Source: a bacterium | GTDB lineage: Bacteria > Patescibacteriota > Microgenomatia > Daviesbacterales > UBA10151 | Length of the DNA: 53,792 nt | Assembly (NCBI GenBank): GCA_030647265.1 | Contig: JAUSJM010000013.1 | Location: 1 to 53,792 of the forward strand | Direction of reading: 5' to 3' | Shown here: positions 1 through 53,792 of the stretch, in pieces | Position numbering within the stretch: position 1 is the stretch's first letter | Layout: every line of letters starts with the position of its first letter | Notes under the pieces: generated by a model | The model's database searches: none | Told to the model about the DNA's origin: nothing | What the model saw: only the letters and a program-made list of their open reading frames with translations | Position numbers and translations under genes: made by a program

Positions 1-95
1 TCTCCCACCTCCACCACGGTACCAATATTTTCTTTGACCGCTTCCAGCTTCAGATCTTTAATCTGTTTTTCTACTAAACTTAAAATATCACTCAT
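1..95 (-). CDS. atpA: F1Fo ATP synthase subunit alpha, N-terminal part (runs off window)
   Basis: Minus-strand frame from ATG at 95 reads MSDILSLVEKQIKDLKLEAVKENIGTVVEVG(D), the typical AtpA start; overlaps the atpH stop. Not in the ORF track. Confidence 0.9.
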   Translation of the reverse strand, partial: MSDILSLVEKQIKDLKLEAVKENIGTVVEVG

Positions 96-486
96 GGATT
101 GCCTCCTTCAGTTGCAAAACTTTTTTTCCTACCGAGTCATCGTAAACCAAGTCGCTTATTTTAACTCTCATACCTCCTAAAAGGCCCGGGTTAACACTGT
201 TTTTGACCTTGGTAATGGAGAAGTGAATCTTCATCCCGGAAACCACTTTTTGTACCTGCTCTGCCGTTAAAGGCACAGCGCTTTCTATTTCCAAAGTTGT
301 TTTTGTCATCTCTCTTTTAACTCCTTTCCAATACTCAGTCAGAGCAGCGATAGCTTTTGGTAAGGGTAACTGTTTTAAAACACCTAAACATTTCCTCACC
401 TTTTCTTCCACCACCTCACCCTTGCCGTTAAAGCTCTCCGAAACAAGTTTCATTACTAAAAGTTTTATCTGTTTATCTTTTTTCAA
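88..486 (-). CDS. atpH: ATP synthase subunit delta (short form)
   Basis: SAVPLT...NPGLLGGMRVKISDLVYDDSV C-terminal delta motif; lies between atpF and atpA. Confidence 0.9.
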   Translation of the reverse strand: MKKDKQIKLLVMKLVSESFNGKGEVVEEKVRKCLGVLKQLPLPKAIAALTEYWKGVKREMTKTTLEIESAVPLTAEQVQKVVSGMKIHFSITKVKNSVNPGLLGGMRVKISDLVYDDSVGKKVLQLKEAIHE

Positions 487-977
487 GCCAGTCCTTCCAC
501 AGATCTTTGAATCATCTCTTTTTGGTCTTTCGTGGTAATAATCTTCCCTGTTACCTTCTGCAGACTTGCTGCTACCAAATCTGCCAGCTCTCCCCGGATT
601 TCCTGGTGCAACTTACCCCGTTCCTGCTCCATAGCATCCTTTGATTTCTCCATTAATTTTTTAATATCATGACCTGCTTTAAGGTGGGCTTCGGCCACAA
701 TCCTATCCGCAGTCTTAGCAGCCTCAGCTAAAATCTCCTCCGCCTCCCTGGAAGCCTTTTTTAACCTCTCTTCACGCTCCTTGGTAGTTTGCTCCAGCCT
801 CTTCTCAATCTCTTCGGCATTCCTTAAACTGTCAGCAATCCGCTGCTTTCTCTGATCCAGGGCCTTCAAAAGTGGTTTATAAAGAAACCTCTTTAAAATA
901 AAGAGCAGGATCAAAAAATTGACGACCTGCGCCATCAATAAAATTGGTTTAACACCAAAATTAGTTAAAATATCCAT
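483..977 (-). CDS. atpF: ATP synthase subunit b
   Basis: AQVVNFLILLFILKRFLYKPLL TM segment followed by coiled coil; start taken at MDILTNFG. Confidence 0.95.
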   Translation of the reverse strand: MDILTNFGVKPILLMAQVVNFLILLFILKRFLYKPLLKALDQRKQRIADSLRNAEEIEKRLEQTTKEREERLKKASREAEEILAEAAKTADRIVAEAHLKAGHDIKKLMEKSKDAMEQERGKLHQEIRGELADLVAASLQKVTGKIITTKDQKEMIQRSVEGLA

Positions 978-987
978 AATATACAAC

Positions 988-1043
988 TGTCATTCCCGCC
1001 CGCTTCGTCGGAGCTTCAGCGAGGCGAGCGAAAGCAGGAATCC
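988..1043 (+). repeat. Nested REP-like palindromes in the atpF-atpE spacer
   Basis: GTCATTCCC[GC...GC]GAAAGCAGGAATCC outer palindrome interrupted by GCCCGCTTCG-loop-GCGAGGCGAG; the inner arms recur in gyrA at 50660-50687. Confidence 0.8.
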
Positions 1044-1046
1044 ATG

Positions 1047-1253
<207 letters not shown>

Positions 1254-1283
1254 TTAATAACTCCTTTCTTTAATTTAATCATT

Positions 1284-2015
1284 TTATTCTCCCTGTTTTT
1301 CCGATAAAAGCACCATAAAAGTCAGTGTCAGCATCATAAACACCGCTGCCTGCACAAAACCCACAATAATTTCCAAAAAATAAAAGGGGAGAGGAACAAC
1401 AAAAGCAAAGATCCCGGCAATTGTTGCCAACACAATCTCTCCTGCAAATATATTACCAAATAACCGGAAGGAAAGGGAGACTATCTTGGTAAATTCTCCC
1501 ACTAACTCTAAAAGTCCCACAAATAAAAAGATGGGGTTTAAATTAAACCACTTTTTAAAATAATCTAAAATGCCAAGATACCTTACAGCTAAAATATGGG
1601 TAGCAATAACAGAGATCAAAGCTAAGGCTAGGGTGGTATTAAGGTCAGCATTAATAGAGCGTAAAAGTGGCACAAAAACTTGCTTGCCTTTGTGAATCTC
1701 GTTGAAACCGATGGTACCAAACCCAGGTAAAAGCCCCAGCCAATTGGCAGTAATAATAAAAAGGAAAAAAGTCATGATCAGGGGGAAAAATACTTTAGCC
1801 TTGGAATGGGCTAAATCCTCAGTTAAGTCATAAACTGCTTCAATGGCAAATTCAAAAACGTTCTGTAAACCGGCCGGGACTACTTGAACACTGCGGGTAG
1901 CAAAAATTGCCACCGCGGAAAGTAAAATAGTTGTCACAAAGGTTACCAACATAGAGTTAGTAAGAGGGATTGGTCCTAAATGACCGATGGTTTCTGCAGC
2001 GAGTTGGATTTCCAC
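1284..2015 (-). CDS. atpB: ATP synthase subunit a
   Basis: NWLGLLPG, SLSFRLFGNIFAGE, VGFVQAAVF motifs; likely GTG start at 2015 (VEIQLAAET). The ORF-track extension to 2237 is antisense to a small gene. Confidence 0.95.
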   Translation of the reverse strand: MEIQLAAETIGHLGPIPLTNSMLVTFVTTILLSAVAIFATRSVQVVPAGLQNVFEFAIEAVYDLTEDLAHSKAKVFFPLIMTFFLFIITANWLGLLPGFGTIGFNEIHKGKQVFVPLLRSINADLNTTLALALISVIATHILAVRYLGILDYFKKWFNLNPIFLFVGLLELVGEFTKIVSLSFRLFGNIFAGEIVLATIAGIFAFVVPLPFYFLEIIVGFVQAAVFMMLTLTFMVLLSEKQGE

Positions 2016-2060
2016 AACAGTACATTTTACCCGAGGCGAGCTTGGAGAGTCAAGGCCGTA

Positions 2061-2089
2061 TTGACGTTTTAGTATGCTGTACTTAATAT
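2061..2089 (+). promoter_or_regulatory. Putative sigma70 promoter for the small Pro/Ala-rich gene
   Basis: TTGACG-17bp-TAATAT, then SD GGAGGTGA before ATG 2126. Confidence 0.5.
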
Positions 2090-2125
2090 AAAAGGACAAA
2101 CTGCTTTTGAGAGGAGGTGAATTTA

Positions 2126-2341
2126 ATGGACGATCCAACACAAGTACCAACAACTGATACTCCTGTTGTTCCAGCTGCAGATCCTGCTGCTCCAGCAGCT
2201 CCAGTTGAACCAACAGAGCCCGCAGTTCCTGCACCAACTATACCTGATCCAGCTGCTCCGGCAGCATCAGAACCAGCAGCTTCCGAACCCGCACCACAAG
2301 GTGAGGCAGGGGAAGAGGCAGGAAACGGAGGTATGCAGTAG
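2126..2341 (+). CDS. Small acidic Pro/Ala-rich disordered protein (71 aa)
   Basis: Strong SD GAGGAGGTGA, upstream promoter and downstream hairpin; MDDPTQVPTTDTPVVPAADPAAPAAP... contains no K/R or aromatic residues. Confidence 0.75.
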   Translation: MDDPTQVPTTDTPVVPAADPAAPAAPVEPTEPAVPAPTIPDPAAPAASEPAASEPAPQGEAGEEAGNGGMQ

Positions 2342-2360
2342 TATATGTTTACCTACAAAT

Positions 2361-2406
2361 AAAACTGCTCGGGGAGCCAATACTTTCGAGAACCCGAGCA
2401 GTTTTT
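2361..2406 (+). terminator. Likely bidirectional intrinsic terminator
   Basis: AAAACTGCTCGGG ... CCCGAGCAGTTTT 13-bp inverted repeat between convergent genes. Confidence 0.7.
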
Positions 2407-2417
2407 ATGTAAACTTT

Positions 2418-3050
2418 TCAAGGTGTCCAACTTTCATAGGTATAACAGTTGTTGCTGAAAGCTATACATCCGTAGGTAGTGTTAGCTCGAAGGTTAGCAG
2501 CATGACCGGAAGAAGCAATCCAGACAGGAACCACACCTTGATAGTTTGAGTTCATGGCAATATTTTCCACAATTTTATGATACGAGGGATAAGGAAGATT
2601 CTTGCTGTTTACTCTGTTAGTAAAACCATCATGGTTAAAGTTAGCAGTGACTTCAGAAGCCCTGACAGCAGCAAAGTTACAAGTGTATAAATCAGTTTTA
2701 ACCTCTGCTAAACCCTGGGACTGTCGATAATCATTGATCTGCTTCATTATATAATCCCTTTGGGAGAGGGTAGGTAATGAGGTGGGAGTTATTGGAATTT
2801 TGGTAGGTGTAGGAGTAGAAACTTTTGCTGGGGTTAATGTAGGAGTTAAGGTAGGTTTAGATATTGGCTTTACAGGCAAAGAGGGGATAATAGGCACTGG
2901 AGGTATAGTTGGTATACTGGGCAGTGGCATGGCCTGTGAAAACTTTTCACCTTCCCACATGGAGTGTGGGAACTCAAATTTAGATAAAACTCCCAATATT
3001 AAGGGAGTAGATAATAGTATGGAAACAAAAATGGCAGGCAGTATGGGCAA
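2418..3050 (-). CDS. CAP/SCP-domain surface protein with Pro/Thr-rich linker
   Basis: N-terminal hydrophobic segment, PTLTPT linker, INDYRQSQGL...FNH...ENIA...WIASSGHAANL CAP motifs. Confidence 0.85.
   Translation of the reverse strand: MPILPAIFVSILLSTPLILGVLSKFEFPHSMWEGEKFSQAMPLPSIPTIPPVPIIPSLPVKPISKPTLTPTLTPAKVSTPTPTKIPITPTSLPTLSQRDYIMKQINDYRQSQGLAEVKTDLYTCNFAAVRASEVTANFNHDGFTNRVNSKNLPYPSYHKIVENIAMNSNYQGVVPVWIASSGHAANLRANTTYGCIAFSNNCYTYESWTP
2944..2972 (+). repeat. REP family A copy in frame in the CAP gene
   Basis: TTTTCACCTTCCCACA-TGGAG-TGTGGGAA; identical to the RAYT1-flanking repeat except the 5-nt loop is reverse-complemented; encodes FPHSMWEGEK. Confidence 0.9.
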
Positions 3051-3165
3051 AGCTGAAGGATAATATAAGGCAGTTAAAAATCTTTGTCAAACTAAACATG
3101 TAGGTGATTTTAATAATCTTTATCTTTGTAAAAGTAAAAGGATTTTATGAACCTGTGTTATAATC

Positions 3166-3516
3166 TTGGATAAGATGAAAGAGCAAGTAAGTGAAAGAGC
3201 AATCACTTCCGATCAATATTTGATCCAAGCTAATTGTCCTCACCGTTACCGTGATGGGCTTCCATTAAAATGTACCGCAGCTAGCGGGCGCTGCAAGCTA
3301 CGCGAAGCTTTATCCTCACCCAACCCCTTTTGTGAAGGATCTAGACTTAGCACCCGTGCATGTCCTATTGTGAGTGAGGTTTTACATCAACTCGTAACAA
3401 TACAACTTCACGACGACCGTATATCAGTTAACCTAGTTGAAACATTGATGAGTGAGATTATTGGACAACAACCAATATCTTCTCTTAAAGAAAACGCCAA
3501 CCTGTTTAAAAAATAA
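3166..3516 (+). CDS. Hypothetical protein with a Cys-rich central segment
   Basis: ORF fills the gap between the CAP and ABC genes; five Cys; no recognisable family. Confidence 0.5.
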   Translation: MDKMKEQVSERAITSDQYLIQANCPHRYRDGLPLKCTAASGRCKLREALSSPNPFCEGSRLSTRACPIVSEVLHQLVTIQLHDDRISVNLVETLMSEIIGQQPISSLKENANLFKK

Positions 3517-5340
3517 TTATTGGTAACCTTTAGCCTGGAGTTTAAAAAGAGAGGCATATTGACCATCTAATTTCATTAAACTTTGGTGTTCTCCTGATTC
3601 AGTAATAGCTCCATTTTTAATAACATAAATTTTATCAGCATTCCTCACTGTGGAAAAACGGTGGGAGATGATAACAACGGTTTTTTCTTTGGAAAGCCTT
3701 TCCACTCTGCTAAAAATCTCTGATTCTGCCTTGGCATCAATAGAAGCTGTGGGCTCATCAAGTACTAATACCGGAGCATTTCTAAAAAAGGCTCTGGCCA
3801 AAGCGATCTTTTGCCATTGCCCACCTGACAACTCAATCCCTTCCTCAAAGGTTTTACCCAGCATCTGTTCATATCCTTTATCTAAAGTTTTAATCATCCG
3901 ATGAGCTCCGGCGGAGGTAGAGGCTTTGATCACCTCAGCCAGTCCAGCTTCTTTGTAGGATCTTCCAAAAGCAATATTCTCCCGGACTGTATGATCATAC
4001 TTATTAAAATCCTGGAAGAGGATTCCCAAAGCCTTGTACCACCCTTCCAAATCAAGATCTTTAATGTTTACTCCGTTGATTAGAATCTCACCCCCATCCA
4101 CATCATAAAACCTGGCTAAAAGCTTGATAACGGTAGATTTACCTGCTCCGTTTTCTCCCACAAATGCCACTTTCTCTCCAGACTCTATCACTAAAGAAAA
4201 CCCCTTGAGGATATACTTTTCACTCTCCGGATATTTAAAATCAACATTTTTAAATTCAATTCTGGGAGCTTTAGCCAGATTTAAAGCCACAGGATGTTCT
4301 GGAATCTTAATTATAGATTCCAGCTCCAAAACCTCAAAGATGTTTTTTATATACAGACTGTTATCAAAAATTCCATTGATGTTTCTAAATAGCCCTCCTA
4401 AACCATTTTGAAAGTTAGAAACTACCCCGGTATAAAAGTTGATATCACCAACAGTCACTTTTTTGGTTAAAGCCTCAAAGATAACAAAGATTTCTACTCC
4501 TACAAACACTGCTGTAGAAAGACCATTAAAGATTAGATTCAAAAAGTAGTTCCTTTTTGCCAAGCCGGTATTATCCTCATAAAACTTCTGCTGAATACCT
4601 TGGATCTCTTTAATAAATTGTTTTGCTAAACTAAAAAGTTTTATCTCTTTGGCCTCTCTGGGACCCTGGAGGATATGCTGCAGGTAACCATGTCTTTTCC
4701 TATAAGGAGTGTTGTCAGACCAAATTCCCCAGGCCAGTTTAGATTGCTTAGACTGATTAATAAACTCAGGAATAGCTACTAAAGACACTAAAACCACCAA
4801 AAACCAGTTCAGCTTAGCAATAGCCACAAAGGCTATCATTACTTGGAGTAAATTCTGAAAGCCAAAGAAAAGTTGGTCTACCAGCTGCTGGGGACGGTAA
4901 TTATAACTTTCCCGAGCTTTATCTATAAGATCCCTAAATTTGCTGTTTTCAAAGTAATGGACATCCAAAGAAGTAATTTTATTCAACATCAGTTCACTAA
5001 TGACCATCGGAACCTTAGTCCAAAGTATTCGTTCCACTAAGTCCTGAGTCCTGAAGGCTACCTCCTGGAAAAAATAAGTGGCAACCCGAAGGGCGAGAAG
5101 CGGATAAAACTTGCTGGGATCAAAAGGGGTTCCGCTTACCACTCCCACCACCAAATCAATCACCAGTTTATAAATATAGATATTGATAAAGGGGATAAAG
5201 GCAGGGACCAAGGTAGAACCAGCAGCTCCTAAAAAGAGCCAGCGGTCCACTTTCCAAACCAGCTTTAAAAGCTGCCAGGAAACTTTAGCAGTATCTTTAA
5301 TTTGATCAAGCTTTTTTGTCGGGGTTTGTTCGGGTTCCAT
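3517..5340 (-). CDS. ABC exporter, fused permease/ATP-binding protein
   Basis: N-terminal TM domain; Walker A GENGAGKS, LSGGQWQKIALAR, VLDEPTA, ISHR motifs. Confidence 0.95.
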   Translation of the reverse strand: MEPEQTPTKKLDQIKDTAKVSWQLLKLVWKVDRWLFLGAAGSTLVPAFIPFINIYIYKLVIDLVVGVVSGTPFDPSKFYPLLALRVATYFFQEVAFRTQDLVERILWTKVPMVISELMLNKITSLDVHYFENSKFRDLIDKARESYNYRPQQLVDQLFFGFQNLLQVMIAFVAIAKLNWFLVVLVSLVAIPEFINQSKQSKLAWGIWSDNTPYRKRHGYLQHILQGPREAKEIKLFSLAKQFIKEIQGIQQKFYEDNTGLAKRNYFLNLIFNGLSTAVFVGVEIFVIFEALTKKVTVGDINFYTGVVSNFQNGLGGLFRNINGIFDNSLYIKNIFEVLELESIIKIPEHPVALNLAKAPRIEFKNVDFKYPESEKYILKGFSLVIESGEKVAFVGENGAGKSTVIKLLARFYDVDGGEILINGVNIKDLDLEGWYKALGILFQDFNKYDHTVRENIAFGRSYKEAGLAEVIKASTSAGAHRMIKTLDKGYEQMLGKTFEEGIELSGGQWQKIALARAFFRNAPVLVLDEPTASIDAKAESEIFSRVERLSKEKTVVIISHRFSTVRNADKIYVIKNGAITESGEHQSLMKLDGQYASLFKLQAKGYQ

Positions 5341-5397
5341 CCTACCATGCTAACATAAACTCTAGATATTTCAAGAAGAAAATATATAATCCCAACA

Positions 5398-5434
5398 ATT
5401 TTCACCTTCCCACACTCCATGTGGGAATCTAAAA
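5398..5434 (+). repeat. REP family A copy downstream of RAYT1
   Basis: ATTTTCACCTTCCCACACTCCATGTGGGAATCTAAAA with TTCCCACA/TGTGGGAA stem; exact 37-bp duplicate at 5618-5654. Confidence 0.92.
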
Positions 5435-5437
5435 ACT

Positions 5438-6103
5438 TTACACCTCTTCATCAATAGATAGGGAATACAGGGTAGGATCTTCTATCTCTGTTTCTTCAAC
5501 AAAGGCTTGATAACTTAAATTAGGATTAGTCTTAGAAAAATAAGAGATAATTGTCTCAATATCACAAAATGGGTGTTGTTTACCAGAGATATAAGCTCTA
5601 TATGATGAATAGTAGTTATTTTCACCTTCCCACACTCCATGTGGGAATCTAAAACCCAAGGGATTCCTATGGATGTATTTAGAAAGCTGAAGGAGATATT
5701 CTTCATTTTCAATTAACCTGGCTTTAAATGGACCCTGAAAGAGAGAGCCAACACGTTCATATTTGGTGTTGAAGTACCTTGTATAGCTATCAGAAACTTT
5801 CCTCAAAAAAAGTGTCACGCCTCCGTCCTCAAGCTGTTGAATTAAGAGGTGAAAATGGTTTGGCATTAAACAAAAACAGTATATTCTTATCATCTCTTTT
5901 TGATCTTCTATCTTCTTCATCTTTATCACACCTCTTCTAAAATCTGAAAGTTTCATTGGGACTGGTTCTCTTCGGTAATAGTCCAAGGTTTCCAAAAAAC
6001 GCCAATAATCTCTCTTACCCATAAAAATTCCTCTCTTTTCCACACCTCTGTTGTAGATATGATAAAACTCACCAGAAACAAAAGGAGGATTTAACATACT
6101 CAT
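5438..6103 (-). mobile_element. REP-associated tyrosine transposase (RAYT; IS200/IS605 Y1 HUH family), copy 1
   Basis: YHIYNRG, CLMPNHFHLL (HUH), YFNTKYERVGSLFQGPFKA, YIHRNP, SSY; flanked by family A palindromes. Confidence 0.92.
5618..5654 (+). repeat. REP family A copy in frame inside RAYT1
   Basis: Exact duplicate of 5398-5434; encodes FRFPHGVWEGEN between the HRNP and YSSY motifs. Confidence 0.92.
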
Positions 6104-6110
6104 ATGATAT

Positions 6111-6152
6111 ATTTCACCTTCCCACACTTCAAGTGGGAACACGAAAATAATT
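6111..6152 (+). repeat. REP family A variant upstream of RAYT1
   Basis: ATTTCACCTTCCCACACTTCAAGTGGGAACACGAAAATAATT; the last 21 nt match murC 46631-46651 exactly. Confidence 0.85.
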
Positions 6153-6186
6153 TTAGGTTCTATTAAGGTTGGTATATAATCAGGAT

Positions 6187-7308
6187 ATGACTAGTGAAGA
6201 AAAATTTAATCTCATCACCAGAAACTTAGAGGAGGTTTTAACTCCGGAAGAGCTTAAGGCTTTAATTGAATCTGGAAAACCCTTAATCCACTATATAGGT
6301 TTCGAAATTTCCGGAAAAGTTCACTTAGGTCAAGGTATCGCTGTCATGCAAAAAGTCAAAGAGATCCACGAGTCCGGAGCAAAGACAATTATCTGGTTAG
6401 CAGATTGGCATGGGTGGATTAACAACAAACTTGATGGCACACTAGAGACCGCTCAAAAGATGGCCCGAGAATTTTTTTCTGAAGCCATGAAAGCTGCCTA
6501 TATCTGTGTTGGAGGAAATCCGGATGACTTAGTTTTTATGCAGGGAAGTGAGATTTATAGTGAGCACCCTGAATTTTGGGCCAAAACAATTAAAGTGGCA
6601 AAAGGCACAACAATTTCCCGAATGATGCGTTCCACAGATATTATGGGAAGAGTAGCTGGGGAATCCTCAAACACTGCCACACTTTTTTATCCTGCTATGC
6701 AGGCTGCAGATATTTTTCAACTAGGAGTCAATATCGCCCATGCAGGAACTGATCAAAGAAACGTTCATATCGTCGCCAGAGATGCAGCAAAGGACTTGGG
6801 ATTTGAAAAACCAATTGCCATTCACCATCACCTTATCATGGGTCTAAAACCCTTAGGAGAAAAGAACGACCAGAATTTTAATAAAAGCTTGTCTTATGAA
6901 GAGAAAGCTGATCTTATAACAGCTTTAAAGATGAGTAAATCCAAGCCCGATACAGCTCTTTTTATTACTGATTCTCCTGAAGAGATACAAAGAAAGGTTA
7001 ACAATGCATATTGCCCGGAGGGGGAAGTGGAATTTAATCCTATTTTAGATTGGACCAAATATTTAATCTTTTACAATCCCACCACTTTTACTGTTAAAAG
7101 AGATGAAAAGTGGGGAGGGGATCTAACATACACTTCTTATGAAGATCTGGAAAGGGATTATGCTGAGAAAAAACTCCACCCTCAGGATTTAAAAACTACT
7201 GTAGCTGAATGGTTAATAGAAAAGCTGGAACCAGCGAGGATTTACTTTGAAGATCCTCAAAGAAAAGCAGCTTTAGAGGAAATTGAAAGACTTACTGTAA
7301 AGAGTTAG
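6187..7308 (+). CDS. tyrS: Tyrosyl-tRNA synthetase, archaeal/eukaryotic type
   Basis: YIGFEISGKVHLGQ, YPAMQAAD, GTDQR, KMSKS, AYCP..EVEFNPI, LHPQDLK; no S4-like C-terminal domain. Confidence 0.93.
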   Translation: MTSEEKFNLITRNLEEVLTPEELKALIESGKPLIHYIGFEISGKVHLGQGIAVMQKVKEIHESGAKTIIWLADWHGWINNKLDGTLETAQKMAREFFSEAMKAAYICVGGNPDDLVFMQGSEIYSEHPEFWAKTIKVAKGTTISRMMRSTDIMGRVAGESSNTATLFYPAMQAADIFQLGVNIAHAGTDQRNVHIVARDAAKDLGFEKPIAIHHHLIMGLKPLGEKNDQNFNKSLSYEEKADLITALKMSKSKPDTALFITDSPEEIQRKVNNAYCPEGEVEFNPILDWTKYLIFYNPTTFTVKRDEKWGGDLTYTSYEDLERDYAEKKLHPQDLKTTVAEWLIEKLEPARIYFEDPQRKAALEEIERLTVKS

Positions 7309-7317
7309 AATATACTC

Positions 7318-7425
7318 ATGGATGGTTTTACTAAGAAATACAGAATCATTTGGATAATAATTACTGCCCTAGGTACAATTTCTATTCTCCTTTTTTCCCT
7401 TTTACCACTTTTTAGTAATTTTTAA
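7318..7425 (+). CDS. Small single-pass membrane protein (35 aa)
   Basis: MDGFTKKYRIIWIIITALGTISILLFSLLPLFSNF*; TAGAAT 6 nt before the ATG; below the ORF-track length cutoff. Confidence 0.6.
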   Translation: MDGFTKKYRIIWIIITALGTISILLFSLLPLFSNF

Positions 7426-7434
7426 CGAGGACAA

Positions 7435-8490
7435 CTACACAGGTAGGGGAGAAGAATTTTCAGGTAACCGGAGAGAGAATAAACGCAAGGCTCTCTGGCA
7501 CCCCAAGACCATCTTCTCCTTAAATCGAGCTAAAAATCCACCTTGAGGAACTTTCTGAGCATCTTGAGCTTCCCATTTTTTTCTCATATCTTGAACCTCC
7601 CTGAGTACACCTATACCTTGTGCCTTCCTCCACTCTAGAACAGCCTCAGACTGATGAGCTTTAGCAGTAGAAATAAGATTCAGCATAAACCGGTCATGTC
7701 CCCTGTAGCTTCCCAACTGCTCTGGCCTCCTTGCTAATGCTGTTTCATATAATTTAGAAAGGCTAACTCTTTCCCTCTCACTCCTCTCTCCGACTTGAGT
7801 CAAAACCATGGTATCTTGTTCCGCATCTAGCCCTGTCTTTCTATCATCCAAAATTACGCGGGAAATGGTATCATGGTAAGTTTTATCCCTGCGGTCTAAT
7901 CTTCGCAGTGCTATCTCTAAACATTGGATATTATCTTCAACCTTTCCTTGATTACTGAGGTAAGATAACCAGGGGTCAAAACGTTCCTTCCCTCTTTGAT
8001 CACCCCTCTTCTCATCTCTTAAACTTCGCCTGGCCGCCCTTAATTGATCACTCTTGTCCACAGTATCACGAGCCAGAGAAACTATATTTTGGTCCATTGA
8101 GTCTTCACCAGCAATTAATCCTTTTCTATAAGCCCGGATCAGACAACGCCCTCTTGACTTCGCCATCCTTAAAGGGTCCTCTGTATATCTCCTACTGGCC
8201 CTAAAGAGATCTCTTCCTCCAACAAAAAACCTTTCTCTGCCCATACATTGCTCCCCTAAAGAAGTTTCCAACTCCGCTTTCTTCTCCCCTAGGAAAGAAA
8301 TTTGGGATTGCCAATCCTCCACACCCTGTTTCTTTCGAGCTAATCGTCCTAAAATTATTTCTTTAGCTTGTTCCACACCTAAATAAACTTTCCCTGGCTC
8401 CATTCTACCCCCTACTGGAAAAGGGATAACCTTGGCTAAAGCCCCGGGCTCTCTAGAACTCTCGGATGGCACCATTTCTGTTAATCTCAT
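7435..8490 (-). CDS. Hypothetical charged, helical/coiled-coil protein
   Basis: 351-aa ORF, R/E/K rich, no recognisable motif. Confidence 0.65.
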   Translation of the reverse strand: MRLTEMVPSESSREPGALAKVIPFPVGGRMEPGKVYLGVEQAKEIILGRLARKKQGVEDWQSQISFLGEKKAELETSLGEQCMGRERFFVGGRDLFRASRRYTEDPLRMAKSRGRCLIRAYRKGLIAGEDSMDQNIVSLARDTVDKSDQLRAARRSLRDEKRGDQRGKERFDPWLSYLSNQGKVEDNIQCLEIALRRLDRRDKTYHDTISRVILDDRKTGLDAEQDTMVLTQVGERSERERVSLSKLYETALARRPEQLGSYRGHDRFMLNLISTAKAHQSEAVLEWRKAQGIGVLREVQDMRKKWEAQDAQKVPQGGFLARFKEKMVLGCQRALRLFSLRLPENSSPLPV

Positions 8491-8591
8491 AAATAAAAAC
8501 TACAACAATGTTGACATAATATCCCTATAGGCCTCAAGTGTCAACTGGACAAAATGGTATCATACAAGAAGTCAGCTTGCTGTGATTTACT

Positions 8592-9284
8592 TCACCTTTT
8601 TAAGACCTTAGAAAAAACCAATAGGCTTAAATTTAAACCTATAGGAACCAGTAATAATTTATCAACAGTTATCAAAAATGAGGTCAGTCCAGAAAAGTTT
8701 AGGAATCTCAAACTTTCTAACCAGGAAAGGTTCTTGGTAAGATATAAACCTGCCAGGCTTAATATCGCCACAGAGAGAAAAGCTCCTAAAAAAGCCAAGG
8801 CTCCCTCCAAGTCTTTTTTACTGGAGAACATGGTATTAGAGATCTCAAATACAGTATAAAAGGTTAGAAGTACCTGCCAGAGGGGAAGTTTGCCACTTAA
8901 GCTATCTTGTCCCCAGATGAGAATGAGAAGTATTATCCCTAGTCCTACCAAGATGGGAGCCATACCAATAATGAGTCTTCTTAACATATCTGTTTGCCCA
9001 ATTTCCGCACTTCCCAGCCTAATATTATCTCCTTCCATTACCGGGAATATCTCAATCTCTCCTACAGGTACAAACATCAAAGCTGCCACCAGCATATGTG
9101 CCAGTTCATGAATGATGGTTCCAGGAAGATAAAGAAGGGCTAAAAAGGAGACTGTGAAACTTCGGCTTCGGGTCAATCTATAAAACGCTCGAGCAAAATA
9201 AGAGGTGAGTAAATGAGAAAGCCAAAATAAGAGGAATAATTCCCCCACAAAAACTACAAAAAAAACCCACCAGGAGATTACCAT
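8592..9284 (-). CDS. Membrane zinc metallopeptidase (M50-like)
   Basis: Multiple TM helices; PGTIIHELAH (HExxH), IGMAP and a downstream SSKKDL motif. Confidence 0.75.
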   Translation of the reverse strand: MVISWWVFFVVFVGELFLLFWLSHLLTSYFARAFYRLTRSRSFTVSFLALLYLPGTIIHELAHMLVAALMFVPVGEIEIFPVMEGDNIRLGSAEIGQTDMLRRLIIGMAPILVGLGIILLILIWGQDSLSGKLPLWQVLLTFYTVFEISNTMFSSKKDLEGALAFLGAFLSVAILSLAGLYLTKNLSWLESLRFLNFSGLTSFLITVDKLLLVPIGLNLSLLVFSKVLKR

Positions 9285-9372
9285 TTATTTGAGTATAGAG
9301 GCAGGGGAACTCCTTGACAACCTTTTCTTATTAATGAAATACTGGATATATTCAAGAAAGGAAGGTGAGTTA

Positions 9373-9789
9373 ATGGACGATAATCAAACAGCAACTCAAG
9401 ATGCTGTTCCAACTAGTAGAGCACTTAGTATTCCATCTGAAGTCAGAAGTTTTCTAGAAGGTCTCCTGCAAGATGCAGGGATGAATGCACTAGACGCGGA
9501 AATGAAAGAGGAGATGATGAAAGAGCTTTGTGCCCGTTTAGATAATTTTCTCACCTCTACCATAATAGATAATTTACCAGCAGAAAATCTGGACACTTTC
9601 ATTCAAATGAACGAGGAGAAGAAGCCAAAGTCAGAAATTGAGCAATTTCTAAAGGAGCATATGCCAAATACAGAGGATGTATTTGCAAAAGCTTTTATGG
9701 AATTTCGCGATCTTTATTTAGGAAATGTTTCTGTGGCCAGAAATGCCCCAAAAGCAAGTGACCAAGCTGTAAAACCGGCTGAGGCGTAA
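9373..9789 (+). CDS. Small acidic helical protein (DUF5663-like CPR family)
   Basis: SD-like GAAGGTGA and TTGACA at 9314; LLQDAGMNALDAEMKEEMMKEL...IIDNLP pattern; 4 nt upstream of the giant gene. Confidence 0.65.
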   Translation: MDDNQTATQDAVPTSRALSIPSEVRSFLEGLLQDAGMNALDAEMKEEMMKELCARLDNFLTSTIIDNLPAENLDTFIQMNEEKKPKSEIEQFLKEHMPNTEDVFAKAFMEFRDLYLGNVSVARNAPKASDQAVKPAEA

Positions 9790-9793
9790 AGCT

Positions 9794-12700
9794 ATGGATA
9801 ACACAGTAGAGATTGGAACTGGAATACCTACTACCGAGGCAAGTAGGACTGCAGAGAAGCGTGAAACTCGGGAACAAGTTGTGGAGGCGTTAAATGCCTC
9901 CTATGCTGTTTTGGAAAAAGTTCCTGAAGATAAATTAACCCCAAAAGAACAAGCAGCCCGAGAATTGATCCGTGGAGCCAAGGCTAAAACAATCGACCAA
10001 GACAGATTTTATTATCTTAATCATTTTAAGGACGAGCAGGGCCACGAGTATCGTCAACGGGAATACATGCCGGTTGACGAACTGATTGATTTTTTAACCG
10101 AACAGATTAAAAGCGATAAGCTTTCCGAGGATGAGGTGAACCAGTACCAAGATTACCGTGGCATCCTTATTAGAAACAGTAAGTCTTATTACCGAATTCC
10201 CAACCGAACCCAACGAGCACGTCTAAATGCCAGGGTAAAACAAGAATACGACAGGATACAAGTTGATCCGAGGCTCACAACAGGCAATCCTCAAGAGGAC
10301 TATTTCCAAGCCTCCCAAACTATTACTAAACGCCGGGAACTTGTACCTCCACCTAAACAAAAAGAGAAACAGCAAGAGGATCAGCATCATCAAGATAACC
10401 AGCATGATGACGGAAGTACTGTTCAGGAAATTCGCCGGGATTTTGTGATTGCCAGACGGGACGTCGATATTCGAAAGCGCGCAGCTGAGCTTGCCGAAGA
10501 GCAACTTAGAGGTGAGATGCGTCGAGGGAGTGCCTTTAATCCATTAAATTGGCCAAGAAAGATCCGCTTAAGAATCCTCGAAGAATATTACCGCCAACAA
10601 TATATAGGTAGAGCTGAAAGCGCGATGATTGCCAATAACAACTCTTACCTAGATATGGACGTTGTGCATAACGCCATGAAGAATGCCAATGAAAATATTG
10701 ATAGGGAGAGAGTAGCCGGACGATCCAAGGTAGAGCAAATTAAAACCCAGGCTCAAGAGGGAATTAACCTTGAAGGGACCACTCTTCGTGAAGCAACCGG
10801 AGCCCTCAAGGAATCCATCATGAGTGACATTATCAGGCCGATTGTAAACGGCGCCGACAGCCCTCTTCTTGGTGCACAAATTCAAAATGCGGCTGATGTA
10901 CAAAGAGTTCTAAGAGCCTTTGTCGAGCAACACCAAAATAATCCTGATGTCCAAGCTATTTTTGGTAGAGATGCCACACAATTTGGGAGACTGGCAAATT
11001 ATTTTGCTTCTGATATCTTAGAAACAGCTGAGGCAGTTCGAGCAGACTTAGCTGCTCACAAATATGCCATAGAACAACTAAACGAGGTTGTTAGAATCCA
11101 ACTGGCCAACACCAGTTGGGCAGCCGAGACTCAAGCCAACTTTAATCAGGTAGACCGGGCTGTAGCTTGGGCAGAAAGACACAGGCTAACAGGAATTTTA
11201 ATTAACCCCGCCACTATCGGAATTGCCTTTTCTTTGGGTACCTATGGATTAATGCGTGCAGCAAACATGGGTGCCAAAGCTATGGTCTGGGTTCCCGGAG
11301 CAGGGATGCTTGCAGGAGGACTTTTTGCTGCTTTCCGCCGAAATTATGATCTCAAAGTCGACAGAGCTTCTTATCAGGTAGAAAATGTTGCCTATAATGC
11401 TCAATTTGATTCCAACACCGCCCACCGACGAGAAGCGCTGCAAAGATATGATTACAATGTCGCCTCAGTAAATGAACTCTTAAATGGCGGCGGGCAGGAA
11501 ATGCTTACCACCACAGACCGTAGGTCAATGCAGGAATTACTGGCGGCTGATTTGACTGTCGCAGCGAACCAAGAAGCGCTGACCCGCCGAATGACTGAGA
11601 TTAGGACACGTCTTGATTTTTCTGCCCGTGAGAAAGTTGATTTAATTAAGTTTACAGGAGGACGTCCAGATGTTTATGGCCGAACCTTGGTAGAACAAGG
11701 CCGGCTAGAGTTAGTCAAAGCCATAGTTCAAAGTACCAAAGCTTTAAGAGATGCTGGTCTTTCGGAAGTTGATATTACGGCACTGTCTAATCGCTTTTCC
11801 GGAGAGTGGAGCAATCGTTTTACTAAAAACCGTGAGCAACAGGACCGGGCATTTGCTCACTACAGATTAAGAAATGCTATCGGAGCGGGAGTTTTCGCAG
11901 GTGTTGCAGGATTTGCCGGGGGACTAATTACTCAAGAAGCTTGGGCCCAAATAGGCAGACACGTCTTTAATCAGCAAATCGGGGATACGGTACTGGAGAA
12001 ACTGACCAAGGGAGATCTTTCCTGGAATCCCTTGGACTGGATGAACCCAACCAGAGCCCAAGGATTTGCTTCGGATACCGCTAAAGAGCTTTATAACCAC
12101 CCTGGAAATACTCCAATTAGCCACGATCTAACCATGCGCACCTTCTTTGATCAAAGCACAGGAGAACACAAAGTAGACTTCCTTGATACCAACCAGCACC
12201 AAATAACTGGGCCACCCATGCATCTTACCCCAGATGGTCATATTATTACCTCCGGAGATGTTAGTAACCTTCCTTCTAATGTTAGACAATTTGTGGAAGG
12301 ATCAGGATGGCAAAATCATGCTTATACCAATCCAGATTTGAATATTCATGAAAAAATTCAGGATTATATAAGTGGGAACCAACATGAAATCTTTACCCAT
12401 GGCAATACAATCATTAATTTAGACGCACCAAATCACACCATTGCCATTGAGGACTGGCCAACCAAAACCATCGCTCATGGAATAATTAATCCTGACGGCA
12501 GCTTTACTTTTGATAAAGCCAACCCTGAAAATGCCAACATTGACTGGACTGTATTCACCGACCGTCTTCATAATGAAGCTTGGGGAATTCATACTGAAAT
12601 CATTAACTCTCAAGCTTCGGGAGGAACAGTTTTGGACCAGCTCCTTAGCCAAAACCCAGATGCCCTAAAAACCCGAGGCATTATTGAAACTGATCAGTTT

Positions 12701-15403
12701 AAAAAGACCTGGAACTTTCATGTCCTGCGACCAGATATTGTTTCAGCAACAGGAAATCACACCCATAATGAATTAACTTTGCACCTGGGAGGAGAATACC
12801 AAGTCGGTGTTATGAAAGACGGTCAGGTAATTCCCGGTGACTTACGACACGGTATGGGTAACCCAGGTGAACTAAATTTTGGCGGGGAAATCCACGGAGG
12901 GTTAATCCAATCGCACTTAACAGGAGTTGCGCCAGCTGATGACCCACAACTCGACAGGTTAATCCAGAATAATCATGGACTAAGACTTTCCGATATGGTT
13001 TTTGTGGTCGATCTGACAAATGGTAAGCAAATCATGGTCCCCTCTGATGCTCTTGGTAATGCTAAACTGCCTACAGAGTTGTTTGATCCCTCAAACGGTC
13101 ACCTGCGAGGTGTCGAGTCTATTGCCTCAGCCTTCCTGGAAAAACAGGATGGTACATTGCTTAAAGCAGGTGACTTAGTAAATTCCGGACAAGTCCCCGG
13201 AGGCACCATACTTCATTCACTAACCTCTGAGCGCTTTTTACCAGGTGAGGTACCACCTCTTCCTCCGGTAACTCATGAAATTATCAATATAGACCCACCA
13301 AATGCCACAGAGTTTACTCCGCCGCCGCCAACTGAACTTGCACCTCCACCGATTATTCCCATACCCTTTGCCCCCAGACATCCCTTGGAACCTATAGACA
13401 GGAGAATTATTATTTATTACCCAGGAGGTGAACCTACCGCAGAAGAAAGGTCGTTTTACGAACAAAGAAGATCTCCAAGATTAAATTCTAACCCTCAGGG
13501 AACACTAAATGCCAATGAGGAGATTGATTGGTATTTATCACAACAATCACCGGAATATAAACAAGAGTTGGAAAGAATGAATAGTACTATCGGTGAACCA
13601 ATGACCAGTGAATGTAGGGTAGCTGTTTGTATTGCAGCAGCATCACACCAAGAAGGAAAGAATATCTATAAAACACTGCTTCAATATACTGATCAACGAG
13701 ATTCTAAGGGTAACTTAATCGATCCAGGTAAATACGAAATCATTCTTTTTTTGAATAGACCAGACGGTACCACTCCAGATAATACCGCTTCAGAAGTTAA
13801 GAAGTTTCAAAGAGAGCATCCGGAGATTAAGGCTCGGATAATTGAAAAAGTCTTTCCTGCTCGTCAGCCAATGGGAATAATCTCTAAGTATGTTGCCGAC
13901 ATGGCACTACTCCGATCAAGGAAAAGAACCAACCCAATTCATGCGGATCTAATTATGGCCACCAATGATGCTGATGCTGAGCTTGTCTCTAAGGGTTATA
14001 TCAATGCCATCATCCGCGATTACGAGAATCCCCAAAAAAAGCATATCGACGCCGCCTTGGGCAAAATTGATTGGGATCCTGAATCGTTTATTCAATACCC
14101 AGGATTCCATGTCGCTAATCGCTTCATTCAGTATATTGATGCCACCATACGACATTCACCAAGTAAAAGGGCTATCGGTTCATCTGGAGCTAACTTCACC
14201 ATGAAATCTTCTATCTATGCGGCTATTGGCGGATACATTGAAGATCACGGCGCCGGTCAAGATGTCGATCTTTCCAAAATGATTAAGGATGGAAGACGTC
14301 CTAGAAATGGAGGCTTAACAAAAGATAATTTTCCCATTGATTACATTAATCCTGCATGGATTGTGACAAATCCAAGGAGGGGCGTAAGTTATTACCGTCA
14401 AGGTAGGCCTATTGTTCGTCAATGGAGTGACTTTGATTCCCGTCAGGGAATCCGAGAAAATGATTGGCGTTCAAAAACTGTAGCTGCAGAATCTATAGAT
14501 ACTATGGATATTGAGCATCTGCAAAACGATATCAACGCTACAATTGAAGACTACGGAGTAGGAGTAAACTCTGACAATGTAAAGAGGGCTCTCGGTTTCC
14601 TCAACATCAAATATAAAGTAGAAAGCGGTAAAGTTATCCTGATTGATATTTCTAAATTGAAAGAAGACTTAAGAGAGTACGCTAGAGAGAGTAGGAACCG
14701 AATTAATGAACTTAAAAATCAAAAGCTAACAGGAGGGACCATTCCAACTCCAGCTGTAAGCTCTGGACGTGCTGGCAGGAGATCAACAAGTACAGCCAGA
14801 ACCCCAACACCTTCTCCCATAGTTATACCTTCTGCATCACCAACTCCAGTAGCTACAGTTATAACCCCAACCATAGCTCCAGCTGTTCAGCCAACAACTA
14901 CCATACAACCAATAACGGTAGAAGCAACTCGCCCCCAACCCGAAGCCTTACCTGCCCGGATAGATAGAGAACTTGCCGAAAGTCCCAACCCTACTGCCAG
15001 TCCCAAGGCTACTCCTCAAGAGGTAGTTAATTATTTAAAAACTATTCCGTTGGGTTCAGGCGCGCATATTGAAGAACTGATTCCACGTATGGATAACGGT
15101 CAACTTTTTCTAAGCGGAAAAATACCAGTTAAAAAATTTGGTGCTCCCGTGGGCAGTGCAAAATTTAATATTAGGATCGATAACAATCCCACTGGAGGAG
15201 TTTCAGTTATCCCACTGCAAATGGAGCTAACAGGCGCTGTAGTGTTAAAAAGAGCGGAGATTGATAATGCTATCTCCAATATCAACACGTTAATCACAGC
15301 TCAGCTTAATAAGCAAATTAGCGACAAATCCTGGGAAGCAACTGGCTTTCATATAGCCGGAGATGAATTGGCTTTTGACTTCAGAAAGAAACCTACTCCA
15401 TAA
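9794..15403 (+). CDS. Giant (1869 aa) membrane-associated protein with a GT-A/GT2-like glycosyltransferase domain
   Basis: Helical N-terminus, Gly/Ala-rich hydrophobic segments (~11190-11340, ~11875-11935), Pro-rich linkers; VAVCIAAASHQE, YEIILFLN, NDAD (DxD), GANF..IYAAIGGY..GQD motifs at ~13610-14270. Confidence 0.8.
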   Translation: MDNTVEIGTGIPTTEASRTAEKRETREQVVEALNASYAVLEKVPEDKLTPKEQAARELIRGAKAKTIDQDRFYYLNHFKDEQGHEYRQREYMPVDELIDFLTEQIKSDKLSEDEVNQYQDYRGILIRNSKSYYRIPNRTQRARLNARVKQEYDRIQVDPRLTTGNPQEDYFQASQTITKRRELVPPPKQKEKQQEDQHHQDNQHDDGSTVQEIRRDFVIARRDVDIRKRAAELAEEQLRGEMRRGSAFNPLNWPRKIRLRILEEYYRQQYIGRAESAMIANNNSYLDMDVVHNAMKNANENIDRERVAGRSKVEQIKTQAQEGINLEGTTLREATGALKESIMSDIIRPIVNGADSPLLGAQIQNAADVQRVLRAFVEQHQNNPDVQAIFGRDATQFGRLANYFASDILETAEAVRADLAAHKYAIEQLNEVVRIQLANTSWAAETQANFNQVDRAVAWAERHRLTGILINPATIGIAFSLGTYGLMRAANMGAKAMVWVPGAGMLAGGLFAAFRRNYDLKVDRASYQVENVAYNAQFDSNTAHRREALQRYDYNVASVNELLNGGGQEMLTTTDRRSMQELLAADLTVAANQEALTRRMTEIRTRLDFSAREKVDLIKFTGGRPDVYGRTLVEQGRLELVKAIVQSTKALRDAGLSEVDITALSNRFSGEWSNRFTKNREQQDRAFAHYRLRNAIGAGVFAGVAGFAGGLITQEAWAQIGRHVFNQQIGDTVLEKLTKGDLSWNPLDWMNPTRAQGFASDTAKELYNHPGNTPISHDLTMRTFFDQSTGEHKVDFLDTNQHQITGPPMHLTPDGHIITSGDVSNLPSNVRQFVEGSGWQNHAYTNPDLNIHEKIQDYISGNQHEIFTHGNTIINLDAPNHTIAIEDWPTKTIAHGIINPDGSFTFDKANPENANIDWTVFTDRLHNEAWGIHTEIINSQASGGTVLDQLLSQNPDALKTRGIIETDQFKKTWNFHVLRPDIVSATGNHTHNELTLHLGGEYQVGVMKDGQVIPGDLRHGMGNPGELNFGGEIHGGLIQSHLTGVAPADDPQLDRLIQNNHGLRLSDMVFVVDLTNGKQIMVPSDALGNAKLPTELFDPSNGHLRGVESIASAFLEKQDGTLLKAGDLVNSGQVPGGTILHSLTSERFLPGEVPPLPPVTHEIINIDPPNATEFTPPPPTELAPPPIIPIPFAPRHPLEPIDRRIIIYYPGGEPTAEERSFYEQRRSPRLNSNPQGTLNANEEIDWYLSQQSPEYKQELERMNSTIGEPMTSECRVAVCIAAASHQEGKNIYKTLLQYTDQRDSKGNLIDPGKYEIILFLNRPDGTTPDNTASEVKKFQREHPEIKARIIEKVFPARQPMGIISKYVADMALLRSRKRTNPIHADLIMATNDADAELVSKGYINAIIRDYENPQKKHIDAALGKIDWDPESFIQYPGFHVANRFIQYIDATIRHSPSKRAIGSSGANFTMKSSIYAAIGGYIEDHGAGQDVDLSKMIKDGRRPRNGGLTKDNFPIDYINPAWIVTNPRRGVSYYRQGRPIVRQWSDFDSRQGIRENDWRSKTVAAESIDTMDIEHLQNDINATIEDYGVGVNSDNVKRALGFLNIKYKVESGKVILIDISKLKEDLREYARESRNRINELKNQKLTGGTIPTPAVSSGRAGRRSTSTARTPTPSPIVIPSASPTPVATVITPTIAPAVQPTTTIQPITVEATRPQPEALPARIDRELAESPNPTASPKATPQEVVNYLKTIPLGSGAHIEELIPRMDNGQLFLSGKIPVKKFGAPVGSAKFNIRIDNNPTGGVSVIPLQMELTGAVVLKRAEIDNAISNINTLITAQLNKQISDKSWEATGFHIAGDELAFDFRKKPTP

Positions 15404-15447
15404 CTTGATATAAGCAAAGCTTGAAAACTTCGTTTATAATTCCTTCT

Positions 15448-17487
15448 ATGGAGTTAACCACATCCTTGAAATATCTTTCTGGAGTAGGGCCTGCTATAGC
15501 TAAGAGATTAGAAAGGCTAGAACTTTTTACTGTAGAAGATTTAATTAATCATTACCCCTTCAGGTATGATGATTTTTCTAAGATCTCTAAAATCTCTGAA
15601 GCTAAATTTGGTGACACTGTAACTTTTAAAGGTGATGTCTGGGCCATCAAAAATACTTATACCAGATTCAGAAGAGTTCTTACCAAAGCCACCTTAAATG
15701 ATGGAAGTGGCTCTATCGAGCTGGTGTGGTTTAACCAACCCTGGCTTATAAAGAATTTAAAAGTTGGTGATAAGATCCAAGTTTCAGCCAAAGTAGACCG
15801 TTCTGGTTCAAAACTTACCCTCGTTTCTCCAGAATGGGAGAAAGTAACACCAACTCCCGAGGTTGAGGATTTTAAACCTCGGGAGTTAGGTCTCCATACC
15901 GGAAGATTGGTTCCCATCTATCCGGAAACTTATGGCATCAACTCCAAGTGGCTTCGCATAAAGATCGCCGCAGTTTTACCCCACGCCTTACCTCAAATTG
16001 AAGATCCTATACCGGACTTTATTCAGCAGAACCTACTACCACTTTCCAAGGCCATAGAACAAATTCATTTTCCCCAAAAATTTGATCAATCTAAATAAGC
16101 TAAAAAACGACTATCTTGTGATGAACTATTCTATATCCAGCTAGCTACTCAAAAGACAAAATTACAGTGGAGAGAAAAGAAACTTACCCATTCTTTTGAA
16201 GTAGAGAAGGATTCTCTTGACATGTTTTTTACCAGCTTATCATTTCAGCTTACTGATGCCCAAAAAAGAGTTATTCAGGAGGTAGTTACAGACTTATCCA
16301 AAAATTTCCCCATGAACCGCTTAGTTCAGGGAGAGGTTGGTTCAGGAAAAACTGTGGTGGCAGCAGCCGTTATTTACTTAGCACACTTAAACAATCTTAA
16401 ATCGATCATTATGGCTCCCACCGAAATTTTAGCTTTCCAGCATTTTGATACTCTATCCAGATTACTGGAACCTTTTGGAATCAAGGTGGGAATTTATACC
16501 GGAAGCAGGAAAAGGATACAGGGTGATCTTCCTGTTATTGTTGGCACCCATGCCCTTCTTTCTAAAAGCCTGGAGCTTAATAACGTTGGGCTGGTGGTTG
16601 TTGATGAGCAACAAAGATTTGGAGTAGAGCAAAGGACTCTTCTTAGAGACAAAGCAGAGTCTCCTCATTTTTTAACAATGACTGCTACCCCTATTCCCAG
16701 AACTGTGGCTTTAACCATCTATGGTGATCTGGATCTCTCAGTGATTGATCAGATGCCGGTGGGGAGAAAAGTTGTTCGAACATATTTTGTCCCCCAAAGC
16801 AAGAGATTGGATGCCTATAAATTTATTGAAAACCATATCAAGGAAGAGGAACAAGCTTACATTATTACCCCGTTGATAGAAGAATCAGAAACTCAAGCTT
16901 CGGCTAAAGCTGCCAAGGTAGAATACGAAAGGTTGCAAAAGCAGGTTTTTCCCAAATTAAGACTAGGACTTTTACACGGAAGACTTAAGTCTAAGGAAAA
17001 AGAGGCGGCTATTAATGCTTTTAAAAACCACGAGCTGGATATTCTAGTCTCTACTTCAGTTGTAGAGGTGGGAGTTGACGTACCCAACGCCACTATAATG
17101 GTTATTGAGGGAGGTGAGAGGTTTGGGCTAGCTCAACTACACCAGCTCAGAGGGAGGGTAGGAAGGGGAGAACAACAATCATACGCTTTTCTCTTCACGG
17201 AAGAAGAAAACCCTCAAGTGATAAACCGTCTGAAAAACCTGGAAAGGATTCATGATGGCCTCACTTTATCTGAGTTAGACCTGAAAATTCGGGGCGGGGG
17301 AGAGGTTTTCGGCACCGCCCAAAGCGGTCGTTGGAATCTGAAAATAGCCTCGCTTTCCAATCTCTCGCTGATTGAAAAAACTAGAGCTGCAGCCCAAAAA
17401 GTTTTGGCTCAAGATCCTAGCCTTGACAAATACCCCAATCTTAAGCGAAAATTGTCTAGCTTGGCGCCGGAAGTCTCACCGGACTAA
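15448..17487 (+). pseudogene. recG: RecG helicase interrupted by one in-frame TAA (16096-16098); pseudogene or sequence error
   Basis: LSGVGP, HYPFRYDD and wedge domain in the first ORF; QGEVGSGKT, DEQQRFG, MTATPIPRT, QLHQLRGRVGRG in the second; both ORFs share one frame. Confidence 0.85.
15852..15887 (+). repeat. Inverted REP doublet (family B) in frame in recG
   Basis: AACTCCCGAGGTT-10 nt-AACCTCGGGAGTT, exact 13-bp inverted repeat; resembles the palindromes flanking RAYT2 and RAYT3. Confidence 0.85.
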
Positions 17488-17500
17488 GGTCAAAAAAATT

Positions 17501-17701
17501 ATGCCGCAAGAACCGAAAAAAAAACACAGCAAAGCCAGAAAACGCACCAGACGGGCCTCTATCAAGCTGGAGGAGATGGGGTTGTTACGCTGTAAAAACT
17601 GCCAGGAACTAACCATTCCGCATCAGGTTTGTAAAAATTGCGGTTATTATGGCGGTAAGGCAGTCTTAGCAAAAGTAAAGACCAAGGTTACCAGAGCTTA
17701 A
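17501..17701 (+). CDS. rpmF: 50S ribosomal protein L32
   Basis: MPQEPKKKHSKARKRTRR, CKNC...PHQVCKNCGYY. Confidence 0.95.
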   Translation: MPQEPKKKHSKARKRTRRASIKLEEMGLLRCKNCQELTIPHQVCKNCGYYGGKAVLAKVKTKVTRA

Positions 17702-17712
17702 GAAGGTTAATA

Positions 17713-18081
17713 GTGAAAACTTCCCGTGATGTCAGGCATAAGAGGAGAAAACATGTTGTCCAAGATCTCTTTGCTTGGGGATTTTCTCCGCAGCAGGAAC
17801 CTAAACTGCAACAAAGCAAAGAGGTCGTTGCTAATTTGTCTGTCATCGACAAGGAGATTGTTCAAGCTGCACCGGAATGGCCTCTTACCCAAATTAACCG
17901 CATTGATTTAAGTATCTTGCGTTTAGCAGTTTTTGAGTTAATAATTAAAAAAGACGCGCCTTTTAAGGTGGTGGTGGATGAGGCAGTAGAACTGGCTAAA
18001 GAGTTTGGTTCAGAATCCAGCTCTGCCTTTATAAATGGAGTTTTAGGAAAAGTAATTGAGAACAATAAACTAAACAAATAA
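17713..18081 (+). CDS. nusB: Transcription antitermination factor NusB
   Basis: WPLTQINRIDLSILRLAVFEL, VVVDEAVELAKEFG, FINGVLG. Confidence 0.95.
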   Translation: MKTSRDVRHKRRKHVVQDLFAWGFSPQQEPKLQQSKEVVANLSVIDKEIVQAAPEWPLTQINRIDLSILRLAVFELIIKKDAPFKVVVDEAVELAKEFGSESSSAFINGVLGKVIENNKLNK

Positions 18082-18082
18082 T

Positions 18083-18319
18083 ATGGCTGATCAACAACAA
18101 ATTATTGAAGCAATAGCGGAAAACCTGACTCTACCGGTGGCAGATATTGATATGGAAGCTTCACTTCAGGATGACATGGGACTAAACCCGGTAGAAGTGG
18201 CAGACCTTTTGGCAGATTTAGCCCACCGCTTTAAGATTGTTTTTGAACCGGGAGAGGTTGAACATATCAAGACCATTGGTGATGTAGTGGAGCTTATTGA
18301 AGACAAATCCCTGGAGTAA
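18083..18319 (+). CDS. Acyl carrier protein-like protein lacking the phosphopantetheine serine
   Basis: ACP size, acidity and pattern (ASLQDDMG...RFKI...IKTIGDVVELI) and position before rnc, but GLNPVE replaces G(A/L)DSL(D/E). Confidence 0.8.
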   Translation: MADQQQIIEAIAENLTLPVADIDMEASLQDDMGLNPVEVADLLADLAHRFKIVFEPGEVEHIKTIGDVVELIEDKSLE

Positions 18320-18338
18320 TACTTTAGGTTGGAAAAGC

Positions 18339-19037
18339 ATGAATGATGAATTTGTACAGATATTAAATAACCTCCGTTTAAAGCCAAACAACCTTTCTTT
18401 TTATCGGACAGCCTTTACTCACCGTTCTTTTCTTAATGAAGCCAAAGAGGTTAAAGAATCCAATGAGAGGCTGGAGTTTTTAGGCGATGCCATCTTGTCT
18501 TTTATCACTTCCGGTTTTCTTTTCCACAAAAGGGCCCACGATGCGGAAGGGGACCTCACAAATTTACGCTCTTATATTGTTAAAACGGAAAGTTTAGCCC
18601 GCGTCTCTCAAAAGTTGTCCTTAGGAAAATTTCTCCGCATGTCCAAAGGAGAGGAGTTTTCCGGAGGACGGCAAAACCCCCAAATATTGGCCAACACTTA
18701 TGAGGCTCTCTTGGGGGCGATCTTTATGGATTTGGGGATTGAAGCAGCTCAAACTTTTATTTACCAGACTCTTTTGCCTCTGTTTGCCACAGAAATTACT
18801 AAAGGTGCTCCCCGGGATCCTAAAAGCGAGTTGCAGGAGATGGTTCAGGAAAAGTTTCAGGTGTCCCCTAAGTATAAGATTATCGGCACAATAGGTCCCG
18901 ACCACGCCAAAAAATTTACCGTGGGTGTATTTGTCAAAGACGAATTACTCGGACGGGGAAGCGGTTCCAGCAAGCAACAGGCTGAAGAAGACTCTGCTAA
19001 AGAGGCTTTAAAAAAACTCACCGAACACCTCACATGA
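18339..19037 (+). CDS. rnc: Ribonuclease III
   Basis: AFTHRS, NERLEFLGDAIL, YEALLGAIF, dsRBD DPKSELQE...GPDHAKKF. Confidence 0.97.
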   Translation: MNDEFVQILNNLRLKPNNLSFYRTAFTHRSFLNEAKEVKESNERLEFLGDAILSFITSGFLFHKRAHDAEGDLTNLRSYIVKTESLARVSQKLSLGKFLRMSKGEEFSGGRQNPQILANTYEALLGAIFMDLGIEAAQTFIYQTLLPLFATEITKGAPRDPKSELQEMVQEKFQVSPKYKIIGTIGPDHAKKFTVGVFVKDELLGRGSGSSKQQAEEDSAKEALKKLTEHLT

Positions 19038-19966
19038 AGCAAAAAGAAGAAAGTAAAGTTTACGATCTTTCCATTGTTATTCTCAGCTTCAATGTTAAAG
19101 AGTTACTACTGAACTGTCTCCGCTCAATCTATGAAAATAAAGATGCTAAAGACTCCTGGCAGGTCATGGTGGTAGACAACGGTTCCTCTGACAACTCTTT
19201 AGAGGCAGTCAAGAAGGCTTATCCCCGGATAGAAAGCTATCAAACAGGACAAAATTTAGGTTTTTCCAAAGGCAATAATTATACCATCCCTTTCCTTAAA
19301 GCCCCGGCTGTTTTATTTTTAAACCCAGATACCAAAATTGTCGGTGATGTCATCCAAAAATCCCTTGATCTTTTAAACTCTGATCCCCAAATCGGAGCTT
19401 TAACTTGCCGGGTAGAGCTGCCTAATGGTAAATTGGATTACTCCTGCCACCGGGGTTTTCCCACTCCCTGGAACTCCTTAACCTACTTTTTAGGGCTGGC
19501 CAAAAGATTCCCTAAACTTAAGCTTTTCTCAGGTTATACTGCTACTTACTTGGATATTAACACCACCCATGAGATGGAGTGCGGCAGCGGGACATTTCTC
19601 ATGGTAAAAAGAGATGTCGGAGATAAAATAGGCTGGTGGGACAGTGACTACTTTTGGAACGGGGAAGATATTGAGTTCTTTTACCAGGTCAAAGAATTAG
19701 GATATAAAACTTATTACTATGCTGGAGGAAAAGTTATCCACTATAAAGGCTCATCTTCCGGACTCCAATCCACCTCCCAAGCCGTCGTTCCCAAGGAAAG
19801 AAAGATCACTTCAGCCAAACATGCCACGGAAGCAATGAGGATCTTTTTTATGAAACATTACTATCACCAGTACTTTCCGGGCCTACGGGAGTTTATCCTT
19901 TTAGGGATATATCTTTTAGAAAAAATGAGAATTCTTAAAATAAATAGTGGCTTAAAATATGAATGA
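19034..19966 (+). CDS. GT2 glycosyltransferase (RfbF/WbbL-like)
   Basis: VVDNGSSD, NLGFSKGNN, LFLNPDT, GEDIE, HYKGSS. Confidence 0.92.
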   Translation: MKQKEESKVYDLSIVILSFNVKELLLNCLRSIYENKDAKDSWQVMVVDNGSSDNSLEAVKKAYPRIESYQTGQNLGFSKGNNYTIPFLKAPAVLFLNPDTKIVGDVIQKSLDLLNSDPQIGALTCRVELPNGKLDYSCHRGFPTPWNSLTYFLGLAKRFPKLKLFSGYTATYLDINTTHEMECGSGTFLMVKRDVGDKIGWWDSDYFWNGEDIEFFYQVKELGYKTYYYAGGKVIHYKGSSSGLQSTSQAVVPKERKITSAKHATEAMRIFFMKHYYHQYFPGLREFILLGIYLLEKMRILKINSGLKYE

Positions 19967-20876
19967 TTTAAACCTTTCTGTTATTGTTTTAAGTTTTAAC
20001 ACCAAAGAGATCACTGATGAGTGTCTGAAAAGACTTCAGTCGTCAGTCGTCAGTTGTCAGAAAAAATTGCGAAACAAGATTGAGGTGATCGTGGTGGAAA
20101 ATGCTTCCTCTGATGGTTCCCTGGAGATGGTTCAACAAAGACACCCTTGGGTAAAGTTGATTGTCTCTCATGAGAACACCGGTTTTTCTAAAGGTAACAA
20201 TATCGGCATGAAAGCCTCCCAATACCCTTATATCCTACTTTTAAACTCAGACTCTTATGTTGAAGAGGGTACTTTAGAAACATCTCTCCGCTACTTTGAG
20301 AGCCACCCCAATTGCGATGCCTTGGGCTGCCGGCAAATTCTGCCCAATGGCAATATTCAAGTCAGCGCAGGATTCTTACCAACACCTTTAAACACCATCC
20401 TTTGGATCAGTGGCTTAAACATCATTCCGGGGGTAGAAAAGTTGGTCAAACCAATACACCCCAGGGACAAATCATTCCTGAATCATGAGCATCAGGCAGA
20501 GTGGGTCATGGGAGCTTTTTTTATGATGACCAGAGAAGTTTATGAAAAAACAGGAGGTTTTGATGAATCCATCTTTATGTATGGAGAAGAGGTGGAACTT
20601 TCCAAAAGGATTAATGATTTAGGCTTTCAAATATTTTATGTTCCTTCCATTACCATTACCCACCTGGATAAAGCCAGCAGCCAGCATCTTTGGGAAAAAC
20701 CTCTTTTGAATGAAATCAAAGGTCTGGTACGTTTTTTTAAGCAACACTATCCCCAAAGCTACTTTCTCATTAAAATAGTATTGGCCTTATCGCTGGCTCT
20801 TAGACTAGTAATCTTTACTTTATTAAGAAACACCCAAAGGCAAAAAGCTTACTGGCAGGCCTTAACTGTAATCTAA
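19959..20876 (+). CDS. GT2 glycosyltransferase (RfbF/WbbL-like)
   Basis: VVENASSDGS, NTGFSKGNN, LLNSD, GGFDESIFMYGEE. Confidence 0.92.
   Translation: MNDLNLSVIVLSFNTKEITDECLKRLQSSVVSCQKKLRNKIEVIVVENASSDGSLEMVQQRHPWVKLIVSHENTGFSKGNNIGMKASQYPYILLLNSDSYVEEGTLETSLRYFESHPNCDALGCRQILPNGNIQVSAGFLPTPLNTILWISGLNIIPGVEKLVKPIHPRDKSFLNHEHQAEWVMGAFFMMTREVYEKTGGFDESIFMYGEEVELSKRINDLGFQIFYVPSITITHLDKASSQHLWEKPLLNEIKGLVRFFKQHYPQSYFLIKIVLALSLALRLVIFTLLRNTQRQKAYWQALTVI
20036..20060 (+). repeat. Heptamer tandem repeat in frame in the second GT2 gene
   Basis: TCAGTCG TCAGTCG TCAGTTG TCAG; three units make 21 nt; encodes QSSVVSCQ. Confidence 0.7.
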
Positions 20877-22699
20877 TGAAAAAAGTAGCTGTTATTACTG
20901 TTAACTATAACGGAGAGAAAGATACCTTAGAGTTTTTGGAGTCTCTAAAAAAATTAGAAACCACAGGCTTGGAAATTAAAACCATCGTGGTAGACAACGG
21001 TTCCTCTGATAACGGTACTCAGGAAACCCTTAAAGCATACCCTGGGATAGATCTACTACAAACAGGGAGTAATACCGGCTTTACCGGAGGGTACAATCGG
21101 GGCTTGGAATATGCCCAAGCCTGGGATGCTGATTATTATTTTATTATCAACAACGATACTTTAATTGACAGCCCAAATCTTTTATCTGAGCTTATCAAAA
21201 CCCTGGACTCTGATCTTCAAATAGGCTTAGTCAGCCCTAAAATTTACTTTGCTCCGGGGTTTGAATTCCATAAAGAAAATTACAAAAAAGGAGATCTTGG
21301 TAAAGTTATTTGGTATGGGGGAGGGGAGTTTGATTGGGATAATATCATTTCAAAGCATTGGGGAATAGATGAGGTGGATAGTGGTCAGTTCAGTAAATTG
21401 CAGCAGGTTAACTTTGTCTCTGGATGCTGTCTGCTCATTAAAAAAGAGGTTTTACAGAAGGTGGGAACTTTTGATGAAACTTTTTACGCTTACTTTGAAG
21501 ATAACGATCTGTCCCAAAGGATTACCAGAGCCGGATTTAAAAAATATTATAATGGAACCGTCAGTATTTTTCATAAGGTCTCCCAAACCAGCGGTATCGG
21601 TTCACCGATTACCGATTATTATGTCACCAGAAACAGGCTTATCTTTGGTTTTAGGTATGCCAGATTAAGAACCAAGTTTGCCTTGCTTCGCCAGGCCTTT
21701 GGATTTCTCCTCACCGGTAGACCAGCCCAAAGGCAGGGAGTGATAGATTTCCTTTTAGACAACAGAGGCCCCAGCCCTCAGTTCCAGCAAGACTCTCCTC
21801 GTCCCTTTTATCCCGTTAAGCTTTCCCTGGCCATTGTTAATTACAACACTGCAGACTTAACTCAAAAAATGCTCCAAAGCATCTACAAAAAAACCTCCGG
21901 TATTCAAGATCAGCTTACCGAGGTAGTGCTTTTAGATAACGGACATATTGACCCTTGCGATAAGTTAGTTAAGAATTTTCCTGAGGTTAAGTACCTCCAA
22001 AATGAAGAAAACACCGGCTTTACTAAAGGTTACAACCGGGCTATGAGATACTGCCGGGGGGAGTATATTCTCATGCTCAACTCTGACATGGAGGTCAGGG
22101 ACAACTGTCTTTCAGAGATAACTAAAGCTGCTGACAATTTTGAGGGAAAGGCTGTTTTAGGAGGCAGATTATATTTCCCAGATGGCAGTTCTCAAGATTC
22201 AGTTTATCATTTTCCCACAATTTGGGGAGTAATTAAGGAATACTTTTTAAATATCAAGGGGGCTTTCTTTATGTATGTTCCCAAACCAGAAGCAGTTACC
22301 GAAGTAGAGGGAATTGTGGGAGCCTGTATGTTAATCCCCAGAAAAATTATAGATAGAATAGGCTTTCTAGATGAGAACATCGTTTCTTATTTTGAAGACC
22401 ATGAATACTGCCGGAGGCTCGCTAGAAATAATATCCCTGTCTATTTTATCCCTTCTGCTAAGTTTATCCATCACCATGGGGCCTCTTTCAAGCAGTTAGG
22501 GACCCAAAGTTTAGAAATCCATAGAAAGTCTTCCATCTATTATTATGGAAAACTTTATTACATTCTTTTATACTTCACCCTGCTCTTTGTCCAAAAGATC
22601 ACAGGCAAAAGACCTCCTGGAAGCATGGAACCTTCTGCCACCAAAACCACCCTCTTCCAAAAATTTAATAACTTAATAAGAAATCTAAACCCCAAATAA
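20876..22699 (+). CDS. Tandem two-domain GT2 glycosyltransferase
   Basis: Two sets of GT2 motifs (VDNGSSD/NTGFTGGYN/NNDT/YFED and LDNG/NTGFTKGYN/LNSD/YFED). Confidence 0.92.
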   Translation: MKKVAVITVNYNGEKDTLEFLESLKKLETTGLEIKTIVVDNGSSDNGTQETLKAYPGIDLLQTGSNTGFTGGYNRGLEYAQAWDADYYFIINNDTLIDSPNLLSELIKTLDSDLQIGLVSPKIYFAPGFEFHKENYKKGDLGKVIWYGGGEFDWDNIISKHWGIDEVDSGQFSKLQQVNFVSGCCLLIKKEVLQKVGTFDETFYAYFEDNDLSQRITRAGFKKYYNGTVSIFHKVSQTSGIGSPITDYYVTRNRLIFGFRYARLRTKFALLRQAFGFLLTGRPAQRQGVIDFLLDNRGPSPQFQQDSPRPFYPVKLSLAIVNYNTADLTQKMLQSIYKKTSGIQDQLTEVVLLDNGHIDPCDKLVKNFPEVKYLQNEENTGFTKGYNRAMRYCRGEYILMLNSDMEVRDNCLSEITKAADNFEGKAVLGGRLYFPDGSSQDSVYHFPTIWGVIKEYFLNIKGAFFMYVPKPEAVTEVEGIVGACMLIPRKIIDRIGFLDENIVSYFEDHEYCRRLARNNIPVYFIPSAKFIHHHGASFKQLGTQSLEIHRKSSIYYYGKLYYILLYFTLLFVQKITGKRPPGSMEPSATKTTLFQKFNNLIRNLNPK

Positions 22700-22770
22700 A
22701 GTATATTTTTATTCACTCATCTCTAACCATTTTGCTAAGAGTTGAGCAAAAAGATAAATAAACTTATAAT

Positions 22771-23499
22771 TTGCAAATGAGGGTAGAACTGGAAGAGGAG
22801 CTCTTACCTAAACTTATAGGAAGGGTTTTTGTACCTAAAAATAGACAACCCCGGTATATCCCTAAAGGTATTGACGGGAAACGTCTTCCTAAATTAATGG
22901 TCTGTCCACAATACCAACTAATCGCTCGTTGTACTGATCTAACTTTAGGTAAACATGAATTATCTAGAGAACCCAATTATTGCGGATGGCAAGTCGAATA
23001 TTGGGAGCATCCAACTACAAGCAGAAGAGTAGCCATCTATAACCCCTGGCCAGCTTGTGGCATAATTTTGGTTAAGTTACGCTCTAGATTGGATACAATC
23101 ATTGAAAATAGCGAAGAGGATTTACCGCTAGTTCCTCAAGATGCCCTAAAAGTAGAGACGATACTGAGGAATCGACTCTTGTCCCAAAGAAAGAAAAACC
23201 AGCTAATTGACGATATCCCCAAAAGTGCCTACTACTTGCAAGAGGGCCTTTTTACTCGTTGGGTTTTATCGTACCTTGCTAACATAGATTGTGGCTCAAG
23301 ATCAATAATTCTTAGATTAGAACAACTTACAGCTAAAGATATTATTGATTTTGCCAGAATTAATTTAAGAGATTTAGAAGAGATTACAGGTAAAGACTTT
23401 GTTCTCGATAGTGAGTTCACTGCTGAAGGTTGTCCTCTTGCCCCTATTTACCACAGAATAGCTGAACCACCCCAAATTCCATCTTCTCTTAATTTGTAA
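22771..23499 (+). CDS. Hypothetical protein
   Basis: 242-aa ORF with several Cys/Trp; no recognisable family; start may be the second Met. Confidence 0.6.
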   Translation: MQMRVELEEELLPKLIGRVFVPKNRQPRYIPKGIDGKRLPKLMVCPQYQLIARCTDLTLGKHELSREPNYCGWQVEYWEHPTTSRRVAIYNPWPACGIILVKLRSRLDTIIENSEEDLPLVPQDALKVETILRNRLLSQRKKNQLIDDIPKSAYYLQEGLFTRWVLSYLANIDCGSRSIILRLEQLTAKDIIDFARINLRDLEEITGKDFVLDSEFTAEGCPLAPIYHRIAEPPQIPSSLNL

Positions 23500-23504
23500 T
23501 TATT

Positions 23505-23544
23505 CTAACCCCAGGGGTTAGTTAGCTTCCAACCTCAGGATGTT
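23505..23544 (+). repeat. REP family B palindromes upstream of RAYT2
   Basis: CTAACCCC-A-GGGGTTAG perfect palindrome plus degenerate AACCTCAGGATGTT. Confidence 0.75.
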
Positions 23545-23584
23545 CTACTTGTAAAATAGAACTACTGGCAATACTATAAAATAA

Positions 23585-24262
23585 GTGCCTACAAGAAGTA
23601 TTATCTTTGCCCAGAATCAGGTTTACCATATCTTCAATAGGGGTGTTGCTCATCTGCCAATCTTCTATTCAATTAATAACTACTCTAGATTTTTAGACAC
23701 TCTGAACTATTACCGTTTTACAAATACACCTACAAGTTTTTCCCAGTTTATGAAATCACCACTAGATTCAAGACGGCAAATTACAGATAACCTCCAGAAA
23801 GAGAATGATCTTTTGGTAGAAATATTGGCCTTCTGTTTAATGCCTAACCATTTTCACCTTTTATTAAAGCAAATCTCAGAAAAGGGAATCATTAATTTTA
23901 TGGGAAATGTCCAAAATAGTTATGTTAAATATTTAAACATCAAAGAGGGTAGGATAGGGCCTTTATTCCAATCAGCTTTTAAAGGTAAAAGAATAGAAAC
24001 AGATGAGCAACTTCTTCATGTTTCCAGATATATTCATCTAAATCCTTCCACAAGTTATTTAGTAGAACAGGAAAAATTCGCTGAATATCCCTGGTCCTCA
24101 TTACCAATTTACATATCTAACTCATCCACATATAACACTTTTGTTAACCCAAGGCTAATTTTAGAGTTCTTCAAGAGTGGAGAAAAATATAGAGAATTTC
24201 TCGACGACCAAGCTGGATATCAACAGGAATTAGCAAATATTAAACACCTAACTATGGAATAG
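23585..24262 (+). mobile_element. RAYT-like tyrosine transposase, copy 2
   Basis: YHIFNRG, CLMPNHFHLL, GPLFQSAFK, YIHLNP, YPWSS; palindromes on both sides. Confidence 0.92.
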
Positions 24263-24267
24263 TTACT

Positions 24268-24306
24268 AAACTTCCCGAGGTTTGAAGCCAAACAACATCA
24301 GGGGTT
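24268..24306 (+). repeat. REP family B palindromes downstream of RAYT2
   Basis: AAACTTCCCGAGGTTT and AACATCAGGGGTT. Confidence 0.65.
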
Positions 24307-24349
24307 AAAAGTTAGTAGAAGCTAGCAGAAATAATTTTCCATTTGGTCC

Positions 24350-24378
24350 TTGAAAAGTCCTGGAAATGGTGATAAAAT
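24350..24378 (+). promoter_or_regulatory. sigma70 promoter, leaderless type, for the TA operon
   Basis: TTGAAA-17bp-TAAAAT, 6 nt before ATG 24385. Confidence 0.7.
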
Positions 24379-24384
24379 TAACTC

Positions 24385-24645
24385 ATGATTACTGAGCAAA
24401 CTCAAATTAAGGTCAATCTTCCTTTAGCCCTAAAGGAGTTTTTAGAAAGCAAGGCCAGCAAATTTGGTATGCCACTAGCAGGCTATATTAGACACTTAAT
24501 TTTGAAAGATGTTGAAGAAATGACCTATCCAGAGTTTGAACTTTCTGAGAGATCTGAGAAAGCATTTAAAAAAGCCTTGAGAGAGGAAAAGGCAGGTAAG
24601 TTAATCAGGGTAGAAGATATTGATAAATTTTTTAGGGATCTTTAA
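24385..24645 (+). CDS. Putative antitoxin (ribbon-helix-helix-like)
   Basis: QIKVNLPLALKEFLESKASKFGMPLAGYIRHLI RHH-like N-terminus; directly upstream of a RelE-like gene. Confidence 0.75.
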   Translation: MITEQTQIKVNLPLALKEFLESKASKFGMPLAGYIRHLILKDVEEMTYPEFELSERSEKAFKKALREEKAGKLIRVEDIDKFFRDL

Positions 24646-24650
24646 CTTAG

Positions 24651-24923
24651 ATGAAATTTTATTTAACGACTGATCTTGTTAAGGAGTTAAATAGCCTAAG
24701 AGTTAAAAATCCTAAATTATTCAGAAAAATTCAGAAGCAACTAAAATTTTTCCGTCAGAATCATCTACATCCATCCTTAAGAAACCACAAGTTGAAAGGG
24801 GGACTTGCAGAAAGATGGAGTATTTCAATTGAGGAAAATCTCAGAATGCTTTACTACCTCAGAAAGGATGAGGCAATCTTTTTCGACCTCGGCACTCACG
24901 ATGAGGTTTATCGCAAAAGATAA
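24651..24923 (+). CDS. Type II toxin, RelE/YafQ-like mRNA interferase
   Basis: HPSLRNHKLKG...WSISI...RMLY...DLGTHDEVY. Confidence 0.85.
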   Translation: MKFYLTTDLVKELNSLRVKNPKLFRKIQKQLKFFRQNHLHPSLRNHKLKGGLAERWSISIEENLRMLYYLRKDEAIFFDLGTHDEVYRKR

Positions 24924-24944
24924 ACAACCATAGATTTTCCTAGC

Positions 24945-24973
24945 TTGAATCAAAACTTAAGATCAGTTATACT
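24945..24973 (+). promoter_or_regulatory. sigma70 promoter, leaderless type, for rpsP
   Basis: TTGAAT-17bp-TATACT, 7 nt before ATG 24981. Confidence 0.7.
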
Positions 24974-24980
24974 TATCTTC

Positions 24981-25487
24981 ATGGTCAAAATAAGACTGAT
25001 GAGAATCGGAGCTAAAAAGAGGCCCTTTTACCGGGTAGTAGCTGTGGATGAAAGAAAGAAAAGAACCGGGGCTTACCTCGAACTTTTGGGAACTTACAAC
25101 CCCTTAACCGAACCCCATGAAGTTATTTTGAAAAAAGACCGTTTGGATTTTTGGGTCAAGCAGGGAGCAGTGCTTTCTGACGGATACCTTAGAATGACCA
25201 AGCAGGCCCCCCAAAGACCCCCCAGAAAGCCCAAGAAGGAGAAAGAAGAGAAGAAGAAGCCTGAAGTTCCTGCCAAACAAGTGGAAGAGAAGGCTCAGGA
25301 AAAAACAGCAGAGGAACCAGAAGTTGAAACTTTAGCAGAAGAAACTGCGGAAGAAAATCAAGAGATTACTGCGGGTGACGCGGAGGAGAGGTCTCAGGCG
25401 TCGACCACAGCAAGTGAAACGAGCAAGGACGCACCTGAGACACCGAAGCGGCAGGACCCGCAAGAAGCTGAAAAAGAAGCAGAATGA
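24981..25487 (+). CDS. rpsP: 30S ribosomal protein S16 with long acidic C-terminal tail
   Basis: MVKIRLMRIGAKKRPFYRVV...LGTYNP. Confidence 0.97.
   Translation: MVKIRLMRIGAKKRPFYRVVAVDERKKRTGAYLELLGTYNPLTEPHEVILKKDRLDFWVKQGAVLSDGYLRMTKQAPQRPPRKPKKEKEEKKKPEVPAKQVEEKAQEKTAEEPEVETLAEETAEENQEITAGDAEERSQASTTASETSKDAPETPKRQDPQEAEKEAE
25370..25462 (+). repeat. 93-bp GC-rich multi-stem hairpin in frame in the rpsP tail
   Basis: Nested stems TGCGGGT/ACCCGCA, GTCTCAGG/CCTGAGAC, GCGTC/GACGC; span is 31 codons. Confidence 0.75.
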
Positions 25488-25726
25488 AAGATCTCTTAGA
25501 GTATATTGTTAAAAACTTAGTTTCCAAACCTGAAGCAGTAAAAATTGAAGAGGAGAAAGAGGAGAGTCTTTTAAACTTTAATCTTACAGTTGACCCAACT
25601 GATATGGGAGTAGTTATCGGCCGTTCCGGCCAAACCATTAAAGCTATTCGTAAGCTTTTAATCACCCGGGCCATGGCAGAAAACAGTCACCTGAGAGTCA
25701 ATGTAAACTTACAAGAGGTCAAGTAG
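25484..25726 (+). CDS. khpA: KH-domain RNA-binding protein
   Basis: DMGVVIGRSGQTIKAIR; conserved rpsP-khpA-trmD context. Confidence 0.9.
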   Translation: MKDLLEYIVKNLVSKPEAVKIEEEKEESLLNFNLTVDPTDMGVVIGRSGQTIKAIRKLLITRAMAENSHLRVNVNLQEVK

Positions 25727-25733
25727 TAAGCCC

Positions 25734-26426
25734 GTGCAAATTACCATCATTACTCTCTTTCCCGAGCTTTTCCTACCATTTCTTTCCTCTTCTATCTTAG
25801 GTAGAGCTGCCAAAAAAAGTCTGGTAGAATACCGGCTTTTGAATATTAGGAACTTCGGAGAAGGAAGACACCAGGTGGTTGACGGTAGACCTTTTGGAGG
25901 AGGACCGGGAATGGTTTTAAAAGCCGATATCCTGGCAAAAGCCTGGAAGAAAGCCGCGGGCAGAGAACGGAAAAATAAAAGCATCAAAACTATTCTCATG
26001 TCTACATCCGGACCTGTTTTTAAACAAGCTAAAGCCAAAGAGTACTCTCTTTTAAAAAACCTTATTATCGTCTGCGGCCACTATGAGGGAGTGGATCAGC
26101 GCTTTATTGACCACTACGTTGATGAGGAGGTATCAGTAGGAGATTTTGTCTTAACGGGCGGAGAGTTGCCTGCTTTAATCATCACCGATGCTATTGTCAG
26201 ACTTCTTCCCGGTGTTCTAAAAAAAGAGGAGGCAACTTTAGAAGAGAGCTTTTCTCTATCTTTAAAAGGGAGGCTGGAATATTCCCAATACACCAGGCCA
26301 GAAGTCTTTGAAGGAGAAACTGTTCCCCAAGTACTTGTCTCAGGTAACCATCAGGAAATTGCAAAGTGGCGGGAGGATCAGTCTTTGCAAAGAACCCTCA
26401 AGGTCCGTCCCGATCTTCTAGCCTAA
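25734..26426 (+). CDS. trmD: tRNA (guanine-N1)-methyltransferase
   Basis: PFGGGPGMVL, CGHYEGVDQR, GDFVLTGGE, YTRP, SGNH. Confidence 0.97.
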   Translation: MQITIITLFPELFLPFLSSSILGRAAKKSLVEYRLLNIRNFGEGRHQVVDGRPFGGGPGMVLKADILAKAWKKAAGRERKNKSIKTILMSTSGPVFKQAKAKEYSLLKNLIIVCGHYEGVDQRFIDHYVDEEVSVGDFVLTGGELPALIITDAIVRLLPGVLKKEEATLEESFSLSLKGRLEYSQYTRPEVFEGETVPQVLVSGNHQEIAKWREDQSLQRTLKVRPDLLA

Positions 26427-26430
26427 GGTT

Positions 26431-27135
26431 TTACTCAAAAGGATCGTTTTTACCCAAAGGAACAGAAGAGGTGTCAGTTTGGCTCAAAGATACGGCTTTG
26501 GGAATAAGTTTGGTAAGTTTAGCCAGCAAGGCTTTTTCTTTATCACTCAATTGCGGTATCGGTTTATCGGGAGATAGATTTCCCACATTCATAGTAGGAT
26601 CATAGAAAACAGCAATGGGCAAGGTAACATCCATCAAGCCATCCCTCTGAAATTGGGCACTGATCTGACCTACTTGAAAGACCCGGGGAGATTCCTGTAA
26701 GTTGGCTAAAAAATCTTTGACACTTTCTACCGATCCCACAATCTCAACATCAAAAAGAAAGTTGCTTTTACCTCCCTCTGATATTCGTGAGGGCACATAA
26801 GCAGCATTTTTCAAAAGAAGTTCCGACTCGCCAATAACACTTTGTAATACCGCCATGGATTGCGGTACATCTGCCTCTCTGGGTAAAATTGTCAAAGCTA
26901 TCTGAAGATTTTCTCTGTTGGCAGCATCGTCAACCTGCTGTAAATTTTGAGCCTTAACCTCAAGAGTAGAAGTCCTTTTTTCCAGCTCGGTAATTTCATT
27001 TTGAATATTAAGATAAGCAAAAAGTTGGGGGATAACAACTAAAACAAGAATGGCAAGAGAGGATAAACCCACACAAAAGGGCCAGACAATTAGTTTATAT
27101 CTTAAATATAGCTCTTTTATTTTTTCCACTTCCAC
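26431..27135 (-). CDS. PilO-like pilus alignment protein
   Basis: N-terminal TM, coiled coil, ILPREADVP motif; follows pilM-pilN. Confidence 0.7.
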   Translation of the reverse strand: MEVEKIKELYLRYKLIVWPFCVGLSSLAILVLVVIPQLFAYLNIQNEITELEKRTSTLEVKAQNLQQVDDAANRENLQIALTILPREADVPQSMAVLQSVIGESELLLKNAAYVPSRISEGGKSNFLFDVEIVGSVESVKDFLANLQESPRVFQVGQISAQFQRDGLMDVTLPIAVFYDPTMNVGNLSPDKPIPQLSDKEKALLAKLTKLIPKAVSLSQTDTSSVPLGKNDPFE

Positions 27136-27140
27136 TTCCT

Positions 27141-27701
27141 TTAAGGTCCGATCTTTAACGATAACCGGTAAAGGGAACCTTTGCTCACCGATAACCCATC
27201 CAAATCTATCCTGGCAACGAAATCATCATTTTCCTGACGGGTAAGGCTGGCAAGTAAAGCATCTATTGATTCCAAAGATCCACTGGTTAAAGAGATATTC
27301 ACTTTCCCTTTTTTATCTATACTCAAATCGGTAATCTGGACTCCGGAAGGGAGAGCCGAGAGGATCAGGTTGAAGACAGCCCGCGTTGTGATATCAGCGC
27401 CTTGCAAAGATTCAATTGTTGCCAATCGTTGTTTCAAAAAAGCAATATTGGCCTCTTTGTTCCCTAATTGAGAAATTTGGGACTGGGCATAAACCAAAGC
27501 TTGTTCGGATTTTTGCAGCTTATTGTTTTGAGTAAAGCGCAAGGTTAAGGTAGCCGAAGTAAAAAAGATGAGTACTATTAAAACTCCCACACTAATTCTG
27601 TTGATAGCAATAAGTCTGGCATCATGCCTCCTTTGTTGAAGAATTTCCGGAGGCAGGAGGTTGATCGCTACTTTACTGACAGAGGTGTTTGTTATATTCA
27701 T
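27141..27701 (-). CDS. pilN: PilN-like protein
   Basis: INLLPPE motif, TM, coiled coil, LPSGVQITDLSI. Confidence 0.8.
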   Translation of the reverse strand: MNITNTSVSKVAINLLPPEILQQRRHDARLIAINRISVGVLIVLIFFTSATLTLRFTQNNKLQKSEQALVYAQSQISQLGNKEANIAFLKQRLATIESLQGADITTRAVFNLILSALPSGVQITDLSIDKKGKVNISLTSGSLESIDALLASLTRQENDDFVARIDLDGLSVSKGSLYRLSLKIGP

Positions 27702-27705
27702 CTAG

Positions 27706-28734
27706 TTACTCCTCATACATCGCCAGCCCCACAGCTACAGCATACTGCATGGTGTTAGCCAGCTGTCTTACTTGCAGAGACTTATCCTTACCGACATAGG
27801 CCCAAGGATCAGCTTCTTGAATTTCCAATCCTAAGTTAGTGGCAAGATATATCACTAAACCGGGAAGCTTAGCACCACCTCCCGCCAACACCACCCTCTT
27901 GATGGGATTTTGGGGATACTTAGTCTGAAAAGCCTGCATTACCCGCCGCGCCTCGGAAACGATTACTTCCGCCAGAGGTTTCAAAGTCTGATAAATTTTC
28001 CCTCCTAACTGGTCCTCAAGAAGTCCATAAACTTTTTTATATTCCTCAGCCTGTTGAGGCTCAAAATTAAGGTACTGAGAAATTACCCTGGTTAAAGCTA
28101 ACCCTCCGGTACCGATTGATCTGGTAAGAAGGATCAGGGATTTAGAAACCACGGCAAGATCAGTGGAACTTGCCCCTAACTGAATGATCAAAGTGGTGGG
28201 GGCAAAGGGGTTACTTCCTACCAAAGCGCGGGTTACCGCCACCAGGTCCGTTTCAATAGCTATCGGCTTCAGCTTTGCCATTTCTAAAACCTTCAGATAT
28301 TTGGCAACCGAATTTTTGGGAGAAGCTACCACAAAAACAGTGGTATTGTTTCTCTCTTTAGAACGGTTAATGATTTGCCAGTATAAATTTACCTCATCAG
28401 AGGGGAGAGGGACAAACTCTTCAGCCGAATAATGAATAGAGGAGGCCAGCTCGTCATCGGATAGATATGGGAAATCGTTTATCACCCTGGTAAAGATTTT
28501 TGATTCCGGCAAAGAAACAACTACTAAAGAATTAGAAGCTTTTAGAGAAACCATCAAATTTTTAATGGCATGCCCTACCACTTCTAGATCCATATCCGTC
28601 TCAGATACCATACCAGGCTGGGGAGTGGCCACAGCTCCGAAAGCGATAAGCTTTGGCGGTTTTTCCCGGTGGGAGAGCACCACCGCTTTAATGGATGATG
28701 AGCCAATGTCGATTCCGGTTACAAAGTCAGCCAT
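27706..28734 (-). CDS. pilM: Type IV pilus assembly protein PilM
   Basis: GIDIGSSSIKAV actin-like fold, LAGGGAKLPGL, AVGLAM. Confidence 0.93.
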   Translation of the reverse strand: MADFVTGIDIGSSSIKAVVLSHREKPPKLIAFGAVATPQPGMVSETDMDLEVVGHAIKNLMVSLKASNSLVVVSLPESKIFTRVINDFPYLSDDELASSIHYSAEEFVPLPSDEVNLYWQIINRSKERNNTTVFVVASPKNSVAKYLKVLEMAKLKPIAIETDLVAVTRALVGSNPFAPTTLIIQLGASSTDLAVVSKSLILLTRSIGTGGLALTRVISQYLNFEPQQAEEYKKVYGLLEDQLGGKIYQTLKPLAEVIVSEARRVMQAFQTKYPQNPIKRVVLAGGGAKLPGLVIYLATNLGLEIQEADPWAYVGKDKSLQVRQLANTMQYAVAVGLAMYEE

Positions 28735-28770
28735 AGGTTAGGTTTATTCTATCTTAGCATAACTTCTTTA

Positions 28771-30558
28771 TTACTTTAACTGATAGGTGCCTTTAACAAC
28801 TGAAAAAGACCCGCCAGGACCGGCAGAGAAAAAAGTACTCACTAAACCACTATCATAAGTGAGTATTGTCCCCGTTCCCATGTTAATTCCCCAAGCTACC
28901 GCCTCTTTAAAGTTAGCATTATTACTCAAAGAGATAATCCCGAAAGGCGCATATAAAATACCGGTGATCGAGCTGTTTCCGGTGTTTATGGCGACAGTTC
29001 CCGAAGATCGGGAATCGTATACCGAGAGGAGGGTTAGATAGCTCCCGGATTGGCCGGTTCCCAGTAAATTATCCGAGTTTTGAAAGGTAGTCGTCCCATC
29101 GACAATAATTACTCCTGAGGAGGAACCTAAACTTGGATCCATCTGAAAGATCGTGGAGTTACCAAAAGTGAGATTGCCGGTAATCCAAATGGGTGTGGTC
29201 ACGGTAATAAGACAATTATTATCAGTGATAATATTGGCATCAATTTTACCCGGACCTAAAGTTGCCGGACAACCTGTAATATCTGTCGAAGATATGAGAC
29301 CATATATTTCAGCATCGGATCTCCATTTATCAATATTTGACTGGGAGATGGGCATGGGCATAGGTTGAGGATCGGGATACCCCTGATGGGAAGTCCCCAA
29401 AACCGTAGAATCGGAAATCAACTGGTAGTAGGCATCTTTATTCACAGTGATACCACCAATGGTATGGGCCCGGACATCACCTCTGACCACCGAACCGTTA
29501 TTCATGGAGATAGAGGTAGCAACACCTCCCATCCATGTCTGAAAAGCAAAATCACCGGCCACAGCACTCCAGGAAGGATTTTTGGCCTGCCAGTTAGCCG
29601 ACCAGGCGGGGGAACCGTCAATATAACCAAATGAGGTATCTTCTGCTAAAATCCAATAATCAGAGTTATCTAAATTCTGAGGAGCTACCACAAGCCAATA
29701 GGTAGTTCCGGTGGTAAGCGTAGAAGAAGAAGTAAAAACCACATCAACCAATCCGTTCTGCGGGTACTGCGTGGTTACCATGTTAGCAGATAACGTTCCT
29801 ATAGCCAAAATACTATTTTTATTAGGAGCACCGTTATTGTCAGCCAAAATCATTACCGGAGCGTTTGCCGGAGAACCGACCTTTTTAAGTTTTAGAGAGA
29901 CTTTGTTAATAACCGCCGTAGTTGCAGGTTTAAAGCTTTGGGCTACATCCAAGCGGTCGTTTCCCCCGATACTTGCTCCGAAAGCAAAATCAGTACAGGA
30001 GGTACAATCACTTTGCTGGTCAGAGTCAGGCTGGGTCCCTCCCGCCACGATGGCATCGCCAGTGATCAGCTCATTATTTCCTCCCAGGATACTGTTGTTA
30101 GCGTAAATCGAACCGTTGATCGTCGAACCGTTACCCATGGTAATTCCTCCTTCACCAACCAATATTCCATAAACAAAGGAAATTCCCACCCCTTGGGAAA
30201 CCTCCACCGAAACGGTTCTTTTAACTTTAGGACTGGTTTTATTAGGTATATACCCGGTAGCCTTAATAATATCAGTTGAAGCATCCTTGGTAGTAATCTC
30301 CACACTGAAAGATCCGGGACCAAGGGGTGTCTCGCTCTCTCCGTTATACCCTTCGGGGTTGGCATTTAAAGAGGCCAGAGCTTTATCCACCCCCGCTTCG
30401 GCAATGTTTAAAGCCTGGGATGATTGAACTGAGTAAGTGCTGTTTTGGAAAAAGATTAACGACCCTCCCGCAATGAGGATGGTGTTCACCATTACCAATC
30501 CCACCACCACTAAAGCCAGTACCAAAACTTGCCCTTTTTCCTTCGATTTACTTTTCAT
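28771..30558 (-). CDS. Large PilX-like minor pilin with beta-rich C-terminal domains
   Basis: EKGQVLVLAL leader, AEAGVDKAL PilX motif, AQSF...YWLVV beta-sandwich segment. Confidence 0.8.
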   Translation of the reverse strand: MKSKSKEKGQVLVLALVVVGLVMVNTILIAGGSLIFFQNSTYSVQSSQALNIAEAGVDKALASLNANPEGYNGESETPLGPGSFSVEITTKDASTDIIKATGYIPNKTSPKVKRTVSVEVSQGVGISFVYGILVGEGGITMGNGSTINGSIYANNSILGGNNELITGDAIVAGGTQPDSDQQSDCTSCTDFAFGASIGGNDRLDVAQSFKPATTAVINKVSLKLKKVGSPANAPVMILADNNGAPNKNSILAIGTLSANMVTTQYPQNGLVDVVFTSSSTLTTGTTYWLVVAPQNLDNSDYWILAEDTSFGYIDGSPAWSANWQAKNPSWSAVAGDFAFQTWMGGVATSISMNNGSVVRGDVRAHTIGGITVNKDAYYQLISDSTVLGTSHQGYPDPQPMPMPISQSNIDKWRSDAEIYGLISSTDITGCPATLGPGKIDANIITDNNCLITVTTPIWITGNLTFGNSTIFQMDPSLGSSSGVIIVDGTTTFQNSDNLLGTGQSGSYLTLLSVYDSRSSGTVAINTGNSSITGILYAPFGIISLSNNANFKEAVAWGINMGTGTILTYDSGLVSTFFSAGPGGSFSVVKGTYQLK

Positions 30559-31133
30559 TGAGCATTCCTTAAACTGGTTGTCATAGTTGCTGATCTTGAA
30601 GAGGAGATTTGACCGCTTTTTTGTATCACCGAGAGTATAACCTTTACCTTCACAGCCTGGGAGGGGGAAACCGCAGCACTGCTTTCGTCAAGGTAGTAAA
30701 ACTGGACGGAATTTAAAATTGTACTTAAAACGATATTCTTGGAGGCACGGGTGCTTTGGGCATCAGGAAAAACTTGTAAGCGCAACACCTGGGGAAGTGA
30801 AGTATCGGCAGAGACTACCAGGTAATCATAAGCGTCGCTGATAACGCCGGAGCCGGAGGTAGCAGGTAGTTTCAGGACTAAGGTGTTATCTCCGGTAGTA
30901 TAGGTAGTAGAATCCACCTCATAACTTACAACCACGCCTGCAGCTTCCCGCACTCCGTCATCAATCTGGCGTATCCCGTCATTTAAATTTAAACCCTCGC
31001 CTACAAGTTCAGTCTGTTTTGTAAAAAGACCGCTATTGTTTACCAAAATAGCCACAAGTAATCCTCCCACCACTACTGCAATGACCGAAACGAGCAGTAT
31101 TTCAATCAAAGTTGTGCCTTGCTCCTGTTTCAT
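30555..31133 (-). CDS. Minor pilin (PilW/GspJ-like)
   Basis: QGTTLIEILLV class III signal peptide. Confidence 0.8.
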   Translation of the reverse strand: MKQEQGTTLIEILLVSVIAVVVGGLLVAILVNNSGLFTKQTELVGEGLNLNDGIRQIDDGVREAAGVVVSYEVDSTTYTTGDNTLVLKLPATSGSGVISDAYDYLVVSADTSLPQVLRLQVFPDAQSTRASKNIVLSTILNSVQFYYLDESSAAVSPSQAVKVKVILSVIQKSGQISSSRSATMTTSLRNAQ

Positions 31134-31140
31134 CTGATCC

Positions 31141-31560
31141 TTAGAGACCTCCTTCGCTGACAATTGTTACAAGTTCCACGGATTTTGCATCCCCGGACTC
31201 GTTCCAGGAAACCTTAACGGTGACCTTTTTTGCTTCCTCCGATTGTTGACAAACCTCCGAAGGACAATTTTCTACCTTGTAAACAGCACTGCCCGAAGAT
31301 AAGTTGGAGAGATCGGTATCGGGAAAAGCGGTTTCTCCGTCGGTTAAATTAAGATTAGTAAATCCCTGCTTTCTTAGATTTTCTATCTGTCTACTTACGA
31401 TGTCTTTTGCTTCCGAAGTATGTCGGCTTTTATTAATGGAAGAGAGGGAGGAGGGAAGATTAGCAATTAAAAGCGCCAAAAACCCCACCATCAAAATTAC
31501 CAAAATAATCTCCACTAAAGTTGAACCTTTTTCCTGAAACGAGCAGAATTTCTTTTTCAT
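31141..31560 (-). CDS. Minor pilin (PilV/GspI-like)
   Basis: KGSTLVEIIL leader; KKVTVKVSW C-terminal strand. Confidence 0.8.
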   Translation of the reverse strand: MKKKFCSFQEKGSTLVEIILVILMVGFLALLIANLPSSLSSINKSRHTSEAKDIVSRQIENLRKQGFTNLNLTDGETAFPDTDLSNLSSGSAVYKVENCPSEVCQQSEEAKKVTVKVSWNESGDAKSVELVTIVSEGGL

Positions 31561-31562
31561 AT

Positions 31563-32489
31563 TTAACGGGTCGCTTTACTTAAACTTCCAGCCGAAAATA
31601 GTACATAATCAAAATAGTGGGGCAAAACCGAAGATTGCTGGAAAACCTGCAGCCTCCTCTGGGATTTACCGGCGGTTCCCGTGGAACGGTAAATACCAGC
31701 CTGGGGGGGCAGGGAACCGGAGACAGGTTTCACCGCCACCGGGTGAGCTAAATTAGTATAAAGAACTCTTACCCTGGCCATGACCAGGTAGTGGGTAGCG
31801 TCCACTGTAAAGCCGTCAGGGTCAGGAGGAACGGTCACCTTACAATAAAAGGAACTTTGAGCCGATGTTGAATCATTAGTGGTAATAGCAGGAGGATTCA
31901 ACGGGTTACAACCTCTCCAGCTAGGGTTACGGGCACTGTTTCCCGTCCCTGAGTAGGAATCATAAAAATACTTTTTATCCTCATAGAAGGTTCCATTTCT
32001 TCTGATTACATGAACTTCAATAGCCGGCTTCTCATCAGGAATAGAGCGGTAATAACTGCCGTCCGGGTCGTCAGGTTTACCGAAGTAAACCTCAAAACTG
32101 TTTTGGTTATAGCAGGGCACAGAACAAGGTGGAAAACCTGCATCCAAAGGGGCAGTATAGTTGGCAAACCAAAATTGGGCAAAGCCCTCTTTACCGAAGG
32201 GAGGGTATTCTAAAGCGGTATTTGCCAGGGGTAATTGGGAGGTACTGACATTGGCCTGGGACTGATTATTAAAGGCCACAGTGGGGACAGGGTTCCCTAT
32301 AGGAGTCTGAAAAGCTTTTTCTAAACCTGCCTCAGCCGCGGAAAAAGCCCGGCTGGAGTCTTCCGTTTTAGAAGAAGTGGAAATTTCCGTAATGCTTCTA
32401 CCCACCACCGAGAGTCCTACTGCCAAAGACACCACCATCACCAAAAGCAGAATAATTACCACCTGTCCCCGTTGATTTATAGATTTCAT
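31563..32489 (-). CDS. PilX-like minor pilin
   Basis: RGQVVIILLL leader; AFSAAEAGLEKA motif. Confidence 0.8.
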   Translation of the reverse strand: MKSINQRGQVVIILLLVMVVSLAVGLSVVGRSITEISTSSKTEDSSRAFSAAEAGLEKAFQTPIGNPVPTVAFNNQSQANVSTSQLPLANTALEYPPFGKEGFAQFWFANYTAPLDAGFPPCSVPCYNQNSFEVYFGKPDDPDGSYYRSIPDEKPAIEVHVIRRNGTFYEDKKYFYDSYSGTGNSARNPSWRGCNPLNPPAITTNDSTSAQSSFYCKVTVPPDPDGFTVDATHYLVMARVRVLYTNLAHPVAVKPVSGSLPPQAGIYRSTGTAGKSQRRLQVFQQSSVLPHYFDYVLFSAGSLSKATR

Positions 32490-33172
32490 CTGGACCCCCT
32501 GACTTTCACGGTAGTAGCAAACGGTACCCCTCCCGATTCCACCTGGGACTCATAGGTTCCTCCCGCCCTCTTGCCTTCAGAGGCTTGGAAGGTAACAGTC
32601 ACCAAATCCCCATAACCTGCCTGGTAATCCCAGTCAAACACTGGAGTAATATTGTCCTCCCGTGACAGAGAAACTCCTCCTGTTGAACTTAGATCCGAGA
32701 GGTAGTTTTTACCTGACGGTTGGGGAGCAGAGGAGACACAAAGGTTACCAAAGACACTGGTGATATTTTGGGCATCTTCTAAAGAGAAAGTGTCGGAAGC
32801 GATGTAGCCGTTTGAACCTGGGGTGGCATTATAAAATCTGAATCTGGTATAGCCGTTTCCCGTAATTTGGGCACTGGGTGTACCCACCAAAGCGTTTTGC
32901 CCGAAGATAACCAGGGTGTCGTAATCATTGGGAGCGGTTGTATTATGGTCGGTGCAAACTACTTTTTCTGCCTGGCGGATCTCCGAACTTAATTTTTCCA
33001 AAATCACCTGCCCGTTTTGTTTTACCTGGTTGATAACTTTAACCTTACTTTGGCCCCGCAGTGACTGAGTCAGAACATCTGTAGTAATGAGTCCCAGTAT
33101 CACTACTACAACCGTGACTATCATTACCTCAATTAAAGTAAAACCTTCAAACTGGCAAAGCTTTTTTTTCAT
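32486..33172 (-). CDS. Minor pilin (PilW/GspJ-like)
   Basis: GFTLIEVMIV; LSSEIRQA motif. Confidence 0.82.
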   Translation of the reverse strand: MKKKLCQFEGFTLIEVMIVTVVVVILGLITTDVLTQSLRGQSKVKVINQVKQNGQVILEKLSSEIRQAEKVVCTDHNTTAPNDYDTLVIFGQNALVGTPSAQITGNGYTRFRFYNATPGSNGYIASDTFSLEDAQNITSVFGNLCVSSAPQPSGKNYLSDLSSTGGVSLSREDNITPVFDWDYQAGYGDLVTVTFQASEGKRAGGTYESQVESGGVPFATTVKVRGSR

Positions 33173-33177
33173 CTTCT

Positions 33178-33690
33178 TTAGCGGGGCGTAATAATTGTCT
33201 GTAAGTTCGACTCATGGCTCCCCGAGCTGTCGGTCCATTTTACCTTGACGGTCACCTGTTTTTGCAGTGCAAAGCTTGTTGCATCATCCCAAAACATGAT
33301 CTGCCTGGATAAGCCGTCGCCTAAATCTACATCTGATGAGGCCACCGGGACCTGGGAAAGAGAAAGGCTGCCCACCCCTAAAGTAAAATAAGACGAATCT
33401 GTACTAGCTGAGATTTGAACACTCCACAAATCTGAAAATTTGGCCACCGAAGTACTGCCAAAATTGGCTGTCACCGCTACATCCCGGTCCCGGATTCCCC
33501 GGATTTTATCTATTGCCTCCTGGGCATACTTAGTGGCCTGGGATTGTTTTTGGGCAAATTGGGAATTTTTTAGCCCGGTGAGAATGGTGATAATGAGAGC
33601 CGTGATAACTAAGGCTGCGACCACCAAGGCCACTAAAACTTCGATTAAACTTTGTCCCGATTCCCGATCTTTAGTGTCTTTAGATATCAT
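33178..33690 (-). CDS. Minor pilin (PilV/GspI-like)
   Basis: SGQSLIEVLVA; ATKYAQEAIDKIR; KQVTVKVKW. Confidence 0.82.
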   Translation of the reverse strand: MISKDTKDRESGQSLIEVLVALVVAALVITALIITILTGLKNSQFAQKQSQATKYAQEAIDKIRGIRDRDVAVTANFGSTSVAKFSDLWSVQISASTDSSYFTLGVGSLSLSQVPVASSDVDLGDGLSRQIMFWDDATSFALQKQVTVKVKWTDSSGSHESNLQTIITPR

Positions 33691-33692
33691 CT

Positions 33693-34337
33693 TTAGTTGG
33701 TGTAAATTGCTCCTCCTTTTTCAATAGTCACCTCCCGGGTTTGGGCGGGATCTCCATCAAGCTGCAAGGTAATGACCATCCTGTTTTGAGGCTGAAAAGC
33801 AGGACAGCCGGAATTAGTGCTGTCAAACTGAAAAGTTACCAAGTTAGTGATCGTACCAAAGAACACCTCAGCTCCGAAATTAGTCAGGTCTATTCCGTGG
33901 CAAGCACTAACCTCAATGCCGGTATGAGCAGGAGGAGACGTTTTATTTTTAATACTCACCCCTGTAGGCAGATTATAGGTAGTGGGAGTGGGGGTTGTGC
34001 CATCAGAGCATTTAGGACCGATCTGGTAAGATTTAACTGAGGATGAAGGAGTATCGTAGATAAAACTTAGGTACCAAGAGGAAGCAGAGATCCCGTCAGA
34101 GCATTTAGTACTGGATGAGGCGTTATTTTGAGCTGCGCGGAGGGATGACTGCAGCTGCTCCATTCCGTCCTGTAAAGATCCGTAAGTTGCATATTTGGTC
34201 AATTGGGGTAAAACTAAAGTCACCAGTCCTGCCATAATAGCTACTGCTACCAAAAGTTCCATAAGGGTGAAACCCTTACAAGATCTTTTGCGAAGCAAAA
34301 GTAGACTTATAAGGGTGAAACCGTTTACCTTGGGCAT
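33693..34337 (-). CDS. Pilin (FimT/GspH-like) with duplicated GFTL leader
   Basis: MPKVNGFTLISLLLLRKRSCKGFTLMELLVA; LQSSLRAAQNNA; C-terminal IEKGGAI. Confidence 0.85.
   Translation of the reverse strand: MPKVNGFTLISLLLLRKRSCKGFTLMELLVAVAIMAGLVTLVLPQLTKYATYGSLQDGMEQLQSSLRAAQNNASSSTKCSDGISASSWYLSFIYDTPSSSVKSYQIGPKCSDGTTPTPTTYNLPTGVSIKNKTSPPAHTGIEVSACHGIDLTNFGAEVFFGTITNLVTFQFDSTNSGCPAFQPQNRMVITLQLDGDPAQTREVTIEKGGAIYTN
34261..34322 (-). repeat. 48-bp hairpin insertion with a 14-bp direct repeat in a prepilin leader
   Basis: ATAAGGGTGAAACC at 34261 and 34309 flank the CTTTTGC-GAA-GCAAAAG hairpin (34285-34301). Confidence 0.88.
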
Positions 34338-34372
34338 ACTTTAACCGTACCAGCTTTTAGGTTAACTTTCAA

Positions 34373-34924
34373 TCAGGGAGGAGAAAGACCAATCTTACAG
34401 GTTGTAGAATTACAAGTTTGAGGGGAACCACAAGCAGAGGGAACCTCATAAGTGCCAGTACCTTCCTGCCAGGCACATAAGGCATAACTTACACACTCCC
34501 CATAGGCTTCACAGGGAGCGGGAGAGACCGGTAAAGCTAGGTAGACATATCCCTGTCCAGTGCTGGGATCTTTCGGCACCTGATCTAAATAGGTTTTACC
34601 ATTACTACCATCTGCTTTTTTACAGGGAGATCCAGAGCTGTCTGGAGAACAGAGAGGGGAACCGGGAGCAGGAAAGGCAGTAGAAGCAGGGTAATAATGC
34701 CAATCGTGACGGTACAGCTCTAAGGCCTTGGAGATTGAACCCAAATCCAGAAGTCTTCTCTTGTCATGGTTATTTTTTAAGGTTGAAGAAAAAACAGAAG
34801 CTCCGATAGCTACAAGAAGCGTCAGTATGGCTACTGTTACTAGCAGCTCAATGAGAGTGAATCCCTTCTTGGCCCTACTGTTCAAGCCACGTCGAGAACA
34901 TCTTACTATTTGTCTTCTCATCAT
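34373..34924 (-). CDS. GspG/PilA-like pilin
   Basis: KGFTLIELLV; DKRRLLDL..ISKALELY..YYP; VPKDP; YALCA. Confidence 0.88.
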   Translation of the reverse strand: MMRRQIVRCSRRGLNSRAKKGFTLIELLVTVAILTLLVAIGASVFSSTLKNNHDKRRLLDLGSISKALELYRHDWHYYPASTAFPAPGSPLCSPDSSGSPCKKADGSNGKTYLDQVPKDPSTGQGYVYLALPVSPAPCEAYGECVSYALCAWQEGTGTYEVPSACGSPQTCNSTTCKIGLSPP

Positions 34925-35484
34925 GGAGATATGACCTCATACCCATCAACGGTAGGGTCATAAGTATTAGGGCAAGCAGTATCTTGCTTATCCGAAGTTT
35001 TCTCCATCTTGGCATAAAGACAATAAATTACACACTTTGTGGTAGCTGAAGTGTTATCACACTCAGTTTGAGGACTGAGACTGGCATAAGGGTGATATAG
35101 AAAGGGAGTAGTAGCAGTGAGATCTACTGGCAGTTTACTAGAATAATTTTTAGTAGGATTAGGGCTGCTACAAGGATTAATATTGGGATTGCCGGTACAG
35201 TTAGTCAAGGAAGATCCAAAGGTTAAGGGGTTAGGCGCTGGGGCCAGGGCAGGGAAAAACCCCTGGTCGGAGTAATACTGCTGCAGCAGGCTCTGGATAA
35301 CCCCTAAATCCGACCTTCTTTTATCATCTCTAGCTCCTTTCTGAAAGCTGGAAAAAGTGCTGATGGAGATGATTATCAGGATAGCCATAATGGTAATAAC
35401 TACCAGCAGTTCAATAAGAGTAAACCCGCTCAAATTTGTTCTTAAATTTGTTCGGGTAAAGCCTTTATCCTTCATGACTTTCAT
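34921..35484 (-). CDS. GspG/PilA-like pilin with duplicated GFT leader
   Basis: KGFTRTNLRTNLSGFTLIELLV; ARDDKRRSDL; YCLYAKME. Confidence 0.88.
   Translation of the reverse strand: MKVMKDKGFTRTNLRTNLSGFTLIELLVVITIMAILIIISISTFSSFQKGARDDKRRSDLGVIQSLLQQYYSDQGFFPALAPAPNPLTFGSSLTNCTGNPNINPCSSPNPTKNYSSKLPVDLTATTPFLYHPYASLSPQTECDNTSATTKCVIYCLYAKMEKTSDKQDTACPNTYDPTVDGYEVISP
35420..35463 (-). repeat. 36-bp hairpin insertion duplicating GFT in a prepilin leader
   Basis: GTAAACCC (35420) and GTAAAGCC (35456) are 36 nt apart and enclose the CCCG..CAAATTT / AAATTTG..CGGG stem. Confidence 0.8.
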
Positions 35485-36014
35485 CTTTCTAGACTAGATA
35501 AACAAAAAGGGGGTGATTCTTGATCCAAAGCAGCACAAAGCGTCCAGGATTTAACATTTACCGGAGTGGTATTGCCTAAATCCCCTGTGCTACTGATAGC
35601 AGAGCTAACTTTATCATAATGAGATCCTCCACAGTTAAGATCGGTAGGACAACCTCCGCTTGGCCAGAGGTTAGTAGCAGCAGTGCAATCAGTAGGCACA
35701 CTAATAGGAACGGCAGTACTGGTGCTGATACAATAATTTCTGGTCCCGGAAGGATCGTTAGGAATGACACCACCGTTACTGGGAAAATCGGTAGCAGCGG
35801 TAGCGATTGTATACCTGTAAACCCGGTTGGTAAAATCCTTGGAAGATTCAATAGAATCGGTAATAGATTTAATTTCTGCTTTCCTCCTACCGTCATTAGC
35901 CTTACCCCTTGCCACTCCATAAGCTGTTAAACCAATAACCGACAAAATAGAAATTATACCAATCACCACCATCAGCTCAACCAAAGTAAAACCTTTAGAA
36001 GAATTATTTTTCAT
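35481..36014 (-). CDS. GspG/PilA-like pilin
   Basis: KGFTLVELMVV; ANDGRRKAEI; Cys-rich C-terminus. Confidence 0.88.
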   Translation of the reverse strand: MKNNSSKGFTLVELMVVIGIISILSVIGLTAYGVARGKANDGRRKAEIKSITDSIESSKDFTNRVYRYTIATAATDFPSNGGVIPNDPSGTRNYCISTSTAVPISVPTDCTAATNLWPSGGCPTDLNCGGSHYDKVSSAISSTGDLGNTTPVNVKSWTLCAALDQESPPFCLSSLER

Positions 36015-36105
36015 AAGGGCAGCTTATTTTAGTATCATCTCTTTAGGGTACCATGTCAATGTCTTAAAAATGAAAGATAAGGGGAGGAGAATTTATTAAC
36101 CAGAT

Positions 36106-36624
36106 CTACTGAACGTTTGTTCTACAGAATAGTTCACCAGTACCACGTTTCTCCAACCTTGTACATAGCCTCCATGAAACTGTGGTATTCAAAGGATTCG
36201 AACCATTTATCAAATTATATGTTGTTCCTGTAGCGGGGCAGGCAGGAACAGTAGTAAAACCATAGCTAGGTCCTGCATCTGTTGCCTGACTTGGAATAGT
36301 CGAGGTAGTACTAGCAGCAATACAATAAGGATAAGTAGAGGGATCTAAGGCAGTAGAACCTCCACCAGGGAACGCTCCACCTCCAAACATTGTTGCTGCT
36401 ACTAAAGGCACATACTTACCTGTAGCTGTATCTTTGTTAACCTCCAAAGCATTGGCAATGGCTTCCATCTCAGCTTTTCTTTTACCATCCCTGGCATCTG
36501 CTTGAACATTGGAATAAAGAGTAATAGCAATGACTGAGATAATGGCAATGATGGCAATCACTACCAGCATTTCAATGAGGGTAAAACCAGAAGTCTTCTT
36601 AAGGTTGGGCAGGTGGATATTCAT
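36106..36624 (-). CDS. GspG/PilA-like pilin
   Basis: SGFTLIEMLVVIAII; ARDGKRKAEM; WRLCTRLE. Confidence 0.88.
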   Translation of the reverse strand: MNIHLPNLKKTSGFTLIEMLVVIAIIAIISVIAITLYSNVQADARDGKRKAEMEAIANALEVNKDTATGKYVPLVAATMFGGGAFPGGGSTALDPSTYPYCIAASTTSTIPSQATDAGPSYGFTTVPACPATGTTYNLINGSNPLNTTVSWRLCTRLEKRGTGELFCRTNVQ

Positions 36625-36669
36625 AAATTTATCTTACTATAACTAGAATTACATAATTAAAAAACCCTG

Positions 36670-37596
36670 TCAATACCCCAGTTTGAAGCTGGAAAAATAC
36701 AAATTTAAAATTTGTGGGGCCCAAAGAAAGGCTAAGACAGCCCCCAAACTGAGGAATGGTCCAAAGGGAATAGTTTGCCCAAAACTTTTCCTTCCCAGAG
36801 CAATCAGTCCCAGGGAAAATACAGCCCCTAAGAGGAAGGCCAGGAGAAGGGCTACCATAATTTGAGGAAACCCTAAAGCCAGACCTAAAAAGAGAACAAA
36901 CTTCACATCCCCCCAACCCATGCCTCTTCCTTTGGTGACAACTATTAACAGTACAAAGAGCAGGGCCATCCCTAAGGCCCAACTGATATCCCAAACCTTG
37001 TTTAAAACTAACCTTTGAACAACATCAGAAAAGTAGTGGGAACGGGGAGGTAAAAGATAACTGCCAAAAGGCGAGGAGAGGATACTTTGATAAAAAGTCC
37101 AAATCTTTAACCCTAAAGAAACTAAGATATAAGCAGCGCTTATCAACACAGCAGGATATGTAATACGATCCGGAATTAACCCTGTCTTTAAATCCGTCAA
37201 AAAAACAACGGCTAAAACAACCACTGTAAATATTTTAAACAGCAGGTCTAAAAGCAGGGAAACGTTGTCCCAGGTAAAATTCATCGGAAAGACCAGGGCA
37301 GAAGGAGTACTGGCAAAGATAAAAGCTACCGTTACTCCTAAAACTATCTCTACTCCTAAATTTAAGGAAGGAATTTTCTTATGGCAGTAACGGCACCTGC
37401 CTTTTAATAAGAGATATGATAAAACAGGAAAAAGGTCGTACCAGGCAAGCTTTCTCTTGCAACTTAAACAGTACGACCTTCCCCAAAAAGATACCTTTTT
37501 TGTACTTCGGTCTGCCAAAGCTTTTGCTAAACTTCCTAATATTGTCCCAAGTACAAAACCAAAAACAATTAATCCTAAGCTATTGTTCATACCCAA
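36670..37596 (-). CDS. pilD: Prepilin peptidase
   Basis: RSYCLSC...DLFPVLSYLLLKGRCRYC, TDLKTGLIPD, GMGWGDVK, IPFGPFL. Confidence 0.95.
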   Translation of the reverse strand: MGMNNSLGLIVFGFVLGTILGSLAKALADRSTKKVSFWGRSYCLSCKRKLAWYDLFPVLSYLLLKGRCRYCHKKIPSLNLGVEIVLGVTVAFIFASTPSALVFPMNFTWDNVSLLLDLLFKIFTVVVLAVVFLTDLKTGLIPDRITYPAVLISAAYILVSLGLKIWTFYQSILSSPFGSYLLPPRSHYFSDVVQRLVLNKVWDISWALGMALLFVLLIVVTKGRGMGWGDVKFVLFLGLALGFPQIMVALLLAFLLGAVFSLGLIALGRKSFGQTIPFGPFLSLGAVLAFLWAPQILNLYFSSFKLGY

Positions 37597-37601
37597 CCTA
37601 A

Positions 37602-38171
37602 TTACGGACTATAGGTACACGACCCTCCGCTAGGAGCAATCAGAGTCAAGTCTGATCCCACCTCATATTTATCAGGTTCATTTCCTCCATCATTCCCATC
37701 ACGATCATTTGCAATCGCTTGCTGGTCAGATTCTAAAATCGAATCAATCTCCCAAGCGCTGCCGTCAGAACAATAGGTGTAATGGGCAGTAGCGTCATTA
37801 ATGGGATCAACCGGCAAGGTTGGAACAGAAACACTCTTCTGAGCACTTAAATTCACCTTTATCCAACCGCTTCCGTTGGAATTCCTTCCATCCGAACCAT
37901 TACTTCTTCCTGGACAAGGCAAAGTAAGGGGTGTGCCGGGATTACTGGCATCATAACAAAGGATAGCATCACCTGAACTGGTTGCTTCCTGAGCAGCCAC
38001 ATTAATAGCTTGTTGTAAATTAGCCAAGTCGGTGAATCTGGCAGCGTCACGGCTTCGCTTCATAAGTTCCAGAGGATTAATAATCAATACCACAATGGCT
38101 GCCAATACAGCGATAATGGCAATAACCACCAAAAGTTCCACAAGTGTAAAACCACGGGCAGTTTTTCTCAA
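37602..38171 (-). CDS. Type IV pilin, candidate major pilin
   Basis: RGFTLVELLVVIAIIAVLA; INP..RSRDAARFTDL; LPVDP; strong SD GGAGGTGA at 38178-38185. Confidence 0.88.
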   Translation of the reverse strand: MRKTARGFTLVELLVVIAIIAVLAAIVVLIINPLELMKRSRDAARFTDLANLQQAINVAAQEATSSGDAILCYDASNPGTPLTLPCPGRSNGSDGRNSNGSGWIKVNLSAQKSVSVPTLPVDPINDATAHYTYCSDGSAWEIDSILESDQQAIANDRDGNDGGNEPDKYEVGSDLTLIAPSGGSCTYSP

Positions 38172-38244
38172 ATTATCTCACCTCCTCTTCTCTAATCTAT
38201 TGTTGTCACAGTTTTCGATTTCAGTCAATACCAAACTTTTAACC

Positions 38245-39453
38245 TTACTTAATATTTGTGGTCAACTGGTAAATCGGCAAAATAACCGAGATCACCAAAA
38301 AGGCCACTCCCACACCCAGTATCACTAACACCACCGGTTCGATAAGAGTGGTAATGTTTTTTAGAGAGTGGTCCGACTCGGACTCAAAATAGTCGGCCAT
38401 CTTAAAGATAATCTCATCAATTTTTCCTGTTTCTTCGCCGGTTTTCATCATCTGTCCTACAATGTGGGGAAAAACCGGCAGTATTAAAAGCTGGCTGGAA
38501 AAGGAGAGACCCCGCTCTACCCCTCTGTAAGCTATATCCAGTCCGTCTTTATAAATCCTGTTACCTACTACTTCAGCAGAAATTTTAATGGCTTCCAAAA
38601 TAGAGAGCCCCGAAGAAACAAGCAGGGCAAAGGTCCTGGTGAAGTTAGTAAGAATCACCAGATTCACAATTCTCCCCACTATGGGAGCTTTAAGCAGTAA
38701 ACGGTCAAAAATCAGTCTTCCTTCATTCGTCGCCTGGTATCTTTTCAAAGCTATAGTTCCCACAATGGCGAGAATGGCTAAAGCCCACCAAAAATTACCC
38801 ACAAAGCCGGTAAACGCTAAAACAATTCTTGTCGGTAGAGGAAGTTCTATCCCTGAATCTTTATACAAGGCCATGAGCTTGGGCATGACGAAAAAGACCA
38901 TAATGAGCATCACCATTCCCATCATACCCATCACTACCACAGGGTAAACCATGGCGCCTTTCACACGGCTTTTAAATTCCCTCTCTTTTTCTAAGTTCTC
39001 CGAGAGGTTTATAAGGATCGTATCCAATTTTCCCGAAGCCTGTCCGGCCCGCACTAATTTGGAATAAATGTTAGGAAAAACATCGGGATGTTTTTCCAGA
39101 GCCGAAGCAAAATCAAGTCCTCCTTTAATGGAAGAAGAAACTTCACCTAAAACTTTTTTGAACGTCGGATTTTCCTGCTGCTCTTCCAAAATATCCAAAG
39201 CTTCAGAGAGCACCAGTCCCGCCCCGATCATCGTCGCAAGCTGCCTGGTCATCATCACCACCTCGTTAAAAGAAACACGGTTAAAATATTTATCCCAAAT
39301 TTTGCCGCTGGATTTTTTCTCCGCTTTAATGGAGATAACAATTAATGACTTGCGTCTTAGCAGTTCAGCCGCATGATGCTCGTCAACGGTTACCACATCC
39401 CCCCGGTGGTATTCACCCTGCATATCTTTGGCAATATATGAAAAATTCGGCAT
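38245..39453 (-). CDS. pilC: Type IV pilus platform protein (GspF family)
   Basis: TRQLATMIGAGL, AMVYP, GEETGKID, LIEP. Confidence 0.95.
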   Translation of the reverse strand: MPNFSYIAKDMQGEYHRGDVVTVDEHHAAELLRRKSLIVISIKAEKKSSGKIWDKYFNRVSFNEVVMMTRQLATMIGAGLVLSEALDILEEQQENPTFKKVLGEVSSSIKGGLDFASALEKHPDVFPNIYSKLVRAGQASGKLDTILINLSENLEKEREFKSRVKGAMVYPVVVMGMMGMVMLIMVFFVMPKLMALYKDSGIELPLPTRIVLAFTGFVGNFWWALAILAIVGTIALKRYQATNEGRLIFDRLLLKAPIVGRIVNLVILTNFTRTFALLVSSGLSILEAIKISAEVVGNRIYKDGLDIAYRGVERGLSFSSQLLILPVFPHIVGQMMKTGEETGKIDEIIFKMADYFESESDHSLKNITTLIEPVVLVILGVGVAFLVISVILPIYQLTTNIK

Positions 39454-39456
39454 CGC

Positions 39457-40512
39457 TTAGGCTCCCACCAGTTTTGCTAAAAGATCGGGCCGGAGAACAT
39501 AATTTTGAGCAGTTTCAAAATTAACCTCACCACCCCGGATGAGTTTGGCCAAAGAAGTCTCTAAGTTCACCATTCCTAACTCTCCGGAAGTTTGAATAAG
39601 GTTATCAATAAGATGAGTTTTACTATCCCTGATTAGTGAAGCCAGGGCCGGGGTACGCAGTAGTAATTCCACTGCCAACGCCCGACCAGGAGAGACGGTG
39701 GGTATGAGCCGCTGCGAGATAACCGCTTCCAAAACTGCCGCCAACTGTAATTTAATCTGAGGTTGTTGATTTTCGGGAAAACCATCAATTATGCGGTCAA
39801 CTGTTTGGGCAGCCGAGTTAGTATGCAGGGTAGCCAAAACCAAGTGTCCGGTTTCGGCAATGGTAATGGTGGTGGAAATGGTTTTATAATCCCTCATCTC
39901 GCCAACCAGCACCACATCCGGATCTTCCCTTAAAGCTGCCCTTAAAGCGTTCTCCCAATCCTTGGTATCCACCAACATCTCCCGCTGGGAGATCAAAGCC
40001 TTCGCTTTGGGATAAACATATTCAATAGGGTCCTCAATAGTTAAAACGTGGGTGGCCCGGGTTTTGTTAATGCGGTTAATCATAGCCGCCAAAGTTGTCG
40101 ACTTACCGTGACCGGTTGGTCCGGTTACCAGAATCAGACCCTGCTTTAAATTAACCAGTTTCTGGACAGGCGGGGGCAAACCTAAACTTTCCAGCTCGGG
40201 GATAGTCACGGGGATAAGTCTCAAAGCAGCACACATATACCCCTGCTGCTGAAAAATGTTAATCCTAAATCTGGCTTTACCCTGAAAAGAGATTGCCAAG
40301 TCCAGCTCCAGGTTTTGGTCATAAACTTGCTTCTGCTCCGGATTGAGGACCGTCACCACCAAGCTTGCCACTTCGGCTTGGGTTAAAACGGGGCTTCCGG
40401 CAACAGGAACGAGCTCTCCGTGGATACGAAGCATCGGCGGATACCCCACCACCAAATGCAAGTCGGAAGCGTTGCGGGCAATAGTCAGTTCTAGTAATTG
40501 ATTTATGTTCAT
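39457..40512 (-). CDS. pilT: Pilus retraction ATPase
   Basis: ASDLHL, GPTGHGKSTT, EDPIEY, ALREDPD, AETGHLV, LASLIRD (AIRNLIRE variant). Confidence 0.95.
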   Translation of the reverse strand: MNINQLLELTIARNASDLHLVVGYPPMLRIHGELVPVAGSPVLTQAEVASLVVTVLNPEQKQVYDQNLELDLAISFQGKARFRINIFQQQGYMCAALRLIPVTIPELESLGLPPPVQKLVNLKQGLILVTGPTGHGKSTTLAAMINRINKTRATHVLTIEDPIEYVYPKAKALISQREMLVDTKDWENALRAALREDPDVVLVGEMRDYKTISTTITIAETGHLVLATLHTNSAAQTVDRIIDGFPENQQPQIKLQLAAVLEAVISQRLIPTVSPGRALAVELLLRTPALASLIRDSKTHLIDNLIQTSGELGMVNLETSLAKLIRGGEVNFETAQNYVLRPDLLAKLVGA

Positions 40513-40517
40513 ACAAG

Positions 40518-40585
40518 AATTCAAAATTCAAAAGTTTCAGTACTTTTACACTTTTTACTTGCACTTTTAACTTTTACCTCTTGAC
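40518..40585. repeat. Degenerate heptamer array in the pilB-pilT spacer
   Basis: TTCAAAA TTCAAAA facing ACTTTTA/CTTTTAA/CTTTTAC units in the opposite orientation. Confidence 0.5.
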
Positions 40586-42298
40586 TTAGTCTTCGGCGAC
40601 CCTCAAGACCTCCTCCAGGGTTGTCACCCCTTCTAAAACCTTCATATATCCATCCTGCTTCAAAGTGATCATCCCCTCTGCCCGGGCAGTTGCTTCAATA
40701 GCTTGGGCGGAAGCCCTTTCTAAGATAAGGTCCATAATTTTTGGAGACACCGGCAAAACTTCAAATATTCCCACCCGCCCTAAATACCCCACATGACCGC
40801 AAGCATCACAACCCAAACCTTTATAAAGTTTGATCTCTTTACCAACAGAGGAAAGTTTGCCCAAAATTTGCTGAATATTTCCTGCAACCTCCGGAGGAGG
40901 GGTAAAGGTGGTCCGGCAGTGGGGACAGATACGGCGCAAAATCCGCTGCCCCACCACCCCGTTCATGGAAGAGGCCAAAAGAAACGGTTCCATCCCCATA
41001 TCCAAAAGACGGGGCAAAGATCCGGAAGCAGAGTTGGTGTGCAAAGTTGAGAACACCTGGTGACCGGTTAAAGCCGCTTGGATAGCCAACTCCGCTGTTT
41101 CCGTATCACGGACCTCTCCCACCAACATGATATTCGGATCCTGGCGTAAAAACGAGCGCAGAGCCGAGGCAAAGGTAAGACCGATCTGGGGATTTGCCTG
41201 AACCTGATTTGCTCCGGAGATCTGGTACTCAACCGGGTCCTCAATAGTTACCACGTTCACCCTGGTAGTGGTAAGTTTACTGAGGATCGAGTAAAGGGTG
41301 GTCGTTTTTCCGGAACCGGTCGGTCCGCAAATCAGAATGATACCGTGAGGACGGAGCACCTGAACTTCCAAATTTTTCAGGGCACTACCCCGGAGTCCCA
41401 ACTCAGGGAGAGTGGGGGCAACGTTACTTTTGGGCAACAACCTCATGACCACCTTCTCCCCGAAGATGGTCGGCACAGTGGAGATACGGAGATCATAAAC
41501 CTCTCTGCCCGAGGTGAAAGTGAAACGCCCATCCTGAGGAAGTCTTTTTTCTTCAATTTTTAGATTGGAGAGAATTTTGATACGGGAAACCAAAGCATCA
41601 TGCACCCCCCGGGGCAGAATTATCTTCTCATGTAAAATACCGTCTATACGGTACCTGACCCTGGTTTTATCTTCCAACGGCTCAACATGAATATCGGAGG
41701 CCCGGGAATGAACAGCAAATTCCAAAAGCTGGGTAATAATATTTGCTACAGGCGCCTCCTTAATAACCTCAGCCTTATCATCCGGTTCCTCTATAACCGG
41801 TTTTTGTAAAGCTGTAACCTCCTCTAATGCCGATGTCACCTCGGTGGTTAAATTTTGGGAATACTGGTCATTGATAGCTTTGTTTATATCCTCCATGGAA
41901 GCCAGGTAAGGCTTGATGAAAAGAGCGGATTTTTTCTCTACGAACTGCAGAATTTGCAGGTCTAAAGGATCTACCATGGCCACAAAAAGCTTGTCACCTT
42001 TTTTATCAAAGGGGATGAGGTGGTATTTTTGAGCCACGGGTTCGGGGACAAGATCCAGAACTTCAGTAGAAATAGCCTTACTTTCCAAATTAATAAAGGG
42101 TACTCCTAAAAGCTGGGCCCGGGCGGCCAGAATTTTAGGGGCAGGTACCAGCTGATGTTGGGTAATTACCTGTTCTGTGGACAATCCGCTGTTAATCGCT
42201 TCCAGCTTGATAGAGGAGAGCTGGTCGGCACTAAGCAGTCCCTGCTTAAAGAGGATATCTTCTACGCCTAATTGATCATTTTGAGTATCTTGTGCCAT
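40586..42298 (-). CDS. pilB: Pilus assembly ATPase (GspE/PilB)
   Basis: ASDIHVEP, RLPQDGR, GPTGSGKTTT, LRQDP, CPHC..GCDAC zinc motif. Confidence 0.95.
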   Translation of the reverse strand: MAQDTQNDQLGVEDILFKQGLLSADQLSSIKLEAINSGLSTEQVITQHQLVPAPKILAARAQLLGVPFINLESKAISTEVLDLVPEPVAQKYHLIPFDKKGDKLFVAMVDPLDLQILQFVEKKSALFIKPYLASMEDINKAINDQYSQNLTTEVTSALEEVTALQKPVIEEPDDKAEVIKEAPVANIITQLLEFAVHSRASDIHVEPLEDKTRVRYRIDGILHEKIILPRGVHDALVSRIKILSNLKIEEKRLPQDGRFTFTSGREVYDLRISTVPTIFGEKVVMRLLPKSNVAPTLPELGLRGSALKNLEVQVLRPHGIILICGPTGSGKTTTLYSILSKLTTTRVNVVTIEDPVEYQISGANQVQANPQIGLTFASALRSFLRQDPNIMLVGEVRDTETAELAIQAALTGHQVFSTLHTNSASGSLPRLLDMGMEPFLLASSMNGVVGQRILRRICPHCRTTFTPPPEVAGNIQQILGKLSSVGKEIKLYKGLGCDACGHVGYLGRVGIFEVLPVSPKIMDLILERASAQAIEATARAEGMITLKQDGYMKVLEGVTTLEEVLRVAED

Positions 42299-42397
42299 GA
42301 CAAAACTTTCCCAGAACCCGGGACCTAACTTTATTATGGCCAGATTTTTTTTAAGGTGTCAATGAGGAAGGGGAGACTAGTCTGATATAATCACCTC

Positions 42398-43075
42398 ATG
42401 ATTTCAACTATTCTCGTTTATGCAAATACGAAGGAACGCCAGCAGGAAGCAGAAAAGATGCTTTTGGAAGCAGGATTTAAACAAAATCATCCTGATCTTT
42501 TATGGTTGGGGGAAGAGGAGAAGCTGGGAATAGAGCAAGTTCGGCAGATCCAGCAGTTTTTAAGCTTAAAACCTTATCAAGCCAGAGGTCATGCTGTAGT
42601 TTTAATATCAGCAGATCACTTAACTTTGGAAGCTCAAAATGCTTTTTTAAAAACTCTGGAGGAGTCGCCGGAAGAAACCCTTATCATCTTAGGAGCATCT
42701 TCAGAAGATGTCTTTTTACCGACAATCCTCTCCCGCTGCCGGATTTCTTACCCGGAAAAAGCTTCTTCCCAACAAAAGAATCTTTCTGAAAAAGAGGCTT
42801 TAGAGATAGAAAAACTTTTAAAATCTTCCCTGGAAGAACGTTTTGTTTTTGTTGAAAAACTCAAAGAAAAAGAGGAGTTTTTGTTAAATTTAATTATCTA
42901 CTTCAGGCACAAACTTCTAGAAAAATCCTTAGGTGTCAATACAAATCCACCTCCGAGGTGGAAGGCAGAAACTATCCAGAGTTTTCTAAAAGACCTTCTT
43001 CAAGCGGAGAAGTGGAAAGAACAAAATATCAGCATTAGAGCTATCCTGGAGCACCTCATGCTAAAAATGCCTTGA
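42398..43075 (+). CDS. holB: DNA polymerase III delta-prime-like protein (short)
   Basis: HPD, IEQVR, AQNAFLKTLEE, LPTILSRC. Confidence 0.8.
   Translation: MISTILVYANTKERQQEAEKMLLEAGFKQNHPDLLWLGEEEKLGIEQVRQIQQFLSLKPYQARGHAVVLISADHLTLEAQNAFLKTLEESPEETLIILGASSEDVFLPTILSRCRISYPEKASSQQKNLSEKEALEIEKLLKSSLEERFVFVEKLKEKEEFLLNLIIYFRHKLLEKSLGVNTNPPPRWKAETIQSFLKDLLQAEKWKEQNISIRAILEHLMLKMP
42946..42962 (+). repeat. Palindrome in frame in holB
   Basis: TCCACCTC-C-GAGGTGGA; its reverse complement matches 49776-49792 over 17 nt. Confidence 0.8.
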
Positions 43076-43130
43076 TTAGAGCTTTAGAACAACCTAATCT
43101 TTTATGACATTCTTGCATAAAATAGCTTAA

Positions 43131-45876
<2,746 letters not shown>

Positions 45877-45925
45877 ATATTTTAAATCTCACCATTTCTT
45901 GTCCAAATAAGCTAAAATACCACTA

Positions 45926-47230
45926 ATGAAGCATGTACATTTCTTAGGGATCGGGGGAAGCGGAACATCAGCTGCTGCTGCCATTGCTCAAGCTCAGGGA
46001 TATAAGATCAGTGGCTGTGACAAAGACCCTCAAGCTGACTTCCTAAAATTTTTTCCTAAAGAACAAATTTTTATTGAACATTCACCAAAACACTTAAAAG
46101 GTGTCAATATTTTAGCTACCACTCCGGCAGTTTTTTCTTTAGATCCCCATAATCCCGAGCTTTTGGAAGCCCAGAAGAGAGGTTTGGAAGTTCTTACCTG
46201 GCAGGAATTTATGGGAAAATATTTGGAAAAAGATAAGTTTGTTATTGCTATTTGTGGTACCCATGGGAAAACCACTACCACAGCGATGAGCAGTCTACTT
46301 TTAGAAGAAGCTAAATTTGATCCAACTGTGGAGCTGGGGTCAGTTATTCCTCAGTGGGGTACTAATTACAGAATAGGAAAAGGGAAGCCTGTCCTGAGCG
46401 GAGTCGAAGGATATTTTATTACTGAAGCTGACGAGTTTAGTGATAATTTTTTAGCCAGCCATCCGGATATCACCATTCTAACTTCTGTTGAAATGGATCA
46501 CCCTGAGTTTTTCAAAGATTTTACTGACTACAAAAAAAGTTTCCAGAAATTTCTTTCCCAAACTAAAAAAACAATTATTGCTAACCTGGCAAACTCAGGA
46601 GTAAAAGAAGTTTTAGCTTCCCACTCGTCGAGTGGGAACACGAAAATAATTGACTATTCAGACAAACTTATCGATTTTCCACTTCAGGTGTTGGGACAAT
46701 TCAACATCCTAAATGCATCTGCTGTTTACCAACTGGGTCTAGCCCTAGGAATTAACCCGGAAATTATCAAAAAAAGCCTCAGTTCTTACCAGGGGACCGG
46801 CAGAAGGTTTGAATACTTGGGAAAAGTAGGTAAAACAGAGATCTACTCTGACTTCGGCCATCACCCCACAGAAATTAAGCTAACCATAAAAGCAGCCAGA
46901 GAGAAGTTCTCTGACAAGAAAATTCTTCTGGTATTCCAACCCCATATGTTTTCCCGAACCAAGGCTTTATTTACTGATTTTGTAAAAGTATTAAGTAATG
47001 TTCCTGTAGATAAAACATATCTTTTGGATATATACCCCTCCAGAGAAATAGACACTGGTTTGGTAAGCAGTCAGGAGTTAGTAGAAGCTGTCAATAAACC
47101 TAACTTCCGATATTTAGAAAAAGAAAAGATTAAAGAAACACTCCATCATGAAGCTTCAGATTATGACATCATCATCTTTATGGGGGCAGGGGATATTGAT
47201 AAGATAGCCAGAGGATTTGTAAACCAATAG
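45926..47230 (+). CDS. murC: UDP-N-acetylmuramate--L-alanine ligase
   Basis: HFLGIGGSG, GTHGKTTTT, EADE, DFGHHPTE, FQPH, MGAGDI. Confidence 0.93.
   Translation: MKHVHFLGIGGSGTSAAAAIAQAQGYKISGCDKDPQADFLKFFPKEQIFIEHSPKHLKGVNILATTPAVFSLDPHNPELLEAQKRGLEVLTWQEFMGKYLEKDKFVIAICGTHGKTTTTAMSSLLLEEAKFDPTVELGSVIPQWGTNYRIGKGKPVLSGVEGYFITEADEFSDNFLASHPDITILTSVEMDHPEFFKDFTDYKKSFQKFLSQTKKTIIANLANSGVKEVLASHSSSGNTKIIDYSDKLIDFPLQVLGQFNILNASAVYQLGLALGINPEIIKKSLSSYQGTGRRFEYLGKVGKTEIYSDFGHHPTEIKLTIKAAREKFSDKKILLVFQPHMFSRTKALFTDFVKVLSNVPVDKTYLLDIYPSREIDTGLVSSQELVEAVNKPNFRYLEKEKIKETLHHEASDYDIIIFMGAGDIDKIARGFVNQ
46388..46411 (+). repeat. 24-bp REP-like insert in frame in murC
   Basis: CCTGTCCTGAGCGGAGTCGAAGGA encodes PVLSGVEG between GKGK and YFITEADE; related to murD 48788-48821. 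Confidence 0.85.
46618..46651 (+). repeat. REP family A-related palindrome in frame in murC
   Basis: TTCCCACTCG-T-CGAGTGGGAA plus tail; AGTGGGAACACGAAAATAATT is identical to 6132-6152. Confidence 0.9.
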
Positions 47231-47233
47231 CTT

Positions 47234-48370
47234 ATGTTTAACAACCTTTTAAAGCTTTTCAAAAAAGAATACCTCACTTTAAATAAAATTGAGATTTCTA
47301 AGTCAGCACTAACCAGCAACTATCATTATCTATCCTCTCTCAGCCCGAAGCTAAAAATTACTCCCGTTTTAAAAAGCAACGCTTATGGGCACGGGATTAT
47401 CGAGGCAGCAAAAATCCTTGACCCGGAGAAGGCTCCATATTTTTGTGTGGACAGCCTCTATGAAGCTTATCAGCTATTAAAAGCCAAAGTAAAAACTCCT
47501 ATTTTAATCATGGGCTATACCAATCCCCAAAACTTCAAGGTTAAAAAACTGCCCTTTACTTTTGCTGTTTATGATCTCACGATGGCCAAGATTTTAAACA
47601 GTTATCAGTGGGATGCTAAAGTTCATATCAAGGTGGATACCGGCATGCACCGCCTGGGTGTTCCTTTAAAAGATTTGCCCCAGTTTTTAAAGGAGATAAA
47701 GAAATTAACAAATCTTAAAGTGGAAGGTTTAATGTCCCACTTTGCTTCCGCCAAAAATACCCGAGATCCTCTCTTTCTAAAACAGGTGGGAAATTTTAAA
47801 AGAGCCCGGCAGATGGTAAAGATGGCAGGTTTTAATTTAAAGTGGTCCCATCTCACAGCTTCCGAAGGGTTGCTAAATCCTGAGGCTAGGAAGATTATTA
47901 CCCAATTTACCAACCTTGCCAGAAGCGGACGTGCTTTATATGGAATTCCACCCTCAGAAAAGGTGACCAGGCTTCAACCAGTATTAAAGCTTGTCACCCA
48001 TATTGCCCAAATTAAAACCATCGCTAAAGGGGAAAGGGTAGGTTATGACGGAACCTACATTGCTAAAAAGGAAACTACCTTGGGACTTTTGCCCATTGGT
48101 TATTTTGATGGAGTAGACCGAAGATTATCAAACAAAGGATTTGGGATGATAGATGGTGTAGAATGTCCTATCACTGGAAAAGTGAGCATGAACATTACTG
48201 CAGTAGATATTACCAAGGTAAAAAACCCTGAGTTGGGGCAGGAGGTTGTGGTCTATTCCAACCATACTGAAGATAAAAACTCGGTTTTTAACAACGCTAA
48301 AATTTGCCAGACCATCCCTTACGAGATTTTGGTTCATCTGGTACCATCAACCAGGAGGGTTATCGTTTAA
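47234..48370 (+). CDS. alr: Alanine racemase
   Basis: VLKSNAYGHG PLP-lysine motif, HIKVDTGMHRLG, MSHFA, IGYFDG, GKVSMN, TIPYE. Confidence 0.96.
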   Translation: MFNNLLKLFKKEYLTLNKIEISKSALTSNYHYLSSLSPKLKITPVLKSNAYGHGIIEAAKILDPEKAPYFCVDSLYEAYQLLKAKVKTPILIMGYTNPQNFKVKKLPFTFAVYDLTMAKILNSYQWDAKVHIKVDTGMHRLGVPLKDLPQFLKEIKKLTNLKVEGLMSHFASAKNTRDPLFLKQVGNFKRARQMVKMAGFNLKWSHLTASEGLLNPEARKIITQFTNLARSGRALYGIPPSEKVTRLQPVLKLVTHIAQIKTIAKGERVGYDGTYIAKKETTLGLLPIGYFDGVDRRLSNKGFGMIDGVECPITGKVSMNITAVDITKVKNPELGQEVVVYSNHTEDKNSVFNNAKICQTIPYEILVHLVPSTRRVIV

Positions 48371-49729
48371 ATGTCGGAAAATCATTTCAAAAATAAAAAG
48401 GTGCTCATCCTGGGTCTGGGGTTAAACCAGGGGGGAGTGGGGTCAGCTAAGTTTTTTACCCAATTAGGTGCCAAAGTCAAAGTCACCGATATAAAAACAG
48501 CCGGAGAACTTCAGCCATCCTTAGATCAGCTGAAGGAATTTCCTATGATTGAATATGTTTTGGGAGAGCACCGTTATGAAGACTTAGATTGGGCAGATAT
48601 TATCATCAGAAACCCCTCCTTAAAACCTGATAACCCCTATAGGATTTATGCTGAAAAATCAGGTAAGAGGGTAGAGATGGACATGGGAATTTTTCTACAG
48701 TTTATTAAACCTGAGCAGATTATCGGAGTTACCGGAACCAAGGGCAAGTCCACCACTGCTTCGCTAATTTATGAGGCCCTAAAAGAAGCTTGCACTGAGC
48801 AATCGTTAGCGAGTCGAAGTGTAGTTTTTGCCGGTAATATCGGTAAAAGTGTTTTAGATACCATCCCTATGGTAAAAAAAGACACTTTAGTGATTTTAGA
48901 ACTCTCTTCTTTCCAGTTGGAAGCCTTTGAGGAACATCAGATTTCTCCCAAATGGGCAGTGATTACCAATATTTTTCCCGACCACTTAAACTACTATCAA
49001 ACTATAGAACAATATACTGCTGCCAAAAGAGTCATTGCCCAGCATCAAAAACCGGAAGATTTCTTATTCATTAAAAGTGGTGACAAAGTTGTGGACAACA
49101 ATAATTTTCTTCAAGGGCTCGAAGGACAGATCATCAGGTTTTCACCATCTGACCTGCCGGCTGAATTCCAGCCAAAACTGCCGGGAGAACATAACCTTGC
49201 TAATATAGCAGCTGCCCTGGCTGTCTCTCAAAAAATCAGTTTAGCTTCGCAAGAGGACCTCTTGGAGGCTCTAGAAAATTTTCCTGGAGTTGAGTTCAGA
49301 TTGCAGCTTATTTACAGCAAAAGGGATCTGAGAATCTACAACGACAGCGCTGCTACCAACCCTGATGCTACTATCCAAGCTTTAAAAAGTTTACCCAACT
49401 CTATTTTAATCACCGGGGGAGTGAATAAAAATTTACCTTATGAGGAGATGGCCCAAACCATCAATAAATATGCCAAGGCGGTCTTTTTCCTGGAAGGCAC
49501 AGCTACAGAAGAAATACTACAGATGTTAAAATCCATCGGGCATCAGTCAGCAGATCAAAATATGGGAATTTATAATAATTTAGAAAAACTTTTAAGGGAT
49601 ATTAAAGACATTTTAAAACACGGAGATGTTATTTTATTCTCTCCAGGAGCAGCTTCCTTTAACCTCTTCCAAAATGAATTTGATCGGGGCAGAAAATTCA
49701 ATGAAGCAGTAGAAAAAGTATTCGGATGA
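48371..49729 (+). CDS. murD: UDP-MurNAc-L-Ala--D-Glu ligase
   Basis: GVTGTKGKSTT, ELSSFQL, PDHLNY, NDSAATN, SPGAASF..F.NEFDRG. Confidence 0.95.
   Translation: MSENHFKNKKVLILGLGLNQGGVGSAKFFTQLGAKVKVTDIKTAGELQPSLDQLKEFPMIEYVLGEHRYEDLDWADIIIRNPSLKPDNPYRIYAEKSGKRVEMDMGIFLQFIKPEQIIGVTGTKGKSTTASLIYEALKEACTEQSLASRSVVFAGNIGKSVLDTIPMVKKDTLVILELSSFQLEAFEEHQISPKWAVITNIFPDHLNYYQTIEQYTAAKRVIAQHQKPEDFLFIKSGDKVVDNNNFLQGLEGQIIRFSPSDLPAEFQPKLPGEHNLANIAAALAVSQKISLASQEDLLEALENFPGVEFRLQLIYSKRDLRIYNDSAATNPDATIQALKSLPNSILITGGVNKNLPYEEMAQTINKYAKAVFFLEGTATEEILQMLKSIGHQSADQNMGIYNNLEKLLRDIKDILKHGDVILFSPGAASFNLFQNEFDRGRKFNEAVEKVFG
48788..48821 (+). repeat. REP-like insert in frame in murD
   Basis: GCTTGCACTGAGC-AATCGTTAGC-GAGTCGAAGTG; shares the CTGAGC...GAGTCGAAG arms with the murC insert; encodes ACTEQSLASRS. 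Confidence 0.8.
49243..49270 (+). repeat. Palindrome inside murD
   Basis: AGCTTCG-CAAGAGG-A-CCTCTTG-GAGGCT with a perfect 7-bp core. Confidence 0.55.
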
Positions 49730-49937
49730 AAATTCTGATCATTATAGGATAGATTTCATAGTCTCAGATCTAGCTTTCCACCTCGGAGGTGGCAGGCTAA
49801 TTCCCTATGTACTAGAGGTTAACATTATTCCTGGTTGGACTCCAGAAAGTTTATTTCCCAAGGCAGCCAAAGCAGCAGGAATCAGTTTTGAGGAACTAAT
49901 AAAAAAACTAATTCAAATTAGCCTCAAATTGGGCTGA
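49726..49937 (+). pseudogene. ddl: D-Ala-D-Ala ligase remnant with a large internal deletion
   Basis: ATG overlapping the murD stop gives MKILIIIG*; another frame from 49746 gives RIDF...PYVLEVNIIPGWTPESLFPKAAKAAGISFEELI, the Ddl C-terminus. Confidence 0.85.
49776..49792 (+). repeat. Palindrome in frame in the ddl remnant
   Basis: TTCCACCTCGGAGGTGG, same family as the holB copy. Confidence 0.8.
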
Positions 49938-49943
49938 AAAAGC

Positions 49944-49972
49944 TTGCGCTTTTATCTTAAAAAAGGTACAAT
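49944..49972 (+). promoter_or_regulatory. Putative gyrA promoter
   Basis: TTGCGC-17bp-TACAAT. Confidence 0.55.
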
Positions 49973-50011
49973 AACTATGCCCAACAGGGCGTTTTTCTTG
50001 CCTTAACTTCT

Positions 50012-52606
50012 ATGTCTAACATCGGAAAAGTGGAGCTAGTACCAATAGTTGATGAGATGAAACGGTCGTACCTTGACTATGCCATGTCTGTCATTGTAGC
50101 CCGGGCTCTTCCTGATGTCCGGGATGGCCTAAAACCGGTCCAGAGAAGGATTGTTTATGCCATGTCCCAGCAAGGATTACATCATACCTCGAGGCATCAA
50201 AAATCAGCAGCTGTAGTGGGTGAAGTTTTGAAAAACTACCACCCCCATGGTGATGTCCCGGTCTATGATGCCATGGTGAGAATGGCCCAGGATTTTTCCA
50301 TGAGGTACATGCTCGTTGATGGCCAAGGTAACTTTGGTTCAGTAGATGGAGATTCTCCGGCTGCCATGAGGTACACCGAAGCCAGGCTTTCTGCTATTGC
50401 TGATGAGCTTTTAAGAGATATCCACAAAGATACTGTTGATTTCATCGACAACTACTCCGGCACCACCCAAGAACCGGTCTGGCTGCCTTCAGTAATCCCT
50501 AATCTTTTACTTAACGGGGCCTCCGGAATTGCTGTAGGCATGGCTACCCAAATCCCTCCTCACAATCTAGGTGAGGTCATAGATGCTTTGGTTTACATGA
50601 TTGACCGGGCCACTAAGGAAACAGGCAAGAGCTTACCTGCCGACAAAGCAGGGCAACAGGCCCGCTTCGCCGACTCTGCGAGGCGAGTAAAAGATGGAGA
50701 AGTACTGCCTAGTGCCTCCGACCTAGTACCTAAATTTACCAGTGAAGCCAATGTAGAGGAGTTTATGCAGTTTATCAAGGGTCCTGACTTCCCAACCGGG
50801 GGTTCAATATATGATCATTCCGAGATCTTAAATGCCTATGCCACCGGGAAAGGGAGGATTGTCATGCGGGCCAAAGCAGAGATTGAAGAGGCTAAAAATG
50901 GCAGGTTTGACATCATCATCACTGAACTCCCTTATCAGGTAAATAAAGCCAACCTGGTCACCAGAATTGCCGAGTTGCACAAAGAAAAAAAGATCGAAGG
51001 CATAGCAGACTTACGTGACGAGTCAGACAGGCGGGGCATGAGGGTAGTCATCGAACTCAAGCGTGACGCCAAACCCCAATCCCTTTTAAACAACCTTTTT
51101 AAACACACCGCCATGCAATCTGTCTTTAACGTTAATACAGTGGCTTTGGTGGACGGAGTGCCACGTCTCTTGTCCTTAAAGCACGTCCTAGAAGAGTTTG
51201 TTGCCCACAGACAGCGAGTGGTTAGGAGAAGATCGGAATTCGAACTCTCGGAAGCCAAAGCCCGGGAACACATTCTGGAAGGCTTAAAGATCGCTGTTGA
51301 TAACATTGATGCTGTCATTGAAACCATCAAAAAGTCTAAGGATGCTGATGAAGCCAAAGTAAACTTGATTACCAGGTTTAAATTAAGTGAGCTCCAGGCT
51401 TTAGCCATCTTGGATATGCAGCTTCGCCGCTTAGCAGCTTTAGAGAGACAAAAAATCGAGGACGAGCTAAAGATGATCCGGGAAACCATCGCTTATTTGG
51501 AAGATCTTTTAGCCCACCCGGAAAAAATTCTTAAAGTTATTAAAGATGAACTGCTTAAGGTTAAGGAAAGATACGGGGATGACCGGAAAACCAGGGTTTA
51601 CAAACAAAAAGTGGGAGAGTTTTCTGAAGAAGATCTCATTGCTGATGAACCAACCATTGTCACTATCACTGATGGCGGTTATATCAAAAGACAACAACCA
51701 AGCACTTTTCGCGTTCAGGCCCGGGGTGGTAAAGGAGTCTCCGGTATTACCACCAAGGAAGCAGACGCTGTGAGCCATATCTTCTTCACCCAAACTTTGG
51801 ACAACATCCTTTTCTTCACCGATAAGGGCAGGACTTTTCAACTCAAGGTCTGGGAAATTCCCGAGGCTTCCAGAATAGCTAAAGGACAGGCCATTGTTAA
51901 CCTTATAAATATTGATCAGGGAGAAAAGATCACTGCCATCTTAACTTTAAGACAAAAGGATAAGATAAAGTTTCTCTTTATGTGTACTAAAGAAGGTAAT
52001 GTTAAGAAAACTCCCATTGAGGAGTATGCTTCTATCAGAAGAAACGGGCTTATTTCCATTAAGTTAGACAGCCAGGACACCTTAGGCTGGGTGACTCCCA
52101 CCAACGGGGAAGATGAGTTGATTATTATTTCCAAACTCGGGCAATCCATCAAATTCTCAGAAAAGGGTGTCCGTCCCACTCACCGTGATACTTCAGGAGT
52201 GAGAGGCATCAAGCTGGGCAAAGAGGACAGTGTTGTTTCTCTTAATAAAATCCATGATCCTAAAGCAGATCAGTTGTTGGTAATTATGGCCAACGGGCTA
52301 GGCAAGAAAACTCTAGTTTCTGCCTGGAGCAGGCAGGGGAGGGGGGGACAAGGAGTAAAGGCTGCCCAGGTGACAGAAAAAACCGGGGCCATTGTGACAG
52401 CCCAACTGGTAGACAAAGACGGAGACACTTTAGTTTTGACCTCCAATAAAGGACAGATCATCAAGATCAATATTAAAGATGTCCCCACTTTACAAAGACA
52501 GACCCAAGGAGTGATACTAATGAGGATGAGAGAAGGCCTGCCTGGTGGTAAGGCAGGGGAGAGGGTAGCTGCCGCCACTATCATCTCAACTAAAGAAAAG
52601 GAATAA
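50012..52606 (+). CDS. gyrA: DNA gyrase subunit A
   Basis: [28 protein letters not shown] catalytic Tyr, GyrA-box QARGGKG, C-terminal beta-pinwheel repeats. Confidence 0.97.
50636..50688 (+). repeat. Two tandem palindromes in frame in a gyrA loop
   Basis: CCTGC-CGACAAA-GCAGG (50636-50652) and GCCCGCTTCGC-CGACTCT-GCGAGGCGAG (50660-50687). Confidence 0.85.
52537..52557 (+). repeat. 21-bp palindrome in frame near the gyrA 3' end
   Basis: CCTGCCT-GGTGGTA-AGGCAGG, a 7-bp stem; encodes LPGGKAG; same family as 50636. Confidence 0.85.
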
Positions 52607-52612
52607 GTTTAA

Positions 52613-52819
52613 TTGGAAAAGAAACTGACCACTTTTGCCATCATTTACTTTATTATCGGGCTCGTCTTTGCCATCTCTTTTGCTCTCTTTTATCACTGGC
52701 CAGGCCGCTCTTTTTTCAGCCCCGGGTTTTATGTGGTAGTCCTCACCTGGCCCATTCAGATCCCGGGATATCTTTCTGACTTCCAAATCTATGGTCTAGC
52801 CGGCAAAACCCTCATTTAA
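52613..52819 (+). CDS. Small two-TM membrane protein
   Basis: Two hydrophobic segments; immediately downstream of gyrA. Confidence 0.65.
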   Translation: MEKKLTTFAIIYFIIGLVFAISFALFYHWPGRSFFSPGFYVVVLTWPIQIPGYLSDFQIYGLAGKTLI

Positions 52820-52926
52820 TCCTGTGCTAAAATCAAAATTATGAAAGTGTTCACAATGTTAAATACTTTTTTGATAATAGTGTTGTTGAAGGCTCTAATT
52901 TACCTCTAACATCTTCCTAAGACGTT

Positions 52927-53229
52927 GTGATAAGAGGGAAGTTAATTGAAGTAGAAAACAAAATTGTCTGTGAAAAGAATCCTTGTCCAGATAGTATTAA
53001 AACTCGTTTCCTTCAGGATACCAATGACCCAAGCTATAAAATTCAACTAGTAAACAGCTTAGTAAATCCCAATTCCTGGGTTTTTAGATTAGATCTTAAC
53101 AATACATACACCTTTAAAGGAAAATTATGGAAAAAGCAGTATAGGGTTAGTAGAAATACTTCAGGCTATAGAACAGAGATTGGTCACTTTGAAATACAAA
53201 GCATCATAAACTCCAGCCCTCTTCAATAA
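52927..53229 (+). CDS. Hypothetical protein, possibly the 3' part of a degraded secreted-protein gene
   Basis: 100-aa ORF; an upstream ATG at 52841 opens a 22-aa hydrophobic frame that stops at 52909. Confidence 0.4.
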   Translation: MIRGKLIEVENKIVCEKNPCPDSIKTRFLQDTNDPSYKIQLVNSLVNPNSWVFRLDLNNTYTFKGKLWKKQYRVSRNTSGYRTEIGHFEIQSIINSSPLQ

Positions 53230-53230
53230 T

Positions 53231-53251
53231 ATCTAACCCCCGAGGTTAGAT
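53231..53251 (+). repeat. REP family B palindrome at the 3' end of RAYT3
   Basis: ATCTAACC-CCCGA-GGTTAGAT, 3 nt from the RAYT3 stop. Confidence 0.85.
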
Positions 53252-53254
53252 AAA

Positions 53255-53792
53255 TTATTCCTCCTCAAGCAGTAGATGTTTCATAATCTCTAGCTCCTTA
53301 GCATAATCTCCATGCCCTCCAACAAAATCCTTATAATCGTTACTATTTTTAAAGTTGTTTAGAACAGAATCCGCTACACATAACTGATCATGATCAACAT
53401 CTATAAAGTGCTGGTAAGATGAGTAAGGATAAAGCTTCAATTCTTGAACCAACTCACTCACATAAGGATTAAGGTGAATATAACGAGAAACATGAAGCAG
53501 TTGGATCTCATCTTCTATTAAAACTGTTTTAAATACTCCCTGGAATAGTGGTCCCACTCTTGTATGCTTAGTGTTGAAATATTTAGTATAGCTGTTCAGT
53601 ACTTTTCCTATGAATTCCGAAATACCGTTATCTTGCAGCTGCCTAACTAGGAGATGAAAGTGATTAGGCATGAGGCAGTAACAGATAACCTCTACAACTT
53701 TAGGATTATGGCTAAAATCATTAATTTTAAAGCGGTTACGATCTGAAAAAGGGGGCTTAGGTCCAGTAAACTGATAATAATAAAGCGTCTTT
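53255..53792 (-). mobile_element. RAYT-like tyrosine transposase, copy 3 (5' end outside the window)
   Basis: Frame is open to the window edge (KTLYYYQFTGPKPPFS...YCLMPNHFHLL); GPLFQGVFK, YIHLNP, YPYSSY. Confidence 0.9.

What the first reader, a model, noticed from the sequence alone, without database searches (positions are those of the whole stretch)
2944..53251. RAYT-linked palindromes inserted in frame into housekeeping proteins across the window
Seen: three HUH/Y1 RAYT-like genes, each abutted by short palindromes, and about a dozen short palindromes inside coding frames (CAP gene, RAYT1, recG, rpsP, holB, murC x2, murD x2, ddl, gyrA x3). They fall into at least five recurring families: TTCCCAC..GTGGGAA; AACC/CACC..GAGGT; CTGAGC..GAGTCGAAG; CCTGC..GCAGG; GCCCGCTTCG..GCGAGGCGAG. 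Established: RAYTs bind and cleave cognate REPs, REPs are normally extragenic, and in-frame palindrome insertion is known for Rickettsia palindromic elements. Inference: in this compact genome a multi-family RAYT/REP system seeds 7-12-aa peptides into tolerant protein loops, acting as a genome-wide source of protein insertions. Only the first two families have a cognate RAYT in this window.
Basis: partly seen in the sequence, partly recalled or inferred. Interest (0 to 1): 0.9.

Follow-up and report, generated by a model that had tools for sequence, protein, structure and literature searches.

The report
In-frame palindromic repeats in housekeeping genes
A very small groundwater bacterial genome carries several families of short palindromic mobile repeats, some sitting next to their own transposase-like genes, and many copies lie in frame inside essential genes where they add short loops to the proteins, a phenomenon already known from Rickettsia and a few other bacteria.

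Summary
The core observation holds, but it is narrower than stated and not new in kind. The window has three Y1/HUH RAYT-like genes, and the 785-kb genome has six. Four of the six are flanked by a hairpin of a recurring repeat family (A, B, C, E).

I curated seven families with 55 copies genome-wide, and 38 copies lie inside ORFs of my own rough gene calls. Of the 18 copies that sit in ortholog-aligned stretches, 14 coincide with a gap in at least one of two related genomes. Only about 1% of aligned residues lie in such gaps. Insert lengths are 18-39 nt, or about 95 nt for family G. All keep the frame.

- **Stop codons:** the stop-rich family C is found only between genes.
- **Window cases that hold:** holB, gyrA (two sites), recG, the S16 tail, murC, murD, the CAP gene and RAYT1.
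- **Most short palindromes are ordinary coding sequence:** only 26 of 405 alignable ORF hairpins overlap an insertion.
gyrA 52320, murD 49675 and "ddl", which is really alanine racemase.
- **No RAYT link seen:** families D, F and G have no adjacent RAYT gene.

Intragenic REPs, notably in repair genes, were described by Di Nocera et al. 2013, and in-frame elements by the Rickettsia RPE work. This is a new member of a known kind. RAYT-driven mobility is inferred, not shown.

The parts
5438..6142 (-). RAYT-like gene 1. The likely true start is the ATG about 13 codons into the ORF.
   Evidence: Pfam Y1_Tnp E 1.1e-7. NCBIfam REP_Tyr_transpos is the best hit but scores 45.9 bits against a cut-off of 80. 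HUH and YIHxNP motifs are present.
23585..24262 (+). RAYT-like gene 2
   Evidence: Pfam Y1_Tnp. The AlphaFold model (pLDDT 83.8) has 4er8_A, a RAYT bound to a REP hairpin, as its top PDB fold match.
53255..53791 (-). RAYT-like gene 3, cut by the contig end
   Evidence: Pfam Y1_Tnp; alignment A1.
2952..2972 (.). Family A hairpin inside the CAP-domain ORF, just after the N-terminal hydrophobic segment (peptide FPHSMWE)
   Evidence: No ortholog was found in G012 or G005, so no indel test was possible.
5407..5427 (.). Family A hairpin, intergenic, 11 nt beyond the stop of RAYT 1
5627..5647 (.). Family A hairpin inside RAYT 1, just after the YIHRNP tyrosine motif (peptide FPHGVWE); it adds about 3 residues relative to the other RAYTs
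6119..6139 (.). Family A hairpin at the 5' edge of the RAYT 1 ORF, probably upstream of the true start
46618..46638 (.). Family A copy in the murC-type ligase (peptide LASHSSSGN). The length equals that of 11 orthologs, but the segment 218-239 has no counterpart in G015 and G006.
42926..42964 (.). Family B copy (hairpin 42946-42962 plus the tail AGGTGTCAATACAAA): a 39-nt in-frame insert in holB (peptide SLGVNTNPPPRWK)
   Evidence: Codon alignment to G012. The loop is 0-19 aa long among 9 relatives and G000 has the longest.
49778..49792 (.). Family B hairpin, intergenic between murD and gyrA
53230..53252 (.). Family C hairpin, 2 nt beyond the stop of RAYT 3
   Evidence: All 4 family C copies lie outside ORFs.
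23505..23521 (.). Hairpin CTAACCCCaGGGGTTAG upstream of RAYT 2 (single copy)
999..1030 (.). Family D copy in a true intergenic spacer
   Evidence: Both flanking ORFs align over their full length to separate genes of G012.
50661..50688 (+). Family D copy in gyrA (peptide [10 protein letters not shown]), inside a hypervariable loop
   Evidence: Against PDB 8s7k, query residues 202-247 face 6 residues. The loop is 0 to about 60 aa long in 25 relatives. The copy overlaps a gap against G005 (9 of 10 residues) but not in the G012 BLAST alignment.
52535..52555 (+). 21-nt in-frame insert in the gyrA C-terminal region (peptide GLPGGKA), carrying the hairpin CCTGCCT..AGGCAGG
   Evidence: It is absent from both G012 and G005.
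49246..49270 (.). Family E copy in the murD-type ligase (peptide ASQEDLLEA); it adds only 1 residue relative to 7 orthologs
25368..25464 (+). Diverged family G copy (about 95 nt, a long imperfect palindrome) in the C-terminal tail of ribosomal protein S16
   Evidence: It lies beyond the stretch that aligns to the relatives.
15852..15887 (+). Single-copy hairpin with a 13-bp stem in the recG wedge domain; its position coincides with gaps of 3 and 5 residues against G012
   Evidence: One arm resembles the 3' flank of RAYT 2.
10485..10499 (+). Family F-like 15-mer in the 1869-aa ORF; no gap in the weak G012 alignment
6901..6921 (+). 7-aa insert (EKADLIT) with a 7-bp hairpin in the class I tRNA synthetase gene. 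It is a gap against G012 but not against G005. Single copy.

Best explanation
The genome holds several families of short imperfect palindromes that behave as small mobile repeats (REP-like, 18-40 nt) and one longer palindromic element (about 95 nt). Four families (A, B, C, E) each flank their own paralog of a RAYT-like HUH/Y1 single-strand DNA transposase, in the REPtron arrangement. I infer that these enzymes recognise their cognate hairpin and spread it.

The genome is about 92% coding, so many new copies land inside genes. Copies survive there only if they add a multiple of three bases, carry no stop codon in the frame used, and fall in a loop that tolerates extra residues. They are then translated as 5-13 extra residues, or about 31-33 for family G.

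Shown here: the repeat families, their position next to RAYT genes, their in-frame position, and their coincidence with ortholog gaps and with coil loops. Inferred: that the RAYT proteins move them, that the inserted peptides are made, and that they are neutral.
For: RAYT-like genes:
- The genome has six, with invariant YHxxNRG, LMPNHFHLL and YIHxNP motifs.
- The best fold match of the gene 2 model is RAYT 4er8_A, with E 1.2e-4.

Cognate hairpins within about 60 nt of gene ends:
- A at RAYT 1.
- B at the C28 gene.
- C at RAYT 3.
- E at the C2 gene.
- A 16-nt perfect inverted repeat around the C18 gene.

Distribution in relatives:
- Families A-E have 0 copies in the closest genome held, G012.
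- G005 has some A, D and F copies.

Coincidence with ortholog gaps:
- 13 of 16 alignable copies overlap a gap against G012, and 14 of 18 overlap a gap against at least one relative. Background is 0.9-1.1% of residues.
- Codon alignments show clean inserts of 18, 39, 24, 27, 24, 18, 24 and 21 nt.
- A 27-nt D unit sits nested inside two G copies.

Filtering by stop codons:
- Stop-free frames are 41 of 42 for B and 59 of 66 for D, but 4 of 24 for C. All 4 C copies lie outside ORFs.
- No copy outside an ORF splits a gene where this could be tested.

Hairpins in lineage-specific insertions: G000-specific insertions of 5 aa or more carry a hairpin with stem >=7 in 13 of 59 cases, against 2.5 expected.

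Loop positions:
- The three inserts of the methyltransferase lie in coil with pLDDT 47-66.
- The holB and gyrA sites are hypervariable loops.

Assembly: an independent assembly of run X1 matches 33800-53792 with no differences over the long pieces.
Against: - No activity, transcript or peptide data exist. No RNA run was listed, so neither translation nor mobility is shown.
- Families D, F and G have no RAYT gene next to any copy.
- The NCBIfam RAYT model is matched below its curated cut-off (46-52 bits against 80), and sequence searches of the PDB found nothing.
- Copy numbers are low, 4-11 per family.
- No GTAG end tag is visible in families A-F.
- No target-site duplication or shared target motif is seen in 11 codon alignments.
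- Four of the 18 alignable copies overlap no gap (RAYT 1 internal, C13, C31, C28). The murC and murD copies, which could be compared only with other relatives, change length by 0-1 residue.
- The relatives belong to other genera and the host loops are hypervariable, so insertion in G000 cannot always be told apart from deletion elsewhere. For holB, G005 shows no gap.
- Gene calls are my own crude longest-ORF calls.
Confidence: 0.72

Rival explanations
1. The palindromes are chance or codon-driven features of ordinary coding sequence, not inserted DNA.
For: Most short hairpins are at chance level. There are 683 7-bp stems against 511-547 in dinucleotide shuffles, and 957 hairpins in all against 728-794 in codon shuffles. 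388 of 415 non-AT-rich hairpins are singletons. Only 26 of 405 alignable ORF hairpins overlap an insertion. gyrA 52320 and murD 49675 are of this kind.
Against: The families share 20-40 nt, flanks included, across unrelated genes. They are absent from G012 and coincide with ortholog gaps far above background. Families of 10 and 7 members do not appear in the shuffles.
Confidence: 0.05
2. The repeats are real mobile or recombining DNA, but RAYT proteins do not move them, at least for families D, F and G. They spread by template switching, gene conversion between copies, or another enzyme. RAYT adjacency of A, B, C and E only reflects local hitch-hiking.
For: No RAYT gene lies next to any D, F or G copy. 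The exact F 16-mer occurs in 111 of 301 genomes of the class, with 0 for the reversed control. G012 has a RAYT gene but none of the families. The murC, murD and C31 copies replace sequence without changing length, as conversion would. The literature states that CGTC-type REPs lack a dedicated transposase (PMC3733652 abstract).
Against: Four families each sit at the ends of a different RAYT paralog. In G005 a RAYT 3-type gene is flanked on both sides by hairpins with the same CCCGA loop but different stems, which looks like enzyme and hairpin evolving together. The assembly is 92% complete and in 35 contigs, so a cognate gene could be missing.
Confidence: 0.2
3. The intragenic copies are not translated. 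They would be removed from the RNA or skipped by the ribosome, as with the bypassing elements of some yeast mitochondria (recalled, not checked here).
For: None directly. The elements are GC-rich hairpins in an AT-rich genome, as those bypass elements are (recalled).
Against: Every intragenic copy keeps the frame and is free of stops. Measured insert lengths are all multiples of three. The stop-rich family C is excluded from ORFs. No copy was found splitting a gene. Removal or bypass would lift exactly these constraints.
Confidence: 0.02
4. The repeats are artefacts of assembling or binning a metagenome.
For: The genome is a 35-contig assembly from a groundwater metagenome. One Logan contig ends inside the holB B copy, and 8 contigs run on differently from there.
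Against: Long Logan contigs cover the murC, murD and gyrA copies and the intergenic B copy, and another covers the gyrA C-terminal insert and the family C hairpin, with 0 differences. However, the run is probably the sample of origin, so this is a second assembly and not a second sample. Copies sit inside otherwise conserved genes in frame.
Confidence: 0.01

Closest known systems
Intragenic REPs of GTAG/CGTC type and REPtrons (Di Nocera, De Gregorio and Rocco 2013, PMC3733652; abstract and passages read)
   Same: Both are short palindromic repeats, in several families per genome, with some families flanking RAYT genes. In both, some copies lie wholly inside ORFs of known proteins and often in replication or repair genes: uvrA there, and UvrA, GyrA, HolB and RecG here. 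That paper also argues for neutral insertion into loops or linkers.
   Different: No GTAG end tag is visible in families A-F. Copy numbers are 4-11 per family rather than tens to thousands. The share of copies inside ORFs is high (38 of 55 by my gene calls). The genome is only 0.78 Mb yet has six RAYT-like genes of about 215-235 aa. That paper's list of intragenic REPs is in a supplement that I could not read.
Rickettsia palindromic elements (RPE; read about only through passages of PMC3733652 and PMC10969869)
   Same: Both are palindromic repeats inserted in frame into unrelated housekeeping genes of a reduced genome. Several families exist and the peptides fall in places compatible with the fold.
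   Different: RPEs are about 100-150 bp, and no RAYT link was mentioned in the passages I read. Here most units are 18-40 nt, only family G (about 95 nt) is of RPE size, and four families sit beside RAYT-like genes. No sequence comparison with RPEs was made.
E. coli RAYT (TnpA-REP), PDB 4er8
   Same: It is the best structural match of the RAYT 2 model (E 1.2e-4, TM 0.63 on the target). The HUH motif and single tyrosine motif are shared, and the gene is flanked by its hairpins.
   Different: Identity in the fold alignment is 12%. Neither single-sequence nor profile searches find it. The proteins here have an extra C-terminal region of about 60-70 residues. IS200/IS605 TnpA structures score nearly as well.

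Membership tests
RAYT (REP-associated tyrosine transposase) | HUH motif and a single catalytic tyrosine in a Y1 transposase fold | tested here: met
   H89-F-H91 and Y149-I-H151 are invariant in 10 aligned sequences. Pfam Y1_Tnp is matched above its cut-off. Fold matches are to 4er8 and then to the IS200/IS605 TnpA structures.
RAYT (REP-associated tyrosine transposase) | Score above the curated NCBIfam equivalog cut-off (NF047646, 80 bits) | tested here: not met
   Scores are 45.9, 50.8 and 51.7 bits. It is the best-scoring family for all three window genes.
RAYT (REP-associated tyrosine transposase) | Gene flanked by copies of a genome-wide hairpin family (REPtron) | tested here: met
   Four of 6 genes are flanked by family A, B, C or E. 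One more is flanked by a 16-nt inverted repeat, and one by a single-copy hairpin.
RAYT (REP-associated tyrosine transposase) | Binds and cleaves its cognate single-stranded REP hairpin | not testable with these tools
   This needs purified protein and oligonucleotides.
REP (repetitive extragenic palindromes, GTAG/CGTC super-families) | Short imperfect palindrome of 20-40 nt that recurs in the genome | tested here: met
   Families A-E. They are over-represented against shuffles.
REP (repetitive extragenic palindromes, GTAG/CGTC super-families) | GTAG or CGTC tetranucleotide at one end | tested here: not met
   By inspection of the aligned copies of A-F, no GTAG end is present. CGTC occurs only inside G and in the low-copy GACGTCATTGCGAG repeat.
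REP (repetitive extragenic palindromes, GTAG/CGTC super-families) | Mostly extragenic, with tens to thousands of copies | tested here: not met
   There are 4-11 copies per family, and 38 of 55 curated copies lie inside ORFs. Outside-ORF copies are still about four times enriched: 17 of 55 in roughly 8% of the genome.
RPE-like in-frame palindromic elements | Copies lie in frame within conserved genes and are absent from orthologs | tested here: met
   14 of 18 alignable copies overlap a gap in G012 or G005.
RPE-like in-frame palindromic elements | Unit length of about 100-150 bp and homology to Rickettsia RPE families | not tested
   Only family G approaches this length. No RPE sequence was compared.
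MITE | Terminal inverted repeats with a target-site duplication | tested here: inconclusive
   The elements are palindromic throughout. No duplication is visible in 11 codon alignments, but the orthologs are too diverged at the DNA level to fix the ends exactly.

The most novel reading that the evidence does not exclude
In this bacterial class, REP-like repeats and their many RAYT-like paralogs would be a main source of lineage-specific loop insertions in core proteins. The same tolerant loops would be hit again and again in different genera by different palindromes, and old inserts would be overwritten by conversion from fresh copies. At least one unit, the 16-mer of family F, would spread across more than a third of the class and land in genes without any avoidance of coding sequence.
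Probability: 0.3. Interest if true: 0.7.

Novelty: new member of a known kind. Interest (0 to 1): 0.5.

Why it matters
Small-genome groundwater bacteria of this kind are known almost only from metagenomes, and their proteins often carry unexplained extra loops. Here a share of those loops can be traced to identifiable repeat DNA. Of 59 lineage-specific insertions of 5 aa or more, 13 carry a hairpin with stem >=7, against 2.5 expected.

- **Annotation and alignment.** Such inserts should be recognised as repeat-derived and not read as functional motifs.
- **A test system for RAYT specificity.** Six paralogs with different cognate hairpins sit in one 0.78-Mb genome.
- **Protein evolution.** It shows how a gene-dense genome absorbs mobile DNA: selection lets through only stop-free units whose length is a multiple of three.

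It does not open a new kind of mechanism.

Tried and rejected
- **K-mer scan.** An 11-mer repeat scan was too noisy; 14-mers worked.
- **BLAST clustering.** The first run timed out and was rerun on a smaller set.
- **Rfam.** Nothing in the window reached a gathering score.
- **PDB by sequence.** Neither RAYT 2 nor the 10-sequence profile found anything; only the fold search did.
- **Sequencing runs.** No RNA holder was listed. One DNA run, kept as contigs, holds the stretch. The low-likeness joints have short sides of 20-62 letters (all but one under 35) and I did not use them.
- **Repeat share of insertions.** I asked what share of lineage-specific insertions has a match of 16 nt or more elsewhere. 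The result was 25 of 59, against 23% for random coding segments and 13 of 39 in G012. That test discriminates poorly and I do not lean on it.
- **DNA uptake sequence.** I considered this for family F and rejected it because there are only 1-10 copies per genome.
- **recG hairpin as a family.** Its core 8-mer is not enriched in any family-like context.
- **Not attempted.** I did not run complex prediction or protein-DNA modelling.

Full report
**What the window is.** The window is one whole contig (C1) of a 784,921-base, 35-contig genome with about 41% G+C. One groundwater metagenome run holds 96% of the sampled words of the stretch searched (window 42301-52300). My own crude gene calls take the longest ORFs greedily. 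They give 887 ORFs and 92% coding sequence. All statements about 'inside an ORF' rest on these calls unless an ortholog alignment is cited.

**The RAYT-like genes.**
- Three ORFs in the window match Pfam Y1_Tnp above its cut-off: 5438-6142(-), 23585-24262(+) and 53255-53791(-, cut by the contig end).
- The genome has six such genes. The others are on C28, C18 and C2.
- An alignment of these six with four from two relatives shows invariant YHxxNRG, LMPNHFHLL (the HUH motif) and YIHxNP (the tyrosine).
- NCBIfam's REP-associated tyrosine transposase model is the best hit for the three window genes. It scores 46-52 bits against a curated cut-off of 80.
- Sequence searches of the PDB found nothing.
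- An AlphaFold model of gene 2 (mean pLDDT 83.8) has 4er8_A, the E. coli RAYT bound to a REP hairpin, as its best Foldseek match. IS200/IS605 transposases follow closely.
- Genes of this type occur in 25 of the 31 genomes searched (G000 and 30 relatives), at 0-12 per genome.

**Are palindromes more than chance?** As a class, only modestly.
- Perfect hairpins (stem >=7, loop <=12) number 957 in the genome, against 728-794 in six synonymous-codon shuffles.
- In five dinucleotide shuffles, 7-bp stems number 511-547 against 683 observed. Stems of 12 bp or more number 0-1 against 11 observed.
- Of 415 hairpins with non-AT-rich stems, 388 have no relative elsewhere in the genome.
- Of 405 ORF hairpins that can be aligned to the relative G012, 26 overlap a G000-specific insertion. 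By my count of the rows, 4 of the 35 window ORF hairpins that could be aligned do so.
- So a short palindrome in a reading frame is usually ordinary coding sequence.

**The recurring families.** A minority of hairpins belong to families that share 20-40 nt, flanks included.

| Family | Form | Copies |
|---|---|---|
| A | tttcacc-TTCCCAC-7 nt-GTGGGAA-cacgaa | 10 |
| B | TTCCACCTC-S-GAGGTGGAA plus a 15-nt tail | 7 |
| C | TATCTAACC-cccga-GGTTAGATA | 4 |
| D | CCCGCTTCGCC..GCGAGGCGAGC | 11 |
| E | GCAAGAGGnCCTCTTGGAG and a variant | 8 |
| F | CCTGAGCTTGYCGAAGG, not itself a palindrome | about 10 |
| G | about 95 nt, a long imperfect palindrome | 5 |

- Families of 10 and 7 members do not occur in the shuffles, where the maximum is 4-5. 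Those remaining shuffle families include the intergenic copies, which the shuffle leaves untouched.
- The closest genome held is G012, of another genus, with GyrA 83% identical. It has no copy of A-F by the same patterns.
- G005 has 2 A, 2 D and 8 F copies.
- The exact F 16-mer is present in 111 of 301 genomes sampled from the class. The reversed control is found in none.

**Link to the RAYT genes**.
- Family A lies at both ends of RAYT 1 (6119 and 5407) and once inside it (5627).
- Family B lies 43 nt upstream of the C28 gene. Its tail carries a TTGACA..TATACT promoter-like pair (read by eye, not scanned).
- Family C lies 2 nt after the stop of RAYT 3.
- Family E lies upstream of the C2 gene and once inside it. 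The internal copy forms an 8-residue insert that the nine other aligned RAYTs lack.
- The C18 gene is bracketed by a perfect 16-nt inverted repeat.
- RAYT 2 has a single-copy hairpin upstream.
- In G005 the gene closest to RAYT 3 has hairpins on both sides. They share the CCCGA loop of family C but have different stems.
- No D, F or G copy is next to a RAYT gene. The assembly is 92% complete, so a cognate gene could be missing.

**Are the intragenic copies insertions?** I fetched G012 and G005 whole and aligned all G000 ORFs to them.
- Only 0.9% (G012) and 1.1% (G005) of aligned residues lie in G000-specific insertions of 3 residues or more.
- Of the 55 curated copies, 17 lie outside ORFs and 18 lie in stretches aligned to an ortholog. 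The other 20 lie in ORFs but outside aligned stretches, meaning termini, weakly conserved genes or short ORFs.
- Against G012, 13 of 16 alignable copies overlap such an insertion. Against G005 it is 9 of 15, and against at least one of the two, 14 of 18.
- The four alignable copies that overlap no gap are the internal A copy of RAYT 1, the B copy on C13 (a 3-residue gap lies next to it), and the E copies on C31 and C28.

Codon alignments to G012 give clean inserts:

| Host | Family | Insert |
|---|---|---|
| Methyltransferase | A | 18 nt |
| holB, 42926-42964 | B | 39 nt |
| UvrA | D | 24 nt |
| C30 ORF 34549-35505 | D | 27 nt |
| Glu/Leu/Phe/Val dehydrogenase | E | 24 nt |
| Two ORFs | F | 18 and 24 nt |
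| gyrA C-terminal region, 52535-52555 | CCTGCCT hairpin | 21 nt |

- Family G adds 33 residues to a PolyA_pol-type nucleotidyltransferase and 31 residues to another ORF.
- Two G copies carry a nested 27-nt D unit, which marks D as a discrete mobile unit.
- I saw no target-site duplication.

**Window cases, one by one.**
- **holB:** supported. The site is a loop of 0-19 residues among nine relatives, and G000 has the longest. G005 shows no gap there.
- **gyrA 50661 (D):** lies in a loop that is 46 residues long against 6 in PDB 8s7k. That loop ranges from 0 to about 60 residues in 25 relatives. The copy is a gap against G005 only.
- **gyrA 52535:** supported against both relatives.
- **gyrA 52320:** no gap.
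- **recG 15852:** a unique hairpin with a 13-bp stem, coinciding with gaps of 3 and 5 residues against G012.
- **S16 (rpsP, 24945-25487 by Pfam):** a diverged G copy in the C-terminal tail, beyond the aligned part.
- **murC 46618 (A):** clearly a family copy by DNA. Its length equals that of 11 orthologs. In G015 and G006 residues 218-239 have no counterpart.
- **murD 49246 (E):** 30 nt nearly identical to other E copies, yet it adds only 1 residue. The second murD hairpin encodes a conserved motif.
- **CAP 2952 (A):** follows the N-terminal hydrophobic segment. No ortholog was available.
- **'ddl':** this is alanine racemase.

**Selection filter.**
- The share of stop-free frames is 41 of 42 for B, 59 of 66 for D, 50 of 60 for F, 38 of 48 for E, 43 of 60 for A and 20 of 30 for G. 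For C it is 4 of 24. Random segments give 0.59.
- All four copies of family C, the stop-rich one, lie outside ORFs.
- Copies outside ORFs sit in short spacers. Where the flanking ORFs could be compared, both align over their full length to separate genes, so none splits a gene.
- These facts fit translated, frame-preserving inserts that survive selection. They argue against removal at the RNA level or ribosomal bypass.
- Copies outside ORFs (17 of 55) are still about four-fold enriched over the 8% of the genome that is non-coding.
- Family F shows no avoidance of genes. Eight of 10 copies in G000 and 8 of 8 in G005 lie inside ORFs, which is about what random placement in a 92% coding genome would give.

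**Loops.**
- The class I methyltransferase on C5 carries three G000-specific inserts, at residues 46-64, 89-98 (family A) and 141-160.
- In an AlphaFold model built on 14 orthologs (mean pLDDT 81), all three are coil between secondary-structure elements. Ten-residue block means of pLDDT there range from 47 to 66.
- At the second site, orthologs of four other genera carry different palindromic sequences. This suggests repeated hits or turnover at one tolerant loop.
- Among 59 G000-specific insertions of 5 residues or more, 13 hold a hairpin with stem >=7 against 2.5 expected. Among 39 G012-specific ones, 5 do.

**Assembly check.** Logan contigs of run X1 match 33800-53792 with no differences over the eight long pieces.
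- One piece spans the murD copy, the intergenic B copy and the gyrA D copy.
- Another spans the murC copy.
- Another spans the gyrA C-terminal insert and family C.
- One contig ends inside the holB B copy, where eight contigs continue differently, as expected at a repeat.
- The run is probably the sample of origin, so this is a second assembly and not independent material.

**What is known.**
- Di Nocera and co-workers (PMC3733652; abstract and passages read) describe REP super-families and REPtrons. They also describe REPs wholly inside ORFs in several species, many of them in replication and repair genes including uvrA, and they discuss neutral insertion into loops.
- In-frame Rickettsia palindromic elements are summarised in that paper and in a 2024 review (PMC10969869, passages read).
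- A search for 'Candidate Phyla Radiation' with 'RAYT' gave 3 papers, judged off-topic from their titles and abstract openings.
- A search combining 'Rickettsia palindromic', 'in-frame' and 'Patescibacteria' gave none on this subject among the 15 listed.
- I did not verify the taxon of this genome with any tool.

**Verdict.** REP-like repeats, partly tied to RAYT-like genes, are inserted in frame into core genes of a very small genome. The kind is known. The instance is clean and comes with several cognate pairs: a new lineage, six RAYT paralogs, units as short as 18 nt, a repeat inside its own transposase gene, and a class-wide 16-mer. Mobilisation by the RAYT proteins and translation of the inserts remain inferences.

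Noticed in passing
window 15421-17487: recG reads as two ORFs, the wedge domain (15421-16098) and the helicase (16222-17487). They are separated by a single in-frame TAA at 16096-16098, and the same frame continues straight on. This could be a pseudogene, a strain variant or an error.
   Followed up: no
genome contigs C12 3439-3578, C26 ~57619, C27 ~35, C28 44334-44474, C35 1-141 and 1262-1401: A repeat of about 140 nt sits at several contig ends and twice in C35. It is probably a larger repeated element that breaks the assembly.
   Followed up: no
loci L010, L012, L016, L019 (gyrA of G002, G009, G006, G007): In four relatives the gyrA open frame is 1178-1303 aa and the match is split near residue 121-123. 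This looks like an intein-type insert, and G000 lacks it.
   Followed up: no
window 2952-2972, 5407-5427, 5627-5647; C5 24932; C13 4677; C26 16784: The 7-nt loop of the family A hairpin occurs in both orientations (ATGGAGT or ACTCCAT), while the flanks keep one orientation.
   Followed up: no
C24 33484-33514 and C7 70-100: A 27-nt family D unit is nested inside family G copies. The G copies on C9 and in the window lack it.
   Followed up: partly
C15 ~10790, C29 45491-45517, C30 36939-36971, C10 16581-16610: Short tandem runs (AAATTCG, TCAAAAG-like, AGTCTTC) occur inside or near ORFs. Two of them form G000-specific in-frame insertions.
   Followed up: no
window 26431-42298: A row of type IV pilus or type II secretion-like genes (PilO-like, T2SSF, two T2SSE ATPases) lies on the minus strand.
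   Followed up: no
C5 24796-24860, C33 2116-2175, C13 20444-20482: A low-copy repeat containing GACGTCATTGCGAG and CGAAGCAATC gives in-frame inserts of 13-20 residues (peptides such as ..RNDxDDVIVSGAKQS). One G012-specific insertion printed carries a similar peptide..RRNDPVI...
   Followed up: partly

Follow-up and report, generated by a model that had tools for sequence, protein, structure and literature searches.

A 48-nt segment (34261-34308) in the leader of a type IV prepilin gene has a somewhat better than even chance of being an inserted copy of a small mobile element that carries no ORF and would move as a folded, single-stranded DNA "dumbbell". The site lies in the window, by which we mean the whole 53,792-nt stretch of DNA analysed here. 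A preliminary description had reported an exact 14-bp direct repeat, 48 nt apart, around CTTTTGC-GAA-GCAAAAG, and this arrangement is real: on the + strand, 34261-34277 and 34309-34325 match at 14 consecutive and at 16 of 17 positions overall, with 48 nt from start to start, the 31 nt between them (34278-34308) form a hairpin, and the stem-loop itself occupies 34285-34301 of the same strand. Folded as DNA, a 76-nt region reaches -11.9 kcal/mol (z = -3.28; none of 200 shuffles was as good), and shuffling predicts 0.05 exact 17-mer hairpins per window. That GCGAAGC forms a stable single-stranded mini-hairpin, as had also been stated, agrees with excerpts of PMC13037366 and PMC3201870. Nine further GFTL(I/V)E sites of prepilin type were found in the genome, and none of them encodes G-F-T-L with the 14-mer used here. 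We refer to the repeat copy continuous with the gene as D2 and to the outer copy as D1 (Table 1). The stretch spanning D2 and the core hairpin is also present on other contigs of the same metagenome; within the assembled contigs of this one study, we saw neither an empty-site junction at the pilin site nor a circle or excision product. The main public contig stops at 34290, inside the hairpin.

Table 1. Positions in the window of the putative element, the gene that carries it and candidate enzymes
Feature	Position	Strand	Basis
Upper core stem: perfect 7-bp stem with 3-nt loop, GCGAAGC on the + strand	34285..34301	.	
Core hairpin: lower stem, 4x2 internal loop, covarying upper stem, triloop C-GAA-G (+ strand)	34278..34308	-	
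D1, outer target copy (N-G-F-T-L-I/M codons), interpreted as the gene's own end	34309..34325	-	
D2, inner copy (K-G-F-T-L-M codons), self-complementary with 5-bp stem; supplies the canonical cleavage site	34261..34277	-	
Prepilin ORF (minor-pilin-like), intact, 214 aa, insert in leader	33693..34337	-	Pfam N_methyl, homologues
Native prepilin ATG (leader MPKVN)	34335..34337	-	only open-frame start upstream of first GFTL
Prepilin peptidase, PilD-type A24	36670..37596	-	A24_N_bact 1.9e-21, Peptidase_A24 8e-12
Y1 HUH protein (IS200-like/RAYT-like), candidate trans-acting enzyme	5438..6142	-	
Further Y1 HUH-like protein, likewise a candidate	23585..24262	+	

The suggestion that the insert is a small element is borne out by the distribution of its core. 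Of 96 genomes of the order, 23 together hold 62 matches to a covariance model of the hairpin family, which scores the pilin site at 52.7 bits (E ~4e-10), 19 of them in one relative (G062) and four in the genome studied here (G000); an exact core pattern occurs in 14 of the 96 genomes, against one match for a reversed control. The core is laid out as AAGTCTAC, a covarying stem-loop and GATCTTGT. Five of seven upper-stem pairs covary, with none of 500 shuffles reaching the observed score, and the lower stem has the compensatory variants AAG/CTT, AGG/CCT and AAC/GTT. The apical loop reads C-GNA-G in 27 of 57 copies on one strand and in 0 of 57 on the other, and upper-stem mismatches of the G.T and A.C types (seven and five) are without strand bias and do not identify the folding strand. 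A T, mostly as ..AT, precedes 55 of 57 copies, and a T.G at the join, within the paired region, is likewise conserved in 55 of 57; on the sense strand, the foot motif 5' of the stem is CTAC. A K-turn was considered and dropped, there being no G.A pairs. Literature searches (supplements aside) turned up no description of such an element.

Two pattern scans covered the wider sequence collection. Matches of the first outside CPR records are without the element's architecture, and three in DPANN archaea share their flanks and lie inside an apparent coding region. The second pattern was too degenerate: its 115 stretches are mostly chance matches, largely in GC-rich unrelated genomes, and among the best 80 of the 115 the relevant ones are the same two CPR records only.

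Many copies share one architecture, in which D1, an outer partial copy of a gene end, is followed by the core, an inverted copy, a spacer or loop, and D2, the inner copy of the same end that runs on into the intact gene. Targeting of GFTL codons, as first proposed, proved too narrow, since copies of the core occur in prepilin leaders, at either end of tRNAs and at the 5' end of typA, lepA, ftsZ, gatB and rpsU. The tRNA target runs from the T-loop to the 3' end, with a single case at a tRNA 5' end (tRNAs were confirmed by ARAGORN at the own-genome locus only). A direct duplicate of 10-31 nt was found automatically in 28 of 57 copies; in tRNA cases the duplicate extends over 16-20 nt, from the T-loop to the tRNA 3' end, with 59-163 nt between the repeats, and at protein genes it is 11-38 nt long.

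Several loci bear signs of movement. Contig C30 carries two 97-nt units, differing at no more than 2 nt, after tRNA-Lys and tRNA-Glu, and a search of that locus against Rfam returned the two tRNAs and no other match. Two identical copies (L083 and L084) occupy intergenic sites whose flanks share only AT or TTAT, without target duplication. The element is present at three of 30 typA loci, with G070 and G071 empty and their congener G072 filled, and a tRNA is without it in four of five congeners. Tandem and nested copies occur, and distribution within genera is patchy.

Three hints point to a single-strand mechanism with an HUH enzyme: the loops of C-GNA-G type on one strand, the precedent of IS608 discussed below, and the finding of Y1_Tnp (PF01797) homologues in five of five element-bearing genomes tested, against RVT_1 in none of the five. 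Y1_Tnp homologues were also found in four of five element-free genomes tested, and homologues of the single Y1 copy of G062 are spread over 74 of 96 genomes, both carriers of the element and genomes that lack it; Y1_Tnp homologues do not discriminate between the two. The RAYT-like HUH proteins of these genomes are 215-276 aa long with an HFH motif. The 3-kb surroundings of three Y1 genes contain no core, nor does the window apart from its pilin copy, and the 3.3-kb locus of the G062 Y1 gene has no notable inverted repeats. A retroelement or PBS-like origin was dropped, no reverse transcriptase having been found.

We give a minor but real share of probability to the idea that the core is instead a folded-hairpin recombination site for a tyrosine recombinase, comparable to attC x attI or to the Xer-mediated recombination of CTX-phage attP(+) with dif. 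The dumbbell stem would then mimic the target duplex, one strand would be exchanged beside the core, and replication would resolve the joint. The core does follow the logic of attC, in that its basal box is conserved, a bubble is left unpaired and the variable apical stem covaries; the lower-stem variant AAC...GTT and the position of the join at the paired T.G fit as well, and PF00589 tyrosine recombinases occur in all 96 genomes. Against this, element-rich genomes have no extra PF00589 copy (G062 has only two such genes; one was found in G000), copies are scattered and not arrayed as cassettes, there is no attI, and the targets share only ..AT. Xer/dif similarity was dropped, as we saw no sequence likeness by eye.

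The sequences of the two copies bear on whether D2 is copied from the target or brought by the element. Across 14 cases, D1 and D2 differ by 39 synonymous and five non-synonymous codon changes; as a partner for the inverted copy, D2 is better than D1 in nine, worse in three and equally good in two. D2 looks to be carried by the element, given these mainly synonymous differences, the empty typA and tRNA sites, and the intergenic copies free of duplication. At the pilin site, we infer that D2 is the element's own second hairpin: the 17-mer is identical at four loci (L031, L027, L030 and L078) in three genomes, and pilin D2 copies are self-complementary, including a compensatory variant in L045, whereas pilin D1 copies are not. 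The second GFTL, originally thought to be regenerated from the target, was thus probably supplied by the element in that hairpin. D1 at the pilin would be the native gene end, by analogy with typA, where D1 comes after the native leader.

The same repeats could come from an ordinary MITE-like transposon that makes a 17-18-nt staggered cut, leaving D1 and D2 as plain target-site duplications; we regard this as improbable. The element is palindromic, D is 16-18 nt long and mostly exact in about 16 tRNA cases and in pilins L031 and L082, and D1 and D2 are identical in many tRNA cases and 16/17 alike in the pilin, just as a recent target duplication of 17-18 nt would make them. However, the distance from T-loop to 3' end explains the 17-18 nt of the tRNA cases by itself, and D2 fits the inverted copy better than D1 does. 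A MITE would have TIRs and a duplication of fixed length at every copy; here, L083 and L084 have none beyond 2-4 nt, and duplicates at protein genes are variable in length and synonymously diverged. A casposon-like target-site duplication was considered and dropped.

At typA, lepA, ftsZ and gatB, the element supplies a strong Shine-Dalgarno sequence, which would suit a host-beneficial cis-regulatory RNA spread by homologous recombination only and not selfish, in the form of a 5' leader hairpin with a decoy start at protein genes and of a 3' trailer hairpin at tRNAs. The inverted copy can pair with D1 or D2 in the manner of an attenuator, and, as sense RNA, the conserved T.G would form a U.G wobble pair. 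We hold this to be quite improbable. The core lies in sense orientation at protein genes and antisense where a tRNA T-loop is the target, so that only as DNA do the copies have a geometry in common; moreover, identical copies stand at unrelated intergenic sites, copies are found in tandem or nested, and genera are patchily occupied.

The gene that carries the insert in the window has the hallmarks of a type IV prepilin: a short basic leader, Gly at -1, a hydrophobic N-terminus, Glu at +5 and an N_methyl motif. Its homologues are 36-45% identical to it, in alignments that cover at least 90% of the length. Its leader reads MPKVN-GFTL-ISLLLLRKRSCK-GFTL-MELL. As the preliminary description had noticed, only the second GFTL has Glu at +5, the first having Ser there, and the PF07963 (N_methyl) match falls on the second GFTL-MELL (residues 18-36, 1.8e-08). 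The A24 peptidase is encoded in the same pilus operon, as expected of a cognate enzyme. PilB, PilT, PilC, PilM and further pilins were found alongside it by profile matches.

The anticipated recurrence of such inserts in prepilin leaders at the same codon position was found in six DNA cases in four genomes, where the insert is in every case 48 nt long, in frame, open and basic, and in four further database proteins (P0005, P0011, P0014 and P0016); in all cases, the second site is a canonical K/Q-GFTL(I/M/V)E. Of the 11 prepilin homologues shown, 10 have a single site; the insert-free pilins are more distant homologues only. The congener G043 yielded no orthologous empty pilin site, its matches to the two G044 pilins being N-terminal and at 40-56% only, which leaves no comparison of one and the same gene. 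Translation from a start downstream of the first GFTL, a possibility also raised earlier, could occur in the present gene from a TTG that lies in frame within the hairpin, but three of the six pilin inserts contain no in-frame ATG, GTG or TTG and so require read-through from the native ATG.

Two further accounts bear on the pilin copies. Matching codons flank a hairpin-forming insert of about 50 nt, as they do where ribosomes bypass a coding gap in T4 gene 60 and mitochondrial "byp"; however, the insert is 16 open in-frame codons with no stop after the first repeat in six of six pilins, and protein-gene copies have their own Shine-Dalgarno sequence and ATG for D2, so bypassing is not needed and is very unlikely. 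Template switching can produce direct repeats around a palindrome, but there is next to no chance that the repeat arose by local slippage or tandem duplication in this pilin gene alone, an account refuted by the presence of the 31-nt core elsewhere in the genome and in 22 other genomes.

The reading that we favour is that of a hairpin element, non-autonomous and probably of single-stranded DNA, that replaces gene ends in Daviesbacteria-like CPR genomes. It would have two parts, a conserved core (lower stem, asymmetric internal loop and an upper stem free to vary) and a second hairpin that repeats, in its 3' strand, the end of the resident gene. The element would enter a conserved gene end directly behind a T, usually that of ..AT, leaving D1, the native end, outside and splicing its own D2 onto the gene. 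For a protein gene, the Shine-Dalgarno sequence, the start codon and the first codons would in this way all be new, as would the stretch from T-loop to 3' end for a tRNA and the basic leader with K-GFTL for a prepilin. In the pilin, the K-G-F-T-L codons are themselves palindromic, so that the whole element need be only 48 nt, in frame and translated within a longer leader, which PilD would cut at the second G|F. Mobility may proceed through the circular dumbbell intermediate, with an HUH/Y1-type enzyme acting in trans and cutting and joining beside the core. The inverted copy would serve as a DNA guide, pairing with D2 for excision and with the target for integration, much as in IS200/IS605. 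At one tRNA-Lys copy, the inverted segment matches tRNA-Glu and not tRNA-Lys, so a strict guide model fails there.

Whether these copies define a new class of minimal mobile DNA is a more speculative matter, and we lean against it while thinking it possible. Such a class would consist of gene-less, single-stranded dumbbells of about 50-160 nt that recognise their targets by base pairing, with the inverted copy as an internal 10-17-nt DNA guide, and that home across species to the most conserved gene ends: tRNA T-arms, the N-termini of GTPases and FtsZ, and the prepilin cleavage motif. The host would survive because the dumbbell brings a replacement gene end complete with expression signals, and in prepilins leader cleavage would erase the insertion from the mature protein.

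If our reading is correct, a parasite or commensal without any gene of its own lives in tiny CPR genomes and can occupy essential genes (typA, lepA, ftsZ, gatB and tRNAs), where it would be tolerated because it restores the gene end that it displaces. Restoration of this kind is known for kilobase islands at tRNA genes; to our knowledge, it has no precedent for a 50-nt hairpin or at the 5' ends of protein genes. The element would also be a natural case of DNA-guided, re-targetable insertion with a long guide, would explain the odd "double GFTL" prepilin leaders among metagenomic proteins, and would flag mis-called starts and assembly breaks such as the public contig end inside the hairpin. For pilus biology, insert-bearing pilins offer a simple test of an extra leader being tolerated by PilD.

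Among known systems, excerpts of PMC5934647, PMC3201880 and PMC5027513 describe IS608 as recognising where to cut and where to insert through base pairs with its own DNA, and as excising seamlessly through a circular single-strand intermediate. Like IS200/IS605 and the ORF-less PATEs, the present element is defined by hairpins; a second hairpin directly follows its covarying core, only the first being conserved in sequence. Copies L083 and L084 suggest that it, too, inserts 3' of a short target without duplication, and we read the direct repeats at 28 of 57 copies as carried by the element. It differs from IS200/IS605 in having a single conserved hairpin right at the junction, a putative guide of about 10-17 nt and not 4-5, a copy of the target gene end, and no tnpA in or beside the copies examined. 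REP/REPIN elements with RAYTs resemble it in being short imperfect palindromes, scattered over the genome, in which a tetranucleotide is conserved at the base of a stem that varies. REPs, however, lie outside genes, carry GTAG on the 5' side of the stem and group around a RAYT gene, whereas the element has CTAC in that position (sense strand), sits inside gene ends of which it carries copies, and was not found beside the Y1 genes examined; we therefore do not class it with them.

The likeness to attC lies in the conserved basal box, bubble and variable apical stem of which only the structure is conserved, and a strand-specific folded form, by analogy with attC, is plausible. The attC consensus is RYYYAAC/GTTRRRY, and attC sites stand in cassette arrays served by the IntI integrase. 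The element has another consensus, dispersed copies without arrays or attI, no dedicated integrase (one or two tyrosine recombinases in G000 and G062) and a gene end, not an ORF, as cargo, and was set apart from attC on these grounds. tRNA-integrating islands and prophages resemble it in outcome, as they too enter at the T-loop, have a direct repeat that extends as far as the tRNA 3' end, restore the gene with a borne copy and leave the displaced native end outside. They bring an integrase and kilobases of cargo, whereas all measured tRNA cases here have 59-163 nt between the repeats and no integrase gene, and the element also uses protein-gene 5' ends and pilin leaders. The IMEX of CTX phage, a folded single strand whose stem mimics its target, is a good formal match for the stem of D2 and inverted copy; the element targets many different gene ends and not dif, and has no phage genome attached. 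Finally, T4 gene 60 and "byp" likewise have a short, hairpin-forming coding insert flanked by matching codons, but the pilin insert is open and in frame, and we propose that it is removed at the protein level, by PilD, and not by ribosome hopping.

The prepilin gene of the window carries a duplicated GFTL site around a hairpin in its leader, as the preliminary description had it. The direct repeats agree exactly over 14 nt (16/17 overall) at a spacing of 48 nt, and the DNA fold of the insert region reaches -11.9 kcal/mol (z = -3.28), which none of 200 shuffles equalled. The 785-kb genome has nine further GFTL(I/V)E sites of prepilin type, none of which encodes GFTL by the same 14-mer; the repeat is therefore a real duplication rather than convergence between paralogues. 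The Pfam N_methyl match covers residues 18-36, at the second GFTL site, and the gene belongs to a type IV pilus operon that encodes PilB, PilT, PilC, a PilD-type A24 peptidase, PilM and, this prepilin counted, eight N_methyl proteins. Positions 34249-34310 are exactly common to other contigs of the same metagenome. One public contig over the gene stops at 34290, within the hairpin, and several further contigs of that metagenome, of higher depth, cover no more of the region than 34230-34326; assemblies seem to be broken by the element.

Features and element copies (G, genomes of the order, G000 being the window's own; C, contigs; L, element loci; window positions on the forward strand)
Feature	Location	Strand	Details
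Prepilin ORF	33693..34337	-	214 aa; N-terminus MPKVN-GFTL-ISLLLLRKRSCK-GFTL-MELLVAVAIMAG (ORF listing)
Direct repeats	34261-34277 and 34309-34325
Segment between repeats (core)	34278-34308		perfect 7-bp stem with 3-nt loop at 34285-34301
Neighbouring pilin	34921..35484	-
Y1 HUH (IS200-like/RAYT-like) gene	5438..6142	-	Pfam
Y1 HUH (IS200-like/RAYT-like) gene	23585..24262	+	Pfam
Y1 HUH (IS200-like/RAYT-like) gene	53255..53791	-	Pfam
Further copy, own genome	C31		just upstream of typA
Further copies, own genome	C30		two, after tRNA-Lys and tRNA-Glu
Prepilin cases	L031; L027, L078; L030; L045, L082		L031, the prepilin ORF of the window; G044; G064; G062
typA targets	G000, G062, G072
lepA targets	G070, G065, G064
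ftsZ target	G065
gatB targets	G065, G064
rpsU target	G062
Tyrosine-recombinase gene	G062:C3:93120-93602		one of two in G062; an element copy at 94440-94477
Two-piece tRNA match	G089:C1:293890-294121

Searched against its own genome by short-word BLAST, the insert gave the ends AAGTCTAC ... GATCTTGT (coding strand) at three further sites. We aligned 24 cores, picked by their conserved ends but unconstrained in the covarying part; they share a lower stem of 6 bp, then a 4x2 internal loop, an upper stem of 7 bp and an apical loop, with 89% pairing and changes on both sides of 5/7 upper-stem pairs; 0/500 shuffles reached the observed covariation. In 14 of the 96 genomes of the order both ends occur as an exact pattern (one match for the reversed control), and a covariance model gives 62 matches in 23/96 genomes, with 19 copies in G062, five each in G064 and G070, and four each in G000 and G065. 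Its weaker matches include the compensatory lower-stem variants AAG/CTT, AGG/CCT and AAC/GTT. In a species-representative scan, matches with the element architecture came from records named Candidatus Daviesbacteria and from one CPR MAG. Three DPANN archaeal records (L020, L022, L023) hold both end motifs round a hairpin in conserved, coding-like flanks, and are probably chance matches or a conserved gene segment. The preliminary description is right in what it saw and partly supported in its reading; the pilin case is the visible tip of a wider family.

Read from AAGTCTAC to GATCTTGT, many copies consist of an outer partial copy of a gene end (D1), the core, an inverted copy of the same end that makes the hairpin longer, then a loop or spacer, and an inner copy (D2) that runs into the intact gene; the GATCTTGT side faces the intact gene in every case. 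D1 finishes in ..AT, the final base being T in 55/57 copies, and the direct duplicate was detected automatically in 28/57. About 16 targets are tRNAs (called by eye from the T-arm pattern, with ARAGORN on the own-genome locus only), in which the duplicate runs from the T-loop as far as the 3' end of the tRNA, over 16-20 nt; at L094 the duplicate is the initial 16 nt of a tRNA, reaching to the D-loop, in the sense direction. When the target is a protein gene, the spacer has a clear GGAGG-type Shine-Dalgarno sequence and ATG for D2, and D1, with the former start retained, is left as a short ORF upstream. In G062, one copy stands immediately upstream of the start of the L25 gene, where no duplicated gene end was identified. 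The core is sense in protein genes and antisense in the T-loop cases, so a common geometry exists only at the DNA level.

Several observations bear on mobility. On C30, a 97-nt unit with the core is repeated (<=2 mismatches) after tRNA-Lys and tRNA-Glu, each unit adjoining a copy of the respective tRNA's own final 17-18 nt. Within one genus, typA has a copy in G072 and none in G070 and G071, and the tRNA filled in G084 and G085 is element-free at 81-97% identity in 4/5 congeners tested. In G089, this tRNA matches as two pieces ~157 nt apart, which suggests an insertion or intron near its middle. Tandem or nested copies (L047 in G062; L065/L079 in G076), the second directly after the first's second hairpin, read as nested or serial insertion.

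Several results point to D2 as part of the element rather than a duplicate of target sequence. In the 14 protein-coding cases, 39 codons differ synonymously between D1 and D2 and 5 non-synonymously (7 and 1 in ftsZ; 14 and 0 in the three lepA cases), which speaks against D1 as a decaying duplicate, since decay should give mostly non-synonymous changes. Of the 14 cases with D1/D2 differences, nine have an inverted copy whose pairing is better with D2 and three one whose pairing is better with D1, with two ties; margins are large at L033, L041, L049 and L097. At a codon where the typA D1, like the empty congeners G070 and G071, encodes Asn, the D2 of both G000 and G072 encodes Ser, and one 17-nt D2 is common to the pilin inserts of three genomes, their D1 being variable. 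The element occupies 3/30 typA loci fetched; at the 16 element-free loci read, a conserved leader with a hairpin and a T-run mostly stands before the gene start, and in all three filled genomes this leader sits before D1. Two intergenic copies in G062, L083 and L084, are identical in core and second hairpin and have only AT or TTAT in common with their flanks; integration itself thus produces no long duplication. Counting against an element-borne D2, a fresh 17-18-nt target duplication is possible for the prepilin of the window, where D1 and D2 agree at 16/17, and for many tRNA cases, where they agree fully; we read the constant 17-18 nt in tRNAs as the distance from T-loop to 3' end. At most typA loci of the order (L102-L127), a conserved promoter-like box and, directly before the start codon, a GC hairpin with a T-run precede the gene and look like an attenuator or terminator-type leader.

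At the DNA level, prepilin inserts were found six times, in four genomes, and the insert peptide recurs in four (P0005, P0011, P0014, P0016) of the 16 database proteins found with the prepilin. All six inserts are 48 nt long, keep the frame open and encode a basic peptide, I/V-(S/R)LL...R(K/R/E)RSC(K/Q), followed by GFTL(I/M/V)E. A separate inverted copy is absent; the K/Q-G-F-T-L codons of D2 themselves form a hairpin with a 5-bp stem, AAGGG...CCCTT in most and, by compensatory change, CAAGG...CCTTG in L045, and the D1 copies have no self-complementarity. Among 11 homologues read, 10 have a leader with one GFTL only. The caveat of the preliminary description that translation might start downstream of the first GFTL falls away in three of the six inserts, which have no in-frame ATG, GTG or TTG, so that the native ATG must drive translation through them; the insert of the window has an in-frame TTG, located in the stem and without a Shine-Dalgarno sequence.

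The insert peptide is basic like an ordinary leader and terminates in K-G before F, with Glu at +5; given the PilD-type peptidase of the operon, cleavage at the second site would give a normal mature pilin. The precursor should divide into MPKVN-GFTL-I-SLLLLRKRSCK and FTLMELL.... It is plausible that such cleavage erases the insertion, the 'self-cleaning' idea of the first description, and this fits its recurrence in leaders. With the hairpin lying in its first 60 nt, the mRNA might be translated less well.

A double motif, MKVMKDK-GFT-RTNLRTNLS-GFTLIELL, is also encoded in the first 80 nt of the neighbouring pilin gene. The intervening DNA contains a 12-nt tandem repeat but not the core, and the covariance model gives one copy only in the window, with no second core. 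A leader of similar form, GFTRQNFTKKISG-GFTL, occurs in the database protein P0038, and the pilin's double leader may represent leader duplication of a second kind. P0053 duplicates seven residues in its leader (K-GFTLIRS-GFTLIELL), possibly a footprint that the element left or what remains of it after decay.

Joining the right end of the element to its left end would give one long imperfect helix, a 'dumbbell', in which the D2/inverted-copy stem stacks onto the core's lower stem, the spacer loop and the core's upper stem cap the two ends, and the ..AT/AAG join faces the conserved T.G. The inverted copy could present D1 or D2 in the same position next to the core, so an enzyme bound there could cut both junctions. 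Resealing D1 to the gene would be seamless excision, resealing D2 to the core would yield a circle, and the reaction run backwards would insert the element at any matching ..AT site that this guide meets. IS200/IS605 'peel and paste' transposition, with DNA-guided site recognition, is described in PMC5934647, PMC3201880 and PMC5027513; we propose the same logic here, though with a single hairpin and a guide that is long.

Three hints favour such a single-strand, HUH-like mechanism. Apical loops read C-GNA-G in 27/57 copies on one strand and 0/57 on the other, a type presented in PMC13037366 and PMC3201870 as a very stable DNA mini-hairpin; 5/5 element-bearing genomes tested encode Y1 HUH proteins that have an HFH motif; and a search of the same five for reverse transcriptase was negative. 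The own genome has six Y1 HUH Pfam matches, and the family is multi-copy across the order. The mechanism is weakened by the near ubiquity of Y1 in the order, element-free genomes included, and by the C30 tRNA-Lys copy, whose guide is of the Glu type. Further weaknesses are that no core adjoins a Y1 gene among those examined and that wobble counts have no strand bias. The element may instead move by a tyrosine recombinase, in the manner of attC or CTX/Xer; such recombinases are universal in genomes of the order, but no additional one accompanies the element. One recombinase gene in G062 lies ~0.8 kb from a copy, which could be chance given 19 copies in 800 kb.

Full-text searches of openly available papers found no description of such an element, and its gene-end-replacing second hairpin is unusual and apparently undescribed. 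We class it with the ORF-less hairpin mobile elements; features that define the REP/RAYT, attC, MITE and tRNA-island classes are missing from it. In its working it most resembles IS200/IS605-type and REP-type hairpin elements, with the status of a candidate IS200/IS605 derivative, and it has the same 'bring your own gene end' logic as tRNA-integrating islands.

Follow-up and report, generated by a model that had tools for sequence, protein, structure and literature searches.

In the leader of gene B, a type IV pilin-like gene of a CPR-type genome, the 36 additional bases represent a single copy of a small palindromic repeat, which we term B-type, and not a local duplication. Probably, a mobile B-type palindrome integrated at the pilin TTTA, its leader insert is removed by the peptidase and the mature pilin is unchanged. 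The element would integrate at the TTTA of the Phe-Thr codons in the pilin Gly-Phe-Thr cleavage motif and come to lie between 4-nt direct repeats. The CC at its start would complete the upstream codons as GGC-TTT-A/CC (slashes mark element junctions), and the GGG at its end would recreate GGG-TTT-ACT (G↓FT, the arrow marking cleavage) directly downstream. The 12 added residues would leave with the leader through the prepilin peptidase, with no change to the mature pilin, and a site at which inserts are erased from the protein could tolerate and accumulate such elements. We infer both that B-type elements are mobile as such and that the insert is neutral. If so, selfish DNA can live costlessly inside an essential-type coding motif, since it lands in the part that is cut away and its ends restore the cleavage site.

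Host pilin gene and the inserted hairpin

The window, meaning the whole stretch of 53,792 nt that was analysed, is contig 1 of a 784,921-base genome (G000; 35 contigs, 92% complete). Its source is an ultrasmall CPR-type bacterium, since Candidatus Daviesbacteria assemblies make up most of the named matches to a repeat of this locus. A type IV pilus cluster occupies the minus strand at ~30.5-42.3 kb and contains several pilin-like genes with the N-terminal methylation motif, as well as a prepilin peptidase gene located four genes upstream of the insert-bearing gene B (Table 1). Gene B starts with ATG AAA GTC ATG AAG GAT AAA GGC TTT ACC CGA ACA AAT TTA AGA ACA AAT TTG AGC GGG TTT ACT CTT ATT GAA, and its translated N-terminus reads MKVMKDK-GFT-RTNLRTNLS-GFTLIELL. 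It has the hallmarks of a type IV pilin (class III signal peptide), namely the motif G↓F(T/S)L(I/V)E followed by a hydrophobic helix, with peptidase A24 encoded in the same locus. At the junction with the preceding pilin gene, the ATG shares bases with the TGA stop of that gene (ATGA), which makes use of the upstream start, and with it translation of the insert, likely. Following the placement of prepilin cleavage sites in established pilin biology, cleavage is predicted at the second Gly, as this residue precedes the hydrophobic helix and Glu+5, while the first precedes RTNLRTNLS. The prepilin peptidase is expected to ignore the first Gly-Phe-Thr.

The sequence-only reading had described two GFT sets 36 nt apart around an imperfect stem, with an internal 12-nt repeat, and its coordinates and structure were confirmed. 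On the minus strand, GGCTTTAC is located at 35463-35456 and GGGTTTAC at 35427-35420, with a spacing of 36 nt. The stem consists of CCCG (35456-35453), AA, CAAATTT (35450-35444), the loop AAGAAC (35443-35438), AAATTTG (35437-35431), AG and CGGG (35428-35425), while AAATTTGTTC occurs twice on the plus strand (35432-35441 and 35444-35453; spacing 12 nt). Folding of the 34-mer gave -11.1 kcal/mol as RNA (z -7.0) and -8.3 kcal/mol as DNA (z -7.3), and none of 200 shuffles was as good in either case. When translated, the insert amounts to 12 added leader residues (FTRTNLRTNLSG).

Before insertion, the host sequence is reconstructed as GGC TTT ACT, and after it as GGC-TTTA/CCCG...CGGG/TTTA-CT. The first CC of the element completes ACC (Thr) and its last GGG is the Gly codon of the functional G↓FT, so that the "GFT duplication" is largely a by-product: the duplicated part is confined to the 4 nt TTTA, and the remaining letters that make the repeat look 8 nt long are imitated by the ends of the element. 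Two GFT sets are indeed present, but the claim that the insertion had duplicated GFT holds for TTTA alone. An earlier reading of the junctions, with a 2-nt duplication and ends ACC../..GGT, was replaced by the 4-nt repeat and the ends CCCG../..CGGG after all copies had been tabulated; a tRNA-Gln fragment of the same genome, carrying a hairpin bounded exactly by CCCG..CGGG, supported this choice.

The assembly comprises 35 contigs, and the Logan contigs of run X1, its probable source, break at the neighbouring A-type hairpin, as an artefact at a repeated motif in a metagenome-assembled genome might lead one to expect. A contig of the same run, which may be the source run, nevertheless covers 34265-37000 with 0 differences, and genomes and metagenomes of independent origin show the same structure, leaving such an artefact a negligible probability. 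Among the contigs (not reads) of runs X1-X3, of which X2 and X3 hold small shares, none joins across the insert, an outcome that is neutral with respect to excision.

Table 1. Positions of the features discussed, in window coordinates unless a locus is named, and hairpin types at pilin GFT codons.
Feature	Position	Strand	Basis or remarks
Type IV pilin-like gene B, 187 aa, insert in leader	34921..35484	-	ORF; Pfam N_methyl at residues 19-40, E 4.2e-7
First (orphan) GFT, GGC TTT ACC	35455..35463	-	GGC + TTTA from host, final CC from element
Left copy of 4-nt direct repeat TTTA	35457..35460	-	Phe codon and first Thr-codon base of orphan GFT
B-type palindromic element core, 32 nt, CCCG AA CAAATTT (AAGAAC) AAATTTG AG CGGG	35425..35456	-	Sequence, fold, shared arms
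Right copy of 4-nt direct repeat TTTA	35421..35424	-	Within functional GFT
Functional GGG TTT ACT, G↓FT cleavage motif	35419..35427	-	GGG is the last three bases of the element; N_methyl match begins here; then LIELLVVITIMAIL
Prepilin peptidase gene, enzyme expected to cut off the enlarged leader	36670..37596	-	Pfam A24_N_bact E 1.9e-21, Peptidase_A24 E 8.1e-12
A-type hairpin insert in pilin gene 33693..34337(-)	34257..34322	-	Other repeat family, AAGTCTAC..GATCTTGT
RAYT-like Y1 (HUH) transposase gene, candidate enzyme only	5438..6142	-	PF01797; flanking hairpins differ in sequence from B-type
tRNA-Val/GIY-YIG layout	L141 (G073:C41) 1474-1970		
tRNA-Val/GIY-YIG layout	L292 (G057:C2) 244-695		
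tRNA-Val/GIY-YIG layout	L291 (G084:C24)	reverse	
A-type hairpin at pilin GFT codons			AAGTCTAC..GATCTTGT
C-type hairpin at pilin GFT codons			ACGTTC..GAACGT
S-type hairpin at pilin GFT codons			GCGAAGCGCGAAGC
D-type hairpin at pilin GFT codons			CAGCACCAC..GTGGTGCTG
Further forms at pilin GFT codons			GFTL(I/M)-x-GFTL

The dispersed B-type family and its flanks

The view that the GFT region holds an insertion is borne out by its membership in a repeat family. B-type cores have the form CCCG-NN-CAAATTT-loop-AAATTTG-NN-CGGG and measure 30-52 nt. The two NN pairs were never complementary in the copies inspected, and the hairpin therefore has a conserved 2x2 internal loop. A pattern search with the exact arms (CGAACAAATTT .. 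AAAYTTG) gave 13 places in 8 of 96 same-family genomes, relaxed arms gave 23 unique copies in these genomes, and at least 121 stretches of metagenome contigs match the exact pattern. From the latter, 80 loci were fetched and 76 unique copies with enough flank were analysed: pilin leaders account for 7, tRNA D-loops for 12, 16S V1 helices for 2 and other settings, including 23S rRNA helices and promoter-like TTGA[element]TTGACA sites, for 55. Tandem copies occur at G084:C5 and L247. Within the source genome itself, the search for other copies of the insert that the sequence-only reading had proposed came out negative: blastn-short with the 48-mer and the 30-mer core found no second B-type copy in the 92% complete assembly (best 13 nt exact or 17 nt with 1 mismatch, E >= 0.35). 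A search of 33000-37000 against Rfam (E <= 1) returned just a chance PVX_3 match elsewhere. When metagenome contigs were searched with protein B, 68 pattern stretches and 0 confirmed relatives were obtained. One contig of run X2 matches 35424-35460 with 2 extra letters and has unrelated flanks.

These copies bear directly on purely local slippage, by which a tandem duplication of the leader and GFT would have made the second GFT and the 12-nt repeat with no foreign element. The doubled AAATTTGTTC at 12-nt spacing and the RTNL-RTNL tandem peptide repeat do look like its product. However, the arms CCCGAACAAATTT / AAATTTG..CGGG recur with unrelated loops at dozens of non-pilin loci, and dropping one 12-nt unit would ruin a hairpin common to all relatives. 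Moreover, the closest relatives, L219 and L248, have the same right arm GAGCGGG and the same total length of 54, but where the window has AAGAAC their loops read TATTAA and TACTAA. Substitutions in the loop of a hairpin that was already there thus account for the 12-nt repeat. Being self-complementary, AAATTT is present in both arms regardless. Slippage, which had been suggested as a possible contributor, is not needed, and as a full explanation it is very improbable.

Concerning the flanks, an exact 4-nt direct repeat of the form TNNA borders 10 of the 23 same-family copies, 6 of which are non-pilin (TCAA, TTGA, TTTA); these are 6 of 18 non-pilin family copies, against an expectation of 1 in 256 per copy. 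Among the metagenome copies, 10 of 76 have a 4-nt direct repeat and 50 of 76 have no direct repeat, the flanks being usually inverted (TTTA..TAAA, TTCA..TGAA), which lengthens the stem; TTNA stands directly 5' of the element in 44 of 76. As most B-type copies are without a direct repeat, target duplication by staggered cutting does not appear to be a general property of the family. The 12 pilin copies (one each in G000 and G100, three in G084 and seven at metagenome loci) have the repeat (TTTA or TTCA) exact in 11 cases and at 3 of 4 positions in one. Their left and right Phe codons are TTT/TTT in 9, TTC/TTC in 2 and TTC/TTT in 1, and since the codons vary together on both sides, the repeat appears to be target-derived in pilin copies. 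It may also partly reflect selection for outcomes that rebuild GFT.

Beyond the pilin genes, B-type hairpins form or extend variable rRNA helix tips in metagenome contigs and two family genomes (L246 and L210 in the 16S V1 helix; L189, L188, L157 and L168 in 23S rRNA). At L148, L156, L204, L142 and L145, several copies are established at TTGA/../TTGACA, where they duplicate the start of a -35-like hexamer with a -10-like hexamer at suitable distance. The pilin TTTAC(C/T) is similar to the -35-like TTGAC motif at such sites.

The Gly-Phe-Thr codons as a recurrent insertion site

Comparison of pilin-homologue leaders, which had been put forward as a check, placed B-type elements at the same codons in all 12 pilin genes that carry them and showed other inserts to be common in pilin leaders. 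The pattern GGNTTYWSN occurs 12-60 nt upstream of 45 of 666 pilin GFTL(I/V)E motifs in 96 genomes, and the composition-matched control TTNGGYWSN upstream of 6 of the same 666. A reversed-pattern control (0 matches) was unfair, as it reverses the pilin motif too, and the composition-matched one was used instead. By our reading of the list, ~37 of the 45 upstream repeats fall in recognisable hairpin types and ~8 are chance-like. At least five unrelated hairpin types are found at pilin GFT codons, in 24 of 96 related genomes, and the site is therefore a hotspot. Hence the preference for this site, rather than chance, that had been proposed from two neighbouring inserts is upheld; the B-type insert is not a pure tandem duplication and similar inserts do occur in other pilin leaders. 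Among the 19 best-hit relatives of gene B in other genera (L002-L020), 4 have an insert of another type and 15 have none.

The ortholog of gene B in G084 (48% identity) belongs to a syntenic cluster and has the same insert; as G084 represents another genus, the insertion is old. No insert-free allele of the gene-B lineage was found, the G084 ortholog, L219 and L248 all carrying the insert. The last pilin-like gene of G084 (L167 position 6448) also bears a B-type element, whereas its counterpart in the window (MKQEQGTTLIE) does not, a difference that requires two distinct events at the least.

All 12 pilin copies are in frame and stop-free, with lengths of 54, 57 or 63, as compared to an in-frame length in 41 of 86 non-pilin copies. 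This open frame weighs against programmed translational bypassing. In phage T4 gene 60 and the mitochondrial byp elements, matched take-off and landing codons stand around a hairpin, and the GGC/GGG-TTT codons around the B-type hairpin look like that arrangement. A bypass would not need the frame to stay open in 12 of 12 copies, and no stop codon follows the first site. Additionally, a D-type relative in G107 has an upstream remnant that is out of frame (reading VGLP), although its frame is kept from ATG through the insert to GFT. Bypassing is thus highly improbable, even more so than slippage. The G107 remnant also indicates that the first "GFT" is not needed as peptide.

The same open frame could speak for a hairpin kept for its function, as a fold of the mRNA, 27-60 nt inside the coding sequence, that modulates the translation or stability of this pilin, as a longer basic leader that alters processing, or through 4-nt repeats that allow reversible precise excision (phase variation). 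Its fold is strong, and orthologs from two genera, as well as two close metagenomic relatives, have kept the insert with arms invariant and loops free. The arms CCCGNNCAAATTT / AAATTTGNNCGGG are terminal inverted repeats that do not vary among the 12 pilin copies; as they show no covariation, an alignment fold is equally compatible with DNA-level and RNA-level constraint. However, the same element resides in tRNA D-loops, rRNA helices and promoter-like sites, and arm conservation is therefore a property of the family and not specific to pilins. The diversity of unrelated hairpins at the same codons and the 15 insert-free relatives of gene B mentioned above also argue against a retained function, and the hairpin would lie past the usual footprint of an initiating ribosome. 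Altogether we regard a retained function as rather unlikely, and favour a mobile palindrome whose product is cut away with the leader.

The neighbouring pilin gene bears an A-type insert at its GFT codons. It had been noted that this insert (given as 34261-34322) is unrelated in sequence to that of gene B, and the two do belong to separate repeat families. Their supposedly matching architecture is superficial: both place a hairpin at GFT codons, but the A-type insert includes a copy of 14 nt of the target as well as an arm that complements the target, and the likeness does not extend to mechanism. Members of the A-type family have a longer upstream target copy (diverged in several cases) and conserved ends with a covarying stem. 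Their junctions have AT/NGAAC in common, and the post-hairpin arm complements the sequence of the target and changes with it. Further copies in the source genome are at ~23125-23160 and 23363-23398 of contig 30, downstream of tRNA-Lys and tRNA-Glu, where an orphan duplicate of the respective tRNA 3' end comes next, and at 3737-3766 of contig 31, with a diverged copy of the 5' end of a GTPase gene on one side and the intact 5' end on the other (MNSIRNVAIIAHVDHGKT). Pilin leaders of G012, G067 and G084 hold further A-type copies, as do Daviesbacteria assemblies. Run X1 shows a summed contig depth of 118 at 34206-34339, against ~10 on either side, and one of its contigs (1,262 nt) has a pair of A-type-like copies at a distance of 504 nt, so that other organisms of the sample must hold the A-type repeat in abundance. 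The G084 ortholog of this neighbouring gene (L167 3267-3899) has, instead of the A-type insert, a leader with the tandem peptide repeat NFSLRSKNKQSL x2, another kind of leader expansion.

Relation to known elements and candidate enzymes

Rickettsia palindromic elements (RPEs) are ~100-150 nt long and are kept in the mature protein. B-type elements measure 30-52 nt, occupy in pilins one exact codon position of one protein class, within a segment expected to be cleaved off, and have ends that rebuild the motif; size and host set the two apart, and what they have in common is behaviour. A common trait of B-type elements, RPEs and ORF-internal REPs is that of short palindromic repeats in frame in still-functional protein genes, often N-terminal (passages of PMC3733652). 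Palindromic repeats inside ORFs are thus already known, as REPs and as RPEs of Rickettsia (passages of PMC3733652), and what is new here is an intragenic palindromic repeat (RPE/REP/MITE-like) in a pilin leader that is predicted to be cleaved off. A limited literature search found no paper describing hairpin repeats in CPR pilin leaders. REP/REPIN elements are, like B-type, imperfect palindromes of 20-40 nt with a conserved internal mismatch (in B-type a 32-nt core with 4+7 bp and a 2x2 internal loop), and RAYT-like genes are multi-copy in these genomes. REPs are defined by a conserved GTAG or CGTC tag at one end (PMC3733652), and neither tag is found at either end of the B-type consensus. Unlike REP/REPIN, which number tens to hundreds per genome, B-type has 1 copy in the source genome; it does not flank RAYT genes, and many of its copies are inside protein, tRNA and rRNA genes.

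MITEs (e.g., in-frame Correia or ERIC) resemble B-type in their terminal inverted repeats, direct repeats at some copies, tandem reinsertions and lack of coding capacity. B-type is, however, far smaller, most of its copies have no direct repeat, no partner IS sharing its ends was found, and the copy-richest genomes lack DDE_Tnp_1. Ends-only derivatives of IS200/IS605 (PATEs) are likewise hairpin-based, prefer a short 5' sequence and use single-strand-like targets in tRNA and rRNA loops; B-type differs in having one hairpin and not two distinct ends, direct repeats in a subset of copies and no adjacent Y1 transposase with these ends. GIY-YIG homing cassettes (phage T4 Seg type) offer a further parallel: the GIY-YIG cassettes next to B-type hairpins are found between a tRNA fragment and an intact tRNA copy, and SegB acts in a tRNA gene cluster (PMC2330249). 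The pilin copies differ from these cassettes: they have no ORF, the hairpin was not seen with a nuclease gene inside, and the GIY-YIG association was seen only in tRNA contexts.

A broader reading, which we offer tentatively and as less likely than not to hold in full, is that the A-, B-, C- and D-type pilin hairpins are miniature forms or end-structures of one undescribed class of CPR mobile elements, driven by GIY-YIG or RAYT-like enzymes. Such elements would home to tRNA D- and T-loops, rRNA helix tips, -35-like TTKAC and GGN-TTY-ACN, their termini would have evolved to rebuild codons ("self-healing"), and the cleaved class III signal peptide would be a safe haven for selfish DNA. Independently of that reading, one small hairpin connects pilin leaders, tRNA D-loops, rRNA variable helices and GIY-YIG cassettes, and it may give access to a system of mobile elements in genomes that are regarded as nearly transposon-free. 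It would also account for the "double GFT" and the over-long pilin leaders of CPR bacteria, which could otherwise be mis-annotated as wrong starts, fused genes or regulatory leaders.

Candidates for the mobilising enzyme are the small GIY-YIG nucleases adjoining B-type tRNA hairpins or the multi-copy RAYT-like Y1 transposases. Regarding the former, a small GIY-YIG ORF starts within 120 nt of the B-type hairpin in 8 of 12 tRNA D-loop contexts. Specifically, three genera present a tRNA-Val 5' fragment with a B-type hairpin in the D-loop, followed by a GIY-YIG ORF whose stop overlaps the 5' end of an intact tRNA-Val (Table 1). One of these loci (L291) is more complex: it also harbors two B hairpins in degenerate form, another tRNA-like copy that contains a B hairpin, and an A-type hairpin accompanied by an orphan tRNA 3' end. 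Three small GIY-YIG ORFs of the source genome are each established inside a duplication of the target (contig 13, 24900-25310; contig 33, 17100-17800; contig 10, 7150-7500). The one on contig 13 follows a tRNA-Gln 5' fragment with the CCCG..CGGG hairpin in its D-arm and precedes an intact tRNA-Gln. Both short ORF-less insertions and GIY-YIG ORFs have been reported in CPR rRNA genes (passages of PMC11270868).

Searches for other partners were negative within their scope: DDE_Tnp_1 (PF01609) had no match in the copy-rich genomes G000, G084, G057 and G012, and no far-apart pairs of the same ends, as expected of an autonomous partner, were found on one contig in 96 genomes. In G084, with ~8 B-type hairpins, none of the 12 Y1 genes has one within 1 kb (by coordinates). 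RAYT-like genes (PF01797) are present in 83 of 96 family genomes, whether B-type copies are present or not, so that this search does not discriminate. The source genome has six RAYT-like Y1 genes, three of them in the window, with PF01797 at C1:5663-5914, 23774-24037 and 53474-53701. The first of these genes has, within window positions 5438-6190 (minus strand), a hairpin of its own, TTCCCAC..GTGGGAAGGTGAAA, both upstream and downstream, and a third copy lies in frame within its own ORF (..FPHGVWEGEN..).

What the first reader, a model, noticed from the sequence alone, without database searches (positions are those of the whole stretch)
46618..46651. murC insert shares 21 identical nt with the palindrome upstream of RAYT1
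Seen: AGTGGGAACACGAAAATAATT occurs at 6132-6152 (RAYT1 5' flank) and at 46631-46651 inside murC, where it completes TTCCCACTCG-T-CGAGTGGGAA. The match includes the non-palindromic tail. This is the most direct link between a RAYT-flanking repeat and a coding insertion 40 kb away, and it suggests the mobile unit is larger than the hairpin.
Basis: seen in the sequence. Interest (0 to 1): 0.75.

Follow-up and report, generated by a model that had tools for sequence, protein, structure and literature searches.

The report
REP palindrome translated inside murC
A short hairpin-forming repeat that normally flanks a domesticated transposase gene is also built, in frame, into a surface loop of the cell-wall enzyme MurC of a tiny groundwater bacterium, and its relatives carry the same repeat inside many housekeeping genes.

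Summary
The 21-mer occurs exactly twice in the window. The murC stretch 46610-46647 matches a profile built from the nine other genomic copies at E=4e-10.

It belongs to a ten-copy REP-like family, TTCCCAC-N7-GTGGGAA with conserved flanks. Three copies bracket or sit inside a RAYT-like Y1 transposase gene at 5438-6142. It is read as ASHSSSGNTK in a variable, lower-confidence MurC loop.

It is not a plain length-adding insert. Orthologues have a loop of the same length, and at the same site some carry other palindromes or decayed copies.

The habit runs through the family. The palindrome is in 49 of 96 related genomes. Of 75 sampled copies, 48 lie inside long ORFs. Of the 42 host ORFs scanned, 36 match Pfam families. 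Of those 48 copies, 36 use the Ser-His...Ser-Gly-Asn frame.

Intragenic REPs and Rickettsia RPEs are already in print (PMC3733652), so this is a new variant of a known kind. Mobilisation by the RAYT is inferred. No empty-site allele was available.

The parts
46610..46651 (+). REP-A copy inside murC. The hairpin is 46618-46638 (TTCCCACTCG-T-CGAGTGGGAA), the left flank is GTTTTAGC, and the right flank is CACGAAAATAATT. It is translated as V229-L-A-S-H-S-S-S-G-N-T-K-I-I242.
   Evidence: The profile hit covers 46610-46647 at E=4.2e-10. The ssDNA fold is -9.0 kcal/mol, z=-3.06.
45926..47230 (+). murC (UDP-N-acetylmuramate--L-alanine ligase), 434 aa, intact ORF.
   Evidence: All three Pfam Mur ligase domains match. 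Solved MurC structures match at E=5e-73. The AlphaFold2 model has mean pLDDT 92.4.
5438..6142 (-). RAYT1, a Y1 (IS200-like) tyrosine transposase homologue. The likely ATG start is at 6103.
   Evidence: Pfam Y1_Tnp scores 32.6 bits against a cut-off of 23. NCBIfam REP_Tyr_transpos scores 46.1 bits, below its cut-off of 80. Orthologues at 57-73% identity are named transposase of Candidatus Daviesbacteria by their sources.
6111..6152 (+). REP-A copy in the 5' flank of RAYT1. The hairpin is 6119-6139. This copy shares the 21-mer with murC.
5618..5654 (+). REP-A copy inside the RAYT1 ORF. The hairpin is 5627-5647. On the minus strand it is read as FPHGVWE, shortly after the YIHRNP motif.
   Evidence: The same arrangement is seen in orthologues and in 85 of 120 homologues.
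5398..5436 (+). REP-A copy just 3' of the RAYT1 stop codon. The hairpin is 5407-5427.
2944..2981 (+). REP-A copy with hairpin 2952-2972. It is probably inside the CAP-domain ORF 2418-3050 (minus strand), read as FPHSMWE between an N-terminal hydrophobic stretch and a Pro-rich linker. This depends on the TTG start being the real one.

Best explanation
The murC stretch 46610-46651 is a copy of a REP-type palindromic repeat, called REP-A here. Its cognate enzyme is most likely the RAYT-like Y1 transposase encoded 40 kb away at 5438-6142.

Shown:
- It belongs to a ten-member family with a conserved 7-bp stem, variable 7-nt loop and conserved flanks.
- Three members bracket or lie inside the RAYT gene, in an arrangement conserved in other genera.
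- The murC copy is in frame and the ORF is intact. It codes the end of a helix, an 8-residue loop and the start of a strand, in the least conserved part of the MurC central domain.
- In related genera (relatives' RAYT1 orthologues are named Candidatus Daviesbacteria by their sources) about two thirds of sampled copies sit in frame in housekeeping genes, usually in the frame S-H-x-x-S-G-N/K.

Inferred:
- The Y1 enzyme recognises the single-stranded hairpin and copies or exchanges it.
- In a genome with almost no intergenic space, copies survive where the hairpin is read as a short hydrophilic loop that the protein tolerates. The stem has no stop codon in any frame.
- At murC the repeat took the place of the native 11-codon loop. 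The likely route is insertion into, or exchange with, an older palindrome at this recurrently occupied site.
- The peptide itself is probably a neutral passenger.
For: Family membership:
- There are 10 exact TTCCCAC-N7-GTGGGAA sites in 785 kb, against 0 expected in window shuffles.
- The left-out murC copy scores E=4.2e-10 against the profile of the other nine, and nothing else scores better than E=0.37.

Link to the RAYT:
- Copies lie at 5407, 5627 and 6119 around and inside the Y1_Tnp gene.
- Five of five further genomes tested have a 66-72% identical orthologue with 2-3 perfect REP-A copies about 216 and 480 nt apart.
- Seven of 96 genomes match a strict pattern for REP-A placed directly after YIH(R/K)N.
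- Of 120 homologues, 85 carry FPxxxWE at that place.
- Other Y1 paralogues of this genome have their own palindromes next to them.

Tolerated loop:
- HMMER alignments to solved MurCs break over residues 214-246.
- In the model, the helix is 224-231, the loop 232-239 and the strand 240-243. Block 231-240 has mean pLDDT 72, against 92.4 overall.
- Orthologue loops range from deleted to about 20 residues.

Generality:
- The palindrome is in 49 of 96 family genomes, and the reversed control gives 0.
- Of 75 sampled sites in 17 genomes, 48 lie in ORFs of at least 100 aa.
- Of 42 host ORFs, 36 have Pfam families, including Alr, PGK, GlmS, MurC/D/T, DinB, UvrC, RecG and AtpG.
- A clean +8-codon insertion is seen in alr of G043, compared with G000 and G018.
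- Frame use is 36/7/5 of 48.

Intragenic REPs are a described phenomenon (PMC3733652; passages read).
Against: - No empty-site allele was found. The nearest MurC in genomes or metagenomes is only 62-64% identical, so insertion at murC is not directly seen.
- There is no net length gain and no target duplication at murC, which plain transposition does not predict.
- Decayed look-alikes at the same site in G001, G003 and G024 could mean the site was occupied long ago and the G000 copy was renewed, not newly inserted.
- RAYT1 scores below the NCBIfam equivalog cut-off (46 against 80 bits) and has no sequence match in the PDB.
- The G000 copies lack a GTAG or CGTC tag.
- Copy number is low (10).
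- REP-A occurs in many genomes where I did not look for the RAYT.
- The 64% intragenic share is below the 82% found for random positions in the same loci. Genes are therefore still under-hit, as expected under selection.
Confidence: 0.7

Rival explanations
1. Hairpin turnover at fixed sites. The murC loop, like sites in prmC, murT and alr, is an old palindrome-occupied site. It is repeatedly overwritten by whichever REP family is active, through Y1-catalysed strand exchange between two hairpins or through REP-into-REP insertion followed by deletion. On this reading the G000 copy is a renewal and not a first insertion.
For: - The same murC site holds REP-A in G000, family B (TCCACCTCGGAGGTGGA) in G021, a 14-bp palindrome in L035/L031, a 15-bp palindrome in G011, and decayed REP-A in G001, G003 and G024.
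- The murT site holds REP-A in G003 and G063 but family B in G000.
- The prmC site holds REP-A with different loops in G000 and G041, and decayed copies in G003 and G017.
- Loops at shared sites mostly differ by discrete types and not by single changes.
- Replacement is length-neutral at murC and inside RAYT1.
- At least 8 of 30 distinct host sites recur between genera.
Against: - No such exchange reaction is known for RAYTs, to my recollection. I read no paper on this.
- The G011 palindrome is a singleton in its genome, so it is not obviously a mobile family.
- The MurC tree is poorly resolved (quick tree, 16 of 36 inner branches open), so common descent and recurrence cannot be separated.
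- A selective filter on a few tolerant loops could also produce recurrence.
Confidence: 0.2
2. The hairpin is kept in murC and other genes because it has a function of its own as DNA or RNA, for example a binding site, a pause or stability element, or a handle for the domesticated RAYT. On this reading it does not persist merely as a tolerated passenger.
For: - Stems are perfect at shared sites in genera whose proteins are only 55-70% identical, including at synonymous positions. In prmC of G000 and G041 the codons CTT CCC ... GTG GGA ... CGA are identical.
- The loop varies while the stem is fixed.
- The murC copy has the most stable fold of the five tested, -9.0 kcal/mol.
- RAYTs are argued to be host-co-opted (abstract of PMC5581495).
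Against: - My search asked for perfect stems, so stem conservation is partly ascertainment.
- Presence or absence differs between close MurC sequences (L054 against L068, L036 against L043).
- Many orthologues have decayed or native sequence.
- There are only 10-25 copies per genome, with no common position relative to gene ends.
Confidence: 0.07
3. The resemblance is chance or convergence. On this reading the segment is ordinary native murC sequence, or the selected thing is a peptide motif (S-H-x-x-S-G-N) and not the DNA.
For: - The strong frame bias (36 of 48) could suggest a selected peptide.
- The native MurC site 1 (H-L-x-G-V, CAC-N7-GTG) resembles the REP core.
Against: - The profile E-value is 4e-10, with flanks included.
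- The same DNA is found in intergenic places and in the other two frames.
- The full flanks TTAGC...CGTAG place TAG stops in the third frame, which by itself explains part of the bias (my reading of the sequences).
- The single 7-mer is not enriched: 184 observed against about 188 expected. An uptake-signal-like word is therefore not supported either.
Confidence: 0.03

Closest known systems
Intragenic REPs of the GTAG/CGTC superfamilies (Di Nocera et al. 2013, PMC3733652; passages read)
   Same: Both are short (20-40 bp) palindromic repeats associated with RAYT genes that they flank ('REPtrons'). In both, some copies lie inside known genes and are translated. Their hosts are often replication and repair genes; here the hosts include DinB, UvrC, RecG and HolB.
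   Different: - Most REPs in that survey are intergenic, whereas 48 of 75 sampled copies here are inside ORFs.
- The G000 copies have no GTAG or CGTC tag. Relatives have CGTAG 3' of the hairpin.
- One copy lies inside the RAYT ORF itself.
- The host is a 0.8-Mb bacterium whose relatives are named Candidatus Daviesbacteria.

That paper's supplementary table of intragenic REPs was not opened.
Rickettsia palindromic elements (RPE), as summarised in PMC10969869 and PMC3733652 (passages read)
   Same: Both are palindromic repeats inserted in frame into unrelated housekeeping genes of a small-genome bacterium, at places compatible with protein fold and function.
   Different: RPEs are about 150 bp and add 30-50 residues. 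REP-A is 21-38 nt and adds 0-8 residues. No transposase link is given for RPEs in the passages I read, whereas REP-A brackets a Y1 transposase gene.
REPIN-RAYT systems (Bertels and Rainey; abstracts of PMC5581495 and 10.1101/2024.10.14.618302 seen)
   Same: A Y1 transposase is flanked by its own repeat. The repeats persist at orthologous positions, and the system appears to be inherited vertically within a lineage.
   Different: - RAYTs are typically single-copy, whereas this genome has six Y1_Tnp loci.
- I saw single hairpins, not the inverted REP doublets that define a REPIN. One adjacent pair on C27 (18113 and 18174) belongs to two different families.
- Copy number is tens, not hundreds.

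Membership tests
REP (repetitive extragenic palindrome) family | A short (20-40 nt) imperfect palindrome repeated many times in one genome, with a conserved stem and a variable loop. | tested here: met
   There are 10 copies in 785 kb, each with a 7-bp stem, a 7-nt loop and shared flanks. Other genomes of the family hold up to 25 copies. Copy number is low compared with classical REPs.
REP (repetitive extragenic palindrome) family | Extragenic location. | tested here: not met
   Three to four of the 10 copies in G000 lie inside ORFs, as do 48 of 75 in relatives. The paper that surveyed REPs also reports intragenic members (PMC3733652).
REP (repetitive extragenic palindrome) family | A GTAG or CGTC tetranucleotide at one end of the hairpin (Di Nocera 2013). 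| tested here: not met
   The G000 flanks are TTTAGC or TTTTCACC on the left and CACGAA, CATG or TCTAAAA on the right. Many copies in relatives have CGTAG or TGTAG one base 3' of the stem, so the wider family may qualify.
RAYT (REP-associated tyrosine transposase) | Y1/HUH transposase fold with HUH and catalytic Tyr motifs. | tested here: met
   Pfam Y1_Tnp scores 32.6 bits, above its cut-off of 23. The motifs read NHFHLLI and YIHRNP in the translation. No structure was predicted for it.
RAYT (REP-associated tyrosine transposase) | Reaches the curated equivalog score of NCBIfam NF047646. | tested here: not met
   It scores 46.1 bits against a cut-off of 80. It is a distant relative and not an equivalog.
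RAYT (REP-associated tyrosine transposase) | The gene is flanked by copies of a repeat that is dispersed in the same genome. | tested here: met
   Copies lie at 5407 and 6119, and a third at 5627 inside the ORF. The same architecture is seen in G105, G097, G084, G104 and G086.
RAYT (REP-associated tyrosine transposase) | Single copy per genome (abstract of PMC5581495). | tested here: not met
   G000 has six Y1_Tnp loci. They are only about 40-50% alike, judging from matches in relatives, and several have their own palindrome.
RAYT (REP-associated tyrosine transposase) | Binds and cleaves its REP as single-stranded DNA. | not testable with these tools
   This needs biochemistry.
Rickettsia palindromic elements | Element of about 100-150 bp coding a conserved peptide of 30-50 residues. 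| tested here: not met
   The unit is 21-38 nt and codes 7-12 residues.

The most novel reading that the evidence does not exclude
In this Daviesbacteria-like lineage, REP hairpins are not simply inserted. They are exchanged as cassettes at a fixed set of hairpin-occupied codon positions in essential genes. The Y1 enzyme carries a master copy of the hairpin inside its own reading frame, next to the catalytic tyrosine. It cuts at one hairpin and joins to another, so that sites such as the murC, prmC and murT loops stay occupied for very long times while their occupant (REP-A, family B or others) turns over without changing protein length. This would be a length-preserving, site-directed way of rewriting protein loops by a domesticated transposase.
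Probability: 0.2. Interest if true: 0.8.

Novelty: new variant of a known kind. Interest (0 to 1): 0.58.

Why it matters
REPs are by name extragenic, and their mode of spread is still unsettled. Here a REP/RAYT system lives in a genome with almost no intergenic space and places most of its copies, in frame, in essential genes such as murC.

This gives a natural series of filled, decayed, replaced and empty sites at codon resolution. With it one can ask three questions:
- How do Y1 enzymes choose targets?
- Are hairpins exchanged or only inserted?
- How much short-loop variation in CPR proteins comes from such repeats?

It also matters in practice. These segments look like lineage-specific protein insertions and can mislead alignment, phylogeny and annotation of CPR proteins.

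Tried and rejected
- A loose palindrome scan (one mismatch per arm, loop 3-12) gave 39 hits. By eye, only the 10 exact ones share flanks; the rest look like chance.
- Metagenome and genome scans for a close MurC, to get an empty site, found nothing above about 64% identity.
- Public runs: one holder, the probable source, kept as contigs only. It shows presence but cannot show rare alleles. Most laid pieces were under 90% alike and came from other organisms. The listed joints are at low likeness and I draw nothing from them.
- The MurC tree did not finish its careful search. The quick tree is star-like (16 of 36 inner branches open), so I do not use it to order events.
- A strict DNA pattern for REP-A directly after YIH(R/K)N found only 7 of 96 genomes. 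It missed true orthologues, for example those with Ser or a 4-residue spacer as in G000, so it is not a census.
- The uptake-signal-like word idea fails: the 7-mer alone is not enriched.
- RAYT1 has no sequence match to solved structures at E<=1.
- Literature: searches for RAYT, REPIN or REP together with Patescibacteria, Microgenomates or Candidate Phyla Radiation listed no paper joining them, apart from a preprint that mentions a RAYT KO near rbcL in an archaeon. Only the top 12-15 rows of each search were seen.

Full report
**1. Observation**

The 21-mer AGTGGGAACACGAAAATAATT is present at 6132-6152 and 46631-46651 and nowhere else in the window, even with 3 mismatches. Shuffles give 0.00. 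At 46618-46638 it completes TTCCCACTCG-T-CGAGTGGGAA.

The site lies in a 434-aa ORF (45926-47230) that carries all three Mur ligase Pfam domains. It matches solved MurC structures at E=5e-73. The codons read V229 L A S H S S S G N T K I I242. A Logan contig of the probable source run covers 46388-47230 without a difference.

**2. The repeat family**

The window's genome has 784,921 bases in 35 contigs and is 92% complete. It holds exactly ten TTCCCAC-N7-GTGGGAA sites:
- C1: 2952, 5407, 5627, 6119 and 46618
- C5: 24932
- C12: 2111
- C13: 4677
- C26: 16784
- C27: 18174

All ten share flanks. The left flank is TTTTCACC or TTTAGC, and the right flank is CACGAA, CATG, CTCAAA or TCTAAAA. A profile of the nine non-murC copies recovers the murC copy at E=4.2e-10 over 46610-46647. 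The next non-family hit has E=0.37.

The conserved unit is therefore about 36-38 nt, a little larger than the hairpin. In murC it overlaps the Ile codons that align with the conserved IDYS motif of orthologues. As single-stranded DNA the murC copy folds best of the five tested, at -9.0 kcal/mol with z=-3.06.

**3. Link to a Y1 transposase**

ORF 5438-6142 (minus strand) matches Pfam Y1_Tnp at 32.6 bits against a cut-off of 23. It matches NCBIfam REP_Tyr_transpos at only 46 bits against a cut-off of 80. It has no sequence match in the PDB.

REP-A copies lie 16 nt upstream of its likely ATG (6119), inside it (5627, read as FPHGVWE shortly after YIHRNP), and just after its stop (5407).

The same three-copy layout, with spacings of about 216 and 480 nt, is found around the 66-72% identical orthologues of all five further genomes I looked at. 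A strict pattern found the internal copy in 7 of 96 genomes, but it misses variants. Of 120 database homologues of at least 57% identity, 85 carry FPxxxWE at that place. More distant ones have a non-palindromic LKLSGDNLRS of the same length. Sources name these homologues transposase of Candidatus Daviesbacteria.

The genome has six Y1_Tnp loci. Other palindrome families sit beside several of them:
- TCCACCTC-N-GAGGTGGA, about 40 nt upstream of the C28 gene.
- CTAACC...GGTTAG, at 23505 and 53233, next to the window's other two Y1 genes.
- ACCAGAGG-T-CCTCTGGT, at the C2 gene.

**4. Is it an insertion in murC?**

There is no net insertion. I aligned MurC from 30 related genomes and then 41 sequences including metagenome contigs. 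Between the conserved (V/I)L and (I/L)DYS, the commonest state is a non-palindromic KxVMKxxxVxx of 11 residues. By my count this is 16 rows, with four more carrying it plus extra residues. G000 also has 11 residues.

Other rows at the same site carry other palindromes:
- G021 has TCCACCTCGGAGGTGGA, the family found next to the C28 Y1 gene of G000.
- L035 and L031 have a 14-bp palindrome with the same left flank, TTTTAGCTT.
- G011 has a 15-bp palindrome that is unique in its genome.
- G001, G003 and G024 have sequences that read as decayed REP-A. For example, G001 has CTAGC-TTCCTAC-CCCAAGG-GTGTGAA.
- Four rows lack the whole segment.

So the repeat replaces native codons at a site that is recurrently occupied by palindromes. 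The nearest MurC anywhere is only 62-64% identical, so no empty-site partner exists for G000.

**5. The protein context**

HMMER alignments to solved MurCs break across residues 214-246. An AlphaFold2 model from a 31-row alignment (mean pLDDT 92.4) places the helix at 224-231, the loop at 232-239 and the strand at 240-243. Block 231-240 has mean pLDDT 72, the second lowest of the protein.

The repeat thus codes the end of a helix, a loop and the start of a strand, in the most variable part of the central domain.

**6. The habit is family-wide**

The palindrome occurs in 49 of 96 genomes of the same family, with up to 25 copies. The reversed control gives 0 in all.

I fetched DNA around 75 copies in 17 genomes. 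Of these, 48 lie at least 30 nt inside a stop-free frame of at least 100 aa. For random positions in the same loci the share is 82%. I gave Pfam the 42 distinct host ORFs other than the two already identified, and 36 match families at E<=1e-5. The hosts include:
- alanine racemase
- phosphoglycerate kinase
- GlmS
- MurC, MurD and MurT, and its partner amidotransferase
- DinB, UvrC, RecG and DNA polymerase III delta'
- ATP synthase gamma
- an M1 peptidase

MurC itself carries perfect REP-A at a second site in six of the 41 sequences. There, native GHSPxHLxG-VDIL becomes GHSASHxxSGNVDIL. Close pairs differ in presence: L054 against L068, and L036 against L043.

In G000, prmC carries REP-A at C5:24932, in AKN-IYLPTWSVGTR-IIATD, where most orthologues have 5 residues. 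G041 has an intact REP-A with another loop at the same prmC site, and G003 and G017 have decayed ones.

A clean insertion is visible in alr. G043 has eight extra codons (YSHMSSGN), compared with G000 (the window's own alr) and G018.

**7. Frame use and stops**

Of the 48 intragenic copies, 36 are read S-H-x-x-S-G-N/K, 7 are read F-P-x-x-x-W-E (four of these inside RAYT genes) and 5 are read P-T-x-x-V-G. After dropping RAYT and unnamed small ORFs and collapsing shared sites, the split is 25/1/4 of 30. Kin are not independent, so the chi-square there is only a rough guide.

The stem has no stop in any frame. The fuller flanks TTAGC...CGTAG put TAG in the P-T frame (my reading). This, together with the hydrophilic nature of the S-H...S-G-N reading, explains much of the bias.

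**8. Turnover**

At least eight host sites recur between genera: pgk, dinB, uvrC, murT, pepN, a GT2, a methyltransferase and gatD, besides murC and prmC. Loops at shared sites mostly belong to different discrete types. Identical loops are commoner within genomes (68 of 403 pairs) than between them (205 of 4448 pairs), and a small set of loop types recurs across genera. G000's murT carries a family-B palindrome where G003 and G063 carry REP-A.

Simple vertical descent does not explain these patterns, and neither does random insertion. I keep two readings open: repeated targeting of a few hairpin-prone or tolerant sites, or exchange between hairpins.

**9. Rejected readings**

- Chance resemblance is excluded by the profile score.
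- An uptake-signal-like word is not supported. The 7-mer alone occurs 184 times against about 188 expected.
- A selected peptide is unlikely, because the same DNA occurs between genes and in other frames.

**10. Comparison with what is known**

Intragenic REPs, often in replication and repair genes, and RAYT genes flanked by REPs, are described in PMC3733652 (passages). Rickettsia RPEs inserted in frame are summarised in PMC10969869 (passages). RAYTs as mostly single-copy, vertically inherited, host-like genes are described in the abstract of PMC5581495.

The case here differs in five ways:
- The share of copies inside genes is much higher.
- The unit is very small.
- A copy lies inside the RAYT reading frame.
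- Several Y1 paralogues each have their own palindrome.
- The same codon sites are reoccupied.

I found no listed paper joining RAYT or REP with Patescibacteria or Microgenomates (top rows only).

**11. Verdict**

The word 'insert' needs qualifying. The wider pattern makes this a new variant of a known kind. The mechanism (mobilisation by RAYT, passenger peptide) is inferred.

Noticed in passing
window 23505-23521 and 23585-24259; window 53233-53249 and 53258-53791: Two further Y1_Tnp (RAYT-like) genes lie in the window. Each has a different palindrome (CTAACC-N5-GGTTAG) directly beside it. The same palindrome recurs on C23, C26 and C29. The gene at 53258-53791 is cut by the contig end.
   Followed up: partly
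window 42946-42962 and 49777-49793; G000 C13:21251-21267: A second palindrome family (TCCACCTC-N-GAGGTGGA) has 7 copies in the genome. One lies inside a 229-aa ORF upstream of gyrB, read as NPPPRWK. One lies just after murD. One lies inside murT, read as FHLGGGG, at the very site where G003 and G063 carry REP-A.
   Followed up: partly
G000 C5:24924-24960 (prmC-like ORF C5:24661-25455): A REP-A copy is read as LPTWSVGT in the SAM-binding-domain loop of the release-factor methyltransferase homologue. It is 6 residues longer than most orthologues. G041 has an intact copy at the same site.
   Followed up: yes
L068 versus L054 and L101 (metagenome murC loci): L068 MurC resembles L101 in its first ~60 residues, including the REP-A site, but is closest to L054 over the rest. 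This suggests recombination between murC alleles of related lineages.
   Followed up: no
murC site 1 in L017, L016, L031, L078: Some orthologues carry much larger inserts (20-35 residues) at the GHSPxHL site. These contain several palindromic or repeated units, for example GVGS repeats in L017.
   Followed up: no
G000 C1, C5, C12, C13, C26, C27: All ten REP-A copies match the flank-aware profile better on the plus strand of their contigs as deposited (35.7-40.8 bits on plus against 17.9-25.7 on minus). Loops nevertheless occur in both orientations (ACTCCAT and ATGGAGT), so loop inversion seems to happen independently of the flanks.
   Followed up: no
L120 and L121 prmC; L007 and L010 murC site 1: Another palindrome (TGCAACCT-N3-AGGTTGCA, read as C-N-L-x-G-C) sits at the prmC site in G018 and G005 and at murC site 1 in G011 and G009.
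   Followed up: no
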